This document shows, piece by piece, positions 1-64,000 of a stretch of 64,000 nt of DNA. The stretch lies in IMG/VR virus record IMGVR_UViG_3300013125_000002. One strand, 5' to 3'. The translations under genes were made by a program, and so were the position numbers. The notes under the pieces were generated by a model. The model had not been told where the DNA came from and made no database searches. It saw nothing but the letters and a program-made list of their open reading frames with translations. This DNA is from a virus. How positions within the stretch are numbered: position 1 is the first letter of the stretch; every line of letters starts with the position of its first letter.

Positions 1-487
1 CTCCCCCACCAGCTAGAAGTGTCGCATCTGTAGCAGACCCCTGAGCGGTGCCTGCGCTTCCCGCATTACTTCCGGTACCGCCCGCGCCTCCTGCCATTGC
101 TGCGGCCCCACCTGCGGCAGCGCCTCCGGTGTATCCACCTAATCCGCCGTAGGCACCACCAGCTCCCCCCTCGCCGCTGCCGGCGCCAGCCCCGCCATCC
201 CCAGCTCCACCTAACGTGCCCTGAGAGCCAGCGACGCCAACACCGCCTCCTCCACCTCCTCCGCTACCGGTGCCACCAGTGTGCCCCTGAAGGTTGACAA
301 CGTTGCCTTTGTGGACAATTACCGCTGCGTGAATCTCGAAAGGATCGTTGCCGGCGGTAACCGTAAGAGTCACCCCGACATCGATCTTGCAGAGACCGAT
401 CCCGGTATGAACGCCGCCGACGTTGCCCGTACTGGGAACCCAGTCAGCTCCGCCGTGATCGCCGCCGCCTTCAGCAGTCCAACTCAT
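1..487 (-). CDS. Glycine-rich tail fibre/adhesin protein, partial (runs off the window edge)
   Basis: Absent from the ORF track because it has no stop in the window. Manual translation from ATG at 487 (AGGA upstream) gives MSWTAEGGGDHGGADWVPSTGNVGG...GGTGSGGGGGGGVGVAGSQGTLGGAGDGGAGAGSGEGGAGG..., open to base 1. It follows the fibre genes. Confidence 0.75.
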   Translation of the reverse strand, partial: MSWTAEGGGDHGGADWVPSTGNVGGVHTGIGLCKIDVGVTLTVTAGNDPFEIHAAVIVHKGNVVNLQGHTGGTGSGGGGGGGVGVAGSQGTLGGAGDGGAGAGSGEGGAGGAYGGLGGYTGGAAAGGAAAMAGGAGGTGSNAGSAGTAQGSATDATLLAGGG

Positions 488-496
488 GGCGATTTC

Positions 497-1063
497 CTAG
501 TAAGCCAACAGCCGACGCCGGGTGACGTATGCCTTGTTAGCGGCGCCACCGTTGTAGCGAAGTTCGAATGTCACGTCCAGTTTTTCGTTCTTGTTGACAG
601 TGATCGCTAGAGTCGCACTCGTTGAGGTATTCGGCTCCGCTCCAGCCGAAACGCTGACCGTGAGCTGATCGGAGTGCGCGGACTGATCGGCGATCGTAAC
701 CCGCAACTCGGCGTTGCCGCTGCCGCCATCACGCCACAGGGCCGCAGCCACCTTCCAGGTCGTCGCAGTGCTATAGACCGAATCCAACTCCATCGCGAAG
801 GAGTCGATTGTTACCCAGCCCGCAACATCTCGACTGTACTGTGTCGAGTCCTCCAGTGCGTTATAGGCAGAAGCTGGTGCTTTGAGTGTCCCAGCCTGGG
901 TGATCTGCACCTCGTTCCCTGCCGAATCCCTAGCGAACAACTCAGTAACGCCCGAGATATCCTTGCCGTAGATGTGGATGGTATTGGCTACGGCAGCTGG
1001 TGCAGCCCCTAGCTCTTCGAGCTTTATCGCAGTGTCAAATTTGATCTGGTTATTGTGGAGCAT
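497..1063 (-). CDS. Putative virion structural protein (fibre-associated, beta-rich C-terminal domain)
   Basis: 188-aa ORF starting 2 nt after the fibre gene stop. Its position in the fibre module is the only support for the call. Confidence 0.55.
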   Translation of the reverse strand: MLHNNQIKFDTAIKLEELGAAPAAVANTIHIYGKDISGVTELFARDSAGNEVQITQAGTLKAPASAYNALEDSTQYSRDVAGWVTIDSFAMELDSVYSTATTWKVAAALWRDGGSGNAELRVTIADQSAHSDQLTVSVSAGAEPNTSTSATLAITVNKNEKLDVTFELRYNGGAANKAYVTRRRLLAY

Positions 1064-1065
1064 GG

Positions 1066-3270
1066 CTACGCCTCAAGAGTGTTGTAGCTAGCCAGGATCC
1101 ACTCGCCAGCCACCAAAGCAGAGAAGATCACGTTCTTGGCCAAAGCGTTGTAGGTAAACTCGTCGATGGCTGGTGTCACCGAAACTGTGTAACGAAGCAG
1201 GGCACCATTTCTGTACACTCGCAGATCGAAAGTAGACCCTGCACTCGCAGAAGGGGCAGGTGCTTTGCCTAAAGTCAACGTCGTCTCTCCACCAACAGTA
1301 GCACTTGGGCTAAGCTCATCCTCACGCGGGGCCGGAAGGACAAGATCATAAAGTTCAATCCCATCCTCCGTAGCGTTGACCATAAAGAAGTAACCGGCCT
1401 TGCCGGCAAAGCCGGCGACCGCCGGGTACAAATCGAGTTTGGTCTTGTCCGCTCCCGACAGGAAGCCGTTTGCTCCGCCAGCAACAGCCACAGCATGGAG
1501 GCTACCGTCTGTCTGTGCGCCGTGATTATGCACATGGTCAGAGCGTGCGAGCGATGTTGCGGCGCCTTCCGAGTTAGCAGTGCCGACTGATGATGGCGCA
1601 GCCGTGCTGATGTCATGTTTGTGGTCAGCCCTCGCTGCATCAGTTGCAACACCTACTGCGGCAGCAGCCTTAGTGACGTTAGCTGGCGCAGACGCAGTAA
1701 GCGCAGCTGCTCCTGAAGCGATGCCATCCAGCTTGGTCTTGTCGGCGCCCGTCATAAAACCGCTGGCACCAGCAGCAATGACCGCCGCATGCATTGACCC
1801 ATCGGTCTGGGCCCCGTGATTGTGCACGTGGTCCGACCGAGCAAGGGAAGTAGCAGCACCCTCAGCGTTCGCAGCACCGACGCTTGACGGAGCTGCTGTA
1901 GATACATCGTGCTTGTGGTCTGACTTCGCCGCAGTTGTGCCGACTCCCACGACTGCCGCAGCCTTAGTAACGTTTGCTGGGGCGTCACTAGTTAGGGCGG
2001 CAGCTCCGGCTGCGATCCCATCAAGCTTGGTTTTGTCGACCCCCGACAAGAAACCATTTGCACCACCAGCAACAGCCACTGCGTGGAACGAGCCATCAGT
2101 CTGAGCACCGTGATTATGTACATGGTCAGAACGTGCCAAAGAAGTAGCAGCACCTTCCGCATTGGCAGTGCCAACACTTGATGGGGCTGCTACAGATACA
2201 TCATGCTTATGATCTGAACGTGCAGCAGTCGTCGCTATGCCAACCGCTGCAACGGCTTTAGTAACATCGACTGGGGCTACGGCCGTTAGAGCTGCCGCGA
2301 GTGCTGCGATCCCGTCAAGTTTGGTTTTGTCCGCGCCCGACAAGAACCCATTAGCGCCTCCGGCCACAGCCACTGCGTGGAATGACCCATCAGTTTGGGC
2401 CCCGTGATTGTGCACGTGGTCAGAGCGAGCAAGCGAGGTAGCAGCACCCTCTGAATTAGCTGCGGCGATAGAAGAGGGGGCGGCTGTCGATACGTCGTGC
2501 TTGTGATCCGCACGAGCAAGTTCTGTCGAGGCTCCTACGCTAGCCGCGGCCTTGGTGACATCCGCCGGAGCAGCTGCCGTAGGGTTCACCGCCAAGCTCA
2601 GTTGTTCATTTCCGGCAGGATTGAGCTTTGTGATAGTAACGTTGGTGCCGGCCGCGAGCTTGTTCTCGAGGTAGTTGGTTGTGGTGTCCGCAGCACTGAT
2701 CTTGACTTTCTCGTCAGATGCTGTGTTGACGGTCAGTTCGAGCGCAGACTCGTCTGCTTTGACCGACACGACCTTGTTGGCATTGCCAGCCAAAGCGCCT
2801 GGGTACAAATCGAGCTTGGTCTTGTCTGCAGCCGACATAAACCCGGCAACAGCTCCTGTCGCCGCTGCGTGGATTCCACCGCCACCACGATTTCCATGCT
2901 GGGCGTCAGTAGCAAGAACACCGACCTGAATGTCGTTTGCGTGAACTAAGATCGACCCATCGGCATTGGCTGCAACGTCGAGTGTCACATCGGCAATGAG
3001 AGCACCACCGCCAGTCAGTCCAGCTCCAGCAATGACTTGACGAGCTTCGATGTCATCGAGACGCTTCAGAACGGTTCCAGGCTCCTTGAGGTTGGAGCCC
3101 ATCTTGGTAGCCAAGGCTTGAGCCTTGGTCGCCATTGTATTGATCTGACTGGAATGGGACCTATCACCATCACCAGCCCCTGGGGCAGAGTCATCGACAA
3201 CAGCGGGCTGGTTGGCCGCAACAACATCCTGCGCGCCTGGGTAGACTGTATTCCAAAACTTGTCAGCCAT
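1066..3270 (-). CDS. Tail fibre protein with HxH-containing tandem repeats
   Basis: 734 aa, Ala/Gly-rich, with repeated ARSDHVH/DHKH and GF(M/L)SxxDKTKLD motifs typical of phage fibres. Lies downstream of the baseplate genes. Confidence 0.8.
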   Translation of the reverse strand: MADKFWNTVYPGAQDVVAANQPAVVDDSAPGAGDGDRSHSSQINTMATKAQALATKMGSNLKEPGTVLKRLDDIEARQVIAGAGLTGGGALIADVTLDVAANADGSILVHANDIQVGVLATDAQHGNRGGGGIHAAATGAVAGFMSAADKTKLDLYPGALAGNANKVVSVKADESALELTVNTASDEKVKISAADTTTNYLENKLAAGTNVTITKLNPAGNEQLSLAVNPTAAAPADVTKAAASVGASTELARADHKHDVSTAAPSSIAAANSEGAATSLARSDHVHNHGAQTDGSFHAVAVAGGANGFLSGADKTKLDGIAALAAALTAVAPVDVTKAVAAVGIATTAARSDHKHDVSVAAPSSVGTANAEGAATSLARSDHVHNHGAQTDGSFHAVAVAGGANGFLSGVDKTKLDGIAAGAAALTSDAPANVTKAAAVVGVGTTAAKSDHKHDVSTAAPSSVGAANAEGAATSLARSDHVHNHGAQTDGSMHAAVIAAGASGFMTGADKTKLDGIASGAAALTASAPANVTKAAAAVGVATDAARADHKHDISTAAPSSVGTANSEGAATSLARSDHVHNHGAQTDGSLHAVAVAGGANGFLSGADKTKLDLYPAVAGFAGKAGYFFMVNATEDGIELYDLVLPAPREDELSPSATVGGETTLTLGKAPAPSASAGSTFDLRVYRNGALLRYTVSVTPAIDEFTYNALAKNVIFSALVAGEWILASYNTLEA
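1430..2575 (-). repeat. Four tandem 294-bp (98-aa) intragenic repeats in the tail fibre
   Basis: The DHVHNH-coding block occurs at 1522, 1816, 2110 and 2404, an exact 294-nt period. Copies differ mostly at synonymous positions. Confidence 0.9.
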
Positions 3271-3273
3271 TGC

Positions 3274-3786
3274 CTAGCCTCCCCAGTTACCAGTACCCCA
3301 CATGAACGTGCCCCAGTTGGAGCTTGGGATGGTAACGGTTCGTGCAGTCAGATCAGTTTTTCCTCCAATGCGCTCGTCTTCGACTCCGAACGCTTGAAGA
3401 ATCTGTCTGAGATTGGAATCCCTGGCGGACGTATACTGTCTGGGCATTGATCCGACCAGGGAGTCTGTCTTGGTCAACCGACCAATGAATTCGGCAATGG
3501 CTGAGAGCGAATATCCTCCCGTCTCCAAGTACAAACCAGAAGCACTAACCTGATACTTCGCTCCGAACTGTGGCTTGGTGATCTCGAGATCAATATATGA
3601 AGTCAGATTGGCCGTAGCTGGATGAACTGCTTTGACCGTAACAGCAGAGGCTGCTGGAGGGTCCACAGGGGACACGGTATAGGTCGCAGGATTCAGGAGG
3701 GCACTGTTCACTTTCTTGGGCTGCTTGAAGATCACTCGGATCTCTTTCTGATTCAAGACAGCGATGCGAATAGTGTCAAACGCCAT
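3274..3786 (-). CDS. Putative baseplate/tail protein (Ig-like N-terminus, WG-rich C-terminus)
   Basis: 170 aa with a beta-strand pattern, ending WGTFMWGTGNWGG. GGAG RBS. Tail module context. Confidence 0.5.
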   Translation of the reverse strand: MAFDTIRIAVLNQKEIRVIFKQPKKVNSALLNPATYTVSPVDPPAASAVTVKAVHPATANLTSYIDLEITKPQFGAKYQVSASGLYLETGGYSLSAIAEFIGRLTKTDSLVGSMPRQYTSARDSNLRQILQAFGVEDERIGGKTDLTARTVTIPSSNWGTFMWGTGNWGG

Positions 3787-3831
3787 TACTGATCTCCGGA
3801 ATACCTACGACCTATACCGGTCTCCTACAGA

Positions 3832-4341
3832 CTAGCCGGGTGCGCCAGCGGCTGGCTTAACAGCCGCTGCTGCCTTCAGGAGTGCAGAAGCACCAGTGGT
3901 GATCTTGTTGGCACCAAGCCAGCCCTCGACCTTCTTCTCCCACCACTCCTTGCCCCTGTCTGGCAACTTGTACTCTACGGCCTTCTCCTGAATGAAGTTG
4001 ATGGCTAGTTGGAGCTTCTCAGCACTCTCCAGGGGCTTGCCATTGAGCTTGGCTGCGTTGAGGGACTTCTGCTCTGCGTAGCCGATACCCCGCATGAGAA
4101 GGTCGTTCACCTTCGCAGTGTAGGTATCGAACCCGTACTTCTTCATGAGCACAGTCACGAAACCAGTGGCCAGAAGGCCCAGAACCGTGAAGACCAGCTC
4201 CATGAGGTTCTGGAGAATCACCTTCCACCAGTTGAGCCCCTCGGCAGGCTGGGTGGCTGTGGCTTGTGCCCATGCTACTGAGCACACGAGCATGATCAGT
4301 AGTGCAAATAGAACGGTGAAAACTCTCTGCGCTTTTTCCAT
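3832..4341 (-). CDS. Holin-like membrane protein (LL-H-holin-like)
   Basis: Two hydrophobic segments, then GIGYAEQK...AEKLQLAINFI...KVEGWL, resembling the AEQ...EK...A pattern of LL-H family holins. AGGAGAGG RBS. Confidence 0.55.
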   Translation of the reverse strand: MEKAQRVFTVLFALLIMLVCSVAWAQATATQPAEGLNWWKVILQNLMELVFTVLGLLATGFVTVLMKKYGFDTYTAKVNDLLMRGIGYAEQKSLNAAKLNGKPLESAEKLQLAINFIQEKAVEYKLPDRGKEWWEKKVEGWLGANKITTGASALLKAAAAVKPAAGAPG

Positions 4342-4357
4342 GATCGATCCTCTCCTG

Positions 4358-7300
4358 TTAGAACTGAAGATTCAAACCGCCCACAGCATTGTCAGCGGCA
4401 CGAAGATTTTCAACGATATCCACAACGTTGTTGGTCACGAGTCCAACTCCACCAACAACAGCTGTTGATGTGTCTATTGACTTCACACCCCCTGCTCCAC
4501 TTTGATCACACACATTGTTGTGAATATTGTAGATGTTGCACCCTCCTCCCATGTAGACATTGGCTTGTGTGGCTGCAGCTGTCATAAGCAGGTAGTTACC
4601 AGTGATAGCCACACGAGTGGATGAAGCCATGTAGATGTTGTTGAAGTCAGCGTCACTTCGCATGTCGTTACCGGAGATAGCACACCCATAGATCTTATTG
4701 GCGTACACTCCAAATCCACTAGTGGCTTGGATTGTGTTTCCAGAAACAGTGAGGTTGACATAGACAGCTGCACCGGACCAATCAGCATACACACCATTCT
4801 GTGCAATTAGTGTGTTGCCAGTCACTGCAACTGTTTCGAATGTAGCCCCAGCCTTAGCTACAAGTCTGATTCCGGTATTGGTCCCATTGAATGTATTTCC
4901 ACTGATTGAAGATCTTCCAAAACCAAACAGGGTGGCAAATACAAAATGAGATGCACCAGTTGTGGTGTTTCCAGCTATTGTGACATCAGTCCAAGTACCA
5001 ACAGCATCGTCAACACCAACAGCAATTCCATACAGTCCACCATCTGCACTGATATCGCTGAACTGGTTGGATGAGAATGACACACCAGCAAGAACTGGTG
5101 CATAGATGCCCCAACCATCAACTTGAATCCCAGCGCCTCCTGCCACTGTATGAACCGCACGGATCGAGTTCCCAGCCACTTGGCACTTGTTCAGAGAGCC
5201 GGTAGCTCTGATACCAAAACCAGCTTTCCCTTCGACACGACTGATCGTATTTCCAACTACAGATCCGCCGGTCATCGTAGAAAGATAGATTCCTGCAGTA
5301 TCGGCTACAGTGAATCCCACATTGCCGACAACATCGATCACGTTATCGACAATATTGATGTTGGTATTGGAAGAGCCCAGCACCATGATACCAGCACGAC
5401 TGTTACCAGAAACCAAGTCGACGGTGGCCGGATCTAGGTTCTGGATTGTGTTTCCGGAGATAGTGGCGTTCTGGCGAGTGCTGGAGCTGCCAAACAAGAT
5501 CCCCAACTTGAAGTTGGCAGCAATGCCCAACACCCCATCCACATCCGTTAGTTGGTTGTTAGCCACCAACACGTCACGGTAGGTGCCAGCAACACCCGGA
5601 TTGGAGAAGTATATTCCTGTTTCTAGTGCATCAAAGTGATTACCTTTGATCTTCACATTCTTGAATTCGGTTGCTGCCCCGCCATTGAGGGCAAACACGA
5701 TTCCGGTTGGTTTGTTGTTTGGAGCAACCGTGTTTCCTTTGATCGAGTTGTTCTCAATAACGTTGTCGTAGAGGGTTCCCGCCGTGCTAGTGATCTTAAA
5801 GGCACAGTTTGATAGTGAAGCGGCTGAGCCTACCTTCACGTCGCAGTTTCTGATCTTGACATTATTGCAGTTAGTCAGATCAACGGCTGGTAGCCCAACC
5901 GATATGTTGTTGAGGTAACCATTGACATCGAGATGAGTGGCACCAGTCCCCTGGAAAAATGTTGCTGCTCCATCCATTCCCACACAGTTGGTGAGACGGA
6001 TGTTGGTGCCACCGCTTGCCCGAACATGGCATAGTGTCAACCCTGACCAGAAGAGACATCGATCAAAGTGAACAACATTGGATGTTGCTCCGAGATGGAC
6101 ACTCTCTCCATTCAGAAGAAGTGTGTTGAAACTGCAGTCCACAAAGTTGGCCTGCGAGAGCGCAAGAGCCGGAGCACCATTGACGCAGTCAATGAGTGCT
6201 GCAGAGATTGACACCATCGTCGCGTGGTTGAAATCACATTCACTGAAAGTTCCCGAAATCGTGCCGGCAGCCCCAGTGATTTTGAAGAGTGGAATAGCCG
6301 CCATTCCAGCAACCGTTCCCCAGAACCACACACGTCGGAAGCTAGCCGTGCCCGGCAGAAGTGCATTCAGATTGAATGCAGCGTTCTGCATGAGGACGTT
6401 CTCAACCCAGAATCCACTTGGGTTAGCAGTGTCAACCAGGATGCCTACATTCGAGGTTCCACCCTGAATGGTGAGGTTCTTAATCGCTACGGAACCAGTC
6501 GTAGCAATGTGAACAGCTCCACCGCTTGTTGTGATCTTTGATCCTTCCTCACCTTCAAGAACAACTGACCCAGTGTTGGTCCAGTTGAAGTTCCCAGAGA
6601 GGGTGTAGGTGCCACGCTTCAAGAAGATACGACCACCGGCCACTGGCAGAGCGTCATGGGCTTTTTGAAGAGCGACTTGGCTTGTTCCATTGAAGTCACC
6701 CCATGAACTAACACCATCTCCTACTGTCACAGCCGCCAGTCGTGAACCCATGATTCCTGCTGTACGATCATAATACCGAGGGGCTGTTGGTAGAGACGTT
6801 GAGAGTCCAGGTGGTGTGCGCCGAGATGAAGTTCCTCCCTCCCAAGGGGCTGTACATCCCCACTTCATCTCCTCCAACTGGGCCGATAGAAAGTCTACAT
6901 AGTCCTTCAGACCTTGAAGGCTGAGATCGTGCCGATCTGTGATCGAATCCGTACCTCGAGTGAGGATATCACCATGGGATTCATCACCCTGGAACATTCG
7001 ATCCCGAAAGTCGATGGCATTGGCAAAGAGAGGTCTCTGGTAAGCACCCGCCCGGTTCTTGTCCTTGATGAAGACCGGAGCTACGAACGGACCTGCTGAC
7101 ACAGCACAGATGATCTCCCCAACTGAGTGAGCATTGGCCAGAGGAGCCGTGCCCATTACACCAGAAGCTCGATCATTACTAACAACAGCAATGGTCTCCT
7201 GGCTTGCAAGCCCAAAGCCCACAATCAGGGAACCACCCACATCGGGGAGATCCGTGGAGTCCTGTACGTACAGACTCGTCGCAGCCATGGCTACACCAAC

Positions 7301-7909
7301 AAGGAGTAGCGTTCTGGCTGCCTCAGTTGACAGATCAGGATTGACTCCCAGGACAATCTGGTTGGCACCATCTGTCTTGATCTTCAGAAGTGGAACCTTC
7401 AGAGATAGAGGATTGGTGTCTTTGTCGAAACCCGCGACTGAAATTGGCTGCACAATCCGCCAATCGTAAGTCTTGCGAGTGGCCACACTGGAGTTGAATT
7501 CCTGTCCATCAGGACGAGCGTCACCCGATGGATCAAAACCCTGGTCCACTGTGGGGTCCCAGAACGCTCTAGCATCAAGTGCAGAATCAACTTCTACCAG
7601 CTCAGCTTCGAGGTAGAAAGTTGTCCCTGCACCTTCTAAGGTTATCGTGCGAGAGATGTCCAACTGATCTTCATTGAACAGAAGCTGACCATTGAAGTCG
7701 TAGGCCCGACCTCCATGGAACACAAGACGACCAGGGTATGTGGCTTGGTCTGGCAACTCAACAGAGAACCCCTGCAGGATGCGACCTCGTCTGTCAACCA
7801 TCCCAAGTTGAATTCTCTGATCAATGCTCCCTTTCTGGAACTGGAGCATCGCAGTGACATCTTCTCTGTCCAGCCGCTCATTGGGGCTCGTCCGTACAGA
7901 CTTAGCCAT
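4358..7909 (-). CDS. Tailspike/receptor-binding protein with a right-handed parallel beta-helix (putative depolymerase)
   Basis: 1183 aa. ALQKAHDAL...GGRIFLKRGTY...VVLEGE beta-helix entry motif, then many I(S/T)GNT(I/F) rungs. Confidence 0.8.
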   Translation of the reverse strand: MAKSVRTSPNERLDREDVTAMLQFQKGSIDQRIQLGMVDRRGRILQGFSVELPDQATYPGRLVFHGGRAYDFNGQLLFNEDQLDISRTITLEGAGTTFYLEAELVEVDSALDARAFWDPTVDQGFDPSGDARPDGQEFNSSVATRKTYDWRIVQPISVAGFDKDTNPLSLKVPLLKIKTDGANQIVLGVNPDLSTEAARTLLLVGVAMAATSLYVQDSTDLPDVGGSLIVGFGLASQETIAVVSNDRASGVMGTAPLANAHSVGEIICAVSAGPFVAPVFIKDKNRAGAYQRPLFANAIDFRDRMFQGDESHGDILTRGTDSITDRHDLSLQGLKDYVDFLSAQLEEMKWGCTAPWEGGTSSRRTPPGLSTSLPTAPRYYDRTAGIMGSRLAAVTVGDGVSSWGDFNGTSQVALQKAHDALPVAGGRIFLKRGTYTLSGNFNWTNTGSVVLEGEEGSKITTSGGAVHIATTGSVAIKNLTIQGGTSNVGILVDTANPSGFWVENVLMQNAAFNLNALLPGTASFRRVWFWGTVAGMAAIPLFKITGAAGTISGTFSECDFNHATMVSISAALIDCVNGAPALALSQANFVDCSFNTLLLNGESVHLGATSNVVHFDRCLFWSGLTLCHVRASGGTNIRLTNCVGMDGAATFFQGTGATHLDVNGYLNNISVGLPAVDLTNCNNVKIRNCDVKVGSAASLSNCAFKITSTAGTLYDNVIENNSIKGNTVAPNNKPTGIVFALNGGAATEFKNVKIKGNHFDALETGIYFSNPGVAGTYRDVLVANNQLTDVDGVLGIAANFKLGILFGSSSTRQNATISGNTIQNLDPATVDLVSGNSRAGIMVLGSSNTNINIVDNVIDVVGNVGFTVADTAGIYLSTMTGGSVVGNTISRVEGKAGFGIRATGSLNKCQVAGNSIRAVHTVAGGAGIQVDGWGIYAPVLAGVSFSSNQFSDISADGGLYGIAVGVDDAVGTWTDVTIAGNTTTGASHFVFATLFGFGRSSISGNTFNGTNTGIRLVAKAGATFETVAVTGNTLIAQNGVYADWSGAAVYVNLTVSGNTIQATSGFGVYANKIYGCAISGNDMRSDADFNNIYMASSTRVAITGNYLLMTAAATQANVYMGGGCNIYNIHNNVCDQSGAGGVKSIDTSTAVVGGVGLVTNNVVDIVENLRAADNAVGGLNLQF

Positions 7910-7919
7910 CGGTCATCTC

Positions 7920-10706
7920 CTACTTATCGTCGATCACAACGATTTGTACACCAGCTGCCCGCCCACGATCAAACAGATACTGAAGACGGTCTTCCCACGA
8001 AGACGGCAGATAAAGCGGGTAATCCATTCCGTAACGGCTGGGCGTACTTAGATAGCCAGATAGCGATACGGATTCACCCTTCAAATGTTCACGATCAAAC
8101 ACAATGCCCAAGTCAAACAGAAGGCGTTCACCGCCTCCGGTGACTCTGCCAGTGAAGGTCACTTGTTCTTGATCCCCAGGAGCGTATCTAACCCACTCAC
8201 CTACTATGTGAGCATAGGCAGTAACAACACCAAGAGTCAGGGTATTCGCTGCGTTGTTAGTGACCGGCAGCCGCTCGAGGACGGTGCAGCCTACTCCGAT
8301 CTCCACCATGTAGGGGTAACCAGACGTAGGAAATGCTGTTGAGTCAACCAACGAGACAGCTGCAGCACCTGGGGCTGCTGCGGTCGACACACGATTCTCA
8401 GCAATGATCCTTCCACGAGCATTGTTAAGGATCGCTTCTCCACCTGCTGCTGGGAACGACGCAGCACTGACAACTTCGACAATGGTTCTGATCTCAGCGA
8501 CGGCACTGACTTTGGTTGGGAGCAGAAGAGAACCAGGTATGAGCACCTTTCTTTGACTCCATGGGATCACTCCCTTATGGGTCACAGTGAGTGCTTCACT
8601 GAGGATGATGAAATCAGCAAGTGCCTCAATCGTCTCCCCTGCGTTATGGGGCTTGGTTGTGACCTCTTCGAGAACAATCGTATTTGGGGCTGAGGTCTGC
8701 TGAAGAATGACAACCTCTTCATTGGCCCCACCACGATCAATCAGAAGACGCACACCCAGATCGGTATTGCCCCAAACTGTGATGGCGTTGACTTGCAGTG
8801 AGATCTGACCGGCCCCCACACCTGGCCCAGCCGTTAGCACTCCAAGATCATTGAAGGCTCGTTTGGTGGCAACCGTAGTGACATCAAGAGTCTCCTCATC
8901 CCCAGCCTTCCAGACCCTTACATCATAGGTACCTGAGGTACTAAAGAGGGACGCATCTCTAACCTCAAGAGCATCTCGGCCTGGGTACTGAGTTATCTCC
9001 AAGTAGGTAGGACCGGCGACATTCTCATTCAGCGTTGTCTCGGTAGTCCGTCGTGCGTACACCGAAGGGTCGTAGATGTAGTGCCCAGGGAAGAGCCTTG
9101 GGGATGCTGTGAACATACGCCCATCCTCAAGATCAGTTCCTGCATAGGCTGTCTGGGATAGACTGACAGCTGTGCCCCCACCATGAGCTTTGGTCAGCGG
9201 CGTAGCGAGGTAAAAGGCCTGTCCCCCCCAAAGAGGAGCTACTTCATCTCCAGCCAAGTGAAGCTTGGCCGTGGGTGCTGTGAGTGTGATCAAACCTGTT
9301 GCAAGGTTGATGCTTTGGTACTGTACTCGCTCATAACGAACAGCGTTGTTTCGCGACAGGATGATCCACTTGTTCGAGTTGAGGGACTCAAGGTCTTTGA
9401 TCACTTGAGCACTGTTCACGTAGATCGAAGTCGAACCAATTGGTACCCCTGTCACAGCATTAGCGTACAAGGTCGTCCCTTGTTGATCCGGAATCGTGTA
9501 GGAAACATGCTCTTCATTTGGCCCGCCGGCCTCGAAAACAAGCACACCAGAAGACGGGAATGTAGCAAGGGCTGCATCCCCATCGTTGCCGTAGATCACT
9601 TTGTCACCAAGCAGTGCTCCGGCCCATGCAGCTAAACTGGGTGTAACCACAGGCAAAGCTGAGTGGAGAAAAGAAGCATCTTGGATGCGGTTCTTGTTCA
9701 CTGACCGAGGCAGGAAGATCTTGAGGACCTTGGGGGCTGTTTGGAAGATGTCCCAGCCAACCCCCTTGACCTGTACCTGGGCCATCTTTACGAGTGCCCC
9801 AGGCTTCATTAGGGCCACTGTGACCCCTGGCAGCGTAAACGCCCCTGAGAGAGGCGCTGCGAGCGTCAAAAGGCCATTGGTGGTGTCATTGTCGACGTAC
9901 CGAACAGTCATCACAGGGACGCCCAGAGCAACGTCCTGCTGCACCCGAATCAGACCTTCCGCAGGAAACTTGCGGGTGCTCGAAAGCTTAATGACACTGC
10001 CACCGCCAAGAATCTCCGTCAGCTGAGCCACAGTAGGAGTAGGTGTCGGGCCAAGCTGGTTCTTGGTGAGCCCTGGCCCGTCGATGGTCAGAATGTCGGT
10101 AGCTTTGTCGTTGGCCGTCAGCACAACAACTTCTTCATCAGCTGTTCCTGGAGCGACCACCATTGTGTACTTCGCTCCACCACCAGGCACTGGAAAGAGA
10201 TCAGTTGTCTCTAGCTCCAGGGTAGTGTCAGCAGCGAGATGTGCCAACTTCAAATACCCCGAAGCCCCTGAGGCATAGGTATGGGCCTTGGTCAGAGCCT
10301 TCTTGAGAGCTGTGAGACCACTCCGTGGATCTCGGAATGAGTACTCGACCGTCTCTGCAGCAGCGAGCCCCTGATCGATCACCAGAGTGCCCCGCTGAGG
10401 TACTGTCATCCAATCCGCAAGAGACAGCTGCTCGTCCCCAATGATGGCATTGGCACTAAGAACTGTCGCAACAGTCTTACGAGGCCCAAAGATCACTGTC
10501 ATCAGATCATAGAACAGTGTTGCTATCTGTCGGTAGTCAAGCGCTGTTCTACGAACCACAGCACGCCATACATCGTCGTCGTGGAATCCAAGTGATGGTC
10601 GGTCGAAACTCAGATTCGACGTGACATGGGACAGGTACTTGCCACTCGCTCGGTCCAGGAAGAGTTGATCTCTTACCTCTTGAATAGCTGACTTGACTGG
10701 AGGCAT
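7920..10706 (-). CDS. Baseplate wedge protein (P2 gpI-like position) with repeated inserted beta modules
   Basis: 928 aa immediately downstream of baseplate J. N-terminal DRASGKYL, C-terminal RAAGVQIVV, repeated FPxxG...E.V.Y...L.L...HxxG modules. Confidence 0.65.
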   Translation of the reverse strand: MPPVKSAIQEVRDQLFLDRASGKYLSHVTSNLSFDRPSLGFHDDDVWRAVVRRTALDYRQIATLFYDLMTVIFGPRKTVATVLSANAIIGDEQLSLADWMTVPQRGTLVIDQGLAAAETVEYSFRDPRSGLTALKKALTKAHTYASGASGYLKLAHLAADTTLELETTDLFPVPGGGAKYTMVVAPGTADEEVVVLTANDKATDILTIDGPGLTKNQLGPTPTPTVAQLTEILGGGSVIKLSSTRKFPAEGLIRVQQDVALGVPVMTVRYVDNDTTNGLLTLAAPLSGAFTLPGVTVALMKPGALVKMAQVQVKGVGWDIFQTAPKVLKIFLPRSVNKNRIQDASFLHSALPVVTPSLAAWAGALLGDKVIYGNDGDAALATFPSSGVLVFEAGGPNEEHVSYTIPDQQGTTLYANAVTGVPIGSTSIYVNSAQVIKDLESLNSNKWIILSRNNAVRYERVQYQSINLATGLITLTAPTAKLHLAGDEVAPLWGGQAFYLATPLTKAHGGGTAVSLSQTAYAGTDLEDGRMFTASPRLFPGHYIYDPSVYARRTTETTLNENVAGPTYLEITQYPGRDALEVRDASLFSTSGTYDVRVWKAGDEETLDVTTVATKRAFNDLGVLTAGPGVGAGQISLQVNAITVWGNTDLGVRLLIDRGGANEEVVILQQTSAPNTIVLEEVTTKPHNAGETIEALADFIILSEALTVTHKGVIPWSQRKVLIPGSLLLPTKVSAVAEIRTIVEVVSAASFPAAGGEAILNNARGRIIAENRVSTAAAPGAAAVSLVDSTAFPTSGYPYMVEIGVGCTVLERLPVTNNAANTLTLGVVTAYAHIVGEWVRYAPGDQEQVTFTGRVTGGGERLLFDLGIVFDREHLKGESVSLSGYLSTPSRYGMDYPLYLPSSWEDRLQYLFDRGRAAGVQIVVIDDK

Positions 10707-12529
10707 TAGTACACCGTCACCAGGGTGTTTCCATTCGAATCGAATGAAACTGCCATCTCATCTTCCAGGATCACCAGGTCGGCTGTAGGGGACTTCAGAA
10801 TGGCGTTCTCAACCCCCTCTACACTCATTGCTCGCGCAATGATCTTGGCTCTGATGACATTCTCGCCAATTGCAAGACTGTCAACATAGGCTGCCACCGC
10901 GCGTCGTACTTCCTGAGCCAGCGTGACCTCGTCATAACCATTCTTGACTGAGATCGAAACGATGATAGTGATCTTGCGAAGGGTCGGAACATCTACGTGG
11001 ACGATTACCCCACCAGCAACTACTCCAGGGTAATTGATGGAGTCATCAGGATCACCGTCAAGGACCTTCTGAACCAGCTGCAAGACGCCTGTATAGTAGG
11101 AAACATTAGCAAGGACTCGTGTGCCTGCTGCAAGTCCAGCACCACTATACTCAAGATCACCATTGGTTCGATTCAGAAAGTAGTCTGTTCCAGAGACCCG
11201 TTGAGTGAACACGCCCGAAGAATCATCGTAGATCTCGAAGCTGTTCTTCTTGATCGGGTAGTAGGGGATCTTGAAGAAGTTCTGGCCATCCTCAGCTGTA
11301 CCAAGATCAACTACCAAGATCGCTTCTTGGCCAATGGCGTGATTGTGGGCAACAGGCGCTGTCAGATTGAGGATCGCTCCAGGACCTTTCGAGGTGTAGG
11401 TCACCACTTCGGCATCTGTCGTACCGAGGCCAAGAACCAAAAGGCCACTCATTGGGTAGTTCGTAGCATTCACTACCGTCAGAGCTGAGGTAACACCAGC
11501 GACTGCTCCAACAGCCAAAGTGGAGGTCGGCATCACTACGAAGTCTGGGACAAGACCTGATCTTGTGTCGATGAACAGCGTGTGTTCATCCAGGATGAAG
11601 TCTTCTCGCAGCTTGGCAGTGACAATCCTCTCCCCTGTATTGGTGTCTTCAACACCAATCACTGTCTGCTCAATTGCTTCAGGCACACCACGGGAGAGCT
11701 TGGCGTACTTGTGCATGAGACGATCACGGAAGTCATCATCAGTCTCAAGATCGCGCCCGCCCGTGATGTCCACGGGGTTGTGAACAGCTGCCCCTGTGAA
11801 TGGAGGTGCAGAAGTAAACTGAGAGATGTTGCCGGTGCTCGTATTGCCTTGTGATCCTACTTCCAAAGCTTTGATGTTGACGCGACTCGATTCGTAGTTT
11901 CCAGCTACCACCACGCCGACTTCCATCGAGGCGTATTTGACAGCAAGGCTGAATCCGCTTGCAGGGACTTGAACCTGGGTACCTGTTCCAACAATCTGAT
12001 CCCCACCAGTGACCAGAGCAACACGTTCACCACTCTTGTGGGCGTTCACAGTTGCCAGAAGCAGAGTCAGGGTATCAGTACCTGTGTTGTTACCGGTGAC
12101 TGTCAGATCTTCTACTTGTGGTGTGCCCTCACCAATCCTGATGGTGTAGTTTGGGGGGGCCAATGGGAAGTCATCAGAACTATCCAGCTGGAAGGAAGCA
12201 ACACCCGACGCGATGTCGAATCGGAGGACATTTTTGATCAGATTGTCATTCCGATAGACCACAGAACCGGCAGCCTCCTGTGCAGGCAGCCGAGTTTCGT
12301 TCATATCGGCGGCTCGCTCATCAAGGTCAGAGCCAGTTGCTGTGGCAATCCGGAAGGCATTCAGAAGCTGCACCATCTGGTAGTACTGCTCATCGTCCTC
12401 CAATGCAGCAGCTTCCAAGATGGTTCTGATCACTGAACCTACAGTGAAATCCGTCAGTGTGGTGTTGGCTCGGACATGATTGACCATGTCCAGGAGAATC
12501 TGCTCAAAAGAGCGAGGTACGAAGGCCAT
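10706..12529 (-). CDS. Baseplate J-like wedge protein
   Basis: DFTVGSVIRTILEA, ATGSDLD, GSQGN and TGGRDLETDDDFRDR are hallmark baseplate J/gp47 motifs. Confidence 0.9.
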   Translation of the reverse strand: MAFVPRSFEQILLDMVNHVRANTTLTDFTVGSVIRTILEAAALEDDEQYYQMVQLLNAFRIATATGSDLDERAADMNETRLPAQEAAGSVVYRNDNLIKNVLRFDIASGVASFQLDSSDDFPLAPPNYTIRIGEGTPQVEDLTVTGNNTGTDTLTLLLATVNAHKSGERVALVTGGDQIVGTGTQVQVPASGFSLAVKYASMEVGVVVAGNYESSRVNIKALEVGSQGNTSTGNISQFTSAPPFTGAAVHNPVDITGGRDLETDDDFRDRLMHKYAKLSRGVPEAIEQTVIGVEDTNTGERIVTAKLREDFILDEHTLFIDTRSGLVPDFVVMPTSTLAVGAVAGVTSALTVVNATNYPMSGLLVLGLGTTDAEVVTYTSKGPGAILNLTAPVAHNHAIGQEAILVVDLGTAEDGQNFFKIPYYPIKKNSFEIYDDSSGVFTQRVSGTDYFLNRTNGDLEYSGAGLAAGTRVLANVSYYTGVLQLVQKVLDGDPDDSINYPGVVAGGVIVHVDVPTLRKITIIVSISVKNGYDEVTLAQEVRRAVAAYVDSLAIGENVIRAKIIARAMSVEGVENAILKSPTADLVILEDEMAVSFDSNGNTLVTVY

Positions 12530-12532
12530 GGC

Positions 12533-14410
12533 TTATCTCCGCACTGCGAACTGCACTGGGATCTCGAAGTTGGAGTCTTTGAGTCTCAGCTTTGCGTTTG
12601 TGAAGACCTTATCCTGATGAGCCATTGCTCTCATTGAGAGAACAGACTCAATACGTGGATCGGACAGACAGGTGCGTCTGGTATTGATCAAGAACTCCTG
12701 CAACTTGATCATGGAGAGCTTAGTCCCTATGGGGTACTTAGCTCCGAAATCCGGATGGATTGGCAACTCCCCCTGTTCTGTTGAGAACTTGATCATCATG
12801 GCCTGATACACATTTTCAGGACCATTGATCATATCGAGGTCCCCGTGCTGCCCAACTTGGAGGTCGGCTAGCTCTGTACCTGTACTTGAATCGCTGAGGC
12901 GAAGATCTTGACCATACTTCCGAACAACCGGAGACAACCCCTCAACGTTAGTGTTGGAGTTGATCGTTCGACCTACTGATCGATCTTCGTTGGTCAGCTC
13001 ACGAGTGTAAGGCACCAGCAGCTTGTCCCCTGGTGCCAGAACACCATCACCACTGGTGTGTGAGACATACGGGTATTTGAGGTTGTTCAGGATCGCAAGG
13101 ACCTTCCACTTTGCCTCATCACCCAGATACATTCGAGCCAAAGAACGGATGTCCATGCCCCCAATGACCTCGACTTCCTTGGCCGTCTCAGGAATCTGGA
13201 TGTTCTCCACATTGAGAGGAGAACCTGCATTGAAGGGTGACTCCCCTACTTCATCCAGATACGCCTTGCTGTAGTCCTGGACCTCAATCTGCTTTGATCC
13301 TTCCCAGAGACGGTCCAGTGCTAGGACTGCCTCACAGGAGCGTGCCAACGTCGTCAGAGCATGGCGTGCAGTGCCGATCTCTCCTGACTGAATGTCAGTT
13401 GTCTCCTCCCCGTACTTCTCATCGAAGAGCCGTCGGAACTCTGCGGTGGCATTCATAACCGTTGTGGTTGCTACCATCGTCATCGTGTCTGCAAAGCTCT
13501 TTCCTGCGTTCCGAACAGCAGCAACAGCCGAAAGGACATCCATGGCAGCACTGAAGATGTTGTTCAGAAGGTTCGCTGGTAGATTGGCGAAGAACGTGAC
13601 CAAACTGGCCAGCTGATTCAGTGCTCGTGAGATGTCCTGACTGAGCTTCCGTAGCGTGGACGACAGAGTAGAGATCGCTTGGAAGATGTTCATCGGGTCA
13701 GCAACAAAGGGCACTGTTGCATCAAATCGATAAAGAGTCCGAAGAACGATGCTGTATCGCCAGCTGAGTGGGCTCGACTTGTCTCGAGTAGTTGTGAAGG
13801 CCATCGGCTCCACAATGTAGATCTCGCTCTCCTTCAGATAAGCGAAAACCATCACAACTTTTCGGGCCAATTCAGTGTTGCTTGACTTGATGTCGAAGTA
13901 GGCTCGGAACAGATTCCTGAGGTAAGTGATCTCGTCGAACCCAGTCACTTCCTTCGGGTTGAGCCCCCGCTCATCATTTGTGAAGCTCTGAACGATGGAT
14001 GGCATGGTGAGTGTGATCCCCGTTCCTTTCTCAAGACCAGGGATCAGCTCACTCGTTACTGGATTAGGACGGAACCCAACAGTTCCTCCAAGTCGGATGT
14101 CCTTGAAGATACTTCCTTGGGACTCTACGAACTTGCCACCATCCTGTGTGGGGATGACTTGCGTGGAAGCCGGCTCCGACAGCTCATAACTCTGAGGGGG
14201 TGTTGTGAAGTAGTAGAGAGCAGCCCCACCACTTCCAATCCCATTCCAGATTCCCAGTTCTTGTGCCAGGTCAACTACCTCGAGAGTTTCGAGATTGTAT
14301 AGACCAATAGAGAACAGCTGACTGAGATCATGAGAGTACTCTGTGCCACCAAAGCCCCACCAGCGGCCATCAGGCTTTGAGATGCTGGTCTTCTGTACGA
14401 GCTTGGTCAT
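12533..14410 (-). CDS. Baseplate protein: tube-initiator-like N-terminus, LysM-like domain and gp25-like sheath initiator
   Basis: DIRSLARMYLGDEAKWKVLAILNNL is LysM-like. GDLDMINGPENVYQA...GELPIHPDFG...DPRI is gp25-like. Start placed at ATG 14410 (AGGAG RBS, TGATG coupling). Confidence 0.75.
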   Translation of the reverse strand: MTKLVQKTSISKPDGRWWGFGGTEYSHDLSQLFSIGLYNLETLEVVDLAQELGIWNGIGSGGAALYYFTTPPQSYELSEPASTQVIPTQDGGKFVESQGSIFKDIRLGGTVGFRPNPVTSELIPGLEKGTGITLTMPSIVQSFTNDERGLNPKEVTGFDEITYLRNLFRAYFDIKSSNTELARKVVMVFAYLKESEIYIVEPMAFTTTRDKSSPLSWRYSIVLRTLYRFDATVPFVADPMNIFQAISTLSSTLRKLSQDISRALNQLASLVTFFANLPANLLNNIFSAAMDVLSAVAAVRNAGKSFADTMTMVATTTVMNATAEFRRLFDEKYGEETTDIQSGEIGTARHALTTLARSCEAVLALDRLWEGSKQIEVQDYSKAYLDEVGESPFNAGSPLNVENIQIPETAKEVEVIGGMDIRSLARMYLGDEAKWKVLAILNNLKYPYVSHTSGDGVLAPGDKLLVPYTRELTNEDRSVGRTINSNTNVEGLSPVVRKYGQDLRLSDSSTGTELADLQVGQHGDLDMINGPENVYQAMMIKFSTEQGELPIHPDFGAKYPIGTKLSMIKLQEFLINTRRTCLSDPRIESVLSMRAMAHQDKVFTNAKLRLKDSNFEIPVQFAVRR

Positions 14411-14802
14411 CAGAGCTTCTCCTGCACGGACTGAGGACAAGGGATGTCCAACGACGGCAGCGACGGAAGTGCAATGGTCGGTAGTGTTGGTGGAAACTTG
14501 ATCCCAGGAATTGCTATCGAGGGTATGGATGGCAACGAAATTGTTGGCAAACCCAAGCTCAAATCAAGAGCTGGAAGACTTGGAATCGGAATGCTTGGCA
14601 AACTGATCGAAGGAATCGTAGGTGGAAACTTGATCCCAGGAATTGACAGAGAAGGAATCGTTGGCAACCCTATCGATGGCAACTCAAGATCCAACGTTGG
14701 CAGAGCCAGTGTTGGTAGTGAGGGTAGACTGATCGAAGGAATCGAAGGTGGAAACTTGATCCCAGGAATCGACAGAGAAGGAAGAACTGGTAGACAACCC
14801 AT
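14410..14802 (-). CDS. Proline-rich repeat protein following the spike gene
   Basis: 130 aa with three SIPGIKFPP-type repeats. Translationally coupled on both sides (TAATG, TGATG). Confidence 0.7.
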   Translation of the reverse strand: MGCLPVLPSLSIPGIKFPPSIPSISLPSLPTLALPTLDLELPSIGLPTIPSLSIPGIKFPPTIPSISLPSIPIPSLPALDLSLGLPTISLPSIPSIAIPGIKFPPTLPTIALPSLPSLDIPCPQSVQEKL

Positions 14803-16217
14803 TAGGCCACCTTCACCTGCTGGGTCAGGTAGTTGGTGATCGGGTCTGGGGATGTTGCTAGTAGCTCAAAAGCAGCAATGGCAGCGGTGAGGGCTGTAGC
14901 CTCATCTACCACCGGAGCCAAAGCTGTTCCAAGCTTAGTATTGAGCTTTCCCCATGCCACACAAACTGCTGACAGTGCCACCATGAATACATCCCCTTTG
15001 ATCGCAGGATGTATTGCAGTTGGCCCACCAAGACTTACTGGGGCACCGACTGAGACCCCATCAGGACCAGTAACCGAAACGGCACCACCCTTCGCCGAAA
15101 TCTGGGCACCACTCTTCGTAGCCATTGCCGCTTGATCATTCCCAACTGTCATTGTGGAACCATCAGTAGTAGTGGCTGTCAGTGTGTCTTTGTTGATGAC
15201 CAGAACAGTTGCTGTTCCTCCCTTGGGCTGTACAGCCAAGGTGATCTGGTCTTCAGCTAAGGCTGAGTACTCGCCCTTCTTGCCTCCTTCAAGATCAATG
15301 GTGTTCTCACAGTAGACAGAAAGGCTACTGGTCTTGAAAAGGAGATCAAACTCCTTTCCACGCAAGATGGTACGCTTGGTAGCTCGTGGCTCAGGGACCC
15401 CAGTCACTGGCTGATCTGGGTGAGGGAGATCAGTATCGTGAATTTGCTTGGCCGAAGAGCTACCAGCCCCAATCTGGGGGCCTTTGTTCTTCTTCAGGTT
15501 CCAGTTGATCTCCAACTGGGCTGACCGCTTGATATCGAACTGCCCATGGCCACCCTTGTCGAACTGCTTTGTGCTTTGCTTGCCTTGCTGGATGGAGGCA
15601 GTACGTCCTGCTTGTGTAGTGTCTACGTAGACACTTCCCTCACGGTTGACGGTGAAGGACGTACCATTGATCCTGCGATAGACACGGAACCTGTTCTTCT
15701 TCACGTCCGCTTGTACGAGTGCTTGACCCTGATGGGCAACACCACTGGTTGCAGGATCGAAGTAGTTGGACGGATGAGGCCACCACCTCTGGATGTATGG
15801 ATGGCGAATACTTCCATTCAAGAACCCAACCACACACCATTCACCATCCAGTTTTCCATAGTCAATCTTTGACAGATCAGAGTTGAACGTACTCTCATCC
15901 ATCAACTGATTACTACAGCCCCGAGGGAGGTCTTCCTCAAAGTTGTCGATCCCAGAATGACGCTCAGGAGGGATGACTACGTTGTAGAGCGGGACATCTG
16001 GATGATACGGGTCACTCCCTGCCAAAACCGTGCATTCATGCCTGGTGCCCCGGGATAACTGGCTGCTCTTGGCAACACTATTGTCTTTATCATCCGACGG
16101 GTGAACCGATAGGATGATCCCCAACATGGGCTGCATGCGCTCGCCCACGAGATGTTCTGGGTACTCACGCTGAGATGAGGAGATGACCTCCCCACCCTCA
16201 CCAAGCACATCCGACAT
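14802..16217 (-). CDS. Baseplate central spike (gp5/gpV-like)
   Basis: Lies after the hub. GEWCVVGFLNG...PYI fits an OB-fold motif. Beta-strand repeats, then a HPAIKGD...LTQQVKV C-terminus. Confidence 0.7.
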   Translation of the reverse strand: MSDVLGEGGEVISSSQREYPEHLVGERMQPMLGIILSVHPSDDKDNSVAKSSQLSRGTRHECTVLAGSDPYHPDVPLYNVVIPPERHSGIDNFEEDLPRGCSNQLMDESTFNSDLSKIDYGKLDGEWCVVGFLNGSIRHPYIQRWWPHPSNYFDPATSGVAHQGQALVQADVKKNRFRVYRRINGTSFTVNREGSVYVDTTQAGRTASIQQGKQSTKQFDKGGHGQFDIKRSAQLEINWNLKKNKGPQIGAGSSSAKQIHDTDLPHPDQPVTGVPEPRATKRTILRGKEFDLLFKTSSLSVYCENTIDLEGGKKGEYSALAEDQITLAVQPKGGTATVLVINKDTLTATTTDGSTMTVGNDQAAMATKSGAQISAKGGAVSVTGPDGVSVGAPVSLGGPTAIHPAIKGDVFMVALSAVCVAWGKLNTKLGTALAPVVDEATALTAAIAAFELLATSPDPITNYLTQQVKVA

Positions 16218-18613
16218 TACGGTATCTTCCCTCCTCCGGTATCCCCGGCGAGGATGTCAGGATCAATGTCCTTTCCAATCTGGGGTTTCTTTTCTGACTG
16301 CAGAAGACTCAAAGCCTTGTTGGTAAGCCCCTTGAAGCCACTTACGATCTTCGCGGCGATCTTCACATATGTCGCGTCGATTGCATCGCTAGGAGCTGTA
16401 GAATTCGCTACCAGGAACCCCCGACCACTGCGTGCCCATTCCTGCTTGCTTGGGATGTCCACAAGGTTCGTGTGCTTCTCCGTCACAACTTTAGGATCAC
16501 CAAATAGCAAAACAGACCGTGCTGTAGCGCTGGTGTCCAACACATGAAAGAACTGACCGAGGCGGCTGTTCTTGTGGCGCATCCCTTGGAACTCTTCGGT
16601 TCCAGGCATTACGTACACTGGGAACGGGTCGTTTCGTTGCCCTCTACTCAAAGTCAGCGTTGTCAACAATGCGTTGGGGTAGGTCCAGGAGTGATTCACT
16701 CCCTCGACATAGTAGGACTCACAACGTTCTGCCACATCGAGTCGGTATCCAACTCTGATCTCAGGGAAGGCCCTAAGGGTCATCGTCCCCGTGAGGTACT
16801 CAAGGTTGTGTTGGTACCAATGGTCCATCATGATGGCCCAGCGGATCAAGAGCCTTCGGTTATGTAGGGTGTCGATTCCTCCGATCCTGAGATCTTTTGT
16901 CGCTCGTTCGATCTCTGCAGCATTCAAGCCACTAGCTTTTAGCTCTGCTGCAGCATCAGCGTACTTTCGATCTGCAGTGAAGCGTGCAAACTTGGTGGAG
17001 AAAGTCCGCACACGCAACCCATGGCGCATAACGTTGGTTGCTGTGATGATCGGCTGAACCTCTTGCGTGAGGAACTTGCTGTTGAGAACCGGTCCACTAC
17101 TAAGATCACTGTAGACCTCAATGAGGTTCACATGATCGGCATCACTACGACCGATGTTCTCTTGGATGATGTCTTGAACGCTGATCACAGAGACATCGAG
17201 ATGCTTAGTGGCAATCTCTTGTCCTTTTGACTTCACCAAAAGCATTGGGTGCATTGCAGGTATAGAGACAGTCTTCCGCCCTGGAATTCCTGGTTCCTTG
17301 GAGAAGAGTGCTCCAATGTAGATCAGGCCAAGTTGTTTCTTGAGAATGAGTAGGTCCGCTGGCGGATCGATCCCTTCAATAGTTCCAAAGGGGTGCTCTC
17401 GCATGACGAGACATGGAGCAAACCGAACGGCTTCTGTGTTCCCCCCAAGTTCATCTGCCTCTCGACCATAACTCGAGCCAGAGACCTCTTTGTCTTGCTT
17501 CCCACCACCAGAACTTGCACCTCCGCTAGTCGGCTCCGGAGGCATTGGTCTGAGATCGCAGAACAGCTCATTCAAAATCTCATTGGACCATGAGTTCATC
17601 TGGCCCCAGAGACTACCTTCTGCTCTCCAGACCGATGCAGCCGCCACGTAGCCATCGATAGCCTTCCACTCGACATACCGGAAGTCGATCAGGTCTATCA
17701 ACGTCACAGGCACGCCAGGAGCTGCAGACTCATAGATCGTCTTGGCCGCTCGCCACTCTTGCGTCTGGAAAAGACCCGCCGGAAGGCCACGCTTCTCCAA
17801 AAAGACTGCTTGTGCTTCCTGTACTTCTTTGGTTGACGGATCACGCAGCGTCCCAGCATTCAGCTTTGCTGTAGACGAGGCTTCGGCCAGAATCTCCTGC
17901 TCGAACTCCTGGATGGTTGCCTGCCCCAGAGCTTTCAAGACAGCCTCTGGGAGCCTCTCACGGGCCCAGGCTGCTCGTGCCTGTCGATTCTTGGTTATGT
18001 AGGCATCTGGGGGCGTCAGGCTCTTTGGGACCATGTACTGGGAGTAGAACCCAAGGAGCAAATGGACCAGCGACAGCACGATGTCTGCTGGTGATCCATG
18101 CATTGCCACGCCCTTCACTCGAAGTTCAACACCCCCGATATTCCCGCCCCCTGCCCACTCATTGAAGAGGTCCTTCCGCCTTGCAATGTGTGGGTTGAAG
18201 TAGAGTTGCGTGCGATCAAATGCCTTGGTGAAGTCAGAGCACTGCACCTGGAACCGAGTGGTCGTTGCCCCAGAACTGCTGTCTGTACTGATCGATCTTC
18301 CAACTCGATCTACGAACCCAAAGAAGGTGCGTACAAATCCACGTCCATCTCCAGGATCGAAATAGATGTTCACATAGTCATCGGGGAAGATCAGATTGAG
18401 GTAGTTCTTGCGAGGTACCAAGACAAAAGAGGCTTGGCCACCACCTTTGATCGTCTTGCTAGTGTCACAAGCGATCACATCTGCTGTGCAATCGATGACA
18501 CCCTTCCACTGATTGCTGTTGACGTGCGAATGGATAATGATCTTGCAACGGCTACTCTGTTGAGGGTAACCGAAACTCTCCGCCCCAAACGGATCTGTCT
18601 GTGGGTTGCTCAT
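16217..18613 (-). CDS. Baseplate hub protein (gp27-like)
   Basis: Follows the tape measure. C-terminal GTMTLRAFPEIRVGYRL...YYVEGVNHSW...TTLTLSRG is typical of hubs. Confidence 0.75.
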   Translation of the reverse strand: MSNPQTDPFGAESFGYPQQSSRCKIIIHSHVNSNQWKGVIDCTADVIACDTSKTIKGGGQASFVLVPRKNYLNLIFPDDYVNIYFDPGDGRGFVRTFFGFVDRVGRSISTDSSSGATTTRFQVQCSDFTKAFDRTQLYFNPHIARRKDLFNEWAGGGNIGGVELRVKGVAMHGSPADIVLSLVHLLLGFYSQYMVPKSLTPPDAYITKNRQARAAWARERLPEAVLKALGQATIQEFEQEILAEASSTAKLNAGTLRDPSTKEVQEAQAVFLEKRGLPAGLFQTQEWRAAKTIYESAAPGVPVTLIDLIDFRYVEWKAIDGYVAAASVWRAEGSLWGQMNSWSNEILNELFCDLRPMPPEPTSGGASSGGGKQDKEVSGSSYGREADELGGNTEAVRFAPCLVMREHPFGTIEGIDPPADLLILKKQLGLIYIGALFSKEPGIPGRKTVSIPAMHPMLLVKSKGQEIATKHLDVSVISVQDIIQENIGRSDADHVNLIEVYSDLSSGPVLNSKFLTQEVQPIITATNVMRHGLRVRTFSTKFARFTADRKYADAAAELKASGLNAAEIERATKDLRIGGIDTLHNRRLLIRWAIMMDHWYQHNLEYLTGTMTLRAFPEIRVGYRLDVAERCESYYVEGVNHSWTYPNALLTTLTLSRGQRNDPFPVYVMPGTEEFQGMRHKNSRLGQFFHVLDTSATARSVLLFGDPKVVTEKHTNLVDIPSKQEWARSGRGFLVANSTAPSDAIDATYVKIAAKIVSGFKGLTNKALSLLQSEKKPQIGKDIDPDILAGDTGGGKIP

Positions 18614-20817
18614 TACTCATTCACAGAGGAGTCACGCTGTTGCCCACGAATATGGGGTTTGGCACCCCTGTGGCTCACTGGGATGACAACTCTTTGGGTC
18701 TTGGCACTCAGCGGTCGATCTGTAGGGGATGGCGTCTCTGTTCCGTAGGTTGCCCTGTTGGCCTCTCTGCGCTCCCTCTCGCGTCTCTTCTGTATCTCCC
18801 CCTGCTCATCAATGTCTTCACCAGTGAATGGATTCTTCTTGAACGTACCCAGCTTTGCAGTACGGAGCGTTCTCATATCCCTGGCGTGCTGCTTGGCCTC
18901 TTCGATGTCCCCTCGAGCTTCAGCTTCATCACGCCTAGTGCGAAGCTTTTCGATGGTGTCGACACGCCAATCGGGAAGACTGGGGTTTGCTTTTCCCAAC
19001 AGTGTCTTGTTCTCTTCAAACTTCTCTTTGGCTCGTTGATTACCATAGGCTGCAGCACCCCCTCTGGCACCACCGATGATGGTGTTGATCAGACCATGCT
19101 CACCCTTGGTACCCTCCACCACACCCTTGAGGACTGCTGTGGTGTCCTTGACCCCCTTCTTGACTAGATCAGACTTGATCATCTGGGCGGCCCACTCGCC
19201 CATCATCTTGATCCCAGCAACAATGCTCGCTTTGTTCTGATCTAGATAACCAAACAAAGACAACATTACTCTGTGGAGTTCGTCTTGCATGGTCTCCACA
19301 ATCTTTGCTGCCTTGGCTCCAAGGGCCTCGCCTTGTGACTCAAGTTTGGCCAACCTGTTCTTCACACCCAAGAAACCTTCTCTGTTGACTTGCAGCATCT
19401 TCTTGTCCATCGACTCATACTGCTTGTCAGAGAGTTCTTGGATCTTCTTCAAGATGGTCTCTTGATCATCACCGCTCTGCATGAAGTCAGTGATCTGTTC
19501 AGCCATCTTGGTGGTGATGCCATAGACCTCCTTGAGAACGAGGTTCCGCTCCTGGTTTTCCGGAGCATTGCCTGCGAGTCCCTGGGTTCCGTACTGGGAA
19601 GTGGTCTCCTTGAGGATATCGAGGAGGTTCTTCGCCCCTTCTGGTCCTGTCAGACCCTGTTCTTGACGCTGGATTGCGGAGTAGTAATCGTTTGTGCCTC
19701 CTGGCTTTCCGAACCCGAACGCCTGTAGAGTCAGAGCCTGCCCTGCTTCTCCAGCTCCAGGAGCCATGATCGACTGATTGAGCTGAGAGAAGATGCCGGC
19801 TGCACGGTTGCCTGTGGTGCCCGTCAGCTTGCTGACCAGTGCCAAAGCTCCGCCAATGGCCCCTACATCAACTGTGCCCCCTTGGCGGCCACCTTGTTGA
19901 TCTGCGAACTGGGCTACAGCATGGAGATACTCAGGGACTCGAGCACGCTCAAGACCTGTCGCCATGGCTTGAGCCATGGTCTTCTCTAGCATCCGAACAC
20001 CTGCGCCCTCTGTTCCCTTACGACCCTTTGTGACAGGTGTTTCGAACCCAAGGCCAGCTTGGCGAAATGCCCCCATGACACCAGCAGCCTCGCCAATTCC
20101 CATACCTGTGATGCGTGTCAGCTGCTCTCCTCGGTAGACAGCTCCGAGGTTTCCTGTGGCCCGAGCGATGGCTGCTGCGTTCCCAGCGTGCTCTGTAGGT
20201 GTGTAGCCAAGAGCACCTCCGGCTCCTCGTCCCAAGAATCGCCGACCACTATTCAAGTCGGTTCTAGAACCCATACCAGCCATTGCTGCTTTAGCAGCAC
20301 CAACCTGAAGGTAGGTTCCATAGCCTTGCTGAATGCCTCCCATCAACATTCCCAGAAGGCCACTGCCGACCGCGCCAAGAGCCCCAAGACCTGCTTGGGC
20401 AACTCCACCCGCAACCCTACCAGCGAGCTTCAGGGGGCGATGAATGCCTCTTCCTGCAGCGGTCAGGTATGGATGGTCCGCCTTCCAGGATGCCCATTTG
20501 GCTTTGGCTAGATCGGTGTACTTCGTCAGGTCCCGCAGCATCCGGGGCTGGGACTTCAGCTCGTGGGAGATCTTCTGGACTTCTTGGCGAGCTTTGATCT
20601 GGGTGTCGTTCAGCTCTTTGTGGCGTTGCTTCCGCTCACGATGGAGCTTGCGCTCGTCTTGTGACTGCTTCTTGAGATGGATCTGGCCCTGCTTTTGATC
20701 CTTTACCGTCTGCATGCGAAGGTCAGCGACTTCCTTCTTGACCTTCTTCAGATCAGCTAGTGCTTCCTTCAGCTCAAGCTTGATACTGAGGACTACTTTG
20801 TCATTTGCAGAGGGCAT
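18613..20817 (-). CDS. Tape measure protein
   Basis: 734 aa, helical and Gly/Ala-rich with a coiled-coil N-terminus. Sits directly after the tube and chaperone genes. Confidence 0.8.
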   Translation of the reverse strand: MPSANDKVVLSIKLELKEALADLKKVKKEVADLRMQTVKDQKQGQIHLKKQSQDERKLHRERKQRHKELNDTQIKARQEVQKISHELKSQPRMLRDLTKYTDLAKAKWASWKADHPYLTAAGRGIHRPLKLAGRVAGGVAQAGLGALGAVGSGLLGMLMGGIQQGYGTYLQVGAAKAAMAGMGSRTDLNSGRRFLGRGAGGALGYTPTEHAGNAAAIARATGNLGAVYRGEQLTRITGMGIGEAAGVMGAFRQAGLGFETPVTKGRKGTEGAGVRMLEKTMAQAMATGLERARVPEYLHAVAQFADQQGGRQGGTVDVGAIGGALALVSKLTGTTGNRAAGIFSQLNQSIMAPGAGEAGQALTLQAFGFGKPGGTNDYYSAIQRQEQGLTGPEGAKNLLDILKETTSQYGTQGLAGNAPENQERNLVLKEVYGITTKMAEQITDFMQSGDDQETILKKIQELSDKQYESMDKKMLQVNREGFLGVKNRLAKLESQGEALGAKAAKIVETMQDELHRVMLSLFGYLDQNKASIVAGIKMMGEWAAQMIKSDLVKKGVKDTTAVLKGVVEGTKGEHGLINTIIGGARGGAAAYGNQRAKEKFEENKTLLGKANPSLPDWRVDTIEKLRTRRDEAEARGDIEEAKQHARDMRTLRTAKLGTFKKNPFTGEDIDEQGEIQKRRERERREANRATYGTETPSPTDRPLSAKTQRVVIPVSHRGAKPHIRGQQRDSSVNE

Positions 20818-20824
20818 CTAAGGA

Positions 20825-21424
20825 TCACCTTCTCCCAAGAAGAGGTGTGCTGGACGGTAGAGCTTCAGCTAGGTTGCTGTAGTCGTCTGCGAACTCAGCT
20901 TCGTCATCGCCTTCTTCGATCTGTCGCAGCTGCTCATTTCGCTGCTGTTCTCTGGTGATCTTCTCGCGGTGCCACGATGGCAACCCTTCCAGAAGGTCTG
21001 GCTCAAGACCCATTGCCAGTTCCTTCTCCCACTTATCGATGTATGGATCACCAGTCTCAAAGGCAACTTCTCCATCTTCGCGGCGACTAGCTTCGATCTT
21101 GTTCTCTCGGTAATAGTCCTCCCAGTACGCAGTCAGAAGATCGAGTAAGGTCTGCTCCTGTAGAGACTCATGGGTCCAGGGAAGGTGGTACTTCTCCTCG
21201 GCCCACTGTCTCAACATGTCCAGCAGCCCCGGGTTGCGAACTCGTTCGGCCGCTATCAGTTTGGCTGCCTTGTAGACCGAGAGCGGCCCCTCGCTGAGGG
21301 GAGCGGAAACTGTTCTCGAACTCGACGACCTGTTTGAAGACCTCTGCAAGAAGATCAATTTCGTCCAGCTCGTCCAGATTCCACCAAGCCGGCTTGCGGA
21401 CCAAAGACTGCTCCAGATGGGCAA
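20825..21424 (-). CDS. Tail assembly chaperone, second (gpT-like) segment; true start unclear, possibly reached by frameshift
   Basis: Overlaps the upstream chaperone in the +1 frame. LRQWAEEKYHLPW...TGDPYIDKWEKE reads as real coding sequence. Lies between chaperone and tape measure. Confidence 0.65.
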   Translation of the reverse strand: MPIWSSLWSASRLGGIWTSWTKLIFLQRSSNRSSSSRTVSAPLSEGPLSVYKAAKLIAAERVRNPGLLDMLRQWAEEKYHLPWTHESLQEQTLLDLLTAYWEDYYRENKIEASRREDGEVAFETGDPYIDKWEKELAMGLEPDLLEGLPSWHREKITREQQRNEQLRQIEEGDDEAEFADDYSNLAEALPSSTPLLGRR

Positions 21425-21659
21425 TCATGTAATTGGTCCAGTCGGTGGTTTCATCAACCCCGACACCTGGCTTGTTCTCGTCGAAGTAGTAGCCACCGTT
21501 GAGCTGCACCTTGCGAACCTGCATCGCAGTGATCGCTTTGATGCTGAGCTTCTTGGCTGTGAACATCCCCTCATACACTCGACCGTCAACGGCCGATGTG
21601 TATCGGATGAGGAAGTCCTTCATCCTTGGGGTAGGGACTGCCGTCAACTGTTGATCCAT
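21168..21659 (-). CDS. Tail assembly chaperone (gpG-like)
   Basis: Directly after the tube gene with an AGGAG RBS. YEGMFTAKKLS...PAWW...VFKQVVEFENSFR. Confidence 0.75.
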   Translation of the reverse strand: MDQQLTAVPTPRMKDFLIRYTSAVDGRVYEGMFTAKKLSIKAITAMQVRKVQLNGGYYFDENKPGVGVDETTDWTNYMIAHLEQSLVRKPAWWNLDELDEIDLLAEVFKQVVEFENSFRSPQRGAALGLQGSQTDSGRTSSQPGAAGHVETVGRGEVPPSLDP

Positions 21660-21696
21660 TTGATCTTCTCCTGCTCAATCCACCAGGCGGGTTAGG

Positions 21697-22155
21697 CTAC
21701 CGCTCGGACTCGTCTTCGACGCGGATAGCAACGAAGTTCACGTTGTCACTGGTCAGACCACGAGCCCCTGTGTCCCAGGAGTGACCCGATGCCCTGACAC
21801 CTGTGAAGTACGCCATGGCCTTGCGACCACCACTGACAGGCTTGGCATCCTCGATGGTCGCAGACATCGCTTCGCTGGTGATGATGTCCTGAATGCGAGG
21901 GAAGATGCCCAACTTCTTCAGGGACTGTCCAATGACACGGAAGACTGCTGCGTTGAGAGAAGCCCGGTAGGCCACCGGTACGTGCTCCTTCACTTCCAGC
22001 AGATCGAGAACATCGACCGCCTCGTAGTCGATGGTCTCCTCGCCAGACACGTTGCCAGCGTACCCTACTGGGTTTGCACCGATCTTGAACAGTGCGCGAG
22101 GACCAGAGAAGACCTGCGGCTTGCCTACGTTGGGGGTGATGTCATTCATGTTCAA
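21697..22155 (-). CDS. Tail tube protein
   Basis: 152 aa. VFSGPRALFKIG...VDVLDLLEVKEHVPVAY...DNVNFVAIR resembles SPO1/Twort-like tube proteins. Start may be ATG 22149. Confidence 0.8.
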   Translation of the reverse strand: MNMNDITPNVGKPQVFSGPRALFKIGANPVGYAGNVSGEETIDYEAVDVLDLLEVKEHVPVAYRASLNAAVFRVIGQSLKKLGIFPRIQDIITSEAMSATIEDAKPVSGGRKAMAYFTGVRASGHSWDTGARGLTSDNVNFVAIRVEDESER

Positions 22156-22199
22156 AACACTCCTGTGTCTTTGATCTCACTTGTGTTTACTGCGATGGT

Positions 22200-22320
22200 T
22201 TGGAGGGTAAGCCGAAGGTGGACCGTAGGTTTTGGTCCGATCCAGAGCTTACCTCTGGAGAGGGACCCCTGGGAGGCAGCGTCACACCTCCCAGGGGCTC
22301 CGCCTGGTGGATGAACAGGC
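22200..22320 (-). promoter_or_regulatory. Structured 5' leader of the tail tube transcript (tandem hairpins)
   Basis: Stems at 22265-22298 (~12 bp), 22241-22259 (7 bp) and 22220-22238 (5 bp), lying between the promoter and the tube RBS. Confidence 0.55.
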
Positions 22321-22327
22321 AACCTCT

Positions 22328-22356
22328 AACCTAACTGGTTCTAGAAGTTACGTCAA
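22328..22356 (-). promoter_or_regulatory. Sigma70-type promoter TTGACG-17-TAGGTT with spacer motif TTCTAGAACCAG
   Basis: Read directly from the intergenic region upstream of the tube gene. The same spacer motif occurs in two other promoters. Confidence 0.7.
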
Positions 22357-22368
22357 CGACGGAGTGAT

Positions 22369-23664
22369 CTAGACGAGAACTGCGGACAGAGGAGCTGACA
22401 GAAGGGCGTTGGATTCCACTTGAATGTTGACCACATCTGTGGCTGCACCAACCGCCTGAGTGGTGCAGGTGATCCCAGTGGCGCTCCACTTTGCTGTGGC
22501 AGACGTGCCTGGCTGGTTGGCGGGAAGAGCCTCAAGGCCACCAACATAGACCTTGTTGCCAGCGTAGTTTCCAGCACCACCAGTCATTGGGGCTTCTGCT
22601 TGTGCCACTGTGAAGTTTCCTGCTGCAGCAGAGACTGCCCGGAAGATACCGTCAGTGGCAGCCGCATTGGCGTTGATCAGAGTGGCGATGGCATCATCCG
22701 AAGAGCCTGCAGCACCGATGTCGATGGTGAGCTTACCACCAACGAAAGCAACAGACGCTGCGCCTGCACCCTTGATCATCTCAATGGTGAACCCAGAATC
22801 ACCAGGCTTGAGACAGGTGACAGTGAGGTCGCCACCCAATGCCTCCGTGAGGTGCAGGCTGTCGAAAGTCTGACCTTGCAGAAGGTTCCTTCCGACTAGA
22901 ATGATGTCTCCACCAGCAGCAGCGACAGCCGCTCCACCGGCGACATTGAGCATGTCGAGAATCGGATTCCCCGCTGCAATGATCCCAGCAACTCGAGGAT
23001 CGGTAGTGGTGACGTAGGGGTTTCCGGCTCCTGGAGCACCATTGGTGCCAGCAAGAGCTGCTTTCTCGTCCGTGGTTGGGAGCCGACCATCAGAGTTGGT
23101 CACATACCTGTTGCCGTCTGCAGGAGCACCGTTGGTGCCAGCAAGGGCTGCTTTCTGATCAGCCGATGGGTCGTTGGCATTCGTGTGGTGGTCCGTAGCT
23201 CCAACTCCGCCCAACTCGCTGTGGTTCAGCGTGCCCCAGGCAGCAGTGTTCGGAGCTGTTCCTTTGATCACCTGACCCGCTGCTACACCCGCTGTGGTAT
23301 GGAGGGCACCAACCAACGCATGTGCGGTCAGAGGGTTCACAACCCAAGAGGCATCGTTATAGGTGTAGACGAGATTCTCGTCCTCTACCCACAACAGCAT
23401 GCCTTCGTTGGGCGCTGTGAAAAGCCATGCAGACCCATTCCAGTGGGTGATGTACTTTTCTTTCCCAACCCATGCACCCGTAGCCACGGCTGCGATGATG
23501 TAGCGATCACCAGCAGTCGGAGCGCCTGGGGGTGCGTTCAAGTCCTTGTCCTTGACACTCTCTTGGGCGTCAATCGGGGCCGAAGTTGGCCCCGCGTTCA
23601 TGATGGTCTCAAGGTAAGCCTTTGCTTCCGCCGGCCAGCCCTTTGTGTAGTCATTGAGGTTCAT
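22369..23664 (-). CDS. DUF2793-like virion fibre/decoration protein
   Basis: N-terminal PPGAPTAGDRYII...GAWVG...WNGSAWLFTAPNEGMLLWVEDE fits DUF2793. Internal KAALAGTNGAP duplication. Confidence 0.65.
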   Translation of the reverse strand: MNLNDYTKGWPAEAKAYLETIMNAGPTSAPIDAQESVKDKDLNAPPGAPTAGDRYIIAAVATGAWVGKEKYITHWNGSAWLFTAPNEGMLLWVEDENLVYTYNDASWVVNPLTAHALVGALHTTAGVAAGQVIKGTAPNTAAWGTLNHSELGGVGATDHHTNANDPSADQKAALAGTNGAPADGNRYVTNSDGRLPTTDEKAALAGTNGAPGAGNPYVTTTDPRVAGIIAAGNPILDMLNVAGGAAVAAAGGDIILVGRNLLQGQTFDSLHLTEALGGDLTVTCLKPGDSGFTIEMIKGAGAASVAFVGGKLTIDIGAAGSSDDAIATLINANAAATDGIFRAVSAAAGNFTVAQAEAPMTGGAGNYAGNKVYVGGLEALPANQPGTSATAKWSATGITCTTQAVGAATDVVNIQVESNALLSAPLSAVLV

Positions 23665-23690
23665 GAGTTCTATCCTTTCTGGCCGTCAGA

Positions 23691-24755
23691 TTAGGCCGGC
23701 TTCGTGTAGGCTGCGACCGCGTTGCGGATCGCCTGCAGAGCATCTGCCATGAGCATGCCACCACCACTGCCCCTCGATCCCCCACCAGCATAGGGGCTGC
23801 CAATCCCAAAGGGTTGGGCTGCTGCTGCCGTCAGGTAGCTCGGCACAGAAGCCCCCAATCTGGCCAGGATGATCATGGCTGCGTTGATGAACGAAGGTCC
23901 GTTGGCATAGGGGTTAACCTGTGCAGCTCCTGTACCCTTGCCACCATCGAGAACAGTGATCTCCTTGTCGATCACTGTGTACTCGACAGCGTAGGTGTCT
24001 CCAGTCTTGGGAATCGCCGCAAGCGCACCAGGAGCGAAGTTGAGAAGTGTCACTGTGTTCGAGAGAACGTAAGCAGTGGCGCCCGCCAATGCTGCAGTGA
24101 CATTCCCTGTGAAGGTGACCTTCGCCCCGATGAGGCTATTGTTCGTGGTGAAGGCGCTCGTGTCAGACAGGGCAAGCAGCGAGCAACCGATGTCAACGCA
24201 GTGCGCGTTGTAGAGGGCCTTGATCGCATTGACCAACGTGCAAGCCGTAGCTGTGTCGGTGGCGTCAGCCACAGCCGTCACAGCCTTGGCATCAGCGAAG
24301 CGATGGGTATTCGCCGAGACCTTGATCGCATGAGCGTTGAACTTCGCCTTGAGGTCGTTGGCGAGTGCCACGAGTGAAGCTTCATCAGTGGCGTCAACCA
24401 CTGCGATGGCGTTGGCTGCATCAGCTGCCCAGTGGACGTTACCAGCAACCTTGACTCGGTGAAGCTCATACTTCGCCTTGAGATCATTGGCGAGAGCTTC
24501 TCCCGTTCCTTGATTGGTGGCATCGACCACTGCTGTCTGATCGGCTGCGTCCGCAAGACCATGGATGCCCTGAACGGTCAGACCCGTGGCATCGACAAGC
24601 CCCGTCAGGTTGCGGAGTAGGTCCGCAACACGGTTTCCATCAGGGTAGAGCTTGCCAGCACCTTCGGTGTGCATCGTCGAGTCGGAGTGGGGGAGGATGC
24701 TGTTCTTGAGAGTGAGCAGCTGAGCATCCACGATTGCTGGAATTACGATTGCCAT
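23691..24755 (-). CDS. Putative virion structural protein with three helical His-containing repeats
   Basis: ALANDLKAKYELH / ALANDLKAKFNAH / TLVNAIKALYNAH repeats. AAGGAG RBS. Confidence 0.6.
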   Translation of the reverse strand: MAIVIPAIVDAQLLTLKNSILPHSDSTMHTEGAGKLYPDGNRVADLLRNLTGLVDATGLTVQGIHGLADAADQTAVVDATNQGTGEALANDLKAKYELHRVKVAGNVHWAADAANAIAVVDATDEASLVALANDLKAKFNAHAIKVSANTHRFADAKAVTAVADATDTATACTLVNAIKALYNAHCVDIGCSLLALSDTSAFTTNNSLIGAKVTFTGNVTAALAGATAYVLSNTVTLLNFAPGALAAIPKTGDTYAVEYTVIDKEITVLDGGKGTGAAQVNPYANGPSFINAAMIILARLGASVPSYLTAAAAQPFGIGSPYAGGGSRGSGGGMLMADALQAIRNAVAAYTKPA

Positions 24756-24807
24756 ATCCGTTCTCCTTGTCTAGGTCGCTACAAAGGCAGCGTACCTAAT
24801 ACTTGTT

Positions 24808-24837
24808 CTAAGCCGCCTCCAAAACAGGTAGCTGGAG
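24808..24837 (-). pseudogene. Orphaned duplicate of the tail sheath 3' end (LQLPVLEAA-stop)
   Basis: ctc cag cta cct gtt ttg gag gcg gct tag encodes the same nine residues plus stop as 25526-25555. Confidence 0.85.
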
Positions 24838-24845
24838 CTGCGTTC

Positions 24846-25460
24846 TTATCGAATTGGAGTGGTCAGAATCTTTTCGGTCGGCCACCCCACGTGGTAGCGC
24901 AGGTACAGAGTGCTGTGACTCACACCAAGTTCTTTTGCCCACTCCATGATCGTTTTGGTTTCTTCTTGGAATGTTAGTTTGATGTTGTTTCGTTTGTTGC
25001 GTTGTTGAATCATAGGCAAAACCCAATGGCAATTCTTGGGCTCGTAGTGACCCCCGTTGTCCTTCCGATCTATCTGATGCCGAGAGGATGGGCGAGGACC
25101 CATATCCTCTAAAAAAGCCTCGAAGCTGTTTTGCCAACGCCGACACATCTTGACCCCACGTCCACCATAGTTTTCGTAGGACGGATGGGATGGAACTAGA
25201 CAACGCAGTTTGATCCCTCTCCAGATGTTGTACACCTCCGTTCCGGTTTGCCCATGTGTGCCGTGCAATCCACCTTTGATCTTGGAAGAGCACGAGGCAC
25301 ACTGGGTTGATCCTCCGGCCCGAAGATTGTCTCCCATTACCACAACTTCGTTTCCACATTCGCATCGACACTGGAAAGCTCGTTTATTGTTTCGCTTCTC
25401 AACTTCCTTCAGGACCAACCATTTACCGAATTGTCTCCCAACCATCTCAATCTTGAGCAA
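24846..25460 (-). mobile_element. Free-standing HNH homing endonuclease
   Basis: CRCECG...CASC, YNIWRGIKLRC, YGGRG, IDRKDNGGHYEPKNCHW...QQRN. More AT-rich than the flanks. TTG start with AGGAGG. Confidence 0.85.
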
Positions 25461-25464
25461 GATG

Positions 25465-25492
25465 AACCTCCTAGTATATTAACTAGGAGGTT
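25465..25492 (-). promoter_or_regulatory. Perfect 11-bp hairpin sequestering the HNH Shine-Dalgarno
   Basis: mRNA reads AACCUCCUAGU-uaauau-ACUAGGAGGUU. The 3' arm contains the AGGAGG that lies 6 nt before the TTG start. Confidence 0.8.
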
Positions 25493-25525
25493 ATCCTATT
25501 TCAGTTCAATCTGGCAACCTTTTGA

Positions 25526-28132
25526 TTATGCAGCCTCCAACACTGGCAATTGCAGATAAATATCGTTGAGCTGGAAGTTGATCCCAACCACTGGGAAGAC
25601 TTGTACCCGAATGGTCGCGATGTCTCCACTGATCTTGACTCTCAGGTTGTAGAAAGCATGGAGAATCTGACCACTGACTTCGTCCAAGCTGTCCACAATG
25701 ATGCTCTCTGTGCGGCACCTCTCGAGGAACTCCGCAGCACAGTCCTTGATCGCAGTCACGTTCGCTGGCTTGGCCTTGCGTCCTGTGAATCGATCTTCCA
25801 AGTACTTGCGAAGGCCATACGAAACGTAGCGAACCACGTCTCGCACACTGCCTTCTGCATAGGCCAAGTTGTCATCAACGATGTAGGTAGTGAGATCACG
25901 AACGAACCGGTAGCCCTTGCCCTCATTGCTCTCGGCGAAGAGCACACCGTTTTCGATCATCTTGTTGGCATCGGTGACTTCAACAGGGTCCCATCCCGAA
26001 TCCTGTTCGAGGCTGATCGCGTTGATGTACTTGTGGGTGAGTGGCTCCCCAACCTCATCCATGCCCGACCGCATGCCAGCAGCGACAACTGCCAACGACC
26101 ACTCGTCGAAGACAGTCAAGTCTCCGTCCACATTCAGAGCCTGCACACGCTGACCGCAGAGCTGAACATCGGGGTTGTTGAAGGCATTGGCTTGAGCAAC
26201 GATCTGAGCAATCGTGCCCTTCATGCCCATGTACCCACCACGTTCACTCTTGCCAGCTCCATTGCAGTAATCCACATGAGCTGCCAGTTGTGCTGCTACC
26301 GAAGCGAATGTGGCTGTGGAACCATACCCCTCAGAGCTGAGGTCTTGGCAGATCAGAGGAACCACGTGGTTCACTCGGGTCTGAGCCAGCTTGTCGAGAC
26401 CATCCTGCCAGTTGGTGTTGCTGCTGATGCCTCTCGTTCCCCCTGCGAGATACTTGAAGGTGTCACCAATGGTGCCTGGCACACCCGTTCCGAGACCGGT
26501 ATATTCTGGCTTTCCGCTGCCAGTTCCCGCACCACCACTCGTGCAACGGGTCACCGTCACATACTCATTGCGGTTGTTGATGTCGTCGAGAATGATCTGT
26601 GCATCCCGGCGGAAATGGTTCACCCATTTCGTCTGTGGGTCAGTCGGTGGGTAAGCAGGGGTTGACTCAGCAGTGCGCTCCTGGCGCAGCTCAACAGCTG
26701 TCGAACCTGCATCGAAGTCGAAGCTGGTCATCAAGATCGCACTGTTCACCCCATTCGGGACGTAGGCCCGATAGTTGGGGTTGGCATTGATCGTATTGAC
26801 CAGATCCAAGATCGATGTTCTTGGGGTGAAGGTGATGTCAAGATCAGTTGCAGCCAGGCCACCATTCACTGCCACACTCGTCTGGAACTTGGTGGCCTTG
26901 CCTGCCGATCCAGTCACAGTTCCAGTTGCTGTGGTCACATACCGCAGCTGATAGACCGAAGTTGCATCGGGCTGAGTCGTCCAGTTCTTGCTGACCGTGA
27001 CAACCGAATTCACAGCTGCTGTATTGGCTGTGATGATCCTTCTCTGGCCAGCACCAGTGCCACTGGTGATCGCCACAACCAAGCCGATAAGCTCGTTGAC
27101 AGCGAAGTTGCGAGAGTTTGCACCTACGGCTGCTAGTGTGATCGTAGCAGCTGCCCCCGCAGTGGCAGTTCCAGTGGCAACCATGCCTCTCAGAACCGAA
27201 TACGTCAGAGCTCCACCAGGAGCGCCTTGCCAGGCTCCAACATTGATCTTGGTTTCAGTGTTGCTATCGATCTTGCGGAGGTTCTTCGATGCCCAAACAC
27301 CATCCGTCGCCTCAACGAAATAGCCCTTGAGGGCATCCACACCCCAAGCCTTGCCAGCATCGGTCAGAGACGTTCCGTCTTGTGCAGTCGAAGTTCCGCT
27401 GTCCACAACCACCTGTTGTGACTGGCCGACGTACTCGACATCAAGGAACGAAGTAGAACCAAGATCGTCACTGAACTGGTTCTTCGATCCAAAGATCGTT
27501 GTCCAGGACGAACCAGCTGTGCTGCCCTTTTCGAACTCTTGCTTCACCCAGTTCCCTTGAGTCCCGTACTTCTTGGACTTGAAAAGGAACTGAGGTGCCA
27601 AGATCTGTACAGTAGTCCCAATCAAAGGAGCTGCTGTAAACGCAGGAGAGACTGTCACACTTGCCGCTCCATTGGCAGTGATTGAGCGCTCTTCAGTTCC
27701 GATACGGAGGGTGTTACCAACATGGACACTGGCAACCAGTCCTCCCGTGGTCAGGTTGATCACAGTATCGGTCGAACCAGCAGCCGCTGTGTCCTGAACC
27801 TGCCGAGCCAGCATTGTGAGGGATGCTTGCGTGCCCTGGTTGACACGTACTGCCTTGACCCGAAAGGCACCACCAGGCACACGTGGGTCCTTGCTGGGGT
27901 CGAAAGCAAGACCTACTGCGTCTGCTAGAGGCCCACCCTGAAGCTGGGTCTTGGCAAGAGCAGGGTCGTCGATGGTGATGATGACTCCTGGCTGGCCATC
28001 CTCTGCCTCACCGACAAGGCCCACAATCGCATTGCTGAGCAGGCCAATCTGGGCAAGGGCATCAGCATTGACCCTGGTGATCCCACCGGGCCGGAACATG
28101 GTCTGACCGTTGAACGTCACTGAACGAGACAT
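25526..28132 (-). CDS. Contractile tail sheath protein with inserted domains
   Basis: 868 aa. FNGQTMFRPG...VGLVGEAEDGQPG N-terminus. GEPLTHK, GYRFVRDLTTY and C-terminal PVVGINF are sheath motifs. Confidence 0.92.
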   Translation of the reverse strand: MSRSVTFNGQTMFRPGGITRVNADALAQIGLLSNAIVGLVGEAEDGQPGVIITIDDPALAKTQLQGGPLADAVGLAFDPSKDPRVPGGAFRVKAVRVNQGTQASLTMLARQVQDTAAAGSTDTVINLTTGGLVASVHVGNTLRIGTEERSITANGAASVTVSPAFTAAPLIGTTVQILAPQFLFKSKKYGTQGNWVKQEFEKGSTAGSSWTTIFGSKNQFSDDLGSTSFLDVEYVGQSQQVVVDSGTSTAQDGTSLTDAGKAWGVDALKGYFVEATDGVWASKNLRKIDSNTETKINVGAWQGAPGGALTYSVLRGMVATGTATAGAAATITLAAVGANSRNFAVNELIGLVVAITSGTGAGQRRIITANTAAVNSVVTVSKNWTTQPDATSVYQLRYVTTATGTVTGSAGKATKFQTSVAVNGGLAATDLDITFTPRTSILDLVNTINANPNYRAYVPNGVNSAILMTSFDFDAGSTAVELRQERTAESTPAYPPTDPQTKWVNHFRRDAQIILDDINNRNEYVTVTRCTSGGAGTGSGKPEYTGLGTGVPGTIGDTFKYLAGGTRGISSNTNWQDGLDKLAQTRVNHVVPLICQDLSSEGYGSTATFASVAAQLAAHVDYCNGAGKSERGGYMGMKGTIAQIVAQANAFNNPDVQLCGQRVQALNVDGDLTVFDEWSLAVVAAGMRSGMDEVGEPLTHKYINAISLEQDSGWDPVEVTDANKMIENGVLFAESNEGKGYRFVRDLTTYIVDDNLAYAEGSVRDVVRYVSYGLRKYLEDRFTGRKAKPANVTAIKDCAAEFLERCRTESIIVDSLDEVSGQILHAFYNLRVKISGDIATIRVQVFPVVGINFQLNDIYLQLPVLEAA

Positions 28133-28141
28133 GATGCCCTC

Positions 28142-28420
28142 CTAGTACTTTTTGAAGATCTCGTCCCACTCTGTCATCGTGCGTGGGATCGAGGTATCGG
28201 TGAACGCCACCATTCCTGCCTTCCACCGTTCTTTGTACCCCTTTGCTGCGAACCATCGATCAAAGGGGAAAACTGGGGCAGGTGCCACCGCCAGTTCCAT
28301 GACCGTGGAGGATGGAGGAAGAGTCATCTTTGGCATCTCCTCAGGAGGGAGAACCTTCTTGATGGTCTCCTTCGCCGGCTCAACAGGAGCCGTTTTCTTT
28401 GTCGAGTCAGCTTTCGTCAT
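28142..28420 (-). CDS. Small conserved pre-sheath protein
   Basis: ATG 28420 with a GGAG RBS. C-terminal FDRWF...TMTEWDEIFKKY. Confidence 0.6.
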   Translation of the reverse strand: MTKADSTKKTAPVEPAKETIKKVLPPEEMPKMTLPPSSTVMELAVAPAPVFPFDRWFAAKGYKERWKAGMVAFTDTSIPRTMTEWDEIFKKY

Positions 28421-28430
28421 CACGTTCTCC

Positions 28431-29471
28431 CTACGATACGAGGTCAATGATTGTGCTCAAACCAACAGACTCAAGACCATTGGGATCACCAACAGGATCT
28501 TGGGTTGACACCACCACTTGCAGCTGACTTGCTGCAGGCTCCTCGTTCGGAACAATCACATCGAACGAATAGTCAAACTCCAACGACATGATCCTCTGAA
28601 AGCAGTTGGCAGGAAGGAACTCTGCTCTTGGGACAAAATCCGTCCCAGAGATCTGGAGGTTCATCACTCCCTGTTTGATAAGGAACTGATCTTCCATGAA
28701 CAACATCGCCTTCACGGCCGAGTACAAACAAACCGTCAAGATCGATGCTGGACTCAGAACCATCAGATGATAGGACGCTTTATACAATGATCCTCTACGC
28801 TCAAGAGAATCACTGGTCGTGAAAAGCTTGGATGGCTCTCCCAAAACACTGTCACCGTCATTGGGGCCAACCAGTTTCACTACGGAAGAGGTGTTTGGTG
28901 TCGTGTCCCAGTTGGGTGCAACCGTCAAGAGCACCCCTGTAGATCTTGGTTCAATACTGATCACTTGACGTTCTTGACCCGCTCCCGTCCCCTCCAAGAC
29001 GACAATGGTTGTGTCTTCTTCAAACGGATCAAAGATACGGAAAGTCCCAGCTGGCAGATACACATAGTTCGCACCTGCCTCAATGACGGTTGTTGGCTGC
29101 AACTGCAGCGCTCTTCCAAGACCTGTTGGTGACGCCGAACCTGCACCAAGAACAGTGGCACTGCCGGATAGTTCATCAGCAGGAAAGGGCTCACCCATGG
29201 TCTTGATGCCCAGCTCATCCTGCATAAGGTTCCCGAGGAAGGCCTGGCTCTCATTCTCATTCTTCATGAGCAAAACGAGAGCAGGCAACTTCAGATCTTG
29301 TTCTGGGTAGTTGATACTGAAGTCCACCGTGTCATTTCGGAAGAACTTCCGAAGAGCCTCGAGATCCCTCTGATGAAGGTTATGGAACAACGTGTCCACG
29401 TATCTCTGATCTTCGCGGAAACGACGGAACCCACGCACTACGGCTTGTTGAATGATGAACTCAGGGGTCAT
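28431..29471 (-). CDS. Tail terminator/completion protein
   Basis: INYPEQDLKLPALVLLMKNENESQAFLG and FQRIMSLEFDY motifs. Lies before the sheath. Confidence 0.65.
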   Translation of the reverse strand: MTPEFIIQQAVVRGFRRFREDQRYVDTLFHNLHQRDLEALRKFFRNDTVDFSINYPEQDLKLPALVLLMKNENESQAFLGNLMQDELGIKTMGEPFPADELSGSATVLGAGSASPTGLGRALQLQPTTVIEAGANYVYLPAGTFRIFDPFEEDTTIVVLEGTGAGQERQVISIEPRSTGVLLTVAPNWDTTPNTSSVVKLVGPNDGDSVLGEPSKLFTTSDSLERRGSLYKASYHLMVLSPASILTVCLYSAVKAMLFMEDQFLIKQGVMNLQISGTDFVPRAEFLPANCFQRIMSLEFDYSFDVIVPNEEPAASQLQVVVSTQDPVGDPNGLESVGLSTIIDLVS

Positions 29472-30067
29472 AGCTGAATCCCATTCAGAAGATGCCCGAA
29501 CATCTTCTCAGCTTCTTCCTCGATGTACTGCTTCACATGCTCTCGGATCGGTTTGTCAAGACCACCTCCTCCGGCTGGTTTGAAACCAGGGTGTGTCCAG
29601 GTCTTCGAAGAAGATGGGCTCACCCGTCGGAAGTAAGACGGTCTGCTCTGCTCCTTCGCATCTCCAGTCCGAAAGGGAACGTCCACGAAGGGAGCCCCAA
29701 GCTTCTTTCCACCAGGGCTACCCTTGTGGTGCTGTGACCACTGGCGAGCTGCTGCACTGTCGAGAAGAGCTTGCTTCACGCTGTAAGACTCGACACCAAC
29801 CTCAATAGCAGTTACCAACCAGTTGATCTTTTCATCTGGGTGGTGCAACACAATGTCTATCTGATCTTCAGACACAACGTGTGTCTTGATTGCAGACTGG
29901 TACTGCCGGCGAGTCCGATGAAGCCTACGTCCAGCTTCATCTTGCCACTCGCCCATGGCAGCATTGGCCAACTGGCGCAGCGCCCTGAACAAGGTCTGCT
30001 GAATCTTGTCTGCCAAGTTGTCAAGATCGATCTTTTCATCGATCTTCAGGGAGAGTGCCAGACTCAT
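29468..30067 (-). CDS. Neck/tail completion protein
   Basis: LHRTRRQYQSAI...IEVG...VPFR...FRRVS...WTHPG. Lies in the neck module. Confidence 0.6.
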   Translation of the reverse strand: MSLALSLKIDEKIDLDNLADKIQQTLFRALRQLANAAMGEWQDEAGRRLHRTRRQYQSAIKTHVVSEDQIDIVLHHPDEKINWLVTAIEVGVESYSVKQALLDSAAARQWSQHHKGSPGGKKLGAPFVDVPFRTGDAKEQSRPSYFRRVSPSSSKTWTHPGFKPAGGGGLDKPIREHVKQYIEEEAEKMFGHLLNGIQL

Positions 30068-30852
30068 ACCTTGATCCTATCGGAGAATGGCATCTTGTCA
30101 TTCGACCGAGGTCTTGGATCTTCATTCACAATAGCTACATGCCGCTTTCGAAGAGCCGCCCTTGCTCCTAGATCACGCCCCCTATCCACTCGAACATCAG
30201 GTGGAAGGAACACAATCCATTCAAGAAAAGCGTTGTACTTGATCACGTAACGCTTCCCTTTAGCAGGGGCTGGTCCTACCCATTTGATGATCTTGCTGCT
30301 GTCCAATTGGAACGCAGAGTTCTCATATACTTGACCGTCTTCATCCTCACACCAGATCGAGCTTTCGGCGTTATACCAAAGTCGATCTTCGTTATCCTCC
30401 AATCGAGTCTGCTTTGCTTCACTTTCTCCATCAGTTCCGGCACCACGGACAACAACCTGCCCATCAGCAAGAGGAACTGCTTTGGTGAAAGTGATCAAAT
30501 CGCCGCCTGAGATCTGGTAATCCGGAACGACGGACATGATGCAGTCCCCAGGCATAGCCCACCCAGATTCCACTCTCTCTTTCCCGCGTCGAATGCTGGT
30601 GATAAGAGCTGTGATCCTCTGCGGGTTACGATAGATGTAACCATCACCTCTACAGATCGGGCAGCTTATGGTGGTGGACCTCCTTGGGACGATGCCTCCC
30701 TTCTCCATCATGCCTGCATAGGTGTCCTCGAGATTGCAGATGCACTTCATTCCCGTCTCGTGGATCAAGTCTTCACCACGGTTGGTGATCAGTGCCTCTT
30801 GACCAGAAAAGTTCCAGTCAATTCCGAGACCTATGTTACGTCCGCGTGGCAT
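30064..30852 (-). CDS. Neck/head closure protein
   Basis: CIC...CPICRGDGYIY motif, as in SPO1/Twort-like neck proteins. Confidence 0.65.
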   Translation of the reverse strand: MPRGRNIGLGIDWNFSGQEALITNRGEDLIHETGMKCICNLEDTYAGMMEKGGIVPRRSTTISCPICRGDGYIYRNPQRITALITSIRRGKERVESGWAMPGDCIMSVVPDYQISGGDLITFTKAVPLADGQVVVRGAGTDGESEAKQTRLEDNEDRLWYNAESSIWCEDEDGQVYENSAFQLDSSKIIKWVGPAPAKGKRYVIKYNAFLEWIVFLPPDVRVDRGRDLGARAALRKRHVAIVNEDPRPRSNDKMPFSDRIKV

Positions 30853-30859
30853 TTGCCCG

Positions 30860-30888
30860 ATTGTAGCCTGGTTCTAGAAACCTGTCGA
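30860..30888 (-). promoter_or_regulatory. Sigma70-type promoter TCGACA-17-TACAAT with spacer motif TTCTAGAACCAG; probably leaderless transcript
   Basis: Fills the 36-nt intergenic gap. ATG 30852 lies 7 nt after the -10 and has no SD. Confidence 0.65.
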
Positions 30889-32292
30889 TCACAACACAAC
30901 CATGTTGAGACCCCGGTACCTTCCTCGAAGATACTTGATCTCCTTATCGATGAACTTCTTGTAATCCTCAATGGTTGCGCTGTAGATACCGTAGATCGCC
31001 GAAGCTGTGTAGCTCACAGACTCACTGACCCCATCCCGGCTGATGCTTTGGCTACTGAACCCACCACGGTAGGCATGCCCAGCCACTGTGAGAGCGTCAC
31101 AGGCAGCTTTCTTCGCCAGAATCTCATAGACCACTGGGTCAAGATTCTTCATCCCTGCCGTCACGTTGAAGTTCCAGAACCCAGGTAGCTCCATAGACCC
31201 CTGCAAACTGCCAACCCAGATCAATCCAATGAAGCTGAAAGCTGTCATCGTATTGAAGGGCACTAGTTGCACGAGGCCATTCTTCTCACTAATCTGGACC
31301 CAAGTAGGATCAACATTCACTACTCTTGTGTTCCCTATGTGCCCAAAGAGATTGTTGACCCGCAGAAGGCCCGGGTAAGGAAAAAGGATGTCGATCCACT
31401 TCGCAGCCGTGGATGGGTAGAACGTGATGCCTGGAACAATGAAGTCCCAGTCTTCGGCAGGGCTTGCACTGAGATCAGCAGGTGTCACAAGCACAGTGGG
31501 TTCCAGAAACACTGACACCTTGTCGTTTTCCCACCAATCGCAAGCTTGATTGACCCAGTTGCGGAGCATCTGGTCAGTCATCTGATCCTTTTCGATCAGA
31601 AGTTCGTCTGTCTGGCTACTGGTGGGCAGAGCACGAGTGCTTCGAACGCGAATGATGATGTAGCTCGTCCCACTACCACCGCACTTCAAGAGGTACTGCC
31701 CTGGGGCTGTGATCGAAACCAACGACCCACCACCCCATGAGATCTGACGCAGAACTGGCGAAGTGGTCTCATAGATATAGGTCAATGGAAAGAACTGCAT
31801 CGGATGATTCGCGCTGACTGACACCACCTCCACTCCAGTGATGTTCTTTGGCTGAAACTTTGGCATCCGAACGTCATTGGCCGAAATGTCCAGCCCCCAG
31901 AGGTAGCTCTTCCGAAGACCCTGAGCCGTTACGACGCTAATCGGAAAGTCTGCTGTGGTTGCTACTACTGCAGGAGCTGACACAGAAGCCAGTCGCAGGA
32001 AGTAGTAGCCCCTTCGGATCAGGCTGAGTTGATTCGCATCTAGAATCTCTGCTAATTTGATCAGCTCAGTGCCAGTTGCAGGGTCAGTGACACCAGAGAT
32101 CGTGATGTCCTTTTGATAGACCACCACATCTCTATCCCGACGTGCTTTCCGCAACTGAAGGCGCAGCACCTGTCCCGACATGTTGCCACCACCTGCAGCT
32201 GACCATTCTGCAGTAATGGTATTCCTGTCGATCTCGAACTTGCTGTACTCATCGAGATCAATTACCAAACTCAATGTGGTCGGGGCTGCCAT
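30889..32292 (-). CDS. Head-tail adaptor/neck protein
   Basis: C-terminal GFSSQSISRDGVSESVSYTASAIYGIYSATIEDY...LRGRYRG is typical of myovirus adaptors. Confidence 0.7.
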   Translation of the reverse strand: MAAPTTLSLVIDLDEYSKFEIDRNTITAEWSAAGGGNMSGQVLRLQLRKARRDRDVVVYQKDITISGVTDPATGTELIKLAEILDANQLSLIRRGYYFLRLASVSAPAVVATTADFPISVVTAQGLRKSYLWGLDISANDVRMPKFQPKNITGVEVVSVSANHPMQFFPLTYIYETTSPVLRQISWGGGSLVSITAPGQYLLKCGGSGTSYIIIRVRSTRALPTSSQTDELLIEKDQMTDQMLRNWVNQACDWWENDKVSVFLEPTVLVTPADLSASPAEDWDFIVPGITFYPSTAAKWIDILFPYPGLLRVNNLFGHIGNTRVVNVDPTWVQISEKNGLVQLVPFNTMTAFSFIGLIWVGSLQGSMELPGFWNFNVTAGMKNLDPVVYEILAKKAACDALTVAGHAYRGGFSSQSISRDGVSESVSYTASAIYGIYSATIEDYKKFIDKEIKYLRGRYRGLNMVVL

Positions 32293-32303
32293 TTCTCACC
32301 TGC

Positions 32304-32921
32304 CTATGGGATCTCGAAGAGCTTGCTTGTGGCACTTGCAGGGACCGTCAGTGTTCTACGGTAATTCACTGCAGAGATGACAACGTCCACAACTGCACCC
32401 TGTGCGATCTCAAGAACAAAGAAGCCATTCTGATCCGACTTTGCACTAATGAGACCTGACCCAATCCCACCACGGTTTGGAGTTGTTCCCACCAATGCAG
32501 GGGCTGACAACACACGAGCACTAATAGATTCATTCACCAGGGCCTGACCATTGAGATCAACTAAGTACCCAGTGAGTGCATTCATCCCCAAGGTCACCGT
32601 AGCTGGGATGACAGCTGCTTTCCCAAGATACGGATTGATCGCTGGAGCGGGCAGAGTCCCACCACTGACAAGGTACAAAAGTGTCCCTGGGGTGTTCAGC
32701 TCTGCTGCCGAAAAAGCGATCTCATAGTAACCACCCCCGTTCTCACGGAAGTCAGTCACCAAGATTGACTTGGACCCGAAATCTCGATCTGAAGCCTTCT
32801 TATAGGTGACTGTGATTTGGTCGAACGTGATCCCAGCTCGTGCCGCACCATCAGTGGCATTCACTGCCTTGAAAGGAAGCCAAGCTAGGACAGCCTGTTG
32901 AACTGGGATGTACGTATTCAT
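32304..32921 (-). CDS. Putative virion structural protein (beta-sandwich domains)
   Basis: 205 aa with an AGGAG RBS. GYYEIAFSAAELNT and SDQNGFFVL motifs. Confidence 0.5.
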   Translation of the reverse strand: MNTYIPVQQAVLAWLPFKAVNATDGAARAGITFDQITVTYKKASDRDFGSKSILVTDFRENGGGYYEIAFSAAELNTPGTLLYLVSGGTLPAPAINPYLGKAAVIPATVTLGMNALTGYLVDLNGQALVNESISARVLSAPALVGTTPNRGGIGSGLISAKSDQNGFFVLEIAQGAVVDVVISAVNYRRTLTVPASATSKLFEIP

Positions 32922-32929
32922 AGTCTCTC

Positions 32930-33469
32930 CTACTGGCCAGCGTCCGGCTTATTCAGTGCCTTCATCTGCCGGAGAAGCTCCTGCATTACCTGCACAGTGA
33001 CCTTCTGGCTTTCCTTGCTCGCTGCGTAGACCTGCTCGGTACGGTTGGCGAATTGGTGCAGAAAGATCAAAGCCGCTGTTAGCAGAGCAAGAAGTGACGC
33101 AACAGCTGTAATGTTCTTACTCTGCTCCACAACCCTTTCCCACAAGCTCTTCTTCAATGGCTTCGTCTCCGCAGAAGGGATTTTGGTCTTCTTTGTGACC
33201 TCGCTGACTGCTTCCTCAGCTGCCTCAGCAGCGGCATCCGCAGCAGCAGCTGTTGACTGCTCGATGCGCGCAAAAAACTGGCGGCGCAACACATTCATGT
33301 TCTTGTCGCAGTCTTCTCGCTTTACCAGTTGCGAGACATGTTGGGTTAGTGTGTCGAGCTTGTCACTTTGAGCAGTCAGTTGCTTGTCTACACCCTTTAC
33401 CGCTTCGGTCAGCCCACCCACTTGGCCAACAAGTGTTAGCAGTACATTGTCTCTCTCAGTCGGTGGCAT
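32930..33469 (-). CDS. Coiled-coil membrane protein (possible holin/antiholin-like)
   Basis: N-terminal heptads and one TM segment ITAVASLLALLTAALIFL. GGAGG RBS. Confidence 0.55.
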   Translation of the reverse strand: MPPTERDNVLLTLVGQVGGLTEAVKGVDKQLTAQSDKLDTLTQHVSQLVKREDCDKNMNVLRRQFFARIEQSTAAAADAAAEAAEEAVSEVTKKTKIPSAETKPLKKSLWERVVEQSKNITAVASLLALLTAALIFLHQFANRTEQVYAASKESQKVTVQVMQELLRQMKALNKPDAGQ

Positions 33470-33641
33470 CTTGTCCTCCCCTTACTGGCGGATCATCTTC
33501 GTCAACCTGGAGAGGAAGACGGTTGATCTTAGGAACTCCCAAGCCAAAATGAAATCGTCCTGGTACGTCAAATACATCCCGTTCGAGTTCAGGTCGAATT
33601 CGAAGCAGGGTAACTTCTGAAGCTGGAAGAGTGGTTGGCAT
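33456..33641 (-). CDS. Small hypothetical protein
   Basis: 61 aa, starting immediately after the 33642 stop and overlapping the next gene's start by 14 nt. Confidence 0.5.
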   Translation of the reverse strand: MPTTLPASEVTLLRIRPELERDVFDVPGRFHFGLGVPKINRLPLQVDEDDPPVRGGQDATD

Positions 33642-36600
33642 CTATCGAGTCTTCCAGATCGAGACGTTGACAAGGTTGCCATTGAGATAGTTGCTTCCGC
33701 CTCGCTGATACCCGAGGTAGAGGTTCGTTCCTCCACCATGCGTCCAGTTCGATGACGTACCTCCCGTGTACGTAGGCCACGGGCCCGCATAACTGGACTG
33801 AAATGTGTGACCAAACGACCGATGCGTAGCTCCTGCAGGATCAGTGTAGAAGGCATTCTGCGAATCGTAGATGAGAATCGCGCCGGTCGCAGAACCAGTC
33901 ACCAGGTTGGCCAGGCTCGGGTTCTGCTGGAGAACGTGGCTGGAGTTATAAAGAGAGGCATCGGCCGTCGGCAGCCTGATGTTGATCTCCCCATTCTGAT
34001 CGGCTCCGTCCTCGAACTGGAGCGCGTAGGCCCCGCTAGCTCCGGGCACAGCGGTAACACCGATCGCGCCCTGCACTCGGTCCCAGCCGGTCATGCTTGC
34101 CGATGCCACGTAGTTCGAGGTAGGACCAGAGCAGGTCGCCGTAGCATTGCCTGTGGTTGGACAGTGCAGTCCGGTAACCGGAGGCTGCTGTGCTTCTGCA
34201 GACCATAGGTAGAGTGCGATTGTCCCATTCACCCCTGCGTAGCTGTAGTTCGGATCTGCATCTGCAGAAGCCCCGCCGATATAGACGTTGAAGGCAGCCG
34301 CAGTTGCCGTCCAGTCGAAGCAGCACAAGCACCAGCCACCTCCGACCCCCGTGGCGGTGGCGTTGGTGGCACCCGCGTACATCGTTCCCGGCGTGCAGGT
34401 GGAAACATTGAAATAGCCATAAGGGCTCGTGTTGTTAGTCGTCTGCACGAAAACCCAGTTGCGGGTTCCCTTCTTTGCGTAGATGCAGTTCCTAGCCGTC
34501 GCTGCTGATGGGGCCACGGACGCAGCAGCTGTCACAACATAGTGGCCAGAGACGGATCCATCCTCGACTAGAGAGTCAGCTGTGAGTGTCCCATCGGGGG
34601 CTGCAACCGAGTTGGCAACAACAGTAGCTTGTCCGCCAGTCCAACTATTGAAAGCAGTGCCGTACTTGGTGAGGTTGGTGACGGAAGCAGCAACTGGCTG
34701 CCCAAGTCCGAGCCGTGCGTTACCAGGAACGCCAACTGCTGTAGAGGCATAGGCGTAGGGGTATTGGTTCGCGCCGAAGCAGGCGACCTGCATCCCGTCC
34801 GACTGGTGACTGCCAACATCAAAGCAGCTGGCATTCGCGCGAGCGTAGGTGATCAGACTGTTTGTCTTGGCTCCGAACTTAGCATAGCTGGCCACATCCG
34901 CGTCGGTCAGAGCATAGTTATTGGTTATCATCAGGCCGGCGATGTCAACTGTGGATATACCGGCGGCTCCCTCGCCGACATCAATCGCTACGTTGGGATT
35001 GCCAATCGCATTTGCAGCGGTGCGGGCAGCGCCGTTGCCGAAAGCGGCGCCGTCCTGACTGATCTGGGCATTCCAGTGAGCCCCGTCCCAGACAAGCTTC
35101 AGGGCAACCAGGTGCCAGCGGCTGTCGGCGATCCCTGCCGCGGTGGTAATGATTCCCAGGTCACCGAAGTAGGAAATCCAGTAGTCGTCAGGGTGGTACT
35201 GCAGCGAGACACCGTATGGCGAGCCAGCACCAAAGTGCCGGAAAACGTTGCGCCGGAAACCGGGGGCCGGTGCTGCCACTCTGATCCACGCAGCGATAGA
35301 CCAGGGCTGCGTCCCCGAGACGTTGGCCGTCGTGGTCGCAGCCGAGGAGAAGATGTCACTCGTCCCTGAGACACCGATAGCAGGCTTCGTCAACCCAGTG
35401 CCCATGGGGTATGGGAGATCCGCGAACTGCACGGTCGGAGCCGCAGCACCAAGCACCGTGAGGTGGTTTCCGTTGCCCGAATGATCCCGGAGCCCGATGC
35501 CTGCACCGACGCTCGCTTCGTTAAGGTAGAAGTGCCCGGCCGTGTAGGCGTCGTCCGTCCAGTACGCGCCCTGTTGCGTGCTCTGCTGGTACTCGGTCAG
35601 CACTTCGCCAGCGGTCATCGCCTTGTTGATCTCGACCTTCACTTCACCGATCTGGCCATTGAAGTAGGTCAAGGCCCCGCGAGCGCCCGAGCCGATCGCA
35701 AAAGCTTGCGTGTTTGCTAGCGATCCAGTTGCCGTCTGGACCCCGTTGGTGGTCGCTTGCGCAGCAGCGTTGAGATATAGGATCGGTTTGGCCCAGGTAG
35801 CACCACTCCTTGGGAATGCACAAACTGCATGTGTCCACTGTCCCGTCGGGATCGCAGCTACGTCCGCCGTATTCGAATAAGTGTAGTTTCCGCCTACGTC
35901 GAGGATCATGCAGGTCAGCTTGCAGGCGGAATTCAGATACATCGAGTACCCTTGCGTATAGGCTGAAATTGTCTGCGTGCTGACAACAGCGTCATAGTTC
36001 GAACAGGTCTTCGGGTTGATCAGCGTCGATACCGTCGCCCCATTGGTCGGGTTCCCGAATGCGAGTGGGGTTGTGCTCGGCGCCTTCACACCCATCGTGT
36101 TCGCGGCGACGAAGTTCATGCTCCGTCGGCCCTGCCCCCTTGCGAGCAGCCCAGTGAATGCTTGGTACCGAGGAGACCCCGTCGGCGCGAGCGCGATCCC
36201 ATTGATTCGATCGTAGAGCGAGCCGCCAAGCGCAGTCATATCCCAGATCCAGGTATTCGCCGCGAGCGCCCCGGCTGGCTTCTCGAATCGCGGGATGGCC
36301 TGGGCGTTGAGGTAGCCGGCCTCGGTATTCGAGATAGTGATCAAGTTGTCCGTGTCAGTTGCGCCTCGCTGGTCTGGCGAGGGCCGTGTGTAGAGCTCGA
36401 CTCGCGAGATAGCGCCGTAGGAACAGTTGGAGCCTGTTGGATCGCAGCCGACGCTGAGGACGGTCCCGTTCAGGTCACGCTGGCTCGGAGCTTGGTAGAG
36501 CAGGCCCGAGGTCGCGTTGTGATTGCGCGGGCTGATGATGACCGGCGCCACCTTGTTGTCGACCGTCATCGCCGCATAGGTCTTGGGTGAGGAGTTGATG

Positions 36601-38390
36601 CCAGCCGCAACGTCGGTGTCCCAGGCAAATCGATACTGGCGATAGGTAGTGGTGTAGCTGAGCGGCTTGGCTCGGGCCATGAACTCGATCCCGCCGCCCT
36701 GGTCGTAAAGGATGCCTACCGGTTCGATCCCGACGGTGAGCCGCGCCTGCTGCCCGACCTGCCAGATCGTGCGAGGTGAGGACGGGGCCGCGACCCACGG
36801 CGCCGAGGAGACATCGGACAGGACTTCACCTCGAGTAAGCGCCTGGGGCATGAGCGCGGTCGCGACGCTCCAGTCGATCGTGTAATAAGAAGCGTTGCAG
36901 GTCTGCGAGACGTTGCCTGCCGTCGAGGTGCAAGGGTCAGTGACGTTGTTCTGCTCGTACTGGGCCTCGGCAAGCGCCATAACGCAGCTTCCATGCGTGG
37001 TCGCATAGATCGCAATGCCCTTGTTGTGGGTCGCAGTCGAATCACAGGCCGTGTAGCGCGTCCAAGTAGCTGCGTCGGTGAACGCCGTCGTTGTCCCCGC
37101 ATGCGACGTGTCGGCATAGAAGCCCACCCCGACACAGGTCCCCGAGATCTTCCTTGCATAGATGCTGGCGCACCAGCGCTCACCCGCGGCGATGGTTGCA
37201 ACTCCAGCCGCGACAGCCTTCGTCAAGCTCTGTGTGTCCGCCGAGAAGGTCAGAGAGTCAGCGGTCATCGATCCGTCGGGTGCTTCGTAGCCATTCGCCG
37301 CGACAACAGCGCCACTCACCGTCCACTTGCCCGCGCCCGACTGGTCAAGGTTATTAGGATAGCCGATGTCGTTGGTCGTCGAAGGGCTTCGCGGAAACCC
37401 CAGCCCCGCCGGGTTCGCCGTGCTGACCAATGTCGCATCGTAGCTTGCCGGCCACTGACCCGCAGCGTAGACGCCGAGCCGCTGGCCGAGGCTGTCCGAA
37501 GGGAGAATGCGCTTGGTCGTAGTCGTCTGGCTGTAGGTGATTCCGGTCGGGACCTTGAAAGCTTTGTACCACGTCCCGATTTCCGTCGTAGTGATCAGTC
37601 CGTCGGCGATCAGCGCTTCGGCCACGCTGCCGTTAAGGTAGTTGCCTCCCGCGTTGCTGTATCTGCCCAGCGTGAGATTGCCGTTATTCGTGACAGACCC
37701 CGAGACTGAAGACACGTCGATCGGAGACCCCACATCCTGATTGTCGATACTGAGAACCGCCGTCGAGGCACGATTGACTCGCACTACGATCAGATGCCAA
37801 CCGGGTGCGATAGCCGACGCTCCGAAAGCCGAGTTGATGGTGTGGGCCCCGTCGCTCAGGTACAACGTGGGGTTGATCGCCCCGTACAATTCGAACCCGG
37901 TACCGCCACCTGGACTGGTTCGCTTGCTGAAGAACCGATCACCCGCTTGCGTTGCGTTAACCAGCCCCCACCAGGCCATGGTGAAGTTGCCGGTTGTGAT
38001 GTCCCCGACCGTGCTGCTTGATGCGGCGAAGAGGGCGTCTGTCCCATTGAATCCAATCGCCTTCCGCGTGAAGCCGGCACTCATCGGAATCGGGGTGAAG
38101 AGCGAGTAGGTGGGCGAACCCGACGCGGTGAGCACCGCTGAGTCCCCGGAGAGGTCATCGGTGATGTTGCCCGACGCCTCCTGCATCTTCCAGCGCCATG
38201 CCTTCGACGCTGCCGCAGGCTTGCTCATCCAGTCCTGAGCCTGTTTGTTGAAGTACGTGATCGAGTCGTGGCGGTAGCCGGCGAGGAGCGAGTATCCGAC
38301 AGGTTGCTGCGAAGGCCAAAGCACGACAGCCGCAGCTGCGCCGATGGCAGCAATCGCAGCACTGTAGATGACGTAGCGGTAGCGGTTCAT
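33642..38390 (-). CDS. Large LamG/concanavalin-like multidomain protein with N-terminal signal/anchor (paralog B)
   Basis: 1582 aa with three LamG-like blocks (W...E.SG; WHL(I/V); GQWTHAV) and two APDG(S/T)xTADSL fibre-domain motifs. Basic plus hydrophobic N-terminus. Confidence 0.75.
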   Translation of the reverse strand: MNRYRYVIYSAAIAAIGAAAAVVLWPSQQPVGYSLLAGYRHDSITYFNKQAQDWMSKPAAASKAWRWKMQEASGNITDDLSGDSAVLTASGSPTYSLFTPIPMSAGFTRKAIGFNGTDALFAASSSTVGDITTGNFTMAWWGLVNATQAGDRFFSKRTSPGGGTGFELYGAINPTLYLSDGAHTINSAFGASAIAPGWHLIVVRVNRASTAVLSIDNQDVGSPIDVSSVSGSVTNNGNLTLGRYSNAGGNYLNGSVAEALIADGLITTTEIGTWYKAFKVPTGITYSQTTTTKRILPSDSLGQRLGVYAAGQWPASYDATLVSTANPAGLGFPRSPSTTNDIGYPNNLDQSGAGKWTVSGAVVAANGYEAPDGSMTADSLTFSADTQSLTKAVAAGVATIAAGERWCASIYARKISGTCVGVGFYADTSHAGTTTAFTDAATWTRYTACDSTATHNKGIAIYATTHGSCVMALAEAQYEQNNVTDPCTSTAGNVSQTCNASYYTIDWSVATALMPQALTRGEVLSDVSSAPWVAAPSSPRTIWQVGQQARLTVGIEPVGILYDQGGGIEFMARAKPLSYTTTYRQYRFAWDTDVAAGINSSPKTYAAMTVDNKVAPVIISPRNHNATSGLLYQAPSQRDLNGTVLSVGCDPTGSNCSYGAISRVELYTRPSPDQRGATDTDNLITISNTEAGYLNAQAIPRFEKPAGALAANTWIWDMTALGGSLYDRINGIALAPTGSPRYQAFTGLLARGQGRRSMNFVAANTMGVKAPSTTPLAFGNPTNGATVSTLINPKTCSNYDAVVSTQTISAYTQGYSMYLNSACKLTCMILDVGGNYTYSNTADVAAIPTGQWTHAVCAFPRSGATWAKPILYLNAAAQATTNGVQTATGSLANTQAFAIGSGARGALTYFNGQIGEVKVEINKAMTAGEVLTEYQQSTQQGAYWTDDAYTAGHFYLNEASVGAGIGLRDHSGNGNHLTVLGAAAPTVQFADLPYPMGTGLTKPAIGVSGTSDIFSSAATTTANVSGTQPWSIAAWIRVAAPAPGFRRNVFRHFGAGSPYGVSLQYHPDDYWISYFGDLGIITTAAGIADSRWHLVALKLVWDGAHWNAQISQDGAAFGNGAARTAANAIGNPNVAIDVGEGAAGISTVDIAGLMITNNYALTDADVASYAKFGAKTNSLITYARANASCFDVGSHQSDGMQVACFGANQYPYAYASTAVGVPGNARLGLGQPVAASVTNLTKYGTAFNSWTGGQATVVANSVAAPDGTLTADSLVEDGSVSGHYVVTAAASVAPSAATARNCIYAKKGTRNWVFVQTTNNTSPYGYFNVSTCTPGTMYAGATNATATGVGGGWCLCCFDWTATAAAFNVYIGGASADADPNYSYAGVNGTIALYLWSAEAQQPPVTGLHCPTTGNATATCSGPTSNYVASASMTGWDRVQGAIGVTAVPGASGAYALQFEDGADQNGEINIRLPTADASLYNSSHVLQQNPSLANLVTGSATGAILIYDSQNAFYTDPAGATHRSFGHTFQSSYAGPWPTYTGGTSSNWTHGGGTNLYLGYQRGGSNYLNGNLVNVSIWKTR

Positions 38391-38393
38391 GAG

Positions 38394-41300
38394 TTACCTG
38401 GTCTTCCAGATTGAAGTACGAACATGCAGACCATTGATCGTGTTACTAGCAGCGTTGTCCATCCCGAGATAGAGATTCGTCCCTGCAGCGGGAGTCCAGT
38501 TTGCAGTCGTGTCGGTCGAGTACGTGTCGAACTCGCCCGCGTAGCTCGACTGCTGCGAAACTGCGTAGGCCCGACGAGTTGTTGAATAGAACGCAGATTG
38601 CGAGTCGTAAGCCAGGATCACTCCGGTAGCCAAACTCGTCTGTGCGTTCGTCAAACGCACGTCCTGCTGCAGAACACCTGTCGAGCTGTACAAGAGAGCT
38701 TGGTTGGTCGGAGCTACGAGTCTGATTGCTCCATTCAGATCAGAGCCGTCATGGAGATCGAAAGCGTAGCCAGTCGCGTTGGTCGGAACTGTTACCGACG
38801 AGATCGTTCCTTGCGAGCGAGTCCAACCAGTTAGGTTTGCAGCCGCCACGTAGTTGCTGCTCGTGGCGTTGCAAGTCGCAGATGCAGTGGTTGTTGGGCA
38901 GTAAACACCAGGCCACGAGGCTGTTGCCGTGAGCGAAGCTCCCCACCAGTACACACTCTGGCCGTTGGTGGTGATCTTTGTTTCGATACGAGTATCATTG
39001 AGGACAGCCGCTCCAGAGACGCAGAAGCGTTGCCAAGCATTCGTCGCTGTGAATGCGGTGGTTGCGATCTCGCTGTTGTCACTATTCTTGACCAGGCGGA
39101 CAAAGCCAGCGACATCAGCAGCACCATTGCGCCTGAGATACTGGCAGTAGGTGTGCGTCGCTGCTGCAATCGTCCCGAACGCTTGTCGAAGATCACCATT
39201 GCCCGCGCTCGCAGTCACCGTGTCAGCAGTCGTGGTGCCGTCCGGTGCACTCGCTGTGTTCGCGGTGGCAGTGACGTTGGTCTTGACCCAGGTCGTTGTG
39301 GCGTCGTGGCTCTGCAGAGCAAGATTTGTCACTGCCGCATTAACAGGCTCACCAACAGTCCATCGCTCGTTGCCAGGAACACCAGCCACGCTACTGTAAG
39401 CCATCGGATAAGCGCTGGCTGGATAGCAACCAACTTGGATGCCGTCAACTGGATGGACGCCCTGTGTGTAGCAAGCGGTGTTGGTCCGTGCGTAGGTGAC
39501 TGCGCTACTGGTCTTCGTGCCGAAGACAGCATTCCAGTATGCAAGCACATCCGCATCAGTGAGGGCGTAGTTGGTGGCGCACATCGCACCAGCAACTTCG
39601 ACCATCACTGTCGCTTTGTAGACTACAGGTATGCCCAGTATGCTCGTGTTCTGACCAGCATCGCCACTGATAGTGGTGCCTGCAACGAAAGCAGCGCCAT
39701 CAAGGGAGATGTAAGGCGTCCAGTCGTTGCCACTCTTGGTTGCCTTGACAGCAACGAGATGCCATCGACCATCGCGGATGTTGGTGTTGATCCGCGTTAC
39801 ACAATAAACGGTATTGACACCCCACCAAAAGGTGGGCTTGCCGCAGCTAGCTCCTCGATCAGAGATGATACCCCAATCATCAGCAGCTACTTGGTCCTTG
39901 TACATCAGGTAGACGCCACCGCCTGCAGCATCGTCTGCGCACGTGCTGTCCGGAGTAATACGAGCCCAGACTGCAGCCGAGAACGACTGACCGTCAACCG
40001 GCTTGCATGTGCCAATATCGCTTGCCTCCGTATAGCTCGTCACAGTTCCAGCGGAGCTACCGAGGCTCGAGATAGCAGGCATCCAGTTGCCTTGCGGCCA
40101 AGGCATGTCTGCGTACTGCGGATCAGGAGTGCCAGAGACCGTAGAGAGATGCCCTGCAGTTACCGAATGATCTCGTACACCAACCCCAGCAGTGATCGCC
40201 CCCTCGTTCATCTTGTAGTGAGCTACAGAGTCCGATGTTTCGCGCCAGTATTGTCCTGTCTGGAATGAGCGAAGGTAGTCCGTCTTGACTGTGGTGTCGC
40301 TGTATGCACCACCTGCAAGAACCTGAACCTCGTGAACCTGGCCCGTAAGATAGTTGGCTCCGATTGATCCGAGACGTACCAAGCCTGTGTTAGCAAGGGT
40401 GCCTGTCGGATTCGTGCCTGAACAGGTAGTCGATAGTGTCACGTCACCGTAGTACAGCTTGGGATCGTCCCACGTCCCTGCAGTCTTGTTCAGACGACAA
40501 ACGATGTGACGCAGCTTGTACCCGGTCAGGGAGTTGACACTTGCCGGCCCGTGATAGCAGATGCGAGCGTTGGTACCGTCAGAAATGGCGCAGTAGTAGC
40601 GAGGATTGTTGGTAGTCCAAAGTCCATATCCCGCAACAGACGCATCCATCGTGTTGCCAACGATGCCCTGAGTTGCTGCGGAAGTGGGGTCATGTGAAAC
40701 GAGTGCTTGGATAACTGCACTCGTGGCAGTGCCGATAGATGCTGTTGAGTTGGCTGCAGCTTCGACATATTCGTTAGAAGCCCCAATGAACTGCACACCT
40801 CGTCGACCTTGGCCGCGAGCAATGAAACCTGACCAACGCTGATTCTTGTACGGAGGGTTGGTTGTGGTTCCGCCACTCTGCAAAGCAGCGTTGTGCAGTA
40901 CGTCAGTGACCTTCGCAGAATGCGAGACACCAGGATGCCAAATCCATGTGCTCGCAGTCGCTGATCCTGCTGGTTTCCACAGTAAGCCTGTGGCCAACGC
41001 AGGTGCTGCACTGAGATAATCGGCCTCCGTGTTACCGACAGAGATCACGTTGTCTGTGGTTGCTGTACGTGCTGAACTCTCCGGGCGGCCCCACACCTGA
41101 ACATCGATCAGGGAACTGTAGGAGCAGTTGTTCCCGTCAGCATCGCAGCCCAGAGTGAGTACGTGTTGGTTGTAGTCTTTGGTGGTGGGGAGATCAGGAG
41201 TGAGCCCCGTGGTTGGTGCTGCCATCCGAGCATGGAGAGCAGTCGGCATACGCTGGCTGTCTTTGAAAAACGCAGCATAAGCCTGAGAGTTAGTCACACC

Positions 41301-43049
41301 AGCTTGGTAATCCCAAGCAAGCGCATACGTGTGCTCACCAGTTACTGCAACAGGCTTGGCGATGGACGAGAACTCTAGACCCCCACCCTGATTGAACAAC
41401 ATACCGACGGGAATATCGCCATAAGCCAACTTGGCAAATCGCCCCAACATGAGCGCAACACGCGAAGTAGGTGATCCTACCCAAGGACGATCCACAACGG
41501 TTGCCGAAATCTCACCACGAGTGATGGTGCTTGGCATCAGGGTGTTGTTGATCTCTGTTGTGACCTGAGCATAGATCTTATCACAGGTCTGACTGGCATC
41601 CCCCACTGTAGTAGTGCAAGGATCGGTTACGTTGTTTTGCTGGTATTGAGCATCTGCCGCATGAACTGTGCAATCAGTGCCGTAGATACCCAACTGCTTG
41701 GCTTGGCCAGCATTCGTGCAGCAAGCACTGTAGTGAGCCCAAGAAGTCGTCAAATTGAAAGTAGTCGGCCATCCGATACCACCAGCACAAGCCGCAGTTA
41801 CCGATGGGCAACCACCTACACTCGACTTCTTGAGAAAGAGTGATCCGCACCAACGCTCGCCAGGTGCAATGACCCCTCCCCCAACAGCTGCCTTGTAGAT
41901 ATAGGCCCCATCACCATCGAAAGTCACTGCATCTGCGTTCATCGCCCCATCTGGAGCTTCCACGCTGTTAACTACGACAGTCACTCCAGAAGCGTCAGTC
42001 GACCATTGATCGAATTCATTGACGCGACCGAGTATATTGATCACCTGGGGCGAAGTACGAAATCCAGTTTGGAGAGGATTCCCCAGGGTACTGGCACCGC
42101 TGTCGTAGATCGCATGCCACTGGCCGGGGGCATAAACACCGAGCCCCGACGCCGAGACAGGTGCTTTCACAGTCGACGCTTGCGTGTATGTCACAGCCGG
42201 CGAGGTCGGCACTTTGAAGGCTTTGTACCAAGCTCGATTCTCGGCAAGGGTAGTCACGCCATTGGCGATGAGAACCTCACTCAACCCACCAGCGAACCAA
42301 TTAGCACCGCCGGTATCGGATCCGATGTTCAACGGGATAGCTGATGTTAATGATCCGCTACGTGCTGAGATGTCGAAGGTCACACCACCATCAACACCGT
42401 CGATGTAGGCAGTGGCGTTGCTTGCGCGAGTGAAGACAACGGTAACTAGGTGCCAGCCTGGGGTCAGCACACCGGTTACTGTCCCCGAAGCGAGGACCCC
42501 ATCTCCTACTTGAACACCAAGGGTTGTAGTACCAGCAAGAACTCGGATCGACCAGCCCGTGTTTCCAGTACGCTTGTCGATGATCCACTGATCTCCTGCA
42601 GGTGCTTCAAGGATTCTGATCCAGAAGCTCGCTGAGAAGTTGTTAGTGGTTTGATCCGCTACTGTGTTGTTCCCAGCTATGAACCTCGAGTCGGTGCCGT
42701 TGAACCAAATCGCCTTGCGAGTCCACCCTGCTGTTGTGGGAATGGGAGTGAACAGGGCATAGGCAGGAGTTCCTGCAGCAGTTAGAACTGCTGCATCACC
42801 ACTAAGATCGTCGGAGAGATTACCGGAGGTCTCCTGAGTCTTCCAACGATGCGTCTTGGTAGCCGCCGCCGGGGCCGTCAGCCAACCCTGAGCTTGACGT
42901 GTCAGATGAGCTGGTGACCTCATCTCAAGTCGACCAAGAAGCGGGCGCTCAGGTTGAGGATTAGACCCCTTGTATGTGATCCCTACTGCTGCTGTGGCCA
43001 GCACAGTGGCAGCAACAGTCGGTTTCCAGTTGCGGGTAAGCCAACTCAT
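38394..43049 (-). CDS. Large LamG/concanavalin-like multidomain protein with N-terminal signal/anchor (paralog A)
   Basis: 1551 aa, collinear with 33642-38390 (DDLSGD, WYKAFKVP, GERWC, QNNVTDPC, GCD..G.NCSY, GQGRR). Both end SIWKTR. Confidence 0.75.
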   Translation of the reverse strand: MSWLTRNWKPTVAATVLATAAVGITYKGSNPQPERPLLGRLEMRSPAHLTRQAQGWLTAPAAATKTHRWKTQETSGNLSDDLSGDAAVLTAAGTPAYALFTPIPTTAGWTRKAIWFNGTDSRFIAGNNTVADQTTNNFSASFWIRILEAPAGDQWIIDKRTGNTGWSIRVLAGTTTLGVQVGDGVLASGTVTGVLTPGWHLVTVVFTRASNATAYIDGVDGGVTFDISARSGSLTSAIPLNIGSDTGGANWFAGGLSEVLIANGVTTLAENRAWYKAFKVPTSPAVTYTQASTVKAPVSASGLGVYAPGQWHAIYDSGASTLGNPLQTGFRTSPQVINILGRVNEFDQWSTDASGVTVVVNSVEAPDGAMNADAVTFDGDGAYIYKAAVGGGVIAPGERWCGSLFLKKSSVGGCPSVTAACAGGIGWPTTFNLTTSWAHYSACCTNAGQAKQLGIYGTDCTVHAADAQYQQNNVTDPCTTTVGDASQTCDKIYAQVTTEINNTLMPSTITRGEISATVVDRPWVGSPTSRVALMLGRFAKLAYGDIPVGMLFNQGGGLEFSSIAKPVAVTGEHTYALAWDYQAGVTNSQAYAAFFKDSQRMPTALHARMAAPTTGLTPDLPTTKDYNQHVLTLGCDADGNNCSYSSLIDVQVWGRPESSARTATTDNVISVGNTEADYLSAAPALATGLLWKPAGSATASTWIWHPGVSHSAKVTDVLHNAALQSGGTTTNPPYKNQRWSGFIARGQGRRGVQFIGASNEYVEAAANSTASIGTATSAVIQALVSHDPTSAATQGIVGNTMDASVAGYGLWTTNNPRYYCAISDGTNARICYHGPASVNSLTGYKLRHIVCRLNKTAGTWDDPKLYYGDVTLSTTCSGTNPTGTLANTGLVRLGSIGANYLTGQVHEVQVLAGGAYSDTTVKTDYLRSFQTGQYWRETSDSVAHYKMNEGAITAGVGVRDHSVTAGHLSTVSGTPDPQYADMPWPQGNWMPAISSLGSSAGTVTSYTEASDIGTCKPVDGQSFSAAVWARITPDSTCADDAAGGGVYLMYKDQVAADDWGIISDRGASCGKPTFWWGVNTVYCVTRINTNIRDGRWHLVAVKATKSGNDWTPYISLDGAAFVAGTTISGDAGQNTSILGIPVVYKATVMVEVAGAMCATNYALTDADVLAYWNAVFGTKTSSAVTYARTNTACYTQGVHPVDGIQVGCYPASAYPMAYSSVAGVPGNERWTVGEPVNAAVTNLALQSHDATTTWVKTNVTATANTASAPDGTTTADTVTASAGNGDLRQAFGTIAAATHTYCQYLRRNGAADVAGFVRLVKNSDNSEIATTAFTATNAWQRFCVSGAAVLNDTRIETKITTNGQSVYWWGASLTATASWPGVYCPTTTASATCNATSSNYVAAANLTGWTRSQGTISSVTVPTNATGYAFDLHDGSDLNGAIRLVAPTNQALLYSSTGVLQQDVRLTNAQTSLATGVILAYDSQSAFYSTTRRAYAVSQQSSYAGEFDTYSTDTTANWTPAAGTNLYLGMDNAASNTINGLHVRTSIWKTR

Positions 43050-43061
43050 CGAAGGACCTCG

Positions 43062-43814
43062 CTAGTTGATCAGAAGCAGCTTCCAACGACCAGCTGGGTT
43101 GCCAGCTATAGTCCGTGAGCGGACATATAGTGTCGTTTGGGAGTCAGAGCAGATCTGTACTCGATCTCCGGTCTGGATGAAGTCTCCCGTGTCATCATCA
43201 CCTGGAGCTACACCCAGATTGTAGTTGCCAAAGAGCAGATCACTCAGAAGAGCCCCAGCTGACCAGTTCGGATCAGCACGAAGCTCGTACAGTCTGTCAG
43301 CCTCCAGAACCCAGTGATCAGAACCCGCCCCTCCCCCCGCTACAGTCGTCACATCGGTTGCAGCCCCCGCACTAGAAAGAACTGGAGTTCTGTGGGGGCC
43401 AGATGGCTGAAGATCATCAGCTAGTGCTGCATCCCCCGCGATCACATCACAGGCAAAGAGAGTTGTCGCAAAACCACCTGCCCCAAATCCACGCACAGCG
43501 ATCTGAACGTAGTTGTCCAAGATCGGAAACGACAGACGCTTGGCGTAGTCACCTGTGAGGTGCTTGACCAAAGTCCCCGTCCCCTTTCGGGGGACCATTT
43601 GATCCGCACTGAAGCCATAAAGGAACTGGAACTCTACCCAATCAGCAGCCCCCAAAACCATGGTGATGTAAGCAGTGAGTTGAGTCAGCCCTCGGATATA
43701 GAGAGGCTCACTATACTGCCAGGCTGTAGTTACCGGCTGGGTAGGACTGGTGAGACCAAACCAGTGATTCTGCTGAATGGTGGAATCGTGAACAAGGCGG
43801 CCTTTAGGTTCCAT
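43062..43814 (-). CDS. Hypothetical protein, probably virion-associated
   Basis: 250 aa with a GAGG RBS, in the structural cluster. Confidence 0.5.
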   Translation of the reverse strand: MEPKGRLVHDSTIQQNHWFGLTSPTQPVTTAWQYSEPLYIRGLTQLTAYITMVLGAADWVEFQFLYGFSADQMVPRKGTGTLVKHLTGDYAKRLSFPILDNYVQIAVRGFGAGGFATTLFACDVIAGDAALADDLQPSGPHRTPVLSSAGAATDVTTVAGGGAGSDHWVLEADRLYELRADPNWSAGALLSDLLFGNYNLGVAPGDDDTGDFIQTGDRVQICSDSQTTLYVRSRTIAGNPAGRWKLLLIN

Positions 43815-43964
43815 GATTAACCTCTGCTCGTGGACACAAGGAGGCCACGTTGTCCAACATCACCACTTCAGCGAATCGGCCTCCGCAAGTTCCTCTCTTG
43901 GTGCATTTAGCTACCCGGATATGATCCTTCAGAGAGGAGTTCGTTTGCCAACAACCAACCTCGA

Positions 43965-44213
43965 CTAGGTGGCAGTCGGAGCAGGCGCCAGCGGGATCTG
44001 CGGATTGACCTCAAGCTTGCAGACCGTGTTCTGGAGGGCTGTCTCAGCCGTGGTGGCCTTGGTCTGCAGATCACCCACAAACCCCGCTGCTGACTTCAGG
44101 GCAGTGACCAGATCACCCACCACATCGAGCAGGTGGTTGTAGTTGCTGATCAGCTGAGCCACTTCCTGGGAGCCAAGGTCACCGACCACCTTCTGTGTCT
44201 TGAACGTTGCCAT
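43965..44213 (-). CDS. Small putative capsid-associated protein
   Basis: 82 aa helical protein with an AGGAG RBS, two genes after the capsid. Confidence 0.55.
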   Translation of the reverse strand: MATFKTQKVVGDLGSQEVAQLISNYNHLLDVVGDLVTALKSAAGFVGDLQTKATTAETALQNTVCKLEVNPQIPLAPAPTAT

Positions 44214-44228
44214 CTCTTCGATCTCCTG

Positions 44229-44885
44229 TTACTTGTTGACCTTTTTGGGGGTCTTCTTGAGTGGCTTCTTGGCCGGAGCCATCAGAACCACAGGTGTCTT
44301 CTCAACTTGAGCAGGAGGGGGCTCTGGCAGCACTTCCTGGGGCTTCTGAGCCAGCTCAGGGGCTGGTTGTGGTAGTGGAGCCTCGGTAACAAGCTCTGGC
44401 TCTCTCAGAGCATCCTGGGCAGCCACAGACGCCTTGGCAGCAGCCATCAGGTCTTCAGTCAAGACATCTGTCTCAACCTTGACCTCTGGGGCCTCCTGAA
44501 GTGCAGCTCGAGGGTCTTCCAGGACTGTGATCAGACCTGGGTACTTGGTTTGCAGCCCAGCCAGGTCCTCATACACGCTCCCAAGCACCGGAATAGAAGC
44601 TACTCCTCCTGCGTCGAAGGCAAACACAGTGCGCCCACTGAGTAGACTTCGATTCTTCATCCAACGGTGCTGAAGCTTGAGCGTGGAGGTTGTTGCTGTA
44701 GCCTTAGGAGAACTTGTCATCTGTGCCTTCTGTAGCGCTTGAGTGATCTGAAGGATCGAAGCGGGTAGTTTCTTCCGTTTCTGACCCTGTGTCTCCTCAC
44801 TCGGTGGTTGAGGTTTTTGCGCACACGTAATGCTGCAGACGTTGGCCCCTGGTCGAGTTGGTTTGCCGCAAATAATGCAAGGCAT
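44229..44885 (-). CDS. Hypothetical protein with N-terminal CxxC...CxxxC zinc finger and Pro/Glu/Lys-rich tail
   Basis: MPCIICGK...CSITC, with a low-complexity C-terminus. Confidence 0.55.
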   Translation of the reverse strand: MPCIICGKPTRPGANVCSITCAQKPQPPSEETQGQKRKKLPASILQITQALQKAQMTSSPKATATTSTLKLQHRWMKNRSLLSGRTVFAFDAGGVASIPVLGSVYEDLAGLQTKYPGLITVLEDPRAALQEAPEVKVETDVLTEDLMAAAKASVAAQDALREPELVTEAPLPQPAPELAQKPQEVLPEPPPAQVEKTPVVLMAPAKKPLKKTPKKVNK

Positions 44886-44893
44886 GTCGTTCT

Positions 44894-44930
44894 AAAATGC
44901 CCCAGGAGACCACTACCGATCTCCTGGGGC
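44894..44930 (-). terminator. Rho-independent terminator after the major capsid gene
   Basis: GCCCCAGGAGA-N10-TCTCCTGGGGC followed by ATTTT on the minus strand. Confidence 0.75.
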
Positions 44931-44952
44931 GAGCTTACTTCTGGTTTGATGC

Positions 44953-46398
44953 CTACGACGGCATCTGACCGATGTTGATCATGCGGAGCCACTTCTTCGG
45001 CGCGAACATGATCGGGGTCCCGTAGAGCAGGATCATCCAGCGGTAGGCCGGAGCCAGAACCGCCAGGTCGAGCCGCATCATCGGGGCCAGCTGCCGGAAG
45101 GTGAGGACGTTCGGGGTCAGCTCACCCATGTAGGCGATGCTGGTGAACGACAGGAGGAAGTTCACGTCGTTCACCACGGTGTTGCCACCAGCCGCCTGCG
45201 AAGCTGCCGGAACCTGCATGATCAGGCTGTAGGAAGCTGCACCAGTCGGGACTGCCGCACCCGATGCCATGGGGGCTGTGCGGTAGATGCGGAAGAACTC
45301 GGTCGGGAAGGCACCGATAGCTGCCGCATTGGTCAGGGTGACTGCCACATGCACGCCAGCGTCCTTGTTGACCTGGGTGACATCCTGAACCGCCGCCATG
45401 ACCGGAGAGAAGGCCGACTCACCGAAGCGGTTGCAGGCTGTGCAGACGTAGGCGTAGGAGTTGGTGCCAGCAGCGGCGTTCTTGTTGAAGTCACCGTCCA
45501 CACCAGCCACACCAGTGGTGATCTGCTGCGGAACCGCCGGAGCGTTCGCATGTGTGGCTGCCGACGGTGGGCTCGGAAGCCGACGGATGAAGACATCCGG
45601 GTTGAACTCGATGGTCCCGGCTTGGGTTGCCATCGAGGTGACTGCCTGCCCGATGGTTCCATTGACAGGAGCCGGCAGGTTGATCCGCTCACGCGGATAC
45701 ATCGTCTTGACGAGATCACTCAGAACCCGGGTGCCCAGGAACAGATCCGTTGGGTAGCCGTAGTTCTCGATGATCATGTTCGAAGCTTCCTCGATGTCAG
45801 CTTCCTGCATCGGCTGACCCTCGAGATCGACGAACGAGGTGGCATCGACCAGGGCATCGAGACCATCCCACTGCTCACTCTCGCCGTCGAAAGCAAGCGA
45901 GCTGTCAGCAGTGAAGAGAGCGTTCTCGACACGCTCGAGAAGCCAGAGGATGCCGTTCTGGTTCTCGAGTGCGATCACATCCCAATGCGCCGGGTGAACC
46001 AGCGTGGCTGGATGGGTCACTTCCCTCGTGGTCCCGAGGAACTTCACGAGCTGCGTGCGTCTGGCGTAGTTGCTGTCTGTGCTGGGAGGAAGCTCTCCTT
46101 CCTGCGTGAACGCAAACGCGCCATTGGTGCCGTAGTCGATCAGCTGATTGTACTCCTCAACCGTCGAGTAGGCAGGGCTCTTCGGGATCTTCTTCCAGAA
46201 CTTGATGTGAGAGTTGGAGTACGTCACCACCTTGAGGCTGGCCTCGAGCGACTCCACACGGAGAGCGGAGCCACCCGTCTGGTTGGTCAGCTGATAGCCG
46301 GCCTCAAGAGCCTTCGACAACTCGGCCACATCCATGGCGGGTGCGGAACCGAAGCCGTTCAGCCCTTCGTAGTGACGCAGCGAAATCTGTCCGTACAT
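44953..46398 (-). CDS. Major capsid protein (SPO1/Twort-like)
   Basis: ELSKALEAGY...GGSALRVESLE...STVEEYNQ...QLAPMMRLDLA...LYGTP. AAGGAGG RBS and strongly biased codons. Confidence 0.93.
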   Translation of the reverse strand: MYGQISLRHYEGLNGFGSAPAMDVAELSKALEAGYQLTNQTGGSALRVESLEASLKVVTYSNSHIKFWKKIPKSPAYSTVEEYNQLIDYGTNGAFAFTQEGELPPSTDSNYARRTQLVKFLGTTREVTHPATLVHPAHWDVIALENQNGILWLLERVENALFTADSSLAFDGESEQWDGLDALVDATSFVDLEGQPMQEADIEEASNMIIENYGYPTDLFLGTRVLSDLVKTMYPRERINLPAPVNGTIGQAVTSMATQAGTIEFNPDVFIRRLPSPPSAATHANAPAVPQQITTGVAGVDGDFNKNAAAGTNSYAYVCTACNRFGESAFSPVMAAVQDVTQVNKDAGVHVAVTLTNAAAIGAFPTEFFRIYRTAPMASGAAVPTGAASYSLIMQVPAASQAAGGNTVVNDVNFLLSFTSIAYMGELTPNVLTFRQLAPMMRLDLAVLAPAYRWMILLYGTPIMFAPKKWLRMINIGQMPS

Positions 46399-46438
46399 GT
46401 GATCCTCCTTCGCTTTCTGCGTCTGGGTTGTTGGCGGC

Positions 46439-47437
46439 TTAGCCCGCCTGGAAGCTCTTCATCACGAGATCTTCGACCGCCGGTCCCATCTGGCCGGTCA
46501 TCTCGAACTTGATCACGTCAAGCGAGTTCAGCTTGCCCTTCTCGACGAGATCACCCATGCGGTCCAGAACCTGGGCCTTGGTGAGCTGCTGCTCGCCCTG
46601 GCTCTTGCTCAGAACCTGCAGGTTTGGGCGGCCTGGTGCCGGGGCCACACGCATCTGGGACTTGGGGGCGCCAGCCGGAGCTTGAGCGATCTGCTCCTGC
46701 TGCTGGATCGTCCCCTGGATGCCGTGACCGATGTTGACGATGGCATCAGCCAGGCTCTTGTTGAACTCGCCCTGGTTGCTGGCGAACTCAGTGAGGGCGC
46801 CAAGAACCCGGCTGGTCACGTGGTCCGTGACCTGCTTGGTCACACGAGCCTCGAGCCCCTGCAGACCAGCAGCGAAGGACTTCGCGAACTCCGACAGGAA
46901 CTCGCTGACCTCGATCCCCTTGCGCAGGGTCTCGTTGGCTGCGACTTCGGACTGGAGAGACTTCCCGAACATCTCGTCTTCGGGCTCGTCATCGTCCTTC
47001 TTGTCCTTGTCGTCCTTCTTCTTGTCGTCCTTCTTGTCCTTGTCGTCCTTCTTGTCCTTGTCGTCGTCCTTGCCACCAGCCATGAATGGCGGCAGCTCGT
47101 CCTGACCCTTCGAGACTTCGCTGTGCTCGAGATCGCTCTTCAGAAGTGCAACCTCTTGCGGGGTCAGCGGCTGGCCCTTCATGACCTTCTCGGCGATGGA
47201 CTTGCGGACCTTCTTGGCGCCACCGTTGTAGTCGGTTCCGCCACCAGTGATGCTGTCATCCCAGCTGTCACCGATCTGGTCCTTGGTGCTCCCTGCCCAG
47301 CTCGAGACCTCGCTGTTGGGACCGGTGCAGATCTGCGACTTGTTCATGTCCGTCTGCTCCCCGGTCTCACCCTTGGCGAGAGCCTCCAGTCGAGCCAGGG
47401 ACTTGAAGAAGTCGTGCTGCGTGATCTTGTCGGACAT
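46439..47437 (-). CDS. Capsid scaffolding protein
   Basis: Lies between protease and capsid. Charged and helical, with a DDKDKK repeat and ~15 hydrophobic-x-K[S/A/G] sites. Start placed at ATG 47437 (GGGAG RBS). Confidence 0.75.
   Translation of the reverse strand: MSDKITQHDFFKSLARLEALAKGETGEQTDMNKSQICTGPNSEVSSWAGSTKDQIGDSWDDSITGGGTDYNGGAKKVRKSIAEKVMKGQPLTPQEVALLKSDLEHSEVSKGQDELPPFMAGGKDDDKDKKDDKDKKDDKKKDDKDKKDDDEPEDEMFGKSLQSEVAANETLRKGIEVSEFLSEFAKSFAAGLQGLEARVTKQVTDHVTSRVLGALTEFASNQGEFNKSLADAIVNIGHGIQGTIQQQEQIAQAPAGAPKSQMRVAPAPGRPNLQVLSKSQGEQQLTKAQVLDRMGDLVEKGKLNSLDVIKFEMTGQMGPAVEDLVMKSFQAG
46988..47072 (-). repeat. Imperfect 18-bp tandem repeat encoding DDKDKK in the scaffold
   Basis: gtccttcttgtccttgtc units on the plus strand. 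Confidence 0.8.
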
Positions 47438-47453
47438 CTTCTTGTCTCCCTTG

Positions 47454-48332
47454 CTAGTTCCGGTTGATCTCAAAGACCGCTTCAGTCAGGACGATGGACT
47501 CGGTTCTTGAAAGTCCACGTTCCCTGTGAAGCAGATCCACACACTCATCGAATGAGAGTGACTTGTTTGCCCACTTCTGATCTCTGACCTTGGAGTCAAG
47601 ACTTTCAGGAACCAACGCCGCACCACTGGAAGTCGTAAACGCCTTCTGCTCATCCTCAGTCTTGTTCAGATCGAGATCACCCTCGTTCGAGGGAGCCTCT
47701 ACGATGCCCTTCTTGCAGGCGCCACAAGGCTTCTTGCAAACGCAAGCGACCGACTTTCCAAGTGCAGTCTCCGGCATGATCAATCCGGATTGATCATGTA
47801 CACACCACATATCAGCTGGAACTGCGTTCAGAGACTTCACAACGTCCAGCCATGTGTGGGTGTTGATCGGTGCAGCAGTGATCGCGATATCCTGAATCCA
47901 GCACTTCAGGATGCGACGACCCGCCCGACGGATGACCTTGCCTTGGATAGAGAAACCGAGCTTGCGAGTAGAGCCTGAGGCAGCGAGAGCGTTGGCCAAC
48001 TCCCAGATCGCATCAGCGACCTTGTGGGTGCCAGGCTCCCAAAGAAAGCCCTTGGTCCAAAGACCTTCTTTGGTGATCCTTGCTTCAGTTGGCTGACCGA
48101 CTTTGTTCTCAAAACCGGGCTTGTGGTCGTTATTGTAGTACCCGTACTGCAGAAAGTACTCAGTATCGATCCCACGTTGCTCAACGATCTCAGTCTGAAG
48201 ATCTTCATCCTCGGTGGAGGAGATGCCCTGAACCCACCGAGTGTGGCCGAGAGTCTTCTTGGCTGTGTCGCTCTTGTTGATATCGAGCGGTAGCCAGAAG
48301 TCAAACTCGTTACTTTTGATGAGATCAATCAT
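47454..48332 (-). CDS. Prohead (maturation) protease
   Basis: GISSTEDEDLQTE...GYYNNDH...LGFSIQGKV...AITAAPINTHT are HK97-type/SPO1-like protease motifs. Confidence 0.88.
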   Translation of the reverse strand: MIDLIKSNEFDFWLPLDINKSDTAKKTLGHTRWVQGISSTEDEDLQTEIVEQRGIDTEYFLQYGYYNNDHKPGFENKVGQPTEARITKEGLWTKGFLWEPGTHKVADAIWELANALAASGSTRKLGFSIQGKVIRRAGRRILKCWIQDIAITAAPINTHTWLDVVKSLNAVPADMWCVHDQSGLIMPETALGKSVACVCKKPCGACKKGIVEAPSNEGDLDLNKTEDEQKAFTTSSGAALVPESLDSKVRDQKWANKSLSFDECVDLLHRERGLSRTESIVLTEAVFEINRN

Positions 48333-48426
48333 GCCCAGATACGCAAAGAGGGAGATCGGGCGGTAAAGCCCGTCTCCCTCTCTGGAGACCCTTTCGCTTT
48401 TCAGTCGATCCTATGCTCGACTGTCG

Positions 48427-48455
48427 AACCTACTGGTTCTAGAAATAGCTGTCAA
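48427..48455 (-). promoter_or_regulatory. Sigma70-type promoter TTGACA-17-TAGGTT with spacer motif TTCTAGAACCAG
   Basis: Consensus -35, intergenic, upstream of the protease-scaffold-capsid genes. Confidence 0.75.
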
Positions 48456-48475
48456 GGATCTTCGTGGGATACGAT

Positions 48476-48715
48476 CTAGCGGCGAGGTAAGTTGCTGACT
48501 TTGCGGACAAATAGACTAGGATTTGAAGCGAAAGACTTCATAAGGTCTTGGTCTAAGACGATAGGAATGGGGTGCTCTTTGCCGCAGCCTTTGCAGATCG
48601 CATAGGCTCGTTGACCTCGAAACACAATGGTCTTGTTTCGAATCTTGGTTGTATCGCCTTGGGACTTCATGATGACTTCACCACAACTACAAGCGTAGAA
48701 GTGCTCTATCATCAC
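48476..48715 (-). CDS. Small zinc-ribbon protein
   Basis: CSCG...CKGCG, directly upstream of the protease promoter. Confidence 0.6.
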   Translation of the reverse strand: MMIEHFYACSCGEVIMKSQGDTTKIRNKTIVFRGQRAYAICKGCGKEHPIPIVLDQDLMKSFASNPSLFVRKVSNLPRR

Positions 48716-49008
48716 AGTTTTCCATAACGGCGCTGAGCCTGCTCTGTCTGGGCTGTGTACTTGATCCTCTTCAGTTTCTCTATCTCAGCAGCGTCTGGTA
48801 CTGGCTTCTCCATCTCTGCTTCGATCTTGAGATCGCATATCTCCACGATGTCCTCAAGATTCTGACAGAGCTTGGCATGATGAAGTTGTGTCCCAGCAGC
48901 GGCTTTCGTCATGTCCTTTGATGGTGGAGGGAACTTACCTGTCTCCTCTGCATCCTTATGCTCATTGGCACGATCAATGTCATCCTCAGTGAAGAATCGC
49001 CCAGGCAT
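48712..49008 (-). CDS. Small hypothetical protein (candidate internal head protein)
   Basis: 98 aa with an AGGAG RBS. Contains DMTKA. Confidence 0.55.
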   Translation of the reverse strand: MPGRFFTEDDIDRANEHKDAEETGKFPPPSKDMTKAAAGTQLHHAKLCQNLEDIVEICDLKIEAEMEKPVPDAAEIEKLKRIKYTAQTEQAQRRYGKL

Positions 49009-49018
49009 GAATCTACTC

Positions 49019-52000
49019 CTATGCCGTCACGAAGAGCCCCAAGCTCTTACGAACAGGCTTCTGAGGTGCAGAGGCCGCCTTCTCTTTGGCCTCACGAATC
49101 GCATGGAGCACTTCCTTGCGCTTCTCAGGCATCATCTGAGGCTTTGTCACCATGCCCGGAGAGGTTGCTCGGATGAAATCCATCTGCCGGTGCAGATTGT
49201 CCCAATGAGCGTGTTCAAAGGGACTGTCTGTGTGGCGATAGGTGTAGATGTCAAGTTGATCACCCAACTTCGGGTCACGAGCTGCCCGACCGTGAGCCTG
49301 GAGAAGAGTCGCTGCGTCATCTGGAGCACCAACAACGTGGAGTGTGTCAGCCTCCTGAAGGTTGTGCCCAGCTGCAGTATCCTTGTCGATGATCACAACA
49401 GGAATCTTGTACTCACCCTTGACGTACTTACCGGTCTTGTCATCGATCCTGTCTGAGTCTTCTTTCCACATCTTCTTCCGAGCATCGACAACTGTCCCCT
49501 TGAGCTGACCTCCATCCTTGATGTCCTTGGTCAGTAGCTCAGGGTTCTTCGCATCTCGCAGTGAGGTTGCCATACTGACATTGGCAATTCCCGCCTGATC
49601 AAGTGCATGTTGTACAGCTGCTGCCTGCTGGGGAGAGCTGACCACTACAATGTGCTTTCGCTTCTTGCCAGAGATCTTCTCACGCTTCTCTGTCTTCCCC
49701 TCATGCCGAATGCGAACTCCACCCTGGATCTCAGCCTTGAGGTTATGGACCAAAGACTGAATCTTGGGGTTGTCATCAGGATCAGCAGCATCGACATTGA
49801 GCCGATGAAGATTGGCAATCTCATTCTCAGCGTTCTGTCTTGCCCTCTTCATCTGTTCTCTACGACCGGCGGGATCATCTGCACTGATCTTGGCATACTT
49901 GATTCTTCTGCCATCCTCGGTCGTGAGAATGCCACCCTTCTGGGCCTTGTCCTGATGCTTCTTGTAGACAGCAGCCTGCTGAGCTTCGATCTGCTTCTGA
50001 GACACTCTTTGGATATCAGAACGGCGTACATGCACATCGTGATGATTGATCTTGAAGGAGACCTTCTTGACATCGTCACCACTCACATATGGACCGATCT
50101 GGTCCATGATGTCTCTGGCAAGAAGGTCACGCTGAGCGCTCGTGCTACCACCCTCGAGCTGCTTGAACATCTCGTAGGGGATGAATGGCCGAGGCTGGGC
50201 ACTCTTCTTCCCGACCTGGCGGCCTGCCTCCTTCTCATAGACTGGACGCATTCTCCCAGTTGGCTCTTTGGTCTTAGGGTTCACTGTCTCCTTGTAGATC
50301 GGAGCACCCTTCTCATCTACGGCAGGACGCTGCGCTGACCAGCGCACAAGATCATAGGCTTCACGAAGATTCTCACGAGCCGGAGTCGCTGTGAGGGCCA
50401 CTTTGTGCGTGGAAGGAATGCTGAAGATGCGCTTACCGATGTTCATTCGGTTGCGCCCACGCAGACCCAATAGCATCTGCGGTTCATCCACAACGATCCC
50501 ATTCGGTGGGCGACCAGAACCACCCATCTGGCGCTCGAGATACTCATTGTTCTCTGCTGCCGACTGGTGGTTCATGACAAAGATGGCGTGCTTGAGATGC
50601 TTCGTCTGCTTGAGCAGACTGTCGATTTGCCCCTTTGAGTAATGCTCCGGGACCTCGACGATATAGGCTCGACCTTCACCCTGCTTGGGGAGCTTGGGGT
50701 CGACAAACTTCCCTGTTGGCTCTTTGTTCTTGTCGAGGACTGGCTTCCAGTGAACGATGCTGATCTTCTCAGGATCGAAGAACTTTGCAGCCTCCTGGAC
50801 CCACTCACTGACCTTTGCTGGTGGAACGATCACCACCCCACGATAACCAGCGTTGGGACCCTTCATGTCTTGGTCGACTCGAGCCCCAAGATAGCCCAAC
50901 CCCGTCAGTGTCTTGCCAGCAGCAGTTGATCTGGTGATGACTCCACCACCACTTTGCATCAGCCAACGAATATCTGTCGCTTGGTTGCCACGTAGCTTCT
51001 CCCCAGACTTGAGCTGAGGCAGAATCTCCTGAGCAGTCCCAAGTCCACCTTTGGACAAGGGCTTGTCAATCCAGTCATTGGTCTTTTCGTTGATCTGAGA
51101 AGTGTCGTCCTTGATCGCGTTCAGCTTGGATGCCTTCTGCGCATCCTGTACCCACCGCTCAAGGTGAGGCACAAGTCTCTCACCACGGAATCGAATCGTT
51201 GCTCCCTCAGGCCCCGTCTCGACTGCGACCTCTTCACGTGACTTGATGCCCAAGCTCTTCAGCTTCTCGCGAACCAGCTTCTCTTGTTCACCCTCAGACA
51301 AGCCCTCTCCACCCACATGCATGGATAGGTCTCGGAGATCCTCATTGGCCTCACGACCTCGACGAACAGACTTCAGAGAGTAGAGGAACCCAGCAGCTGT
51401 CTGGAGACCACCAATCGTCTCTCCGACTAGCTTCTCCTGCTCATCCAGATAGCGGTTGTCCATCTGAAGAGCTGCCATTCGATCCCGAAGACCTTCGGTG
51501 TCGATCTTCTGGACATTCCTGGTGCTGAGTCCTGCTTTCTTCAGACGCTCGATCAACTCATCGTTGACAGCGATATCCCCCGAAGCCATCTGCTCACGCA
51601 AGACCTTCTGCGCATCTTCGATCTCGCCAAGCCTCTGAAGCGCACGCTCCTCAGCTGCATGTTGATTCACGCGATTCCACATCGTGATGTCGTGAACCAT
51701 CTGATCATAATGCTCGAGCGTGAACTTCTCTCGCTTGCCTGTCTTTGGGTTAGAGATGGTTGTAGTACCCTTCTCTGCTAGATCGTGAAGGTACGAAGCC
51801 ATGGCATAAGAGGCCAACTCTGGCCCAAGACTGTCGGTTAGCTTCTTCAGATCTGGGACACCCAGACCTGGAGCAAAACCAGACACAAACCCTGTGAGAG
51901 TGCTTGTGGCACCGTCATTCATGTAGCCCTTGACATTGCCGCCCGTCTCGTCTTTCCAGTGGGAAGCAAGAGCTTTGTAAAGGTTGGTCTCCCTGGGCAT

Positions 52001-53359
52001 CGACGCTGCTGTCTCTCGAATGTTGGATGCAGCAGCATAGATATCCTTCTCATCGATTCCCATGTCGAGAAGGTCCTGGTGATCAACAAGCACTGCGTGA
52101 AGACGCATCTCTTCTACGTCAGGATCCATGCCCTCTGGTTGTCTGGACGCATAGACCGCCTTCCGCTTCACATCTTCGATCTTCCTATCATAGGCATCGG
52201 TCTGTTTGAGTGTCTGAACCAGACTCTCAGCAGTCTTTTGCGCTGCTAGGATTTCTTTCTGATCCTTGATAGGAAGCTTAGGCTCCGAGGGGCGAATGGA
52301 AAGGTCCACAGCACCTGGCCCTGATAAGGCTTCACCACCACGCATCTGAGCCTCATGGATCTTGTCATCCATGATGTCGTGCATTGCGACCTGAACTTCC
52401 TGAGGGGTCTCAGCGTCAGCAAGCTTGTTGATATCCTCCCCCGAGAGGTTCATGTCGAGGTGCATCTCAGACGTGAAGTCTTTGACGTTGAGCTTGGGCT
52501 CTTTGCCCTGTTCAACTTGCTTCTTGGCGTCCTGCAGAGCCTCGATGGTCTTTCCCAGTACCTCTGATGCACGATCTCTCTTCTCTGACTTCATACGAGA
52601 AATGGCAAGATCGACTGCACCATCGATCTTCTTTTCATCCAGACCTGCTTGTCGAAGCTGTGTTGCGAGATGCTCCTTCACTCCCTCGAGCTGTTGGCCG
52701 AACAATGAAGCCGCATCTTTTCGGATACCCACGGCACCAAGCACATTGTCCTTCAGCCTCTTGGCTTGGCGCATCAGCTTTTTCTTGAGAGGAGCAGCCT
52801 CATCATGGATCTTCTTGATGTGTTCCTTGACCTTTGATTGCTTCTGAGTCGCCTCCATTTCCTCTGGAGTCGGAGGGGCCTTGGACTGCCGATCACCCAT
52901 CTTGGAAGCGAAGTGAAGATACTCTGCCCCCTTCCCACCAGTGACTCGTTCTTTGCCTGTCTCTGGATCAGTCTCTTTTTGTGGAGGCACTACACCAGCC
53001 CCACCCACAATAGCAGCCTTGTTGTCCGGTAGCCTGGCTACAAGAACGTGTCGATGAGACAGAGGTCCAGACTGAGGGGTACACCAGAAGGTACTCCCCA
53101 CTGGAACACTACTGATGACAATCTTGCCCTGCCCGTCCAGCTCAGGTCGGACTGGGGCTCCGTACCTGGCTCTGATCTTCGCGAAGTGGGCCTTCTCCTG
53201 GTGGCTGTACTGCTTCGCCTTCAGAAGGGGCTCCTCCGTTGGCAGCAGCTTCCTGCTCTTCTGAATCTCCTGCAGGCTCTTCCCAAGCAGATTGAGGAGT
53301 CGATTCGTCTGCGGGTCCACTACGATCAGTGGAATCAAGCTCGTCCTCTGCGTCAACAT
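49019..53359 (-). CDS. Large SNF2-like superfamily 2 helicase/ATPase protein (candidate injected protein)
   Basis: Motif I STAAGKT, II VVDEPQ, III LTATP..EN, V/VI AAGHNLQ...QAHGRAAR. Start placed at ATG 53359 (GAGGAG RBS). Confidence 0.75.
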   Translation of the reverse strand: MLTQRTSLIPLIVVDPQTNRLLNLLGKSLQEIQKSRKLLPTEEPLLKAKQYSHQEKAHFAKIRARYGAPVRPELDGQGKIVISSVPVGSTFWCTPQSGPLSHRHVLVARLPDNKAAIVGGAGVVPPQKETDPETGKERVTGGKGAEYLHFASKMGDRQSKAPPTPEEMEATQKQSKVKEHIKKIHDEAAPLKKKLMRQAKRLKDNVLGAVGIRKDAASLFGQQLEGVKEHLATQLRQAGLDEKKIDGAVDLAISRMKSEKRDRASEVLGKTIEALQDAKKQVEQGKEPKLNVKDFTSEMHLDMNLSGEDINKLADAETPQEVQVAMHDIMDDKIHEAQMRGGEALSGPGAVDLSIRPSEPKLPIKDQKEILAAQKTAESLVQTLKQTDAYDRKIEDVKRKAVYASRQPEGMDPDVEEMRLHAVLVDHQDLLDMGIDEKDIYAAASNIRETAASMPRETNLYKALASHWKDETGGNVKGYMNDGATSTLTGFVSGFAPGLGVPDLKKLTDSLGPELASYAMASYLHDLAEKGTTTISNPKTGKREKFTLEHYDQMVHDITMWNRVNQHAAEERALQRLGEIEDAQKVLREQMASGDIAVNDELIERLKKAGLSTRNVQKIDTEGLRDRMAALQMDNRYLDEQEKLVGETIGGLQTAAGFLYSLKSVRRGREANEDLRDLSMHVGGEGLSEGEQEKLVREKLKSLGIKSREEVAVETGPEGATIRFRGERLVPHLERWVQDAQKASKLNAIKDDTSQINEKTNDWIDKPLSKGGLGTAQEILPQLKSGEKLRGNQATDIRWLMQSGGGVITRSTAAGKTLTGLGYLGARVDQDMKGPNAGYRGVVIVPPAKVSEWVQEAAKFFDPEKISIVHWKPVLDKNKEPTGKFVDPKLPKQGEGRAYIVEVPEHYSKGQIDSLLKQTKHLKHAIFVMNHQSAAENNEYLERQMGGSGRPPNGIVVDEPQMLLGLRGRNRMNIGKRIFSIPSTHKVALTATPARENLREAYDLVRWSAQRPAVDEKGAPIYKETVNPKTKEPTGRMRPVYEKEAGRQVGKKSAQPRPFIPYEMFKQLEGGSTSAQRDLLARDIMDQIGPYVSGDDVKKVSFKINHHDVHVRRSDIQRVSQKQIEAQQAAVYKKHQDKAQKGGILTTEDGRRIKYAKISADDPAGRREQMKRARQNAENEIANLHRLNVDAADPDDNPKIQSLVHNLKAEIQGGVRIRHEGKTEKREKISGKKRKHIVVVSSPQQAAAVQHALDQAGIANVSMATSLRDAKNPELLTKDIKDGGQLKGTVVDARKKMWKEDSDRIDDKTGKYVKGEYKIPVVIIDKDTAAGHNLQEADTLHVVGAPDDAATLLQAHGRAARDPKLGDQLDIYTYRHTDSPFEHAHWDNLHRQMDFIRATSPGMVTKPQMMPEKRKEVLHAIREAKEKAASAPQKPVRKSLGLFVTA

Positions 53360-56300
53360 CATCCGGCTCCTCATGATCCGTCTCAGGGTTCGGGAGATCT
53401 AGCTTCCCACCCGCCATCTGATTCAGGTACTGCCACTCATGCTCACTCTCGTGGAGAGGATGACTGTGCAGCCACTCACTGAAGCCAACCTCGTGGTCAA
53501 ACCGATCTGGTGGATCTGCCACCACAGAATGAGCTGGCACCTCATCATCGTCGCCCGGTTCAGGTTCGTCAATGGACTTGAGCATCTTGCCACGAAGACC
53601 CTTGTCTTTGATCTTCTGCTTGAAGTCATCCAATGACATCTCTGTCAAGCTACCGAAGAACTTGGGGTTATCATACTGTCTGAGGTAGGCGGCCTTGGCT
53701 TCCTCTGGGGAGTCAAAACCAAGCATCACTTTGTCCTCATCGAACTCAGTGAAGTCTGGCTTCTTCATCTGGTGAATCACAAAGACCCGCTCAGAGTTCT
53801 TGTGTGGCCCCATGTAAACATCCACGGCATCCCCATCGACCCCCTTTGACCCACTCACATAGCCGTAGTCGTAGTTCATCTTGGTACGACCATGCTCTTT
53901 GGCATTAGGGTCATACCACTCGCGATAAGAACCCTTCTTGTTCTCAATCGCAATGTTCATGCCCTCATACTTGATCCGACCCATGAGGGGATGAGCCTTC
54001 TGCATGTCAGGATCAATGGCATTCATCCAAAGTGACTTAACCGCCACCGGATCGATGTAGCTCCGAAGAGCTGTAGCTGCGTGGGCCTTGCGGTCCTCAC
54101 CCTTACCGATGTAGTGGCCCAGAGCCTTTGCTGACTCAAGGGCCGCTTCCTCTGTCACACCCGAAAGGGTCTTGGCTGTAATCCGCCCCTGGCTGTACTG
54201 CTGGAGCAGTCTCTCAAAAGCTCGAGAGAAGATCTCCGTACCATGATAGGTGCGGAACTGCTTGGGCGTGACACCCAAGGTGGCCAAGGTTCTTCGAAGC
54301 TTATTGTACCCAATCTCTTGGAACTTGACCTGAGAGCCACGACGCACAGGCACTGAGAAGAGGTAGTCCGTTCTCTTCTTCCCCTCAGCCAGTGTCAGCT
54401 CCTGCAAGATCGACATCGACTTGGGATCGAGAACTACAACCTGCTGTTGGTCGACGCCCAACTTGCCAACGTAGGAAAACGTCGCCATGTTGCCTTTGAT
54501 CTTGACGTTCCCTACTTTGAGGGTCGTCAGACCAATCGTGCCCCTCTCTTCCTCATGGATCTTCCTACCAGCGCGCATGTAGGCTTGATCCAAAAGAGCA
54601 ACCATGAGCCCCAGTGCCCGATGCGCCAATTGCTTCGACTGCATCAGAGAACTATAGAACTTCCTCACCTTTGGGAGCTGCTGATCAAAGTGACGATTGT
54701 CCTGATTGAACTTCAACTCATCTCGCTCACGGAGATCACTATCGTAGTACCCGTGTTCGAAATGGGAGGTCTCGTCATTTGGGTCTGCCCGCCACCTGGC
54801 CCCCCACATCCGCAACGGAACAGCCTTGTTGTACTCTGGGTTCCATTCCGCATGCTCCGGAACGGCACGGTTCATCTTGCGACCTGAACGAGGATCGAAG
54901 AACTGCGGGTGTTGAATGGGATCAGGTTCGTCTCGATGTAGCTGTGGCGTTCCTAGCTTCTTGTCATAATGGGCATGCCCCACCGGAGCATTCGTTCCCT
55001 GAATGACATTCCCCACATGATCTCGGTAGTAATACCGATAGCTTCCAGGAACTCCCTCCCGTCTCCAGTACTTGTAGTGCTGGGAACGGGTGCCCTTCTG
55101 GGCTTTGCGGAGGATATCGAGAGCCTTCGAGAGACGATTCATGCTGAGGCTCTGCAGCAGCTGAATTGCCTTCGCCACAGGGGATAGTTTTGCCTGCATC
55201 GCTTGAAACTCCGGTAGGCCAGACAGCTTCTGATGAGCACTCAAGAAGAGATCAACCAGCTGGCTCTCTGTCGGGGGACGAGGAAACTCTCGTGTGTGCT
55301 TTGTGGCCAACTCAGCTGTGACCTCAGTAAATGGCCTGATGTTCTGGAGGTCTCCCTTGGGGGCCAAGGTCAGAATAGCGGCTCGCTCAGCTGCTGTGAG
55401 CAACGGATGCTGCTTGACCATCGTGACCCAAGAGTGCTTCTCCGATCCCGATAGCTTCTGAACCTTTGGCTCCTCAACTTCACGCTCAAAGGGTTCAACA
55501 AACTCATCCCCACCCTCTGACTGCCAATGGACAATGAAAGCTTGAGCTTGCTCAGGTGACTTGATCTCCTTCAATTCATGCAAAGCCAGAAATGAAGTGA
55601 CCTGTCTCTCATGATCTGCAGTGTCCGAAGCTACGTATTTGGCCAAACGATCTTCTTGTCTTCCTGACCACTCCTGCAGCGATTCTTCACGAGCAATCAG
55701 ATCATCTTCCGCTGACTGAGCATGAGCACCCTCACTGACAATCTCCTCATGGCCAGGTGGCAATTCTTCTCGGCTCACTTGGTCCAGTACGTCCATGGTT
55801 CGACCACTGTGGTCTACAGTCGAGATGAACTTACGTCGCTCTTTGACCTCGTCGAGGATCGCCTTGGTCTCTTTGAAGTGCTCCCACCACAAACAGTGTC
55901 CAAGGTAGGTACTGAATCGCCATCCCTTCTGGGGATCATAAGAGTTGACTGCACGTTTCACGGCCCGAAGCGTGGGGGAGTCAGGGTCAATCTCAATCTT
56001 CTTGGCTCTACCTGGCCCTCCATAGTAACCAAGGAGACGAGCCATGTTTCCAGGATCAAATACGTTATAGAGTGTCAGCTGACGCTGAGCAGAGAGAACC
56101 GCCAATCCGAAATGCTCTCGGATGATGTTCGCGCAGAGCTTCAGCTGCTCAGCCTCTGAGGCCTTGAGCTTGCGCACCCAGCGCAGACCTCTCCGCTGCC
56201 ACGGCTGCCCTGTCTGTCTCTTGACCGTGGCCTGGTAAGGCTCAAGGACTCGATGCCAGGTGAGTCTTCCCTGTTCCAGTGCTGTTGTGGTGGGTCGTAC

Positions 56301-56999
56301 CTGATCAATAGGAAACTCTTTGGCCGGCTTGACTCGCTGACCCGATGCCCGCTGCTGTCGGTACTCTTCCTTCAGCCACTCCTTGAAGTTCTGCTTGAAG
56401 AATGGACTTGGGACCCAGCTACCTGTTTGCTCTGGAAACCGATTGAACGGACTCTCGGCATGGTAGCGAATCGACATGCGCCCACTCGGAGAATCGATCC
56501 CCGACTGGCCTCGTTCCCTCACCTCAAACCAGGGTCTGCCAAAAGCGTCGTTGACCGTTGCAGTTGACGACCGACGACGCATCCAATTCTCAACAGCCTC
56601 GTAAGAGGGCAGATGAGTTACCGCATCTCGTGCTTTCGTACTACGGTGCGGAAGGATGATGAAGGGGCGCTTTGCTGAGGGCCTGACAACGAGCTTCAGC
56701 TCAGGCTTACCCTCTGCTGAGCGGATGATCGACACATCATCAGCACCCGACTTGAGGGCTTTCTCTCGTGCATGGTGGAACGCTTGCTCTGCTGTGTGCC
56801 CTCGAGCAACTGAATCCGAATGAGTGGTAACGGAGTGCTCATCTGAAACAGCAGAGGCTGCCCACCCATGGTTCTTTGGATGTCTGAGATCAGAGTACTT
56901 GTAGTTCCAGCGGTCGTTTTTCCACCACCGCAGAACATACTTCCCGCCTAGATGTTCCCCTCGGTGAGCTTTGACTAAATCGATCCAAAGAGCGAACAC
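53142..56999 (-). CDS. Multidomain protein: sigma70-like domain, DNA topoisomerase IB and inorganic-pyrophosphatase-like (InPase) domain
   Basis: Sigma region 2: AVNSYDPQKGWRFSTY. TopoIB: MRAG, YVGK, TPKQFRTY, LGH...SYIDP. InPase: IAIENKKGS...YGY...GVDGDAVDVY...FDEDKVMLGF. Confidence 0.8.
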   Translation of the reverse strand: MFALWIDLVKAHRGEHLGGKYVLRWWKNDRWNYKYSDLRHPKNHGWAASAVSDEHSVTTHSDSVARGHTAEQAFHHAREKALKSGADDVSIIRSAEGKPELKLVVRPSAKRPFIILPHRSTKARDAVTHLPSYEAVENWMRRRSSTATVNDAFGRPWFEVRERGQSGIDSPSGRMSIRYHAESPFNRFPEQTGSWVPSPFFKQNFKEWLKEEYRQQRASGQRVKPAKEFPIDQVRPTTTALEQGRLTWHRVLEPYQATVKRQTGQPWQRRGLRWVRKLKASEAEQLKLCANIIREHFGLAVLSAQRQLTLYNVFDPGNMARLLGYYGGPGRAKKIEIDPDSPTLRAVKRAVNSYDPQKGWRFSTYLGHCLWWEHFKETKAILDEVKERRKFISTVDHSGRTMDVLDQVSREELPPGHEEIVSEGAHAQSAEDDLIAREESLQEWSGRQEDRLAKYVASDTADHERQVTSFLALHELKEIKSPEQAQAFIVHWQSEGGDEFVEPFEREVEEPKVQKLSGSEKHSWVTMVKQHPLLTAAERAAILTLAPKGDLQNIRPFTEVTAELATKHTREFPRPPTESQLVDLFLSAHQKLSGLPEFQAMQAKLSPVAKAIQLLQSLSMNRLSKALDILRKAQKGTRSQHYKYWRREGVPGSYRYYYRDHVGNVIQGTNAPVGHAHYDKKLGTPQLHRDEPDPIQHPQFFDPRSGRKMNRAVPEHAEWNPEYNKAVPLRMWGARWRADPNDETSHFEHGYYDSDLRERDELKFNQDNRHFDQQLPKVRKFYSSLMQSKQLAHRALGLMVALLDQAYMRAGRKIHEEERGTIGLTTLKVGNVKIKGNMATFSYVGKLGVDQQQVVVLDPKSMSILQELTLAEGKKRTDYLFSVPVRRGSQVKFQEIGYNKLRRTLATLGVTPKQFRTYHGTEIFSRAFERLLQQYSQGRITAKTLSGVTEEAALESAKALGHYIGKGEDRKAHAATALRSYIDPVAVKSLWMNAIDPDMQKAHPLMGRIKYEGMNIAIENKKGSYREWYDPNAKEHGRTKMNYDYGYVSGSKGVDGDAVDVYMGPHKNSERVFVIHQMKKPDFTEFDEDKVMLGFDSPEEAKAAYLRQYDNPKFFGSLTEMSLDDFKQKIKDKGLRGKMLKSIDEPEPGDDDEVPAHSVVADPPDRFDHEVGFSEWLHSHPLHESEHEWQYLNQMAGGKLDLPNPETDHEEPDDVDAEDELDSTDRSGPADESTPQSAWEEPAGDSEEQEAAANGGAPSEGEAVQPPGEGPLREDQSQVRSPSPT

Positions 57000-57779
57000 T
57001 TACCACTCCAGACTGCTCGTCATCTGGCCACGAATCTGGTCCAGCTGCTTGGCATCACGGTTGTCCGTGAGATCCATCAGAGACCCACGGACATCCTCGC
57101 GGATGTAGTCATCGTCCATCCAAGGTTCGTAGTCATAGTCCTCACCCCAGATCGACTTTGCCACTTGGAGCAGTTGATCTCGATTCAGACTGTCCAAGTT
57201 CTCGAGAAGCTGTTGAGCACCGGGAGCCTGGGTAGCCACAGGTTCTGGCCCAACTGCCTTGAAAACCTCCTGAGTGGCCTTTCGATAACCGTCTTTGTCA
57301 CCACGTAGAGCAAACCTACGAAGATAGAAGATCGGATTTCCCTCAAGAGGGATTTTGAAACCCAGTGCCTCCGACCAGACCTCATTCTGATGCTCCCTTC
57401 GATCCAGCGCACAAGGTTCTTCAAATGGATGCTTCTCGCCTCGAAACCGAAGAGGATAGGTCAGACGCTTTTCGTCCAGATCACCCTCGTAGTCCTCGTC
57501 CGTATTCACAGGTGAGACCTGGGCACCCCCTACCGAAATTGAAGGACCAGACTTGCCAAAACTTGCCAGCTTGTCTTCGGCTTCTGATTCCTTGTCGGCA
57601 TCAGCAATCTGAGCATCCTCGTCTACACCATCTCCGTTGTCGTCCCCAGTGTCACCTGCGTCAGCTTGAGACTCTTTGGCATCCTGTTGCTTCATCTGAA
57701 GCTCTTCAGGATCACCACCACGAAACTCTCCCTCGCTCTTTGCAAGTAGCTCATTCATGGCATCGAGGATCGACATCAC
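57000..57779 (-). CDS. Acidic hypothetical protein (candidate internal head protein)
   Basis: 259 aa with LLAKS and FGKS sites near the N-terminus. Confidence 0.6.
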   Translation of the reverse strand: MMSILDAMNELLAKSEGEFRGGDPEELQMKQQDAKESQADAGDTGDDNGDGVDEDAQIADADKESEAEDKLASFGKSGPSISVGGAQVSPVNTDEDYEGDLDEKRLTYPLRFRGEKHPFEEPCALDRREHQNEVWSEALGFKIPLEGNPIFYLRRFALRGDKDGYRKATQEVFKAVGPEPVATQAPGAQQLLENLDSLNRDQLLQVAKSIWGEDYDYEPWMDDDYIREDVRGSLMDLTDNRDAKQLDQIRGQMTSSLEW

Positions 57780-58679
57780 TCACACCTCAGGGAAAGCTTC
57801 CTCAGGTCGCAACAGAGTGAAGCGACCCATATCATTCCAACCCCAACCAGGGGGCACGTATCTCAAACGCCCAAAGCAGTGTGGGTGCAGCGGAGGCACC
57901 ACCGGCTTGGCATGCAATCTCCAAGGTCTCTGGTAATTCGTTCCCTCATTCTCCAACAGCTCCTTGAGCTTGAAGATCTTTGGGTTCCCAGTCTTGGGAT
58001 CGTAATAGATTCGCCGACAGTCATCACACATATCGGCATCATGTACAATAGCCACATCACTGTCGATCCCATCAGAGTCAGCGTAGATACCCTCCTTCTG
58101 AGAGATCGCAGTCATCACTCCACGCTGCTTAGCTGTGTGCAACTCTGTAGCAGCCAACCTCTCCCAGTTCCGATGAGGTTCCTTCAGAGCCTCCACTAGC
58201 TCTCTGGCTACTTGTCGATAAGTCTGATTTAGATCAGTACCAGTCTTGATCTTGTCAGAAATTGTAGACCTAACATGCCCTTCGGTTACTGTACGATGAG
58301 TCGCTTGTGCAAGTCTCTGGTAGAGACCATTCTTGATGTCGTCCATCAGACTGCGAAACTCAGTCTGAGCCGACAGCTCTGCCGCTTTGATCTGCAGCTT
58401 ATCTACGTCCGTGTAGCGACCAGTTGCTACTTCCTGGAGCTGCTTCCAGGTGAGCTTCTTGAACTCGGCCTCCTTGAGCAGAGATTGAAGCTTCCCAAGG
58501 ACGTAAGCATAGCGAATAGCTGATGCATTAACATCCATCGGAAGCTTACCGCTGGCCTTCAGATCATGGAGATCCTTCTCAGTGATCTCCTGATCCCCAA
58601 ACATCCTCCACATGAGCCATGTGGTGTGACAACGGATGATCTCGGCCAGCTTCTCAATCTGTGCTCTGGAGAGAACCAT
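57780..58679 (-). CDS. MuF-like head morphogenesis/minor head protein
   Basis: WERLAATELH...CDDC...PPLHPHC is the MuF-type signature. Lies in the portal-protease interval. Confidence 0.8.
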   Translation of the reverse strand: MVLSRAQIEKLAEIIRCHTTWLMWRMFGDQEITEKDLHDLKASGKLPMDVNASAIRYAYVLGKLQSLLKEAEFKKLTWKQLQEVATGRYTDVDKLQIKAAELSAQTEFRSLMDDIKNGLYQRLAQATHRTVTEGHVRSTISDKIKTGTDLNQTYRQVARELVEALKEPHRNWERLAATELHTAKQRGVMTAISQKEGIYADSDGIDSDVAIVHDADMCDDCRRIYYDPKTGNPKIFKLKELLENEGTNYQRPWRLHAKPVVPPLHPHCFGRLRYVPPGWGWNDMGRFTLLRPEEAFPEV

Positions 58680-58683
58680 GCAC

Positions 58684-59895
58684 CTAGCGGCTCACCATCA
58701 GAGGTTGTGAGAGACGCTTCTTTCTGTGCTCCGTGTCGAGTTTGGCTTCAGCTCTGTCCACCCCTAGGTGAGGCACTCCGGTCGGCTTTTGCTTCAAAAG
58801 CTCCTCAACTTCCTCCTTGCCACCATAACCATAGTCCTTCTTGAGATCATCAGAACTCTTCTTGATCTCAATGTAGAGCTGTGGTTGGGTACTTGGGGTT
58901 GAGGGCATGACCCCATTGATCTGTCCTTCTGTGACACCCGGAAGGACCTGTGACTTGAGGACTCGGCGTGGATCTTCTTCGGTGAAAACAAAGAGCTTGG
59001 AACCCGTCGGTTGGCTAGCTGGAGCTAGGCGGCGAGGACCAATCATATCTGGGCGAATCATCGTACTCTCCTGTGACTTCTCTGTTGTCTCAGCAACAGT
59101 GAGACTGTGGATCTTGGACGAACCATCACCATCAAACCCGAACAGGTTTCTCTCGCCCCTCTCATGCCCCCAGTCTTCGATCTTCAAACCACGAGAGCAT
59201 CCCCAATCACCTAGCTTCTTCAGCTCCTCTAGAAGTGGCTTCAGTTGTTCAGCAGCTTGGGGACTGACTACCATCTCGATCTTATACTGCTTACCATGCA
59301 GCGACTTGACGAAGAGATCATCGATAGAAAGAGACTTCGATGCATCGATCTCTTCACCCCAATTCCCTGCATGAAGAGCATGGAACTGCTGACGGGAGCT
59401 AGAGGGCACTGAGCTATTCTTGTAGAGATGCGGATTGGCCTTGTAGTGCAAGATCCAATCACGATGGTGCTGCTCCGTGTCCTGTACACCCTGACCTTCG
59501 AGATGCTGAATTGTCGACGAGGCCTGGTGGTACTTCTTGAGTGATTGATCTGCTCTGGCAGGATCGTTATTGAGGGTGTGGTAGAGATAGTAGTGGCGAG
59601 CGTGCCCCTGAATAGCCCTAGCTGCTGCTAGTTGGTGACCTGGTGAGGAGACATCAGGGCCTTTGATCTTCACCGATGGCTTCTCTTGAGACGAGAACGT
59701 TGGTGCTGGCTTCAGGGAAGCTTCACTCATGCGGGGGGCAGCCACGGTATCTTCGTGACCCGTCACGGCTGAGGGTTGGGCACTACGCTTCGCCACCATG
59801 GTTGCAGCATCAGCAGCTTTGACCAACGTACCCTGATCCCACAGGTCACCAGCATCCCCAATCCGGAACAGCATCGCATCGAGAAAAAGCTGCAT
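58684..59895 (-). CDS. Hypothetical protein (candidate internal head protein)
   Basis: 403 aa with LVKA, FVKS, VLKS and IKKS sites. Confidence 0.6.
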   Translation of the reverse strand: MQLFLDAMLFRIGDAGDLWDQGTLVKAADAATMVAKRSAQPSAVTGHEDTVAAPRMSEASLKPAPTFSSQEKPSVKIKGPDVSSPGHQLAAARAIQGHARHYYLYHTLNNDPARADQSLKKYHQASSTIQHLEGQGVQDTEQHHRDWILHYKANPHLYKNSSVPSSSRQQFHALHAGNWGEEIDASKSLSIDDLFVKSLHGKQYKIEMVVSPQAAEQLKPLLEELKKLGDWGCSRGLKIEDWGHERGERNLFGFDGDGSSKIHSLTVAETTEKSQESTMIRPDMIGPRRLAPASQPTGSKLFVFTEEDPRRVLKSQVLPGVTEGQINGVMPSTPSTQPQLYIEIKKSSDDLKKDYGYGGKEEVEELLKQKPTGVPHLGVDRAEAKLDTEHRKKRLSQPLMVSR

Positions 59896-59898
59896 GAC

Positions 59899-60090
59899 CT
59901 ACTTCCTTCCCTGAAGCTGGAGTAGTGCTATCGAAAGAGCCGGTCCCCCATCCAGCAGAAAACGAACAGCATCTGGCTCTGGCATGTGGTAGTCCTCGAC
60001 CAGCATTCGAAGGACACGTTTGCCCTCAAGGGACATACCTGCTGCACCCTTCTTGAGCTGGACCCGACCTGAAACTGTGTTACTCGTCAC
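59899..60090 (-). CDS. Small hypothetical protein
   Basis: Fills the gap in a tightly packed operon. GTG start at 60090 is assumed. Confidence 0.45.
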   Translation of the reverse strand: MTSNTVSGRVQLKKGAAGMSLEGKRVLRMLVEDYHMPEPDAVRFLLDGGPALSIALLQLQGRK

Positions 60091-60319
60091 GGCCACCGGC
60101 CAGTACCTCAGCAATCTCATTCGTCATACTGCTCATCATAAGATCGAATGAGTCGTTGACGAATGCTGCCAAATGAGATGCTGCCTCATTCTCATCTGGC
60201 AGTACGGCATCTTCGTGATCATGCGACTTCTTGAGTTTTGCAACTGCCAACTCAAGAGACTTGATCACCTCATCAGTGCCCATGCCTTCAGGCACCTGAA
60301 TCTTGACCTGGGATGGCAC
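60080..60319 (-). CDS. Small hypothetical protein
   Basis: 79 aa with VIKS and LKKS sites, abutting its neighbours. Confidence 0.55.
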   Translation of the reverse strand: MPSQVKIQVPEGMGTDEVIKSLELAVAKLKKSHDHEDAVLPDENEAASHLAAFVNDSFDLMMSSMTNEIAEVLAGGRDE

Positions 60320-60784
60320 TTAGTCTCTGCTCGTGTGCCGAAATGGAACGCTGCCACCGCCTCTGCCAGCGTTCCAGTTCAACTCCTCGTTCATATGTCG
60401 CAGTACACGAAGAGCTACCAGGCCGCGCTCCTCTTCTGTGAGTCTGGCCATGGTACCGGCGATCTTCGGATCTACGAGCTGGAACTTCTGGGGAAGAATG
60501 AGAGTCAGAAGACCCTGCTCGAAGCTGGTCAGATTCCCACCGTCCTCTGCCTTGTGGATAAGAGAGACGACTTCCTGGGCCACGAACTCCGTGTCAAGTC
60601 GACCATCTGGATACCGACGAAGAGGTGTGCAGCCTTCGTTGCGCATGAGCAACGAATCTTGCTGTGGCGTCCGGTAGCTAACTGGGTGAGTGACTCCCTC
60701 ACGGTAGCTTGTGGACTTCACCACAGTCTCTTCATCACGACGAAGATTGAGAGGCACTCTGCCTGCGAATGGGTTGTTACTCAT
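60320..60784 (-). CDS. Hypothetical protein
   Basis: 154 aa with an AGGAG RBS and VVKS, IHKA sites. Confidence 0.6.
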   Translation of the reverse strand: MSNNPFAGRVPLNLRRDEETVVKSTSYREGVTHPVSYRTPQQDSLLMRNEGCTPLRRYPDGRLDTEFVAQEVVSLIHKAEDGGNLTSFEQGLLTLILPQKFQLVDPKIAGTMARLTEEERGLVALRVLRHMNEELNWNAGRGGGSVPFRHTSRD

Positions 60785-60793
60785 CTTGATCTC

Positions 60794-62077
60794 CTACATA
60801 GCCACCCAAAGACTGAGACTCTTCTCCGTCTTCTTGGCCTGTTCACGTTCACGTTCACGAAGCCGTTCTTTCCGAATCACGTCCTTCTGTTTGGCTTGAG
60901 CCGGCTTCAGTCCTTCCTCATAGGCAGCATGAGCTGTCTCTGATCCCTTCACACCCTCACGACGCCTATCCATGAAAGACTGGAGATCTCCGATGCTCAC
61001 CACCCGCGCGATCTTCTTCCCACTACCCTCTTCTGCCATCCGATGATGAATCTCACTTCTTCTGGTTGCATGGGCCTGGAGGAGCTGCTGCTCAAAAGCA
61101 CGAGCATCCTTGGCAGAAAGACCAAGGGCTTGAGTCTCAGCCTCATTCGTAGGTATCCCTGCCCGAACCAGGTGAGTCTTGTACTTCTCGCGAAGCTCCT
61201 TGAGAGCGGCCTCTTCATTCTTGGCTTCGCGATTCGACTCTCGCTCTCGCCTCTCGACAGTCGAGACCCCCTCAGCCTTGATCCTCTCTTCGGCTGCTCT
61301 TGTAGAGACTGCTTGCTTGGCTTCATGTTCACGAACCAGACGCTTCTCTTCCTCTGTTCTCTGGTGGGGCTCTTTCTTGAGCGCTTGCTTCAGCGTCTTA
61401 CCAAGAGCCTTCTCGTGCTCTTTCCGGAGCTGGGAGCCCTCTCCAGGCTTCGGAGGGGCAAACTTGCCGACTACCTTCCGAACGACTACATGGTGCTGTT
61501 CAAAGCACTCTGGGCAGAGCTTCTGTGCAACAGCTGCTGGGTCTGGGGGGTCGATGGATTCCCGCTGCCCAGCCTTGGGGCCTTGTGTGTGAAGAAGAGT
61601 GACCGCAGTCTTCCGTTCTGTGACCTCTTCCACTCGGGTCTTGTTCCCCGTTGCAGGGTTCTCGATCTCTCTGACTTCAACTGTGGGCTTGTTGTGCTCA
61701 GGAAGAACAATCGCCTTGCAAGATCGACAGAAGTAGGATGGCCAGTGGCTTGATGTCTGTGCCTGGATGAACGCACGGGCACTGCGCTTGTCCTCTCTAG
61801 TCTTGGGAGAACGAAGACGCATCACCTGTTGGAACTCCTTTGGAAGTTCCTTCTTTCCAGGAACGATCTCCACTTGGACATCACCATGATCCGACGATAG
61901 ATGCGGAACATCCATCGCATTGGTGACAACCAAGGGCGGACTCTTCCCTGGGTAGATCTTCTCCCCAGTCACTGACAGATAGTACCGACCTCCCCGAGGG
62001 CCTGTCTGGTTCGGCTCTTTTTTGGCCTTCAGCAGGTCTACAGAGAGATCAAACAGTTGTGTAGCTGTGAGCAGCAT
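60794..62077 (-). CDS. Basic hypothetical protein with split zinc ribbon (candidate internal head protein)
   Basis: N-terminal DLLKA then GPRGGRYY. CRSC...CPEC. C-terminal EKSLSLWV. Confidence 0.6.
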   Translation of the reverse strand: MLLTATQLFDLSVDLLKAKKEPNQTGPRGGRYYLSVTGEKIYPGKSPPLVVTNAMDVPHLSSDHGDVQVEIVPGKKELPKEFQQVMRLRSPKTREDKRSARAFIQAQTSSHWPSYFCRSCKAIVLPEHNKPTVEVREIENPATGNKTRVEEVTERKTAVTLLHTQGPKAGQRESIDPPDPAAVAQKLCPECFEQHHVVVRKVVGKFAPPKPGEGSQLRKEHEKALGKTLKQALKKEPHQRTEEEKRLVREHEAKQAVSTRAAEERIKAEGVSTVERRERESNREAKNEEAALKELREKYKTHLVRAGIPTNEAETQALGLSAKDARAFEQQLLQAHATRRSEIHHRMAEEGSGKKIARVVSIGDLQSFMDRRREGVKGSETAHAAYEEGLKPAQAKQKDVIRKERLREREREQAKKTEKSLSLWVAM

Positions 62078-62081
62078 CAGA

Positions 62082-63068
62082 TCACCCGCAGCGCGGACAC
62101 CTCATGGTGTTGTCGCTTTTCTTCACCATCTGCCCACCACAACTCTTGCAGCACTGTGACTTGTTGATGACGCAGGTTGGGCACTCACCAAAGCTCTTGG
62201 CGAATGCACGACCGCAAGCTCCACACCTGATGTGCTCATGGGCCTTGGCGATCCGATGGGTACGCTCCGCCTCATCCTGCTTCAGCTCGTCGATGAGCTG
62301 GGGAGTGAGTGGACCTGTTGCAAGAGCCGAGATGTCCTTGGTGACAAGAGCACTACCCGACTCGAACGTTGAGCGGTGAGCAAGTGCTCGAGGGAGACGA
62401 GGCACCGAACGGGCTGTCACCGCCTTCTCAAGATCCGATTTCTCCACTGCCTTACTGATCTCCATCAGCTCATCGAAAGACTTGTTCATGGACTTTTCCT
62501 TGCTGAGGCCCGCCTGATGGAGCCCGATTGCAACAGCTTGCTTCTCACCACCTGGATGGCGGCCAAGGTGATGCATGTGGTGTGCGATCATCTCTGATGC
62601 CATCTCTTGTTTGGCATCTGTCTTCCTGGGCGGCTTCTTGATCTGACCATCCTTGGTCTTGTATCGAGCGATCCTGGAAAGGGAACCCTTAGGGTCCTTC
62701 GTTCCGTAGTGACGCCCATAGTGCTTCTCTGCTGCCTTTTCCAACTGATTCAGGCTGGCAGTCATACTCCCCGAAGCGACCGGAGCAGGTAGGGGCGTAG
62801 GTACAGCTCGTTGAAAGCCAAGATCCTTCATGTCCATGACCGTACCCTCAGCTATGGCTTTCTTTGCCGTCGGTGGGCTGACGATGTCTTTGACTTCTTT
62901 CGAAGGCAGAGCACCAAACTGATGAGAAGGCTTACCGACCGGTGTTCCGGCTCTCATAGCACCAGAACCCGAATAGGATGCTCCCTCTTTTCCGATCTTC
63001 ACTTCCCCCAGATATGCCTTCTGCTCATCCTCTGCCCAACTACCGAGGTGAATTGGCTGCTTTGGCAT
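62082..63068 (-). CDS. Hypothetical protein with C-terminal double zinc ribbon
   Basis: CGAC/CPTC/CKSC/CPRC, an EKQAVAIGL motif and many xxK[SA] sites. Start placed at ATG 63068 (GGAG RBS). Confidence 0.6.
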   Translation of the reverse strand: MPKQPIHLGSWAEDEQKAYLGEVKIGKEGASYSGSGAMRAGTPVGKPSHQFGALPSKEVKDIVSPPTAKKAIAEGTVMDMKDLGFQRAVPTPLPAPVASGSMTASLNQLEKAAEKHYGRHYGTKDPKGSLSRIARYKTKDGQIKKPPRKTDAKQEMASEMIAHHMHHLGRHPGGEKQAVAIGLHQAGLSKEKSMNKSFDELMEISKAVEKSDLEKAVTARSVPRLPRALAHRSTFESGSALVTKDISALATGPLTPQLIDELKQDEAERTHRIAKAHEHIRCGACGRAFAKSFGECPTCVINKSQCCKSCGGQMVKKSDNTMRCPRCG

Positions 63069-64000
63069 CGGTCTTACTCCGCTGCTGGTCGATGAAGTCG
63101 TCAAATGTGACGACGATCTCCCTCATGGACTTGTTGAAGTTCGCAGCATACTGCGGAGTCTCCGACTGCCCTGGAACTGGAGTGGCTCCTGGTGGAAGAC
63201 TTTGTTGACCAGGCACACCACCAACCTGCTGCTCTGCACCCTCAGGCAGCTGCCCTTGGGCTCCCGCCATCTGCTGTTGCTGTGCATCTTGCTGTTGCAT
63301 CTGTTGCTGCTGCATTGCCATCTGCTGCTGTTGTTGCTGTTGCTGGGCAAATAGCTGTAGCAGCTGCACGTAGGTCGGGTTGATCGGGACATCACCAAGA
63401 GGAATGTCAGGGAGATCAAGCGAGCGTCGCGCTTCATTGAGAGTCATGTAGCTCGCGATCTGCTCCTTGAGCATCTCATGCTTTTCCTGCTCCGAAAGCT
63501 CATCGAGGCCTACGAACTCAAACACGAAGTGGTCATCGATCTTGTCAATGACATGACGATTGATCATCTTCGCAATGAAGCGAAGCAGTGGCTTGAGGCC
63601 ACGATCACGAGAAGCCTTGAGCTTCCACTCCTGCGACGACTCAAAGAGCGGGGTCTGTTGCACACCACCATGAAGATCGAAGTTGATTTCAGCAGGGTCG
63701 ATCAGAAAGACACCACAGGTGATCTTGATCAAATACTCGATCCAAGAATTGAACTCCATGTCCTTGTTGGTCATCTGGAGCCCAATCCACTCGATACCCT
63801 CTGACTGAGTGATCGGTGTCTTCCATGCGTTCTCTACACCCGAGACTGAAGCAACCCACTGGCGACGAAACGCCTCCAGCTGATCTGGGGTCCAGTTGTC
63901 ACCCTTGAAGTTCAGGATGCCTTTTGGATGTGAACCCTGTGTGAAGTATCGCTTGTTGTACTCCTCCGCAAAGAGAAGAGAAGTCACAATGGTGATGAGC
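63040..64000 (-). CDS. Portal protein, C-terminal part (5' end outside the window)
   Basis: YNKRYFTQGSHPKGIL...KDMEFNSW...IDPAEINF...SRDRGLKPLL...MTLNEARR are SPO1/Twort-like portal motifs. Poly-Q tail. Confidence 0.9.
   Translation of the reverse strand, partial: LITIVTSLLFAEEYNKRYFTQGSHPKGILNFKGDNWTPDQLEAFRRQWVASVSGVENAWKTPITQSEGIEWIGLQMTNKDMEFNSWIEYLIKITCGVFLIDPAEINFDLHGGVQQTPLFESSQEWKLKASRDRGLKPLLRFIAKMINRHVIDKIDDHFVFEFVGLDELSEQEKHEMLKEQIASYMTLNEARRSLDLPDIPLGDVPINPTYVQLLQLFAQQQQQQQQMAMQQQQMQQQDAQQQQMAGAQGQLPEGAEQQVGGVPGQQSLPPGATPVPGQSETPQYAANFNKSMREIVVTFDDFIDQQRSKTDAKAANSPR

Follow-up and report, generated by a model that had tools for sequence, protein, structure and literature searches.

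A putative end-replacing homing-endonuclease cassette at the 3' end of a tail-sheath gene in an uncultured phage

In the uncultured phage studied here, the open reading frame (ORF) of a nuclease interrupts the last nine codons of the tail-sheath gene, and still the sheath ORF is whole. How can a nuclease gene enter the coding sequence of an essential virion gene and leave that gene complete? We addressed this question in the window, i.e., the whole stretch of 64,000 nt of viral DNA that was analysed (IMG/VR record IMGVR_UViG_3300013125_000002). In the window the complete sheath gene is followed directly by the endonuclease ORF and then by a displaced copy of the sheath 3' end (the orphan end), which lies 8 nt past the nuclease stop and 52 nt ahead of the ATG of the next gene (23691..24755; Table 1). 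The 354-aa product of this downstream gene matched no Pfam, PHROG or NCBIfam family. A DNA search against cultured phages gave no match to the window, and the closest cultured sheath relatives are about 30% identical. The IMG/VR relatives described below came from profile scans; a single-protein scan of IMG/VR gave nothing. An identical sheath protein is encoded on three other contigs.

Table 1. Features around the 3' end of the sheath gene in the window.
Feature	Position	Strand	Basis
Tail-sheath ORF	25526..28132	-	868 aa; PF04984 1.2e-07, phrog_279 8.6e-46
Sheath gene body	25556..28132	-	PF04984 and phrog_279; 199 homologues with a conserved C-terminal motif
In-gene sheath end, LQLPVLEAA and taa	25526-25555	-	Read as cassette-borne replacement end, by analogy with L057
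Cassette leader, 65 nt	25461-25525	-	Contains the hairpin
Hairpin pairing the Shine-Dalgarno AGGAGG (25467-25472) and reaching the nuclease TTG start	25458..25498	-	-23.7 kcal/mol, z -3.9
Free-standing HNH-family (PacI-like) putative homing endonuclease, 204 aa	24846..25460	-	phrog_374 4.1e-63; AF2 model; homologues at the same site in six other lineages
8-nt junction from nuclease stop to orphan end	24838..24845	-	Sequence
Orphan sheath end, LQLPVLEAA and tag	24808-24837	-	Read as displaced native 3' end; native distance from the next gene
Native spacer between sheath and next gene, with ribosome binding site	24756..24807	-	Relatives have 12-65 nt spacers here
Downstream tail-module gene, 354 aa, right-hand homology arm	23691..24755	-	ORF; no Pfam, PHROG or NCBIfam family

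The sequence-only reading had claimed that LQLPVLEAA and a stop codon are encoded on both sides of the HNH gene, and both minus-strand copies are indeed present (25526-25555 and 24808-24837). A recount gave the same differences as reported before: the two ends differ at 9 of 30 nt and in 8 of 10 codons, with every change being silent. The probability of an all-silent outcome for nine random substitutions is 5e-7. Moreover, LQLPVLEAA-stop is the sole peptide of the type "eight residues and a stop" that is repeated on either strand of the 64-kb window. Aligned locally as peptides, the two flanks reach a score of 48. For most other nuclease-family members the flanks score 22-37; those of L040 score 46, which looks like chance. 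A chance resemblance or an assembly artefact, for which only the shortness of the repeat (30 nt) speaks, is hardly credible in view of the silent differences and the uniqueness of the repeat in the window, and the same layout recurs in independent assemblies from different samples. The AT-rich codons that had been pointed out ahead of the in-gene copy are there, but as evidence they are weak, being three codons in a sequence with no close relative for comparison. The codon-usage comparison of the two end copies in the window was uninformative. An alternative frame of 187 codons ending in the orphan (24808..25371) was discarded as chance; its equivalent closes after 5-33 codons in L004, L019 and L099.

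The 204-aa protein encoded between the two ends matches phrog_374, annotated as "HNH endonuclease", at 4.1e-63. No Pfam HNH model was found for it at E up to 0.01, the NCBIfam scan gave no informative match, and a sequence search of PDB gave none. In the AF2 model of the nuclease (pLDDT 87), the best structural match found by VIA-align for residues 65-159 was the HNH enzyme PacI (3m7k_A; Z 6.4, which is middling, rmsd 3.3, 80 aligned). Foldseek with the same model returned nothing at E up to 0.001, and I-HmuI appeared only at E 1.3. In the family alignment N143 and N155 are invariant and D131 is nearly so, while the candidate catalytic histidine, H128, is kept in the sheath-associated nucleases and in L040 and L082 and is replaced in the other five distant members. 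The C-terminal tail is helix-turn-helix-like. HNH genes of the PacI-like type have been recognised as a class in phages (PMC12724721). The nucleases found at sheath ends cluster (2 changes; 2 of 500 shuffles were as low) in the nuclease tree, which is poorly resolved, and a single origin of them is neither shown nor excluded by this tree. We detected no convincing flanking end duplicate around 12 more distant IMG/VR nuclease homologues (15 in a stricter end-peptide test) or around six homologues from cultured phages. This implies that the end-replacing trick is not general to the nuclease family.

We consider it probable (about 0.85) that the element in the window is a free-standing homing-endonuclease cassette of an "end-replacing" type. 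The mobile unit would consist of a replacement for the last 8-13 sheath codons with a stop, a short hairpin leader and the HNH-family nuclease ORF. The sheath ORF would thereby finish in an imported copy, and the native end would be stranded behind the nuclease gene, in front of its own spacer and the following gene. During mixed infection, the native sheath end of a cassette-free phage would be cut or nicked by the nuclease, and repair would copy the cassette from the donor; the sheath body would serve as the left arm of homology, and the right arm would comprise the orphan end and the next gene. With the imported end the essential gene would be preserved, and this end together with the split target could make the carrier immune. 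The different spelling of the imported end would also be expected to reduce repeat-mediated loss.

According to the sequence-only reading, the sheath end of nuclease-free relatives should match the orphan copy. The best relative of the window at the DNA level reaches 71% nt. Because the window has no close relative, this prediction was examined in the sister locus L057, which carries the same cassette at the same site with a nuclease 62% identical to that of the window. The nuclease-free loci L123 and L052 show 98% and 95.6% nt identity to L057, and each has a single gene end, so that the cassette is a presence/absence polymorphism at this site. As predicted, the single ends of L123 and L052 are identical to the L057 orphan; moreover, L057 is identical to the L123/L052 alleles from the orphan through the spacer to nucleotide 40 of the next gene. 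The in-gene end of L057 differs from these alleles by 8 silent third-position changes (-30 to -3) that are confined to the last 30 nt, and there are zero mismatches from -228 to -31. The comparison of L057 with L123 and L052 thus supports the proposal that the HNH element brought a replacement sheath 3' end and left the old one behind. By analogy with L057, the orphan end of the window would be the native one.

In L057 the native reading frame would be regained if the cassette were taken out, as expected of an intron (of group I or a similar kind) whose splicing joins the sheath body with the downstream copy. However, when 23500-27000 was scanned with Rfam at E up to 1, no intron matched and the one result was a chance match to nadA, and the non-coding parts of the cassette are just 65 nt and 8 nt long. 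In addition, the in-frame replacement end has its own stop, which makes splicing unnecessary. We therefore regard an intron as scarcely plausible.

The behaviour of the site in other lineages is consistent with an end-replacing cassette. A nuclease lies directly behind the sheath gene in seven lineages. All seven have an orphan end, in an intact or decayed form or as a fusion with the nuclease ORF; besides the window, the arrangement of gene, nuclease and displaced end is seen in L057, L099, L019, L074 and L004. The plain ancestral state (one end and a short spacer) is seen in about 54 of the 66 loci. The window, L057 and L099 have an intact orphan at the native position; in L004, L016 and L070 it has decayed, in L074 it has become part of the nuclease ORF, and in L019 the nuclease ORF overlaps it. 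The displaced end matches that of element-free relatives in two further comparisons (L013 vs L078 and L074 vs L091). In L074, L082 and L019 the in-gene and orphan ends differ in amino acids, and it is the orphan that agrees with nuclease-free kin or with the family consensus. L074 and L016 share the in-gene end TQSA, and the L016 nuclease is the closest relative of that of L074.

The orphan could also be more than a passive relic and be kept for a function of its own, for example by contributing to the signals that express the next gene or as an arm that recombination requires. Its intactness in three lineages and the use of the downstream fragment as a recombination site in the WHO model (see below) are in line with this. 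However, the decayed, absorbed and overlapped orphans indicate that its coding sense is dispensable, and the next gene with the spacer already provides a homology arm; a retained function is improbable.

A different order of events would be that the duplication came first: a tandem copy of the sheath end arose independently of the nuclease, by slippage or otherwise, the nuclease gene then landed between the copies, and the silent differences are drift. The four lineages with both ends and no nuclease (L001-3, L007/L013, L062 and L082) would suit this explanation. One of them bears on the earlier reading as well, which had named as evidence against itself nuclease-free relatives that match the in-gene copy and also carry the duplication. 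Such a case occurs in L001-3: these loci lack the nuclease and are 97% identical on both flanks to the nuclease-bearing L004, and the in-gene end of L001 equals the cassette end of L004 over 21 nt. These two-end alleles are, however, better read as scars of nuclease loss, because the one-ended state with a short spacer prevails among the loci, because L070, the closest relative of the window, keeps a nuclease stub between its two ends beside the decayed orphan, and because the scar orphans match nuclease-free kin. The L001-L004 identity and the partly deleted nuclease of L070 likewise argue against a duplication that preceded the nuclease, as do the in-gene ends of L074 and L082, which differ from those of kin in amino acids. 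Finally, the L057 orphan does not differ from cassette-free kin, and the recoded patch of 8 changes in 30 nt has a sharp boundary against a background divergence of 1.6%, a pattern that drift cannot produce. Thus, we consider it unlikely that the duplication came first.

The nuclease would cleave the sheath end, and the recoded end would be resistant to it. A hint at the nuclease footprint comes only from the 30-nt patch of recoding in L057. The in-gene spelling of the window resembles the native spelling of L123, and no consistent nucleotide signature divides "native" from "imported" ends across lineages, so that resistance by recoding alone is not evident; the split target may suffice to make the carrier resistant. 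We also propose tentatively, and with more doubt than confidence, that serial end replacement by nuclease cassettes is what makes the four or five C-terminal residues of the sheath protein variable in this phage group (TQAA, SQAA, RQAA, TQSA, RLAA, VLEAA and others) and that the nuclease-free two-end scars are resistance alleles immunising phage populations.

The nuclease of the window is a separate ORF outside any intron or intein, with its own Shine-Dalgarno sequence and a TTG start inside the hairpin. Hairpins that sequester the ribosome site ahead of the nuclease gene are present in six lineages (the window, L004, L057, L074, L016 and L099), and those of the latter five differ in sequence from that of the window. 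In having its own ORF, its own translation signals and a hairpin over the ribosome site, the window nuclease resembles the T4-type seg and mob genes. These lie between genes or split one, as Aeh1 mobE does by splitting a gene in two; the window cassette, unlike them, enters a coding sequence and supplies a replacement end. The T4-type free-standing endonucleases SegB, SegF, SegG and MobE are encoded by stand-alone genes beside conserved genes and occur sporadically among related phages; they spread in mixed infection by "intronless homing", in which flanking DNA is co-converted, and translation is restrained by a hairpin that covers the ribosome site, as in I-TevI, segB and mobE (PMC2988022). 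No word beginning with "duplicat" occurs anywhere in this review of free-standing homing endonucleases, and a full-text search of open-access papers found no published phage example of an end-replacing nuclease layout.

The same mechanism has been shown experimentally for the WHO elements at the yeast FBA1 gene, each consisting of an endonuclease gene and an upstream 3' end of the target gene (PMC7282813, Coughlan et al. 2020). Each time a WHO element integrates, its own copy takes the place of the gene end, and the old end is shifted downstream and decays there; cleavage depends on the allele, and the target gene evolves as a chimera (PMC7282813). The cassette of the window likewise combines a nuclease gene with a replacement gene end and has the old end downstream. 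However, the WHO nucleases are intein-like LAGLIDADG/zinc-finger proteins of a nuclear genome that replace about 400 nt and home in meiosis, whereas the window nuclease belongs to the HNH family, has a phage host, would replace 8-13 codons and is a putative cleaving enzyme. Gene hybrids formed by mobile ORFs are also known from fungal mitochondria: atp6, atp9, cox2 and nad3 in Glomus (PMC3630166), cob and atp6 (PMC6279837), and atp6 in Allomyces (Paquin et al. 1994). In these hybrids the order is an inserted C-terminus in frame, an endonuclease ORF and the native C-terminus. It is the native copy that agrees with close relatives; the inserted one has diverged in nucleotides with the protein being conserved (PMC3630166). 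L057 shows the same features, its displaced end matching element-free relatives and its in-gene end being changed in nucleotides only. Unlike the window nuclease, those of the mitochondrial hybrids are GIY-YIG or LAGLIDADG enzymes that are often fused in frame to the host gene in organellar genomes. The synthetic home-and-rescue drive HomeR, as outlined in PMC7968924, cuts an essential gene and carries a recoded, cut-resistant end as the rescue. Its design logic is shared, but HomeR is engineered, Cas9-based and built for Drosophila, and the likeness is an analogy only.

The principle is thus already established in yeast and fungal mitochondria, and the advance made here is one of scope and documentation, not of kind. 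The locus suggests that a selfish nuclease needs neither intron nor intein to land within the coding part of an essential virion gene, provided that it brings a tiny replacement gene end. The relatives supply a rare complete series of an empty site, an intact cassette, a decaying orphan, a nuclease stub and a scar, and from the recoded patch of L057 the recognition site can be predicted concretely. Annotators can take a short "orphan" gene end beside an HNH gene as a useful marker of an end-replacing element and as a warning of a chimeric gene end. If serial replacement and resistance scars are true, a natural "home-and-rescue" drive would be at work on the sheath gene, which is essential to the virion, and metagenomes would have preserved every stage of the life cycle of this drive.

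The sequence-only reading had claimed that the last residues and the stop codon of the tail sheath gene are encoded on both sides of an HNH gene, and both copies were found in the window. A recount agreed that the in-gene end (the last codons and stop of the sheath ORF) and the orphan copy past the nuclease gene differ at 9 of 30 nt and in 8 of 10 codons, every change being silent. The probability of nine random substitutions all being silent is 5e-7, and no further repeated peptide of eight residues plus stop was detected in the whole window. The duplicated sheath end is real and not a product of chance. The orphan lies 8 nt past the nuclease stop and 52 nt ahead of the ATG of the next gene. 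A 187-codon alternative frame (24808-25371, minus strand), which runs across part of the nuclease gene and terminates in the orphan, was judged to be a chance occurrence; it is not conserved among the relatives.

Features of the sheath-end locus in the window
Feature	Position	Strand	Product or sequence	Family match
Tail sheath gene	25526..28132	minus	868 aa	PF04984, phrog_279
In-gene end of sheath ORF	25526-25555	minus	LQLPVLEAA + taa	
Leader hairpin	25458-25498			
Nuclease gene	24846..25460	minus	204 aa	PHROG 374 'HNH endonuclease', 4.1e-63
Orphan copy	24808-24837	minus	LQLPVLEAA + tag	
Tail-module gene after nuclease	23691..24755	minus	354 aa	

Sheath homologues were detectable 199 times in metagenomes; a motif near their C-termini is strongly conserved, and the four or five residues after it vary. 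Scanning IMG/VR and JGI metagenomes with profiles yielded 66 non-identical loci in which the sheath end is covered. About 54 of these have a 12-65 nt spacer with a ribosome site between the sheath stop and the next gene, and the end is not duplicated. A single end with a short spacer is the ancestral state.

Which of the two ends is native could be read from the cassette-bearing locus L057 and its cassette-free relatives L123 (98% nucleotide identity) and L052 (95.6%), each having one sheath end. From the orphan of L057 through the spacer and 40 nt into the next gene, the sequence is the same as in these empty alleles, as had been predicted for HNH-free relatives, whereas the in-gene end carries eight third-position changes between -30 and -3 from the stop, with zero mismatches over -228 to -31. 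Thus, the alignment identifies the orphan as native and the in-gene end as imported or replaced, silently respelled and with a sharp 30-nt boundary. This comparison of near-identical genomes, between which the cassette has moved, supports the proposal that a homing element invaded the sheath gene with a replacement end and left the old end behind.

The 354-aa gene sits between the sheath and tube genes, and no family was found for it in Pfam, PHROG or NCBIfam. Among relatives its N-terminus and C-terminal half are conserved and its middle varies in length (233 aa in L013). Its homologue in L057 contains a sharply bounded variable patch (L057:3151-3265, codons ~13-50; 17 mismatches in 115 nt to L123 and L052), which is preceded by 78 identical nt, followed by a far less diverged stretch and not contiguous with the cassette.

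Nuclease homologues with 40-63% identity to that of the window were found directly 3' of the sheath gene in six more lineages (L004, L016, L019, L057, L074 and L099), all with a second sheath-end copy at the nuclease stop. L057 and L099 have an intact orphan, that of L019 overlaps with the nuclease ORF, and those of L004 and L016 have decayed. In L074 (6992-7645) the nuclease ORF runs into the orphan and takes over the final five codons and the stop (…PTQAA-stop), so that the relic is now part of the nuclease gene. Moreover, the two copies in some lineages differ in amino acids. In L074 the in-gene end has TQSA and the orphan TQAA; the latter also occurs in its cassette-free relative L091, and the former in the in-gene end of L016, the nuclease of which is the closest relative of that of L074. 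In L082 and L019 the orphan retains residues typical of relatives or the family consensus and the in-gene end departs from them, and the L013 orphan has diagnostic codons and the following spacer in common with cassette-free L078. These differences argue that the replacement end travels together with the nuclease gene.

Nuclease-free duplications, which the sequence-only reading had named as evidence against itself, do occur: four lineages (L001-3, L007/L013, L062 and L082) carry both ends separated by 8-16 nt and lack the intervening nuclease. They could point to a minor alternative, in which the duplication came first. However, the in-gene end of L001 equals the cassette end of nuclease-bearing L004 over 21 nt, the L001 orphan differs, and both flanks of the two loci are 97% identical. 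In addition, the duplicated state is rare and derived. Finally, in L070, the window's nearest relative, the 133-nt spacer between the sheath and the next gene (L070:6878-7010) retains codons for the C-terminal 14 residues of the nuclease (11 of them the same as in the window) ahead of a decayed orphan, which makes it an intermediate stage of nuclease loss. For these reasons we read the four lineages as scars of nuclease loss. L082, whose sheath end is such a scar, also carries a truncated-looking nuclease homologue (L082:7526-8065) past the next gene, 1.2 kb 3' of the sheath gene.

The 65-nt leader of the window nuclease contains a hairpin (-23.7 kcal/mol, z -3.9) that pairs the Shine-Dalgarno sequence and extends to the TTG start; equivalent hairpins of unlike sequence are present in L004, L057, L074, L016 and L099. 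In T4-type phages such a device restricts translation of I-TevI, segB and mobE (PMC2988022). The G+C content of the nuclease gene is 49%, that of its neighbours 55-58%. In the AF2 model (pLDDT 87) the protein has a predicted N-terminal zinc-ribbon/SH3-like domain, a central domain best matched by the HNH restriction enzyme PacI (Z 6.4, rmsd 3.3, 80 residues) and a helix-turn-helix-like C-terminus. Searches of Pfam, PDB (by sequence) and Foldseek gave no match, and HNH identity is therefore likely, not proven.

In a mixed infection the nuclease would cut or nick a phage without the cassette at its native sheath end, and repair would copy both the replacement end and the nuclease gene across from the donor. 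The carrier would be protected by its split target and respelled end, which would also lower repeat-mediated deletion. Since native and imported spellings show no consistent difference across lineages, target splitting or lineage-specific recognition may count more for resistance than recoding as such.

The layout and proposed steps match those of yeast WHO elements, which replace the FBA1 3' end at every integration and whose nuclease cuts allele-specifically (PMC7282813), and of fungal mitochondrial mobile-ORF gene hybrids (PMC3630166, PMC6279837). The logic is also that of synthetic home-and-rescue drives (PMC7968924). The element has its lifestyle and hairpin control in common with T4-type free-standing homing genes but, unlike them, enters coding sequence and brings a rescue end. 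In a full-text search of open-access papers, no publication on a phage with such an arrangement came up. The cassette is a phage, HNH-family variant of an already known kind of homing element, for which the life-cycle stages are documented with unusual completeness.

Follow-up and report, generated by a model that had tools for sequence, protein, structure and literature searches.

A predicted lysine-based prohead-protease signal and its probable reach into the accessory proteins of a lake phage head operon

The head genes of an uncultured large lake phage (IMG/VR record IMGVR_UViG_3300013125_000002, G+C about 54%) raise the question of what is encoded by an accessory block of eleven or twelve genes and about 14.6 kb that is located between the portal and the prohead protease. 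The initial annotation had proposed that a cleavage code, a hydrophobic residue followed by any residue, Lys and then Ser, Ala or Gly, marks these genes as encoding packaged cargo. The window analyzed here is a stretch of 64,000 nucleotides; by sequence similarity, its portion listed in Table 1 is a late head operon of a large phage with the order portal, accessory genes, prohead protease, scaffold and major capsid protein. By the same measure the head module is distantly related to that of the SPO1/A511/K (Herelleviridae) type. Its capsid, protease and scaffold have homologues in SPO1 (gp3.2 protease, Gp6.1 capsid), A511, P100, K, 812 and CP-51, with a capsid identity of only 41-46%. Cultured Herelleviridae have the portal immediately ahead of the protease, whereas here the accessory genes lie between them; the block is thus an addition, and those phages give no indication of where its products would sit in the virion. 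In the uncultured relatives the span from portal to capsid gene amounts to 15-25 kb.

Table 1. Head operon features in the order portal to capsid (window positions)
Feature	Position	Strand	Basis
Portal protein, C-terminal 319 residues	63040..63999	-	PF04860 E 1.2e-19; phrog portal families; gene continues beyond window end
340-aa block protein	62082..63104	-	Cys-rich (zinc-ribbon-like) C-terminus; homologues L025, L028, L082
427-aa protein, rich in Lys/Arg/Glu	60794..62077	-	homologue in L082
154-aa conserved block protein	60320..60784	-	homologues in 13 loci
79-aa protein	60080..60319	-	homologues in L082, L083
Small conserved ORF	59899..60120	-	homologous small ORFs in L011, L012, L044
403-aa protein	58684..59895	-	homologues in relatives
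299-aa MuF/SPP1 gp7-like head morphogenesis protein (lead)	57780..58679	-	atlas neighbours
259-aa acidic protein	57000..57779	-	aligned with relatives' longer ORFs
1285-aa multi-domain topoisomerase IB/InPase protein	53142..56999	-	PF01028 E 6.6e-26; PF18823 E 2.9e-40
Predicted junction site DMQK1001|A	53994..54008	-	column conserved in relatives; low pLDDT
Predicted junction site KMLK1141|S	53574..53588	-	M-[IL]-K|S/A conserved in relatives; low pLDDT
1451-aa protein with SNF2-type helicase core	49019..53374	-	PF00176 E 2e-7
98-aa conserved small protein	48712..49008	-	homologues in L007, L008; carries DMTK35|A
79-aa zinc-ribbon protein	48476..48715	-	tblastn matches in 49/80 loci
Prohead serine protease	47454..48332	-	phrog_1028 E 3.3e-47; alignment of homologues; AF2 model; Foldseek
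Scaffolding protein	46439..47437	-	phrog_15087
Major capsid protein	44953..46398	-	phrog_752 E 1.4e-98; SPO1 Gp6.1 (9vel) E 2.9e-110

The signal consists of a hydrophobic residue (Phi), any residue and Lys, followed by Ser or Ala, with the cut predicted after Lys. It is kept in some 80 uncultured relatives as well as in cultured members of the Herelleviridae (SPO1, CP-51 and an A511-like Listeria phage), where the capsid site Phi-x-K|S/A and the saturation of scaffold and protease are the same. The capsid maturation site of the lake phage is ELSK29|ALEAGY (46309-46323), and L-x-K|A-L-x-A-G is kept in the capsid N-termini of its relatives. The site aligns with VVK|SFQTGY of phage 812 (5lii), and the first residue of the deposited 439-aa capsid chain 9row (phage 812 type) aligns to A30, right after the aligned lysine. 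The A511/P100-like phage AG20 carries EDALK|SFTTGY; this sequence and the 9row chain start agree with the Lys|Ser maturation which the initial annotation gave for A511/K-type capsids. In the scaffold, whose start was set at ATG 47437 to match the relatives (the longest ORF begins at TTG 47473), ten Phi-x-K-S sites and six with Ala or Gly were found. The K-S excess recurs in the scaffolds of all 63 relatives and is significant in nearly all of them, including SPO1 (11 versus 0.97 expected) and CP-51. Among 373 unselected K-S sites in 45 scaffolds, P3 is L, V, I, F or M in 80% and P2' is L, Q, F, I or V in 82%. The portal carries a C-terminal site, NFNK|S (63127-63141), followed by VVTFDDFID, and K|S-x-x-x-Phi-TFDDF is kept in the portals of relatives.

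In the AF2 model the protease adopts the T4 gp21/assemblin fold, and His70 and Ser128 make up the active site. T4 gp21 (5jbl) was the best Foldseek match (prob 1.00, TM 0.61), followed by herpesvirus proteases, and both residues are invariant within the catalytic domain of about residues 9-155. Candidate self-cleavage sites are DLIK6|S, DINK20|S, DVVK166|S, LGK193|S and ANK257|S, the last being additional to the LIKS, INKS, VVKS and LGKS described before. K166-S167 is invariant in 48 protease sequences, and K230 and S244-L245 are kept in at least 90%; the conserved sites fall in low-pLDDT linkers, and a helical hairpin (residues 261-289) forms the C-terminus. In the proteases of relatives the motif excess is significant in most cases, SPO1 and CP-51 included. 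Since the capsid site coincides with the aligned mature N-terminus of solved Herelleviridae chains, scaffold and protease are saturated in relatives and K166-S167 is invariant, the interpretation of the motif as the cutting signal of the prohead protease is well supported on sequence grounds.

For the comparison of the head block with the tail genes, expected counts were derived from 500 shuffles preserving the composition of each protein, by which the Lys content was corrected for. The enrichment expected from the initial annotation was recovered: 39 Phi-x-K-S sites were observed in the head block versus 11.0 expected (z 8.9, reached in 0 of 500 shuffles) and 17 versus 15.3 in 27 tail genes. 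The excess is concentrated in the scaffold (10 versus 1.1), the protease (5 versus 0.6) and a number of block proteins that are small or disordered. Counts for individual block proteins are 6 versus 1.1 (340 aa), 4 versus 1.05 (403 aa), 3 versus 0.3 (259 aa) and 2 versus 0.19 (79 aa, at 60080..60319). The two large enzymes showed no overall motif excess in the shuffle test, and the case for them depends on a small number of sites at termini and junctions. In tail genes, Phi-x-K-A is enriched (43 versus 28 expected) to the same degree as in the head block and is therefore not block-specific by itself; as this helix-like pattern is common in tail proteins, individual single K-A leaders carry little weight. 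Phi-x-K-G was not enriched over the composition-preserving shuffles. A context matrix trained on the scaffolds of relatives and scored without P1 and P1' set K-S apart from other Lys in the 11 cargo ORFs (p 0.0003) and K-A weakly (p 0.02); K-G was not set apart in these ORFs, and nothing was set apart in tail proteins. Of the Ser/Ala/Gly code originally proposed, the preference for Ser is thus strong and that for Ala moderate, while Gly is backed in scaffolds only.

All motifs listed in the initial annotation were found at their respective genes, including DLVKA, LLAKS, DLLKA, TLVKA, LGKS/IQKS/LLKA and VRKS near the termini of block ORFs. Within the first 43 residues the motif is present in 9 of 11 block ORFs (1.8 expected) and in 5 of 27 tail ORFs (3.7 expected; Fisher p 5e-4 for the difference), so that the claim of near-terminal motifs holds for most of the block but not for the MuF-like ORF, in which no site was detected, and the 340-aa ORF, which has no N-terminal site. 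The relatives provide a larger sample: upstream of the protease, the motif lies within the first 42 residues in 95 of 177 non-redundant ORFs (24.6-28.9 expected), and downstream of the capsid gene 43 of 296 have an N-terminal motif (33 expected; Fisher p 2.5e-19), counts that depend on the automatic choice of start codons and derive from sequences which, though dereplicated, are related and non-independent. A second, block-specific signal is a C-terminal tag, K|S-L-x-L-[FYW]-V, which was detected in 15 of 297 upstream ORFs and 0 of 375 downstream ORFs (p 4e-6).

Both signals can be followed through the smaller block proteins. The six Phi-x-K-S sites of the 340-aa protein are all situated in its C-terminal third. 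The 427-aa protein has the leader ..VDLLK17|A and the tag TEK|SLSLWVAM* (60794-60832), corresponding to DLLK|S and IKK|SVGLWMSV* in its L082 homologue. The 154-aa protein has the leader ..ETVVK23|S, and its homologues each carry Phi-x-K|S/A at residues 17-25 or so. Of the sites EVIK20|S and LKK31|S in the following 79-aa protein, the first is kept in both homologues, and the small ORF next to it, which probably starts at an internal Met near 60036, was without a Ser/Ala site. The 403-aa protein combines the leader ..GTLVK26|A with internal LFVK|S and RVLK|S, and its homologues end in AKK|SLYVTV* or AKK|SVPLLLSV*. The assignment of the 299-aa protein as MuF/SPP1 gp7-like is a lead, suggested by 9 of its 30 nearest atlas clusters carrying PF04233 (score 0.95); by Pfam, a weak match was found only in relative L031. 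The leader of the 259-aa acidic protein is ..NELLAK14|S. The 79-aa zinc-ribbon protein, which directly precedes the protease in most relatives, contains VIMK17|S, DLMK60|S and the tail ..NPSLFVRK..; its relatives keep both sites and a P-x-L-[FY]-[LIV] tail.

The 1285-aa protein begins with the leader IDLVK10|A, has further sites at K610, K625 and K632, and comprises a topoisomerase IB domain (758-962) and an InPase pyrophosphatase domain (1006-1131); a weak sigma-70 region-2-like stretch at about residues 347-392 is a lead. Its FSEWLHSHPLH element (53451-53483) occurs as FSxWLHxxPLH in all topoisomerase IB proteins of the clade. The K1001 site is located five residues ahead of the InPase domain and the K1141 site ten residues past it, in low-pLDDT model segments (57-63 and 195-227, respectively) which are predicted linkers. 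The K1001 column reads K-[S/A/G] in 9 of 13 relatives. In four relatives a new gene begins here or close by, and in L028 and L025 the separate InPase gene starts at the site itself (MEK|A, VTEK|A). Conversely, the 259-aa and 1285-aa proteins form a single ORF of 1430-1734 aa in five relatives (L012, L005, L011, L044 and L041); the counterpart of the 259-aa protein makes up the N-terminal portion of this polyprotein, and the position aligned to the junction reads LEK|A or LVK|A. The 1451-aa protein, for which no homologue was found in cultured phages, has a SNF2-type helicase core at about residues 800-1400, the N-terminal sites LLGK32|S, IQK39|S and LLK52|A and the C-terminal tag VRK1443|SLGLFVTA* (49019-49057). 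L008 shares its conserved N-terminus, and the corresponding tags read ..EPLSLFVRD* in L007 and ..NPSLIVRN* in L008. Passage of such a 160-kDa helicase through the tail tube would require unfolding. Comparison with the relatives thus supports the block proteins as prohead-protease substrates, by clade-wide N-terminal sites and by junction sites which are gene boundaries elsewhere; of the cargo claim, this part stood, while for loading into the prohead we draw on the gene position, the InPase domain typical of "polyvalent" virion proteins and the MuF-like neighbor.

Several known systems resemble this arrangement. In T4, one motif is present on capsid, scaffold, protease and the N-terminal leaders of packaged, later injected proteins (IPI-III, Alt). 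T4 gp21 shares the protease fold and the layout of a hydrophobic P3, any P2 and a charged P1, with the charge reversed from Glu in its (I/L)-x-E cut site (PMC12991175) to Lys here. The candidate cargo of the lake phage differs in including large multi-domain enzymes with predicted internal junction sites, and in the C-terminal tag. The SPN3US protease gp245 recognizes A-x-E at P3-P1, with substrates identified by sequence logo, and removes N-terminal propeptides of 20-254 residues from head and ejection proteins; proteases of this type, like phiKZ gp175, cleave off their own C-terminal propeptide, and many internal head proteins are present (PMC10052503). These phages have Glu specificity, genomes above 200 kb, another capsid lineage and cuts mapped by mass spectrometry, whereas the Lys sites here were read from sequence. 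Within the Herelleviridae, CP-51 has leaders on gp27-gp29 and the portal and a C-terminal tag on gp28. Phage "polyvalent proteins", which are predicted to be packaged, have InPase as a hallmark (Iyer, Burroughs, Anand, de Souza, Aravind 2017, PMC5512222). These are likewise multi-domain, InPase-bearing and encoded in the virion gene neighborhood; here, the signal of the prohead protease itself lies between the domains, and the same units occur fused or as separate genes among the relatives. The anti-restriction methyltransferase-helicase DarB of phage P1 is packaged; like the 1451-aa protein it is very large and contains a helicase, and it has been proposed to be carried in the head and to work on the DNA as it enters. 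Neither a methyltransferase domain nor a sequence match was found here, and a "DarB-like" PHROG was matched by the InPase domain only.

Since the signal of capsid, scaffold and protease recurs at the ends and junctions of block genes, their products are probably head-loaded enzymes trimmed in the head. A different fate, which we regard as unlikely, would be that of assembly-core or scaffold-like helpers which are true substrates, yet are degraded and expelled like T4 gp22, gp67 and gp68 during maturation. The densest motifs do occur in small, charged or probably disordered proteins (340, 259 and 79 aa), the 427-aa protein is scaffold-like in its Lys/Arg/Glu richness, and a number of block genes belong to the conserved core of the clade instead of being variable additions. 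However, within the catalytic domains of topoisomerase IB, InPase and SNF2 helicase no sites were found, only at ends and junctions, a pattern that fits the release of intact enzymes rather than degradation, and InPase-bearing proteins of cultured phages are annotated as minor head or virion structural proteins.

It is still less probable that the code is real for capsid, scaffold, protease and portal only, with the accessory hits in non-virion genes arising from composition, helix periodicity and shared ancestry. The Phi-x-K-A excess in tail proteins and the lack of an overall excess in the big enzymes would be consistent with this, but the 177 dereplicated ORFs show an N-terminal excess of about 3.5-fold over shuffles that is absent from the 296 controls, the context score ties P1' Ser to P3 and P2' in the block only, the sites match domain junctions and relatives' gene boundaries, and no control ORF carries the tag. 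Very improbable, finally, is a reading of the accessory signal by another agent, either a host trypsin-like protease or a binding partner (scaffold or portal) for which it would be a docking peptide. Leaders and tags, known here from sequence, do resemble short docking peptides, and in the alignment the C-terminal part of the protease mimics the capsid N-arm, which suggests binding via such segments. Yet the same motif is a known kind of capsid maturation site and saturates the scaffold, which must be removed; moreover, docking and cutting are compatible, and the best explanation has both.

We therefore consider it likely that a Lys-specific prohead protease trims head proteins together with packaged accessory cargo that may be delivered with the DNA, by analogy a lysine version of T4/phiKZ head processing. 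The most likely target of the protease would be [D/E]-x-Phi-x-K|S/A-(Phi) in flexible stretches of the chain, with the cut following Lys. Inside the prohead, the capsid protein would lose 29 residues, the scaffold would be chopped to 10-16 peptides, the portal tail would be trimmed, and self-cleavage of the protease would fall behind the catalytic domain and ahead of the C-terminal hairpin. Most accessory proteins have a putative N-terminal leader of 10-50 residues ending in the signal and resembling the capsid-targeting sequence of T4 internal proteins; we infer that leaders, and on some proteins C-terminal tags, hold them in the scaffold core and are later cut off. Cuts in its linkers would divide the multi-domain protein into separate units comprising an acidic segment, a sigma-like segment, topoisomerase IB and the InPase pyrophosphatase. 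More speculatively, the mature enzymes, including the SNF2-type helicase, may be retained in the head and pass into the cell along with the DNA to work on the incoming genome, where they might handle topology, clear pyrophosphate or signal nucleotides, or remove host proteins or defences.

The head module of the window is of the Herelleviridae type, with homologous capsid protein, protease and scaffold (PHROG families in the table), and it matched 782 phage records, which are Herelleviridae nearly throughout. The capsid protein matched the structure of the SPO1-type capsid protein Gp6.1 (9vel) with an E value of 2.9e-110. Identities to SPO1-like and other Herelleviridae of 41-46% for the capsid protein and about 42% for the protease mark the two proteins as distant relatives of theirs. 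At least 80 related uncultured contigs of up to 171 kb were detected in IMG/VR, with capsid identities of 42-84%. A search of prokaryote genome contigs with the capsid protein found no relative, and hence neither a prophage nor a known host is indicated. The genes of this stretch are all encoded on the minus strand, closely packed. In the cultured phages CP-51 and AG20 the portal gene is located directly upstream of the protease gene, whereas in the window 14.6 kb (48476-63104) separate the two, so that the adjacency known from Herelleviridae is not kept; within the window's clade the distance from the portal to the capsid gene is 15-25 kb. Seven small and medium-sized ORFs of this head block gave no match in Pfam or PHROGs. 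A zinc-ribbon protein of 70-80 amino acids, present in 49 of 80 related loci and always encoded directly upstream of the protease, shows the pattern C-x-C-G-E-V-Phi-Phi-K|S ... C-K-x-C (Phi, hydrophobic; | marks the predicted cut), ends in P-x-L-[FY]-[LIV]-x-K and represents a conserved, unnamed component of the head module.

Genes of the head module and the accessory block in transcription order
Feature	Position	Strand	Family
Portal, C-terminal part	63040-63999	-	PF04860
340-aa ORF	62082-63104	-	
427-aa ORF	60794-62077	-	
154-aa ORF	60320-60784	-	
79-aa ORF	60080-60319	-	
Small conserved ORF	59899-60120	-	
403-aa ORF	58684-59895	-	
299-aa ORF	57780-58679	-	
259-aa ORF	57000-57779	-	
1285-aa ORF, topoisomerase IB + InPase pyrophosphatase	53142-56999	-	PF01028, PF18823
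1451-aa ORF, SNF2-type helicase core	49019-53374	-	
98-aa ORF	48712-49008	-	
79-aa zinc-ribbon protein	48476-48715	-	
Prohead protease	47454-48332	-	phrog_1028
Scaffold	46439-47437	-	phrog_15087
Major capsid protein	44953-46398	-	phrog_752

The initial annotation had described a cleavage code of the prohead protease, hydrophobic-x-K|S/A/G, as the mark of a block of packaged proteins, and all motifs named there were found in the window. Enrichment was determined against shuffles preserving the composition of each protein. Phi-x-K-S occurred 39 times in the head block with 11.0 occurrences expected (z 8.9; 0/500 shuffles), compared to 17 observed and 15.3 expected in 27 tail genes of the window. 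The excess is centred on the scaffold (10 vs 1.1), the protease (5 vs 0.6) and the 340-, 403-, 259- and 79-aa ORFs; neither of the two large enzymes has an overall excess, and the 299-aa ORF contains zero sites. Phi-x-K-A was over-represented in tail proteins too, and Phi-x-K-G was not enriched. The motif excess on the head block is confirmed by these counts for the serine form, while the alanine and glycine forms do not distinguish head from tail genes. A position matrix trained on 376 K-S sites in the scaffolds of relatives and scored without P1 and P1' gave a mean of -1.7 for K-S sites in the 11 accessory ORFs versus -4.8 for other lysines (p 0.0003). It separated K-A sites weakly (p 0.02) and K-G sites not at all, and gave no separation in tail proteins. 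Glycine at P1', which the initial annotation had included, was consequently rejected for the cargo. In unselected scaffold K-S sites P3 is L/V/I/F/M in 80% and P2' is L/Q/F/I/V in 82%, with acidic residues at P4-P5. From these preferences and the matrix results a fuller signal [D/E]-x-Phi-x-K|S-Phi was deduced, in which Ala is tolerated at P1'.

Most ORFs between portal and protease had also been said to carry the motif near a terminus, and this holds: it lies within the first 43 residues (K10 to K35) of nine of the 11 block ORFs, where 1.8 would be expected, and in the N-terminus of 5/27 tail ORFs of the window with 3.7 expected (block vs tail p 5e-4). The same comparison was made across the clade, where 177 dereplicated ORFs (≥100 aa) located upstream of the protease were set against 296 control ORFs from downstream of the capsid gene. 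Within the first 42 residues, 95 of the upstream ORFs contained the motif, compared to 24.6 expected from whole-protein and 28.9 from N-terminus shuffles, and 43 of the control ORFs, compared to 33 expected (Fisher p 2.5e-19). The leader is retained in diverged orthologues of the 154-aa, 427-aa, 259-aa and 1285-aa proteins. The candidate cargo thus shares the cleavage motif of the capsid protein beyond chance.

A second element is found at the opposite end, where K|S-L-x-L-[FYW]-V terminates several unrelated block proteins. In the window the 1451-aa protein ends in VRK|SLGLFVTA and the 427-aa protein in TEK|SLSLWVAM; relatives show AKK|SLYVTV, TKK|SLTLYVED and IKK|SLSLYID.., the last given here without its final residues. 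Outside the clade, gp27, gp28 and gp29 of CP-51, encoded upstream of its portal gene, have the same leaders and tag, with gp28 terminating in ANK|SLGLFVDLGGNKA. The core [LIV]-x-[LIV]-[FYW]-[LIV] was detected in the last 18 residues of 15/297 ORFs upstream of the protease and of 0/375 downstream of the capsid gene (p 4e-6); away from the ends, 0.8% of windows within the upstream ORFs contain it. The tag may act as a removable docking strand.

The capsid protein itself carries L-x-K|A-L-x-A-G, a site which the relatives, SPO1 and CP-51 among them, keep at the N-terminus of their capsid proteins. It aligns with VVK|SFQTGY of phage 812 (5lii), and AG20, a phage of the A511/P100 type, has EDALK|SFTTGY at the equivalent position. 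A deposited capsid chain of 439 residues (9row/9rox/9roz) starts at the residue aligned to A30 of the window protein, directly past the lysine (463 - 24 = 439). The maturation of A511/K-type capsid proteins at Lys|Ser, which the initial annotation had named as known, agrees with this chain start and the AG20 sequence; it is deduced from the deposited chain 9row and the sequence alignment. Among the relatives, the motif excess reaches significance in almost every scaffold and in the majority of proteases (SPO1 scaffold, 11 vs 0.97), and portals keep both an N-terminal DY-x-x-Phi-x-K|S/A and a C-terminal K|S..TFDDF site. The window portal also contains a Gln-rich tract (residues ~217-244; 63270-63350), Q runs broken by M and A, upstream of its FNK|S site. 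Cutting of capsid protein and scaffold by the protease inside the prohead is probable, the indirect evidence being the alignment of the capsid motif with the mature N-terminus of a solved homologue.

For the protease, a comparison of its sequence with the PDB gave no match, and therefore an AlphaFold model (AF2) and a fold search were used. The model comprises a catalytic domain (~9-155, pLDDT mostly >85) and a confident C-terminal helical hairpin (261-289), with the self-sites located in low-confidence segments in between. Best Foldseek match was T4 gp21 (5jbl; E 3e-4, prob 1.00, TM 0.61 on target), followed by the proteases of KSHV, HCMV, EBV and HSV, and the enzyme is accordingly predicted to have the catalytic fold of T4 gp21, HK97 gp4 and herpesvirus assemblin. 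Across 48 protease sequences which are 32-69% identical to the window's, His70 (N-x-D-H-K) and Ser128 (G-F-S-I-Q-G-K) do not vary; they are the putative catalytic residues, assigned by conservation rather than by superposition. Likewise invariant in this alignment is the pair K166-S167 just past the catalytic domain; at least 90% of the sequences also share K230 and S244-L245. In the same alignment the C-terminal part past the self-site (residues ~228-292; 47454-47650) resembles the capsid N-arm K|A-L-E-A-G-Y ... E-S-L-E, clearly in SPO1-like phages and more weakly in the window (EQK|AFTTSSGAALVPESLDSK). This likeness suggests that the protease may dock in the shell as the capsid N-arm does.

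The strongest evidence for accessory proteins as substrates comes from predicted sites at domain junctions. The 1285-aa ORF combines a Topoisom_I domain (758-962) with an InPase domain (1006-1131), which matches PF18823 over positions 11-135 of 135 and is flanked by DMQK1001|A and KMLK1141|S. A model of residues 940-1200 gives a confident InPase fold and places both flanking sites in segments with pLDDT <50. The upstream column is K-[S/A/G] in 9/13 relatives and the downstream column M-[IL]-K|S/A/G, again in 9/13. At or near the upstream junction a separate gene starts in four relatives, and two of these genes, in L028 (MEK|ARKL) and L025 (VTEK|A), begin with the site itself. The 259-aa and 1285-aa ORFs share one frame and are separated only by a TAA (57000-57002), immediately followed by GTG; in five relatives one continuous ORF of 1430-1734 aa occupies this position, with LEK|A or LVK|A aligned to LVK10|A of the window. 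Units which are either separate genes or joined by the signal represent the pattern that a processing site predicts. The aligned LVK|A site is found 10 codons downstream of the TAA, which could mark a true split of the gene with coupled restart, serve for read-through or be due to a sequencing error.

Further features of this region were recorded. Residues ~347-392 of the 1285-aa protein (55824-55961) weakly resemble sigma-70 region 2 (NCBIfam E 1e-4, far below cut-offs; Atlas score 0.87 to 'sigma factor' clusters), a possible lead only; if real, a sigma-like module would lie within the processed polyprotein. All topoisomerase IB proteins of the clade have a conserved element F-S-x-W-[LIV]-H-x-x-P-[LIV]-H (53451-53483 in the window) close to their C-terminus, mostly ~30 residues past a Phi-x-K|S site and in L024, L025 and L028 at the very C-terminus. 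The 1285-aa and 1451-aa ORFs overlap by 232 nt in different frames (53142-53374), where the 3' end of the former, which encodes an acidic tail of low complexity, coincides with the 5' end of the latter. The upstream start of the latter looks real since its N-terminus is conserved with the related locus L008; the overlap is absent in L007 and L008. In the 1451-aa ORF an SNF2-related core was the only domain found, and there was no PHROG, NCBIfam or cultured-phage match. Membership in a P1 DarB-like group was dropped, as neither a methyltransferase domain nor a sequence match was detected.

Packaging is suggested by several lines of evidence: the position in a late head operon with the portal on one side and the protease on the other, the InPase domain, virion-type annotations, a MuF-like neighbour (an Atlas lead) and the precedents of T4 and SPN3US. 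InPase domains are typical of phage polyvalent proteins, which are probably packaged and injected (Iyer et al., PMC5512222), and InPase-bearing proteins in cultured-phage records are annotated as 'minor head protein', 'virion structural protein' or 'head/portal protein'. The neighbour is the 299-aa ORF, for which 9/30 nearest Atlas clusters carry PF04233; it had no Pfam match, and its relative in L031 matched the last 17 profile positions of Phage_Mu_F (E 0.0058, below cut-off), so that its MuF-likeness is a lead. At L005:1011-3053 (= L084:6069-8111) the MuF-like protein has 680 aa instead of ~300, with an intein-like insert (PF14890, E 6.7e-6, below cut-off).

We propose that leaders and tags would bring the accessory proteins into the prohead by co-assembly, where the Lys-specific protease would trim them and split the polyprotein at its linkers. 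The same protease would destroy the scaffold and mature capsid, portal and itself, and the freed enzymes would stay in the head until they pass into the cell together with the DNA. All three steps, cleavage, packaging and ejection, are inferred, and functions after entry are speculative. The positional and contextual data, like those from the junctions, contradict the view that chance or composition accounts for the motif in the accessory ORFs. It is plausible for the small charged proteins that they serve only as an assembly core and are then degraded, but this does not fit the enzymes, whose catalytic domains are free of sites. A signal acting as docking peptide instead of cut site is compatible with this proposal, and is partly contained in its sequence of co-assembly and cleavage.

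T4 gp21 cuts after (I/L)-x-E (PMC12991175) and gp245 of SPN3US after A-x-E (PMC10052503); the signal of the window has the same layout, but with Lys at P1. As in T4 and phiKZ/SPN3US, one protease motif would address head and ejection proteins, and the leaders on nine of the 11 block ORFs, short and ending at a predicted cut site, resemble those of the T4 IP/Alt type. Unlike these systems, the window shows a predicted Lys specificity as a general code, a large accessory block set between portal and protease, a topoisomerase IB-InPase polyprotein presumably processed at its junctions, an SNF2 helicase candidate and the C-terminal tag. Like polyvalent proteins (PMC5512222), the 1285-aa ORF unites at least two effector domains on one polypeptide in a virion-gene context. 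In the literature covered, which is incomplete, we found neither a lysine consensus for head proteins of Herelleviridae nor N-terminomics data, nor any account of a code of this kind; the consensus may nevertheless already be in print.

A sequence rule for the protease would let virion-delivered proteins be predicted without proteomics, and tryptic proteomics would miss Lys cuts because trypsin itself cuts after Lys. To the very large phage group with this protease belong K, A511 and P100, therapeutic phages of Staphylococcus and Listeria. The T4 targeting sequence has already been used to load foreign proteins into capsids, and the signal described here would offer a removable tag for the same use in such capsids. 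Protease specificity is moreover relevant to those defences by which bacteria sense prohead proteases (PMC12991175). New early-acting phage enzymes would be revealed, namely a packaged topoisomerase IB, pyrophosphatase and SNF2 helicase. It is conceivable, if rather doubtful, that all heads of the SPO1/Herelleviridae type, including those of cultured phages, load passengers by a two-part removable address, consisting of an N-terminal leader to Phi-x-K|S/A and a C-terminal K|S-L-x-L-[FYW]-V strand. If this were true, the injected proteome of any such phage would be readable from sequence alone, and the injected set of the clade would comprise a virion-borne topoisomerase IB, a pyrophosphatase, a sigma-like module and an SNF2 helicase, freed from polyproteins by the capsid protease and recalling the core enzymes carried in poxvirus virions.

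Follow-up and report, generated by a model that had tools for sequence, protein, structure and literature searches.

A probably head-packaged polyvalent protein of an uncultured phage joins a divergent sigma-70-like module to a type IB topoisomerase and an InPase domain

The window, a 64,000-nucleotide stretch of the viral record IMGVR_UViG_3300013125_000002, comes from a large uncultured phage, in whose clade the head module is Herelleviridae-like. The open reading frame studied here occupies 53142-56999 on the minus strand, as do all features described below, and encodes a protein of 1,285 amino acids (P0001); these coordinates match the first-pass annotation exactly. It starts with GTG at 56999, abutting the stop codon of the preceding gene, with GGAG 7-10 nt upstream, and ends with TGA at 53142-53144. 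From the N-terminus, the product comprises a putative propeptide, an N-domain, a sigma-like module, a hairpin, a type IB topoisomerase (TopoIB), an InPase domain and an acidic tail. Like polyvalent proteins, it unites unrelated effector domains (at least four folded modules in all) in one polypeptide encoded among virion and late genes. No peptidase family was found in it by Pfam, including a zincin-like MPTase of its own; this domain is frequent in polyvalent proteins, and is not stated to be obligatory (Iyer et al. 2017, PMC5512222).

The minus-strand gene order is portal, six small genes, P0001, an SNF2 protein, protease, scaffold and capsid, and the same order was found in 9 related contigs. 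The next gene, P0002 (49019..53374), encodes a 1,451-aa SNF2-type helicase protein with N-terminal copies of the motif described below, while the upstream gene, o259 (57000..57779), encodes an LAK|S..FRGGDPEE module that is fused N-terminally to the homologous protein in distant relatives. The head maturation protease gene, whose product is the presumed processing enzyme, lies at 47454..48332 (phrog_1028, E 3.3e-47), and the scaffold gene at 46439..47473. No promoter or terminator signal above chance was found in the portal-to-capsid block.

The identity of the TopoIB and InPase modules is practically certain. TopoIB (residues 716-992; 54024..54854) consists of the end of the N-terminal domain plus the catalytic domain, as seen from Pfam and PDB matches. 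PF01028 matches residues 758-962 with an E-value of 6.6e-26 (91.5 bits, cut-off 23.7), and the PDB matches, down to E 2.5e-12, include 6z01, D. radiodurans 2f4q, and the Leishmania, human and poxvirus enzymes. R809 (in MRAG, aligned with MRVG/FRVG/LRAG), K846 (VGK, with LGK/KGK) and R916 (FRTY, with FRTY/FRTW) align with catalytic residues of 6z01, 2f4q and human Topo I, and H962 (LGH) and Y981 (SYIDP) agree with the TopIB C-terminal motif. All five residues of the pentad R809/K846/R916/H962/Y981 are invariant in 8 homologues, which upholds the earlier reading of ~54000-55000 as a TopoIB with an intact R-K-R-H-Y set. The InPase domain (PF18823, residues 1006-1131; 53607..53984), also anticipated at ~53580-53990, is matched with an E-value of 2.9e-40 (137.7 bits) over profile positions 11-135 of 135, and its acidic metal ligands E1019, D1055, D1057, D1060 and D1087-E-D-K1090 are invariant. 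A domain of this family is built into a portal of known structure (PDB 9b41), and others occur in proteins that carry a minor head or virion annotation. The acidic tail (residues 1143-1285; 53142..53573) contains 41 D/E and 5 K/R among its 143 residues and overlaps the start of the next gene; its counterpart in one relative, L002, is a separate 166-aa gene.

At the other end of the protein, the putative propeptide (residues 1-10; 56970..56999) is disordered in the model and ends in LVK|A, with K10 and A11 invariant in 8/8 homologues. Directly after this motif comes a 'KY..R...W.Y.Y' beta-hairpin (residues 17-36; 56892..56951; strands E21-27 and E30-36), which opens a conserved alpha/beta N-domain (residues 11-275; 56175..56969; model pLDDT 78.9). 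No recognisable fold was found for this domain of about 265 residues, its best structural Z being 5.6 and its matches belonging to no consistent family. All three modules of the proposed sigma, TopoIB and InPase polyprotein are real, with the N-domain and the acidic tail present in addition; the sigma-like module does not form the N-terminal region, as had been supposed, because the N-domain lies there.

Residues ~277-603 very probably represent a divergent member of the sigma-70 family. No Pfam sigma family (Sigma70_r2, r3 or r4) matches P0001 at E<=5; sub-threshold Sigma70_r2 matches appear in 3/15 relatives plus L006 (E 1.3e-4 to 6e-3), with scores of only 16.7-20.7 bits against the Pfam cut-off of 24. 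When residues 262-630 were compared with the PDB by phmmer, 31 of the 32 matches at E<=5 were sigma factors, led by RpoS (8.3e-5) and SigA (2.6e-4), with matches to these two extending to 8e-4, and a search of 1.84 billion representatives gave RpoS at E 9e-5. Alignment with the RpoS profile by hhalign reached 91.6% probability (P 8e-7) over the region 2.2-2.3 motif RAVxxYDPxKGWRFSTY..WW. The AF2 model of the region (pLDDT 70.5) matched sigma2 and then sigma4 structures in order; in a search of 48,161 PDB chains more than 25 of the top 50 matches were sigma factors, and whole ECF, SigB and sigma28 chains aligned with both domains in order. The N-domain model, put through the same search as a control, gave no consistent family. 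The sigma70-like region marked at ~55200-56150 in the first-pass annotation is thus supported by phmmer, hhalign, the relatives' sub-threshold Pfam matches and the AF2 model.

Within this module, the sigma2-like domain (residues 277-391; 55827..56171) is recognised by both sequence and structure and contains regions 2.1-2.4 with the putative core-binding helix and the FSTY..WW melting motif; its structural matches have an rmsd of 2.1-3.1 A over 67-83 residues and Z of 6.8-7.8. Structural Z scores of this size are middling for helical proteins, and Z 6-8 is common for helical models. The equivalents of sigma70 Y425, Y430 and W433/W434 are kept as W360, Y365 and W371/W372. There is, however, an insert of ~25 residues between the 2.1 and 2.2 helices and another of 3 residues ahead of the WW dyad, and for this reason promoter melting may be lost. 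The helical middle part (residues 430-511; 55467..55712), which contains an invariant acidic loop QSxGGDxFxEP, is covered by a phmmer alignment to SigA spanning regions 3.0-3.2 (WxxRQEDRLA vs GxEEDSRLG). A candidate sigma4-like helix-turn-helix domain (residues 517-603; 55191..55451) is suggested by structure, without sequence-level support: sigma4 structures (SigF, CnrH, BldN, SigR, SigD and SigA domain 4) make up 7 of the top 50 matches, with Z 5.7-6.6 and an rmsd of 2.0-4.2 A over 57-69 residues. That the module acts as a promoter-specifying sigma is a tentative proposal, somewhat less likely than not.

Six strings of the form hydrophobic-x-K|A/S are present in P0001, at residues 8-11, 608-611, 623-626, 630-633, 999-1002 and 1139-1142. 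The motif is not enriched within the protein (7 observed, with G allowed, vs 4.2 expected, p 0.13). Such a count inside P0001 alone proves nothing. Only four copies, those with K10, K610, K1001 and K1141, are kept in 8/8 homologues of 45-59% identity, and these are located at the N-terminus and at three domain borders, all outside folded domains. The linker at residues 606-635 (55095..55184), of low model confidence, contains VAK|A, which is invariant, as well as LSK|A and LRK|A. MQK|A between TopoIB and InPase (residues 999-1002; 53994..54005) has an invariant K followed by A or S, and at least one motif copy is found in this linker in 14/14 sequences of the wider family; in MLK|S after InPase (residues 1139-1142; 53574..53585) both M and K are invariant. 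The earlier claim that such sites flank the modules is consequently borne out for their conservation and placement, and not for their number, which does not exceed chance.

The motif is enriched solely in head-internal proteins: 15 copies vs 2.3 expected in the scaffold, 9 vs 2.0 in o340, 4 vs 0.7 in o259 and 4 vs 1.2 in the protease, with no enrichment in any tail protein. Related scaffolds have 12-15 copies each, where about 2 are expected (6-7-fold). In the capsid protein, LSK|A (residues 27-30; 46309..46320) marks the border of a variable propeptide and the conserved ALEAGYQ core, and [ED]LxK|ALEAGY occurs at this border in 9/9 phages and also in SPO1; the protease has its own N-terminal copies, IDLIK|S and DINK|S. 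As judged from these sequences, hydrophobic-x-K|A/S has the properties expected of a code that sets the specificity of the head maturation protease, and P0001 carries the motif of capsid propeptide and scaffold at conserved positions outside its folded domains. Cleavage of P0001 at the four conserved sites is predicted with somewhat better than even confidence. The KA of two sites belongs to a repeated motif-plus-hairpin module, so its conservation could serve structure instead of cleavage; the second hairpin (residues 640-660, HYKYWRREGVPGSYRYYY; 55020..55082) has a motif common to P0001 and unrelated polyvalent proteins.

In relatives, fusions, splits and exchanges of modules were found at the motif sites, a question raised by the first reading. 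Most homologues end within 3-15 residues of MLK|S, and others carry different domains there, SAM-lyase or GNAT-like domains being appended after this site; P0017, P0024, P0028 and L005-L007 have an o259-like module joined to their upstream end, and InPase stands alone in L009, L014 and L018. Over the identity range from 59% down to ~30%, a single polypeptide retains the N-domain, sigma-like module, hairpin, TopoIB and InPase in this order. Such strict conservation of the sigma-Topo-InPase order in one polypeptide would also fit an uncut working protein. The search of 1.84 billion representatives revealed no sigma-like form that stands by itself; one short match was rejected as a frameshifted fragment.

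From these results, a hypothesis regarding the function of P0001 may be formulated. The protein would be expressed late, alongside the products of the morphogenesis genes, and would enter the prohead; its packaging in the head we consider likely. There, the head maturation protease (47454-48332) would cut it after the K of hydrophobic-x-K|A/S into the 10-residue propeptide, a piece with the N-domain and the sigma-70-family module (residues 11-610; sigma2, degenerate sigma3/3.2 and sigma4), a piece with the hairpin and the type IB topoisomerase (residues 611/633-1001), the InPase domain (residues 1002-1141) and the acidic tail (residues 1142-1285). The pieces would exit the capsid together with the DNA; the sigma-like piece would engage the core of the host RNA polymerase and either guide it to promoters of the phage or take the place of the host sigma, the ATP-independent topoisomerase would remove supercoils arising from DNA entry and early transcription, and the InPase piece would remove pyrophosphate or a nucleotide signal. 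In its general form, in which a polyvalent protein packaged in the capsid and processed by the protease delivers activities of sigma-like, topoisomerase and pyrophosphatase type, the proposal stands at about an even chance. More speculative, and put forward tentatively, is its specific form: a sigma factor inside the capsid, injected with the genome, would let the phage reprogram the host core at DNA entry without protein synthesis or a polymerase of its own, its TopoIB and pyrophosphatase helpers being freed from the same precursor by the head protease.

Several other explanations were weighed. P0001 might be packaged and work uncut, or trimmed N-terminally only, with the sigma-like module tethering TopoIB and pyrophosphatase to RNA polymerase or promoter DNA, so that supercoil relief and pyrophosphate removal would be physically coupled to early transcription. 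The constant module order and the lack of a stand-alone sigma-like form speak for this, and folding of the protein could conceal the internal motifs; these motifs, however, are invariant and sited in low-confidence linkers, and TopoIB and InPase are separable in relatives, and we regard an uncut chain as unlikely. Somewhat less probable still is that the sigma-like module is a decoy on the sigma-binding surfaces of the core polymerase or on a host factor, shutting off host transcription without promoter recognition. Conservation is strongest in region 2.2-2.3, the inserts lie near the -10 recognition helix, region 3 is degenerate and sigma4 lacks a Pfam-level match, all of which would suit a decoy, yet the promoter-melting aromatics and the sigma4-like helix-turn-helix are retained, and a pure decoy would need neither.

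The remaining explanations deny either the packaging or the sigma homology, and both appear highly improbable. If not packaged, P0001 would be a late intracellular enzyme, e.g. a late sigma fused to DNA-topology and nucleotide enzymes for late transcription, replication or packaging; its gene is co-oriented with the late genes, and T4 gp55 is an example of a late phage sigma. Against this stand the portal-to-capsid location conserved in 9 contigs, the InPase domain as a marker of packaged proteins, and the propeptide-like N-terminal motif, of a kind that capsid protein and protease also carry. The sigma resemblance, in turn, might be convergent or too degenerate to matter, in which case residues 277-603 would form a helical region that binds DNA or protein and has no relation to RNA polymerase. 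P0001 itself lacks a Pfam sigma match, Foldseek E-values against the PDB are >= 0.1, and the Z scores are of a size common among helical models, but the matches from four independent libraries and from two sequence methods consist almost wholly of sigma factors, the two sigma domains occur in the right order, and Sigma70_r2 is matched below threshold in relatives. This last reading we consider the least probable.

Poxvirus TopoIB is packaged in vaccinia cores and is reported to promote early transcription, and the predicted packaging of P0001 TopoIB may be likened to this virus-particle location. The poxvirus and bacterial enzymes (PDB 2f4q, 1a41) have the same catalytic domain and pentad, from which ATP-independent relaxation is expected here as well; P0001 TopoIB differs in belonging to a phage, in its fusion to other modules and in the greater length of the insert that separates its His and Tyr motifs. 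Some jumbo phages are noted to have a phage-type TopIB as a free protein, not as virion cargo (PMC7824862). Among the closest parallels are the polyvalent InPase proteins, the family having been placed in packaged phage polyvalent proteins by Iyer et al. 2017 (PMC5512222; see also portal-InPase fusions such as PDB 9b41, and P1 DarB/DdrB): they likewise contain many unrelated effector domains in a late-gene polypeptide beside head genes, share the InPase family, and are predicted to be packaged and delivered with DNA and proposed to be processed into units. That survey lists neither a sigma-factor domain (0 mentions of sigma) nor a type IB topoisomerase, whereas P0001 has a sigma-like module and a TopoIB; it also differs in lacking a zincin-like peptidase of its own, and it is the motif of the prohead protease that predicts its processing. 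T4 IPs and Alt, which gp21 cuts at LxE, and the ejection proteins of SPN3US and phiKZ (PMC10052503, PMC7411985) have short N-terminal targeting sequences or propeptides, as P0001 putatively does, together with a cleavage motif common to capsid and scaffold and ejection of the cargo into the host, both predicted for P0001. Its motif, in contrast to the LxE of T4, is that of the Herelleviridae/SPO1-type head module, and the predicted cuts separate the enzymatic domains of a single precursor in addition to trimming its N-terminus.

Regarding transcription, the virion RNA polymerases of N4 and of the phiKZ type (PMC7598289) are, as proposed for P0001, components made late, packed in the head and injected, so that early genes become readable ahead of all phage protein synthesis. 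Each of them is a complete polymerase that does without the host enzyme, whereas P0001 would deliver a module resembling a specificity subunit and use the host core. T4 gp55, SPO1 gp28 and phiEco32 gp36 (PMC8948821, PMC7824862) share the sigma-70-family fold and redirect the host core polymerase, but are small, free-standing and made after infection; the P0001 module, by comparison much more divergent, is part of a head-block protein of 1,285 aa and is accompanied by an N-domain of 265 aa. A literature search brought up no account of a packaged sigma factor.

Taken as a whole, P0001 would seem to be a capsid-borne starter kit for transcription, of a kind not known to have been described before. 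The sigma-like and TopoIB modules add two domain types to the repertoire of packaged polyvalent proteins, and the hydrophobic-x-K|A/S code, common to SPO1-type heads, predicts both the cut sites of the precursor and the points of evolutionary module exchange, and could aid the annotation of head cargo in many uncultured phages. The way in which a phage has its first genes transcribed is a fundamental matter, and the known routes rely either on promoters that the host holoenzyme reads or on injection of a complete polymerase; if the proposal is true, injection of a specificity subunit would add a third strategy of early transcription to these two.

The window covers the structural genes of a phage, which lie on the minus strand in the order portal (from 63040 up), six genes lacking family names, the gene of P0001, a SNF2-type gene, head maturation protease (47454-48332; phrog_1028, E 3.3e-47), scaffold (46439-47473), major capsid protein (phrog_752, E 1.4e-98) and tail genes. 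P0001 is the 1,285-aa product of the gene at 53142-56999 (minus strand), which starts with GTG, has GGAG in front and directly abuts the stop of the upstream gene. The next gene encodes the SNF2-type protein of 1,451 aa (49019-53374, minus strand). Capsid proteins of SPO1-like Bacillus phages are 42-46% identical to that of the window; in a megablast search with 44000-64000, none of 50,697 phage records matched, and a promoter and terminator scan of 46000-64000 gave no signal exceeding chance.

At 53142-53374 (minus strand) the stretch encoding the acidic tail of P0001 and the SNF2 gene overlap by 179-233 nt in different frames, the sole possible starts of the SNF2 frame lying at 53374-53320. 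In the related contig L002 the tail is a separate gene of 166 aa, whose overlap with the SNF2 gene measures 50 nt. In the window, the two genes could genuinely overlap over this length, be translationally coupled or involve a frameshift. Among the small genes of the portal-to-capsid block, o299 (57780-58679; 49-70% identity) is conserved best; its homologue in L001 and L002 (L001:6666-8069) carries an extra Peptidase_C39 domain, absent from the window copy. Two very large tail-region proteins of 1,582 and 1,551 aa (33642-43049, minus strand), with Laminin_G_3 or concanavalin-like lectin domains, are probably fibres or receptor-binding proteins.

Two enzymatic domains of P0001 were recognised directly by Pfam: Topoisom_I at residues 758-962 (E 6.6e-26) and InPase at residues 1006-1131 (E 2.9e-40). 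At the level of sequence both identities, as proposed in the first-pass annotation, are certain. The topoisomerase stretch matched exclusively type IB topoisomerases in the PDB; R809, K846 and R916 align with the catalytic Arg, Lys and Arg of these enzymes, and H962 and Y981 lie within the LGH...SYIDP motif. All five residues of this R-K-R-H-Y set are invariant in the 8 full-length homologues (45-59% identity), as are the acidic residues of the InPase, the nearest solved relative of which forms the C-terminal domain of a portal protein from a phage (9b41).

The sigma70-like part was less straightforward: no Pfam sigma family was detected in P0001 even at E 5, therefore other tests of this assignment were needed. 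When residues 262-630 were compared with the PDB using phmmer, sigma factors accounted for 31 of 32 matches at E<=5, led by RpoS (8.3e-5) and SigA (2.6e-4), the SigA alignment spanning region 2.2 to region 3.2. Searched exhaustively with phmmer, 1.84 billion representatives yielded 19 proteins only, one of which is an RpoS (E 9e-5) with Pfam r1.2, r2, r3 and r4. Aligned with hhalign, the family profile matched an RpoS alignment with 91.6% probability (P 8e-7) on RAVxxYDPxKGWRFSTY..WW, and Sigma70_r2 was matched below threshold in 3 of 15 relatives and in an L006 protein. Residues 262-630 were also modelled with AlphaFold2 (pLDDT 70.5); when the model was compared with 48,161 PDB chains, more than half of the best 50 were sigma factors. 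Sigma2 superposes on model residues 16-125 (rmsd 2.1-3.1 Å over 67-83 residues, Z 6.8-7.8), sigma4 of SigF, CnrH, BldN, SigR, SigD and SigA on model residues 256-342 (Z 5.7-6.6), and whole SigB, sigma28, sigma32 and ECF chains match both parts in order. In the ESM Atlas and BFVD libraries the matches were likewise mostly sigma factors.

A spurious resemblance is an unlikely reading. Foldseek against the PDB returned nothing at E<=0.001 for either the sigma model or the N-domain model; the weak best rows for the sigma model were again sigma factors. The N-domain model (residues 1-275, pLDDT 78.9), which served as a control in the same searches, yielded no coherent family but scattered low matches, and its fold was not identified. 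From sequence and model comparisons we conclude that residues ~277-603 are a very divergent sigma-70-family module, in line with the initial proposal; the sigma4 assignment is based on the predicted structure only. In the module, a ~25-residue insert separates region 2.1 from region 2.2, the WW dyad is preceded by an insert of 3 residues, and W360, Y365 and W371/W372 are the counterparts of the promoter-melting aromatics of sigma70. Residues 531-572 had also been considered as region 1.2-2.1 (domain E 3.4); this was rejected, as hhalign gave 0.1% probability and the structure puts the stretch in sigma4.

The presumed cut site of the head maturation protease, hydrophobic-x-K|A/S, had been reported to flank the modules. 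Taken alone, the motif count in P0001 is meaningless, because 7 copies of [LIVMF]-x-K-[ASG] were observed versus 4.2 expected (p 0.13). Among 38 window proteins, enrichment was found only in the scaffold (15 versus 2.3), o340 (9 versus 2.0), o259 (4 versus 0.7) and the protease (4 versus 1.2), and in none of the tail proteins. Each scaffold of 8 related contigs has 12-15 copies versus ~2 expected, and in capsid proteins [ED]-L-x-K|A-L-E-A-G-Y always lies where the variable N-terminal peptide joins the conserved core. Since the pattern recurs in the SPO1-type Bacillus phage SPO1L1 (L083, OQ921336.1:6012-12397), with ALNK|ALEAGH at the capsid propeptide border, 11 scaffold copies versus 1.2 expected and ADILK|S at the protease N-terminus, the code belongs to the SPO1-type head module. 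This points to a cleavage code shared by Herelleviridae-like heads; the literature offered no usable published cleavage sites for SPO1-type capsid proteins. As to P0001, precisely four motif positions recur in 8/8 family sequences: K10 in the disordered N-terminus, K610 in the low-confidence linker following sigma4, K1001 in the 10 residues that separate TopoIB from InPase, and K1141 just past InPase. At least one copy also persists in the Topo-InPase linker of every protein in a broader set of 14-15 (~30% identity). Thus the claim of flanking motifs stands for the four invariant positions at the N-terminus and module borders; the number of motifs is not above chance. The 9 copies in o340 (62082-63104, minus strand), adjoining the portal gene, are clustered in its C-terminal two thirds in the manner of the scaffold, and o340 may represent another degradable protein of core or scaffold type.

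The relatives of P0001, 8 close and about 8 distant, all come from uncultured phages. With tblastn against 50,697 phage records, P0001 was matched essentially through InPase alone (coverage <=15%); no database record is identical to P0001, and the NSYDPxKGW motif had no relative in 185,579 species genomes, therefore no prophage or host clue was obtained. The 174-aa P0012 was rejected as a stand-alone sigma-like protein: it is a frameshifted fragment of a longer reading frame (L081:3-1214), broken at 1031 and resuming in another frame at 1065, that is, a frameshift or assembly error and no split gene. P0023 (713 aa) ends before TopoIB on a 2.4 kb contig and may or may not represent a true split.

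Modules are indeed split and shuffled at the sites among relatives, a check that the first-pass annotation had proposed. Most homologues stop 3-15 residues past MLK|S; a SAM-lyase-like domain is added after this site in P0005 and P0010 and a GNAT-like domain in P0009, and the tail is split off in L002. The o259-like modules form their own gene in the window and an N-terminal fusion in P0017, P0024, P0028 and L005-L007, and phages L009, L014 and L018 encode InPase as small free-standing proteins that lack TopoIB and sigma.

Two repeated units accompany the motif. In one, hydrophobic-x-K-[AS] is followed after 1-12 residues by a HKY[IV][KR]REG.PG.Y.Y.Y beta-hairpin; P0001 has two copies (56892-56951 and 55020-55082, minus strand), the o427 N-terminus has one (near 61950-62077, minus strand), and unrelated MuF/PBECR2/ParB polyvalent proteins of other phages (P0014, P0016, P0018, P0025) have 2-4 between their domains. 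This unit is covered by no Pfam family and may serve head cargo in general for punctuation or targeting. The other, ..G.FRGGDPE[EL]LQ.K.EEK with an acidic stretch, follows K|[ASG]; it is single in o259 (57000-57779, minus strand) and in tandem, fused upstream of sigma-Topo-InPase, in the distant relatives P0017, P0024, P0028, L005:7273-13740 and L007:949-5238.

On the simplest account, P0001 is a polyvalent protein, as Iyer et al. 2017 (PMC5512222) use the term, that is putatively packaged in the capsid. Its processing would fall to the prohead protease instead of a built-in peptidase domain. Once delivered, the sigma-like protein could immediately direct the polymerase core of the host to phage promoters, or could displace the host sigma. 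A packaged TopoIB could help early transcription, in parallel with poxviruses, whose packaged TopoIB is reported to promote early transcription; the neighbouring SNF2 protein may be part of the same kit. Less probably, P0001 could be an uncut tethering protein, a reading against which the invariant border motifs speak, or, with low probability, a late enzyme that is not packaged, against which the place of its gene between portal and capsid genes speaks. The sigma-like module could also, less probably, act as a sigma decoy, its counterparts of the melting aromatics notwithstanding. Of the original polyprotein interpretation, the modules and border motifs hold, and the module exchange fits it, while packaging, cleavage, ejection, polymerase binding and enzyme activity stay proposals.

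InPase is named as a phage-type packaged domain by Iyer et al. 2017 (PMC5512222), where sigma factors and type IB topoisomerases are not mentioned; P0001 differs from the polyvalent proteins described there in having both a sigma-like module and TopoIB, and in its predicted prohead-protease processing. A later survey of jumbo phages covers free phage sigma factors and phage-type topoisomerase I, neither as virion cargo (PMC7824862), and no packaged sigma factor was found in the literature. The architecture of P0001 adds a variation to the polyvalent-protein theme and has been seen in uncultured phages only.
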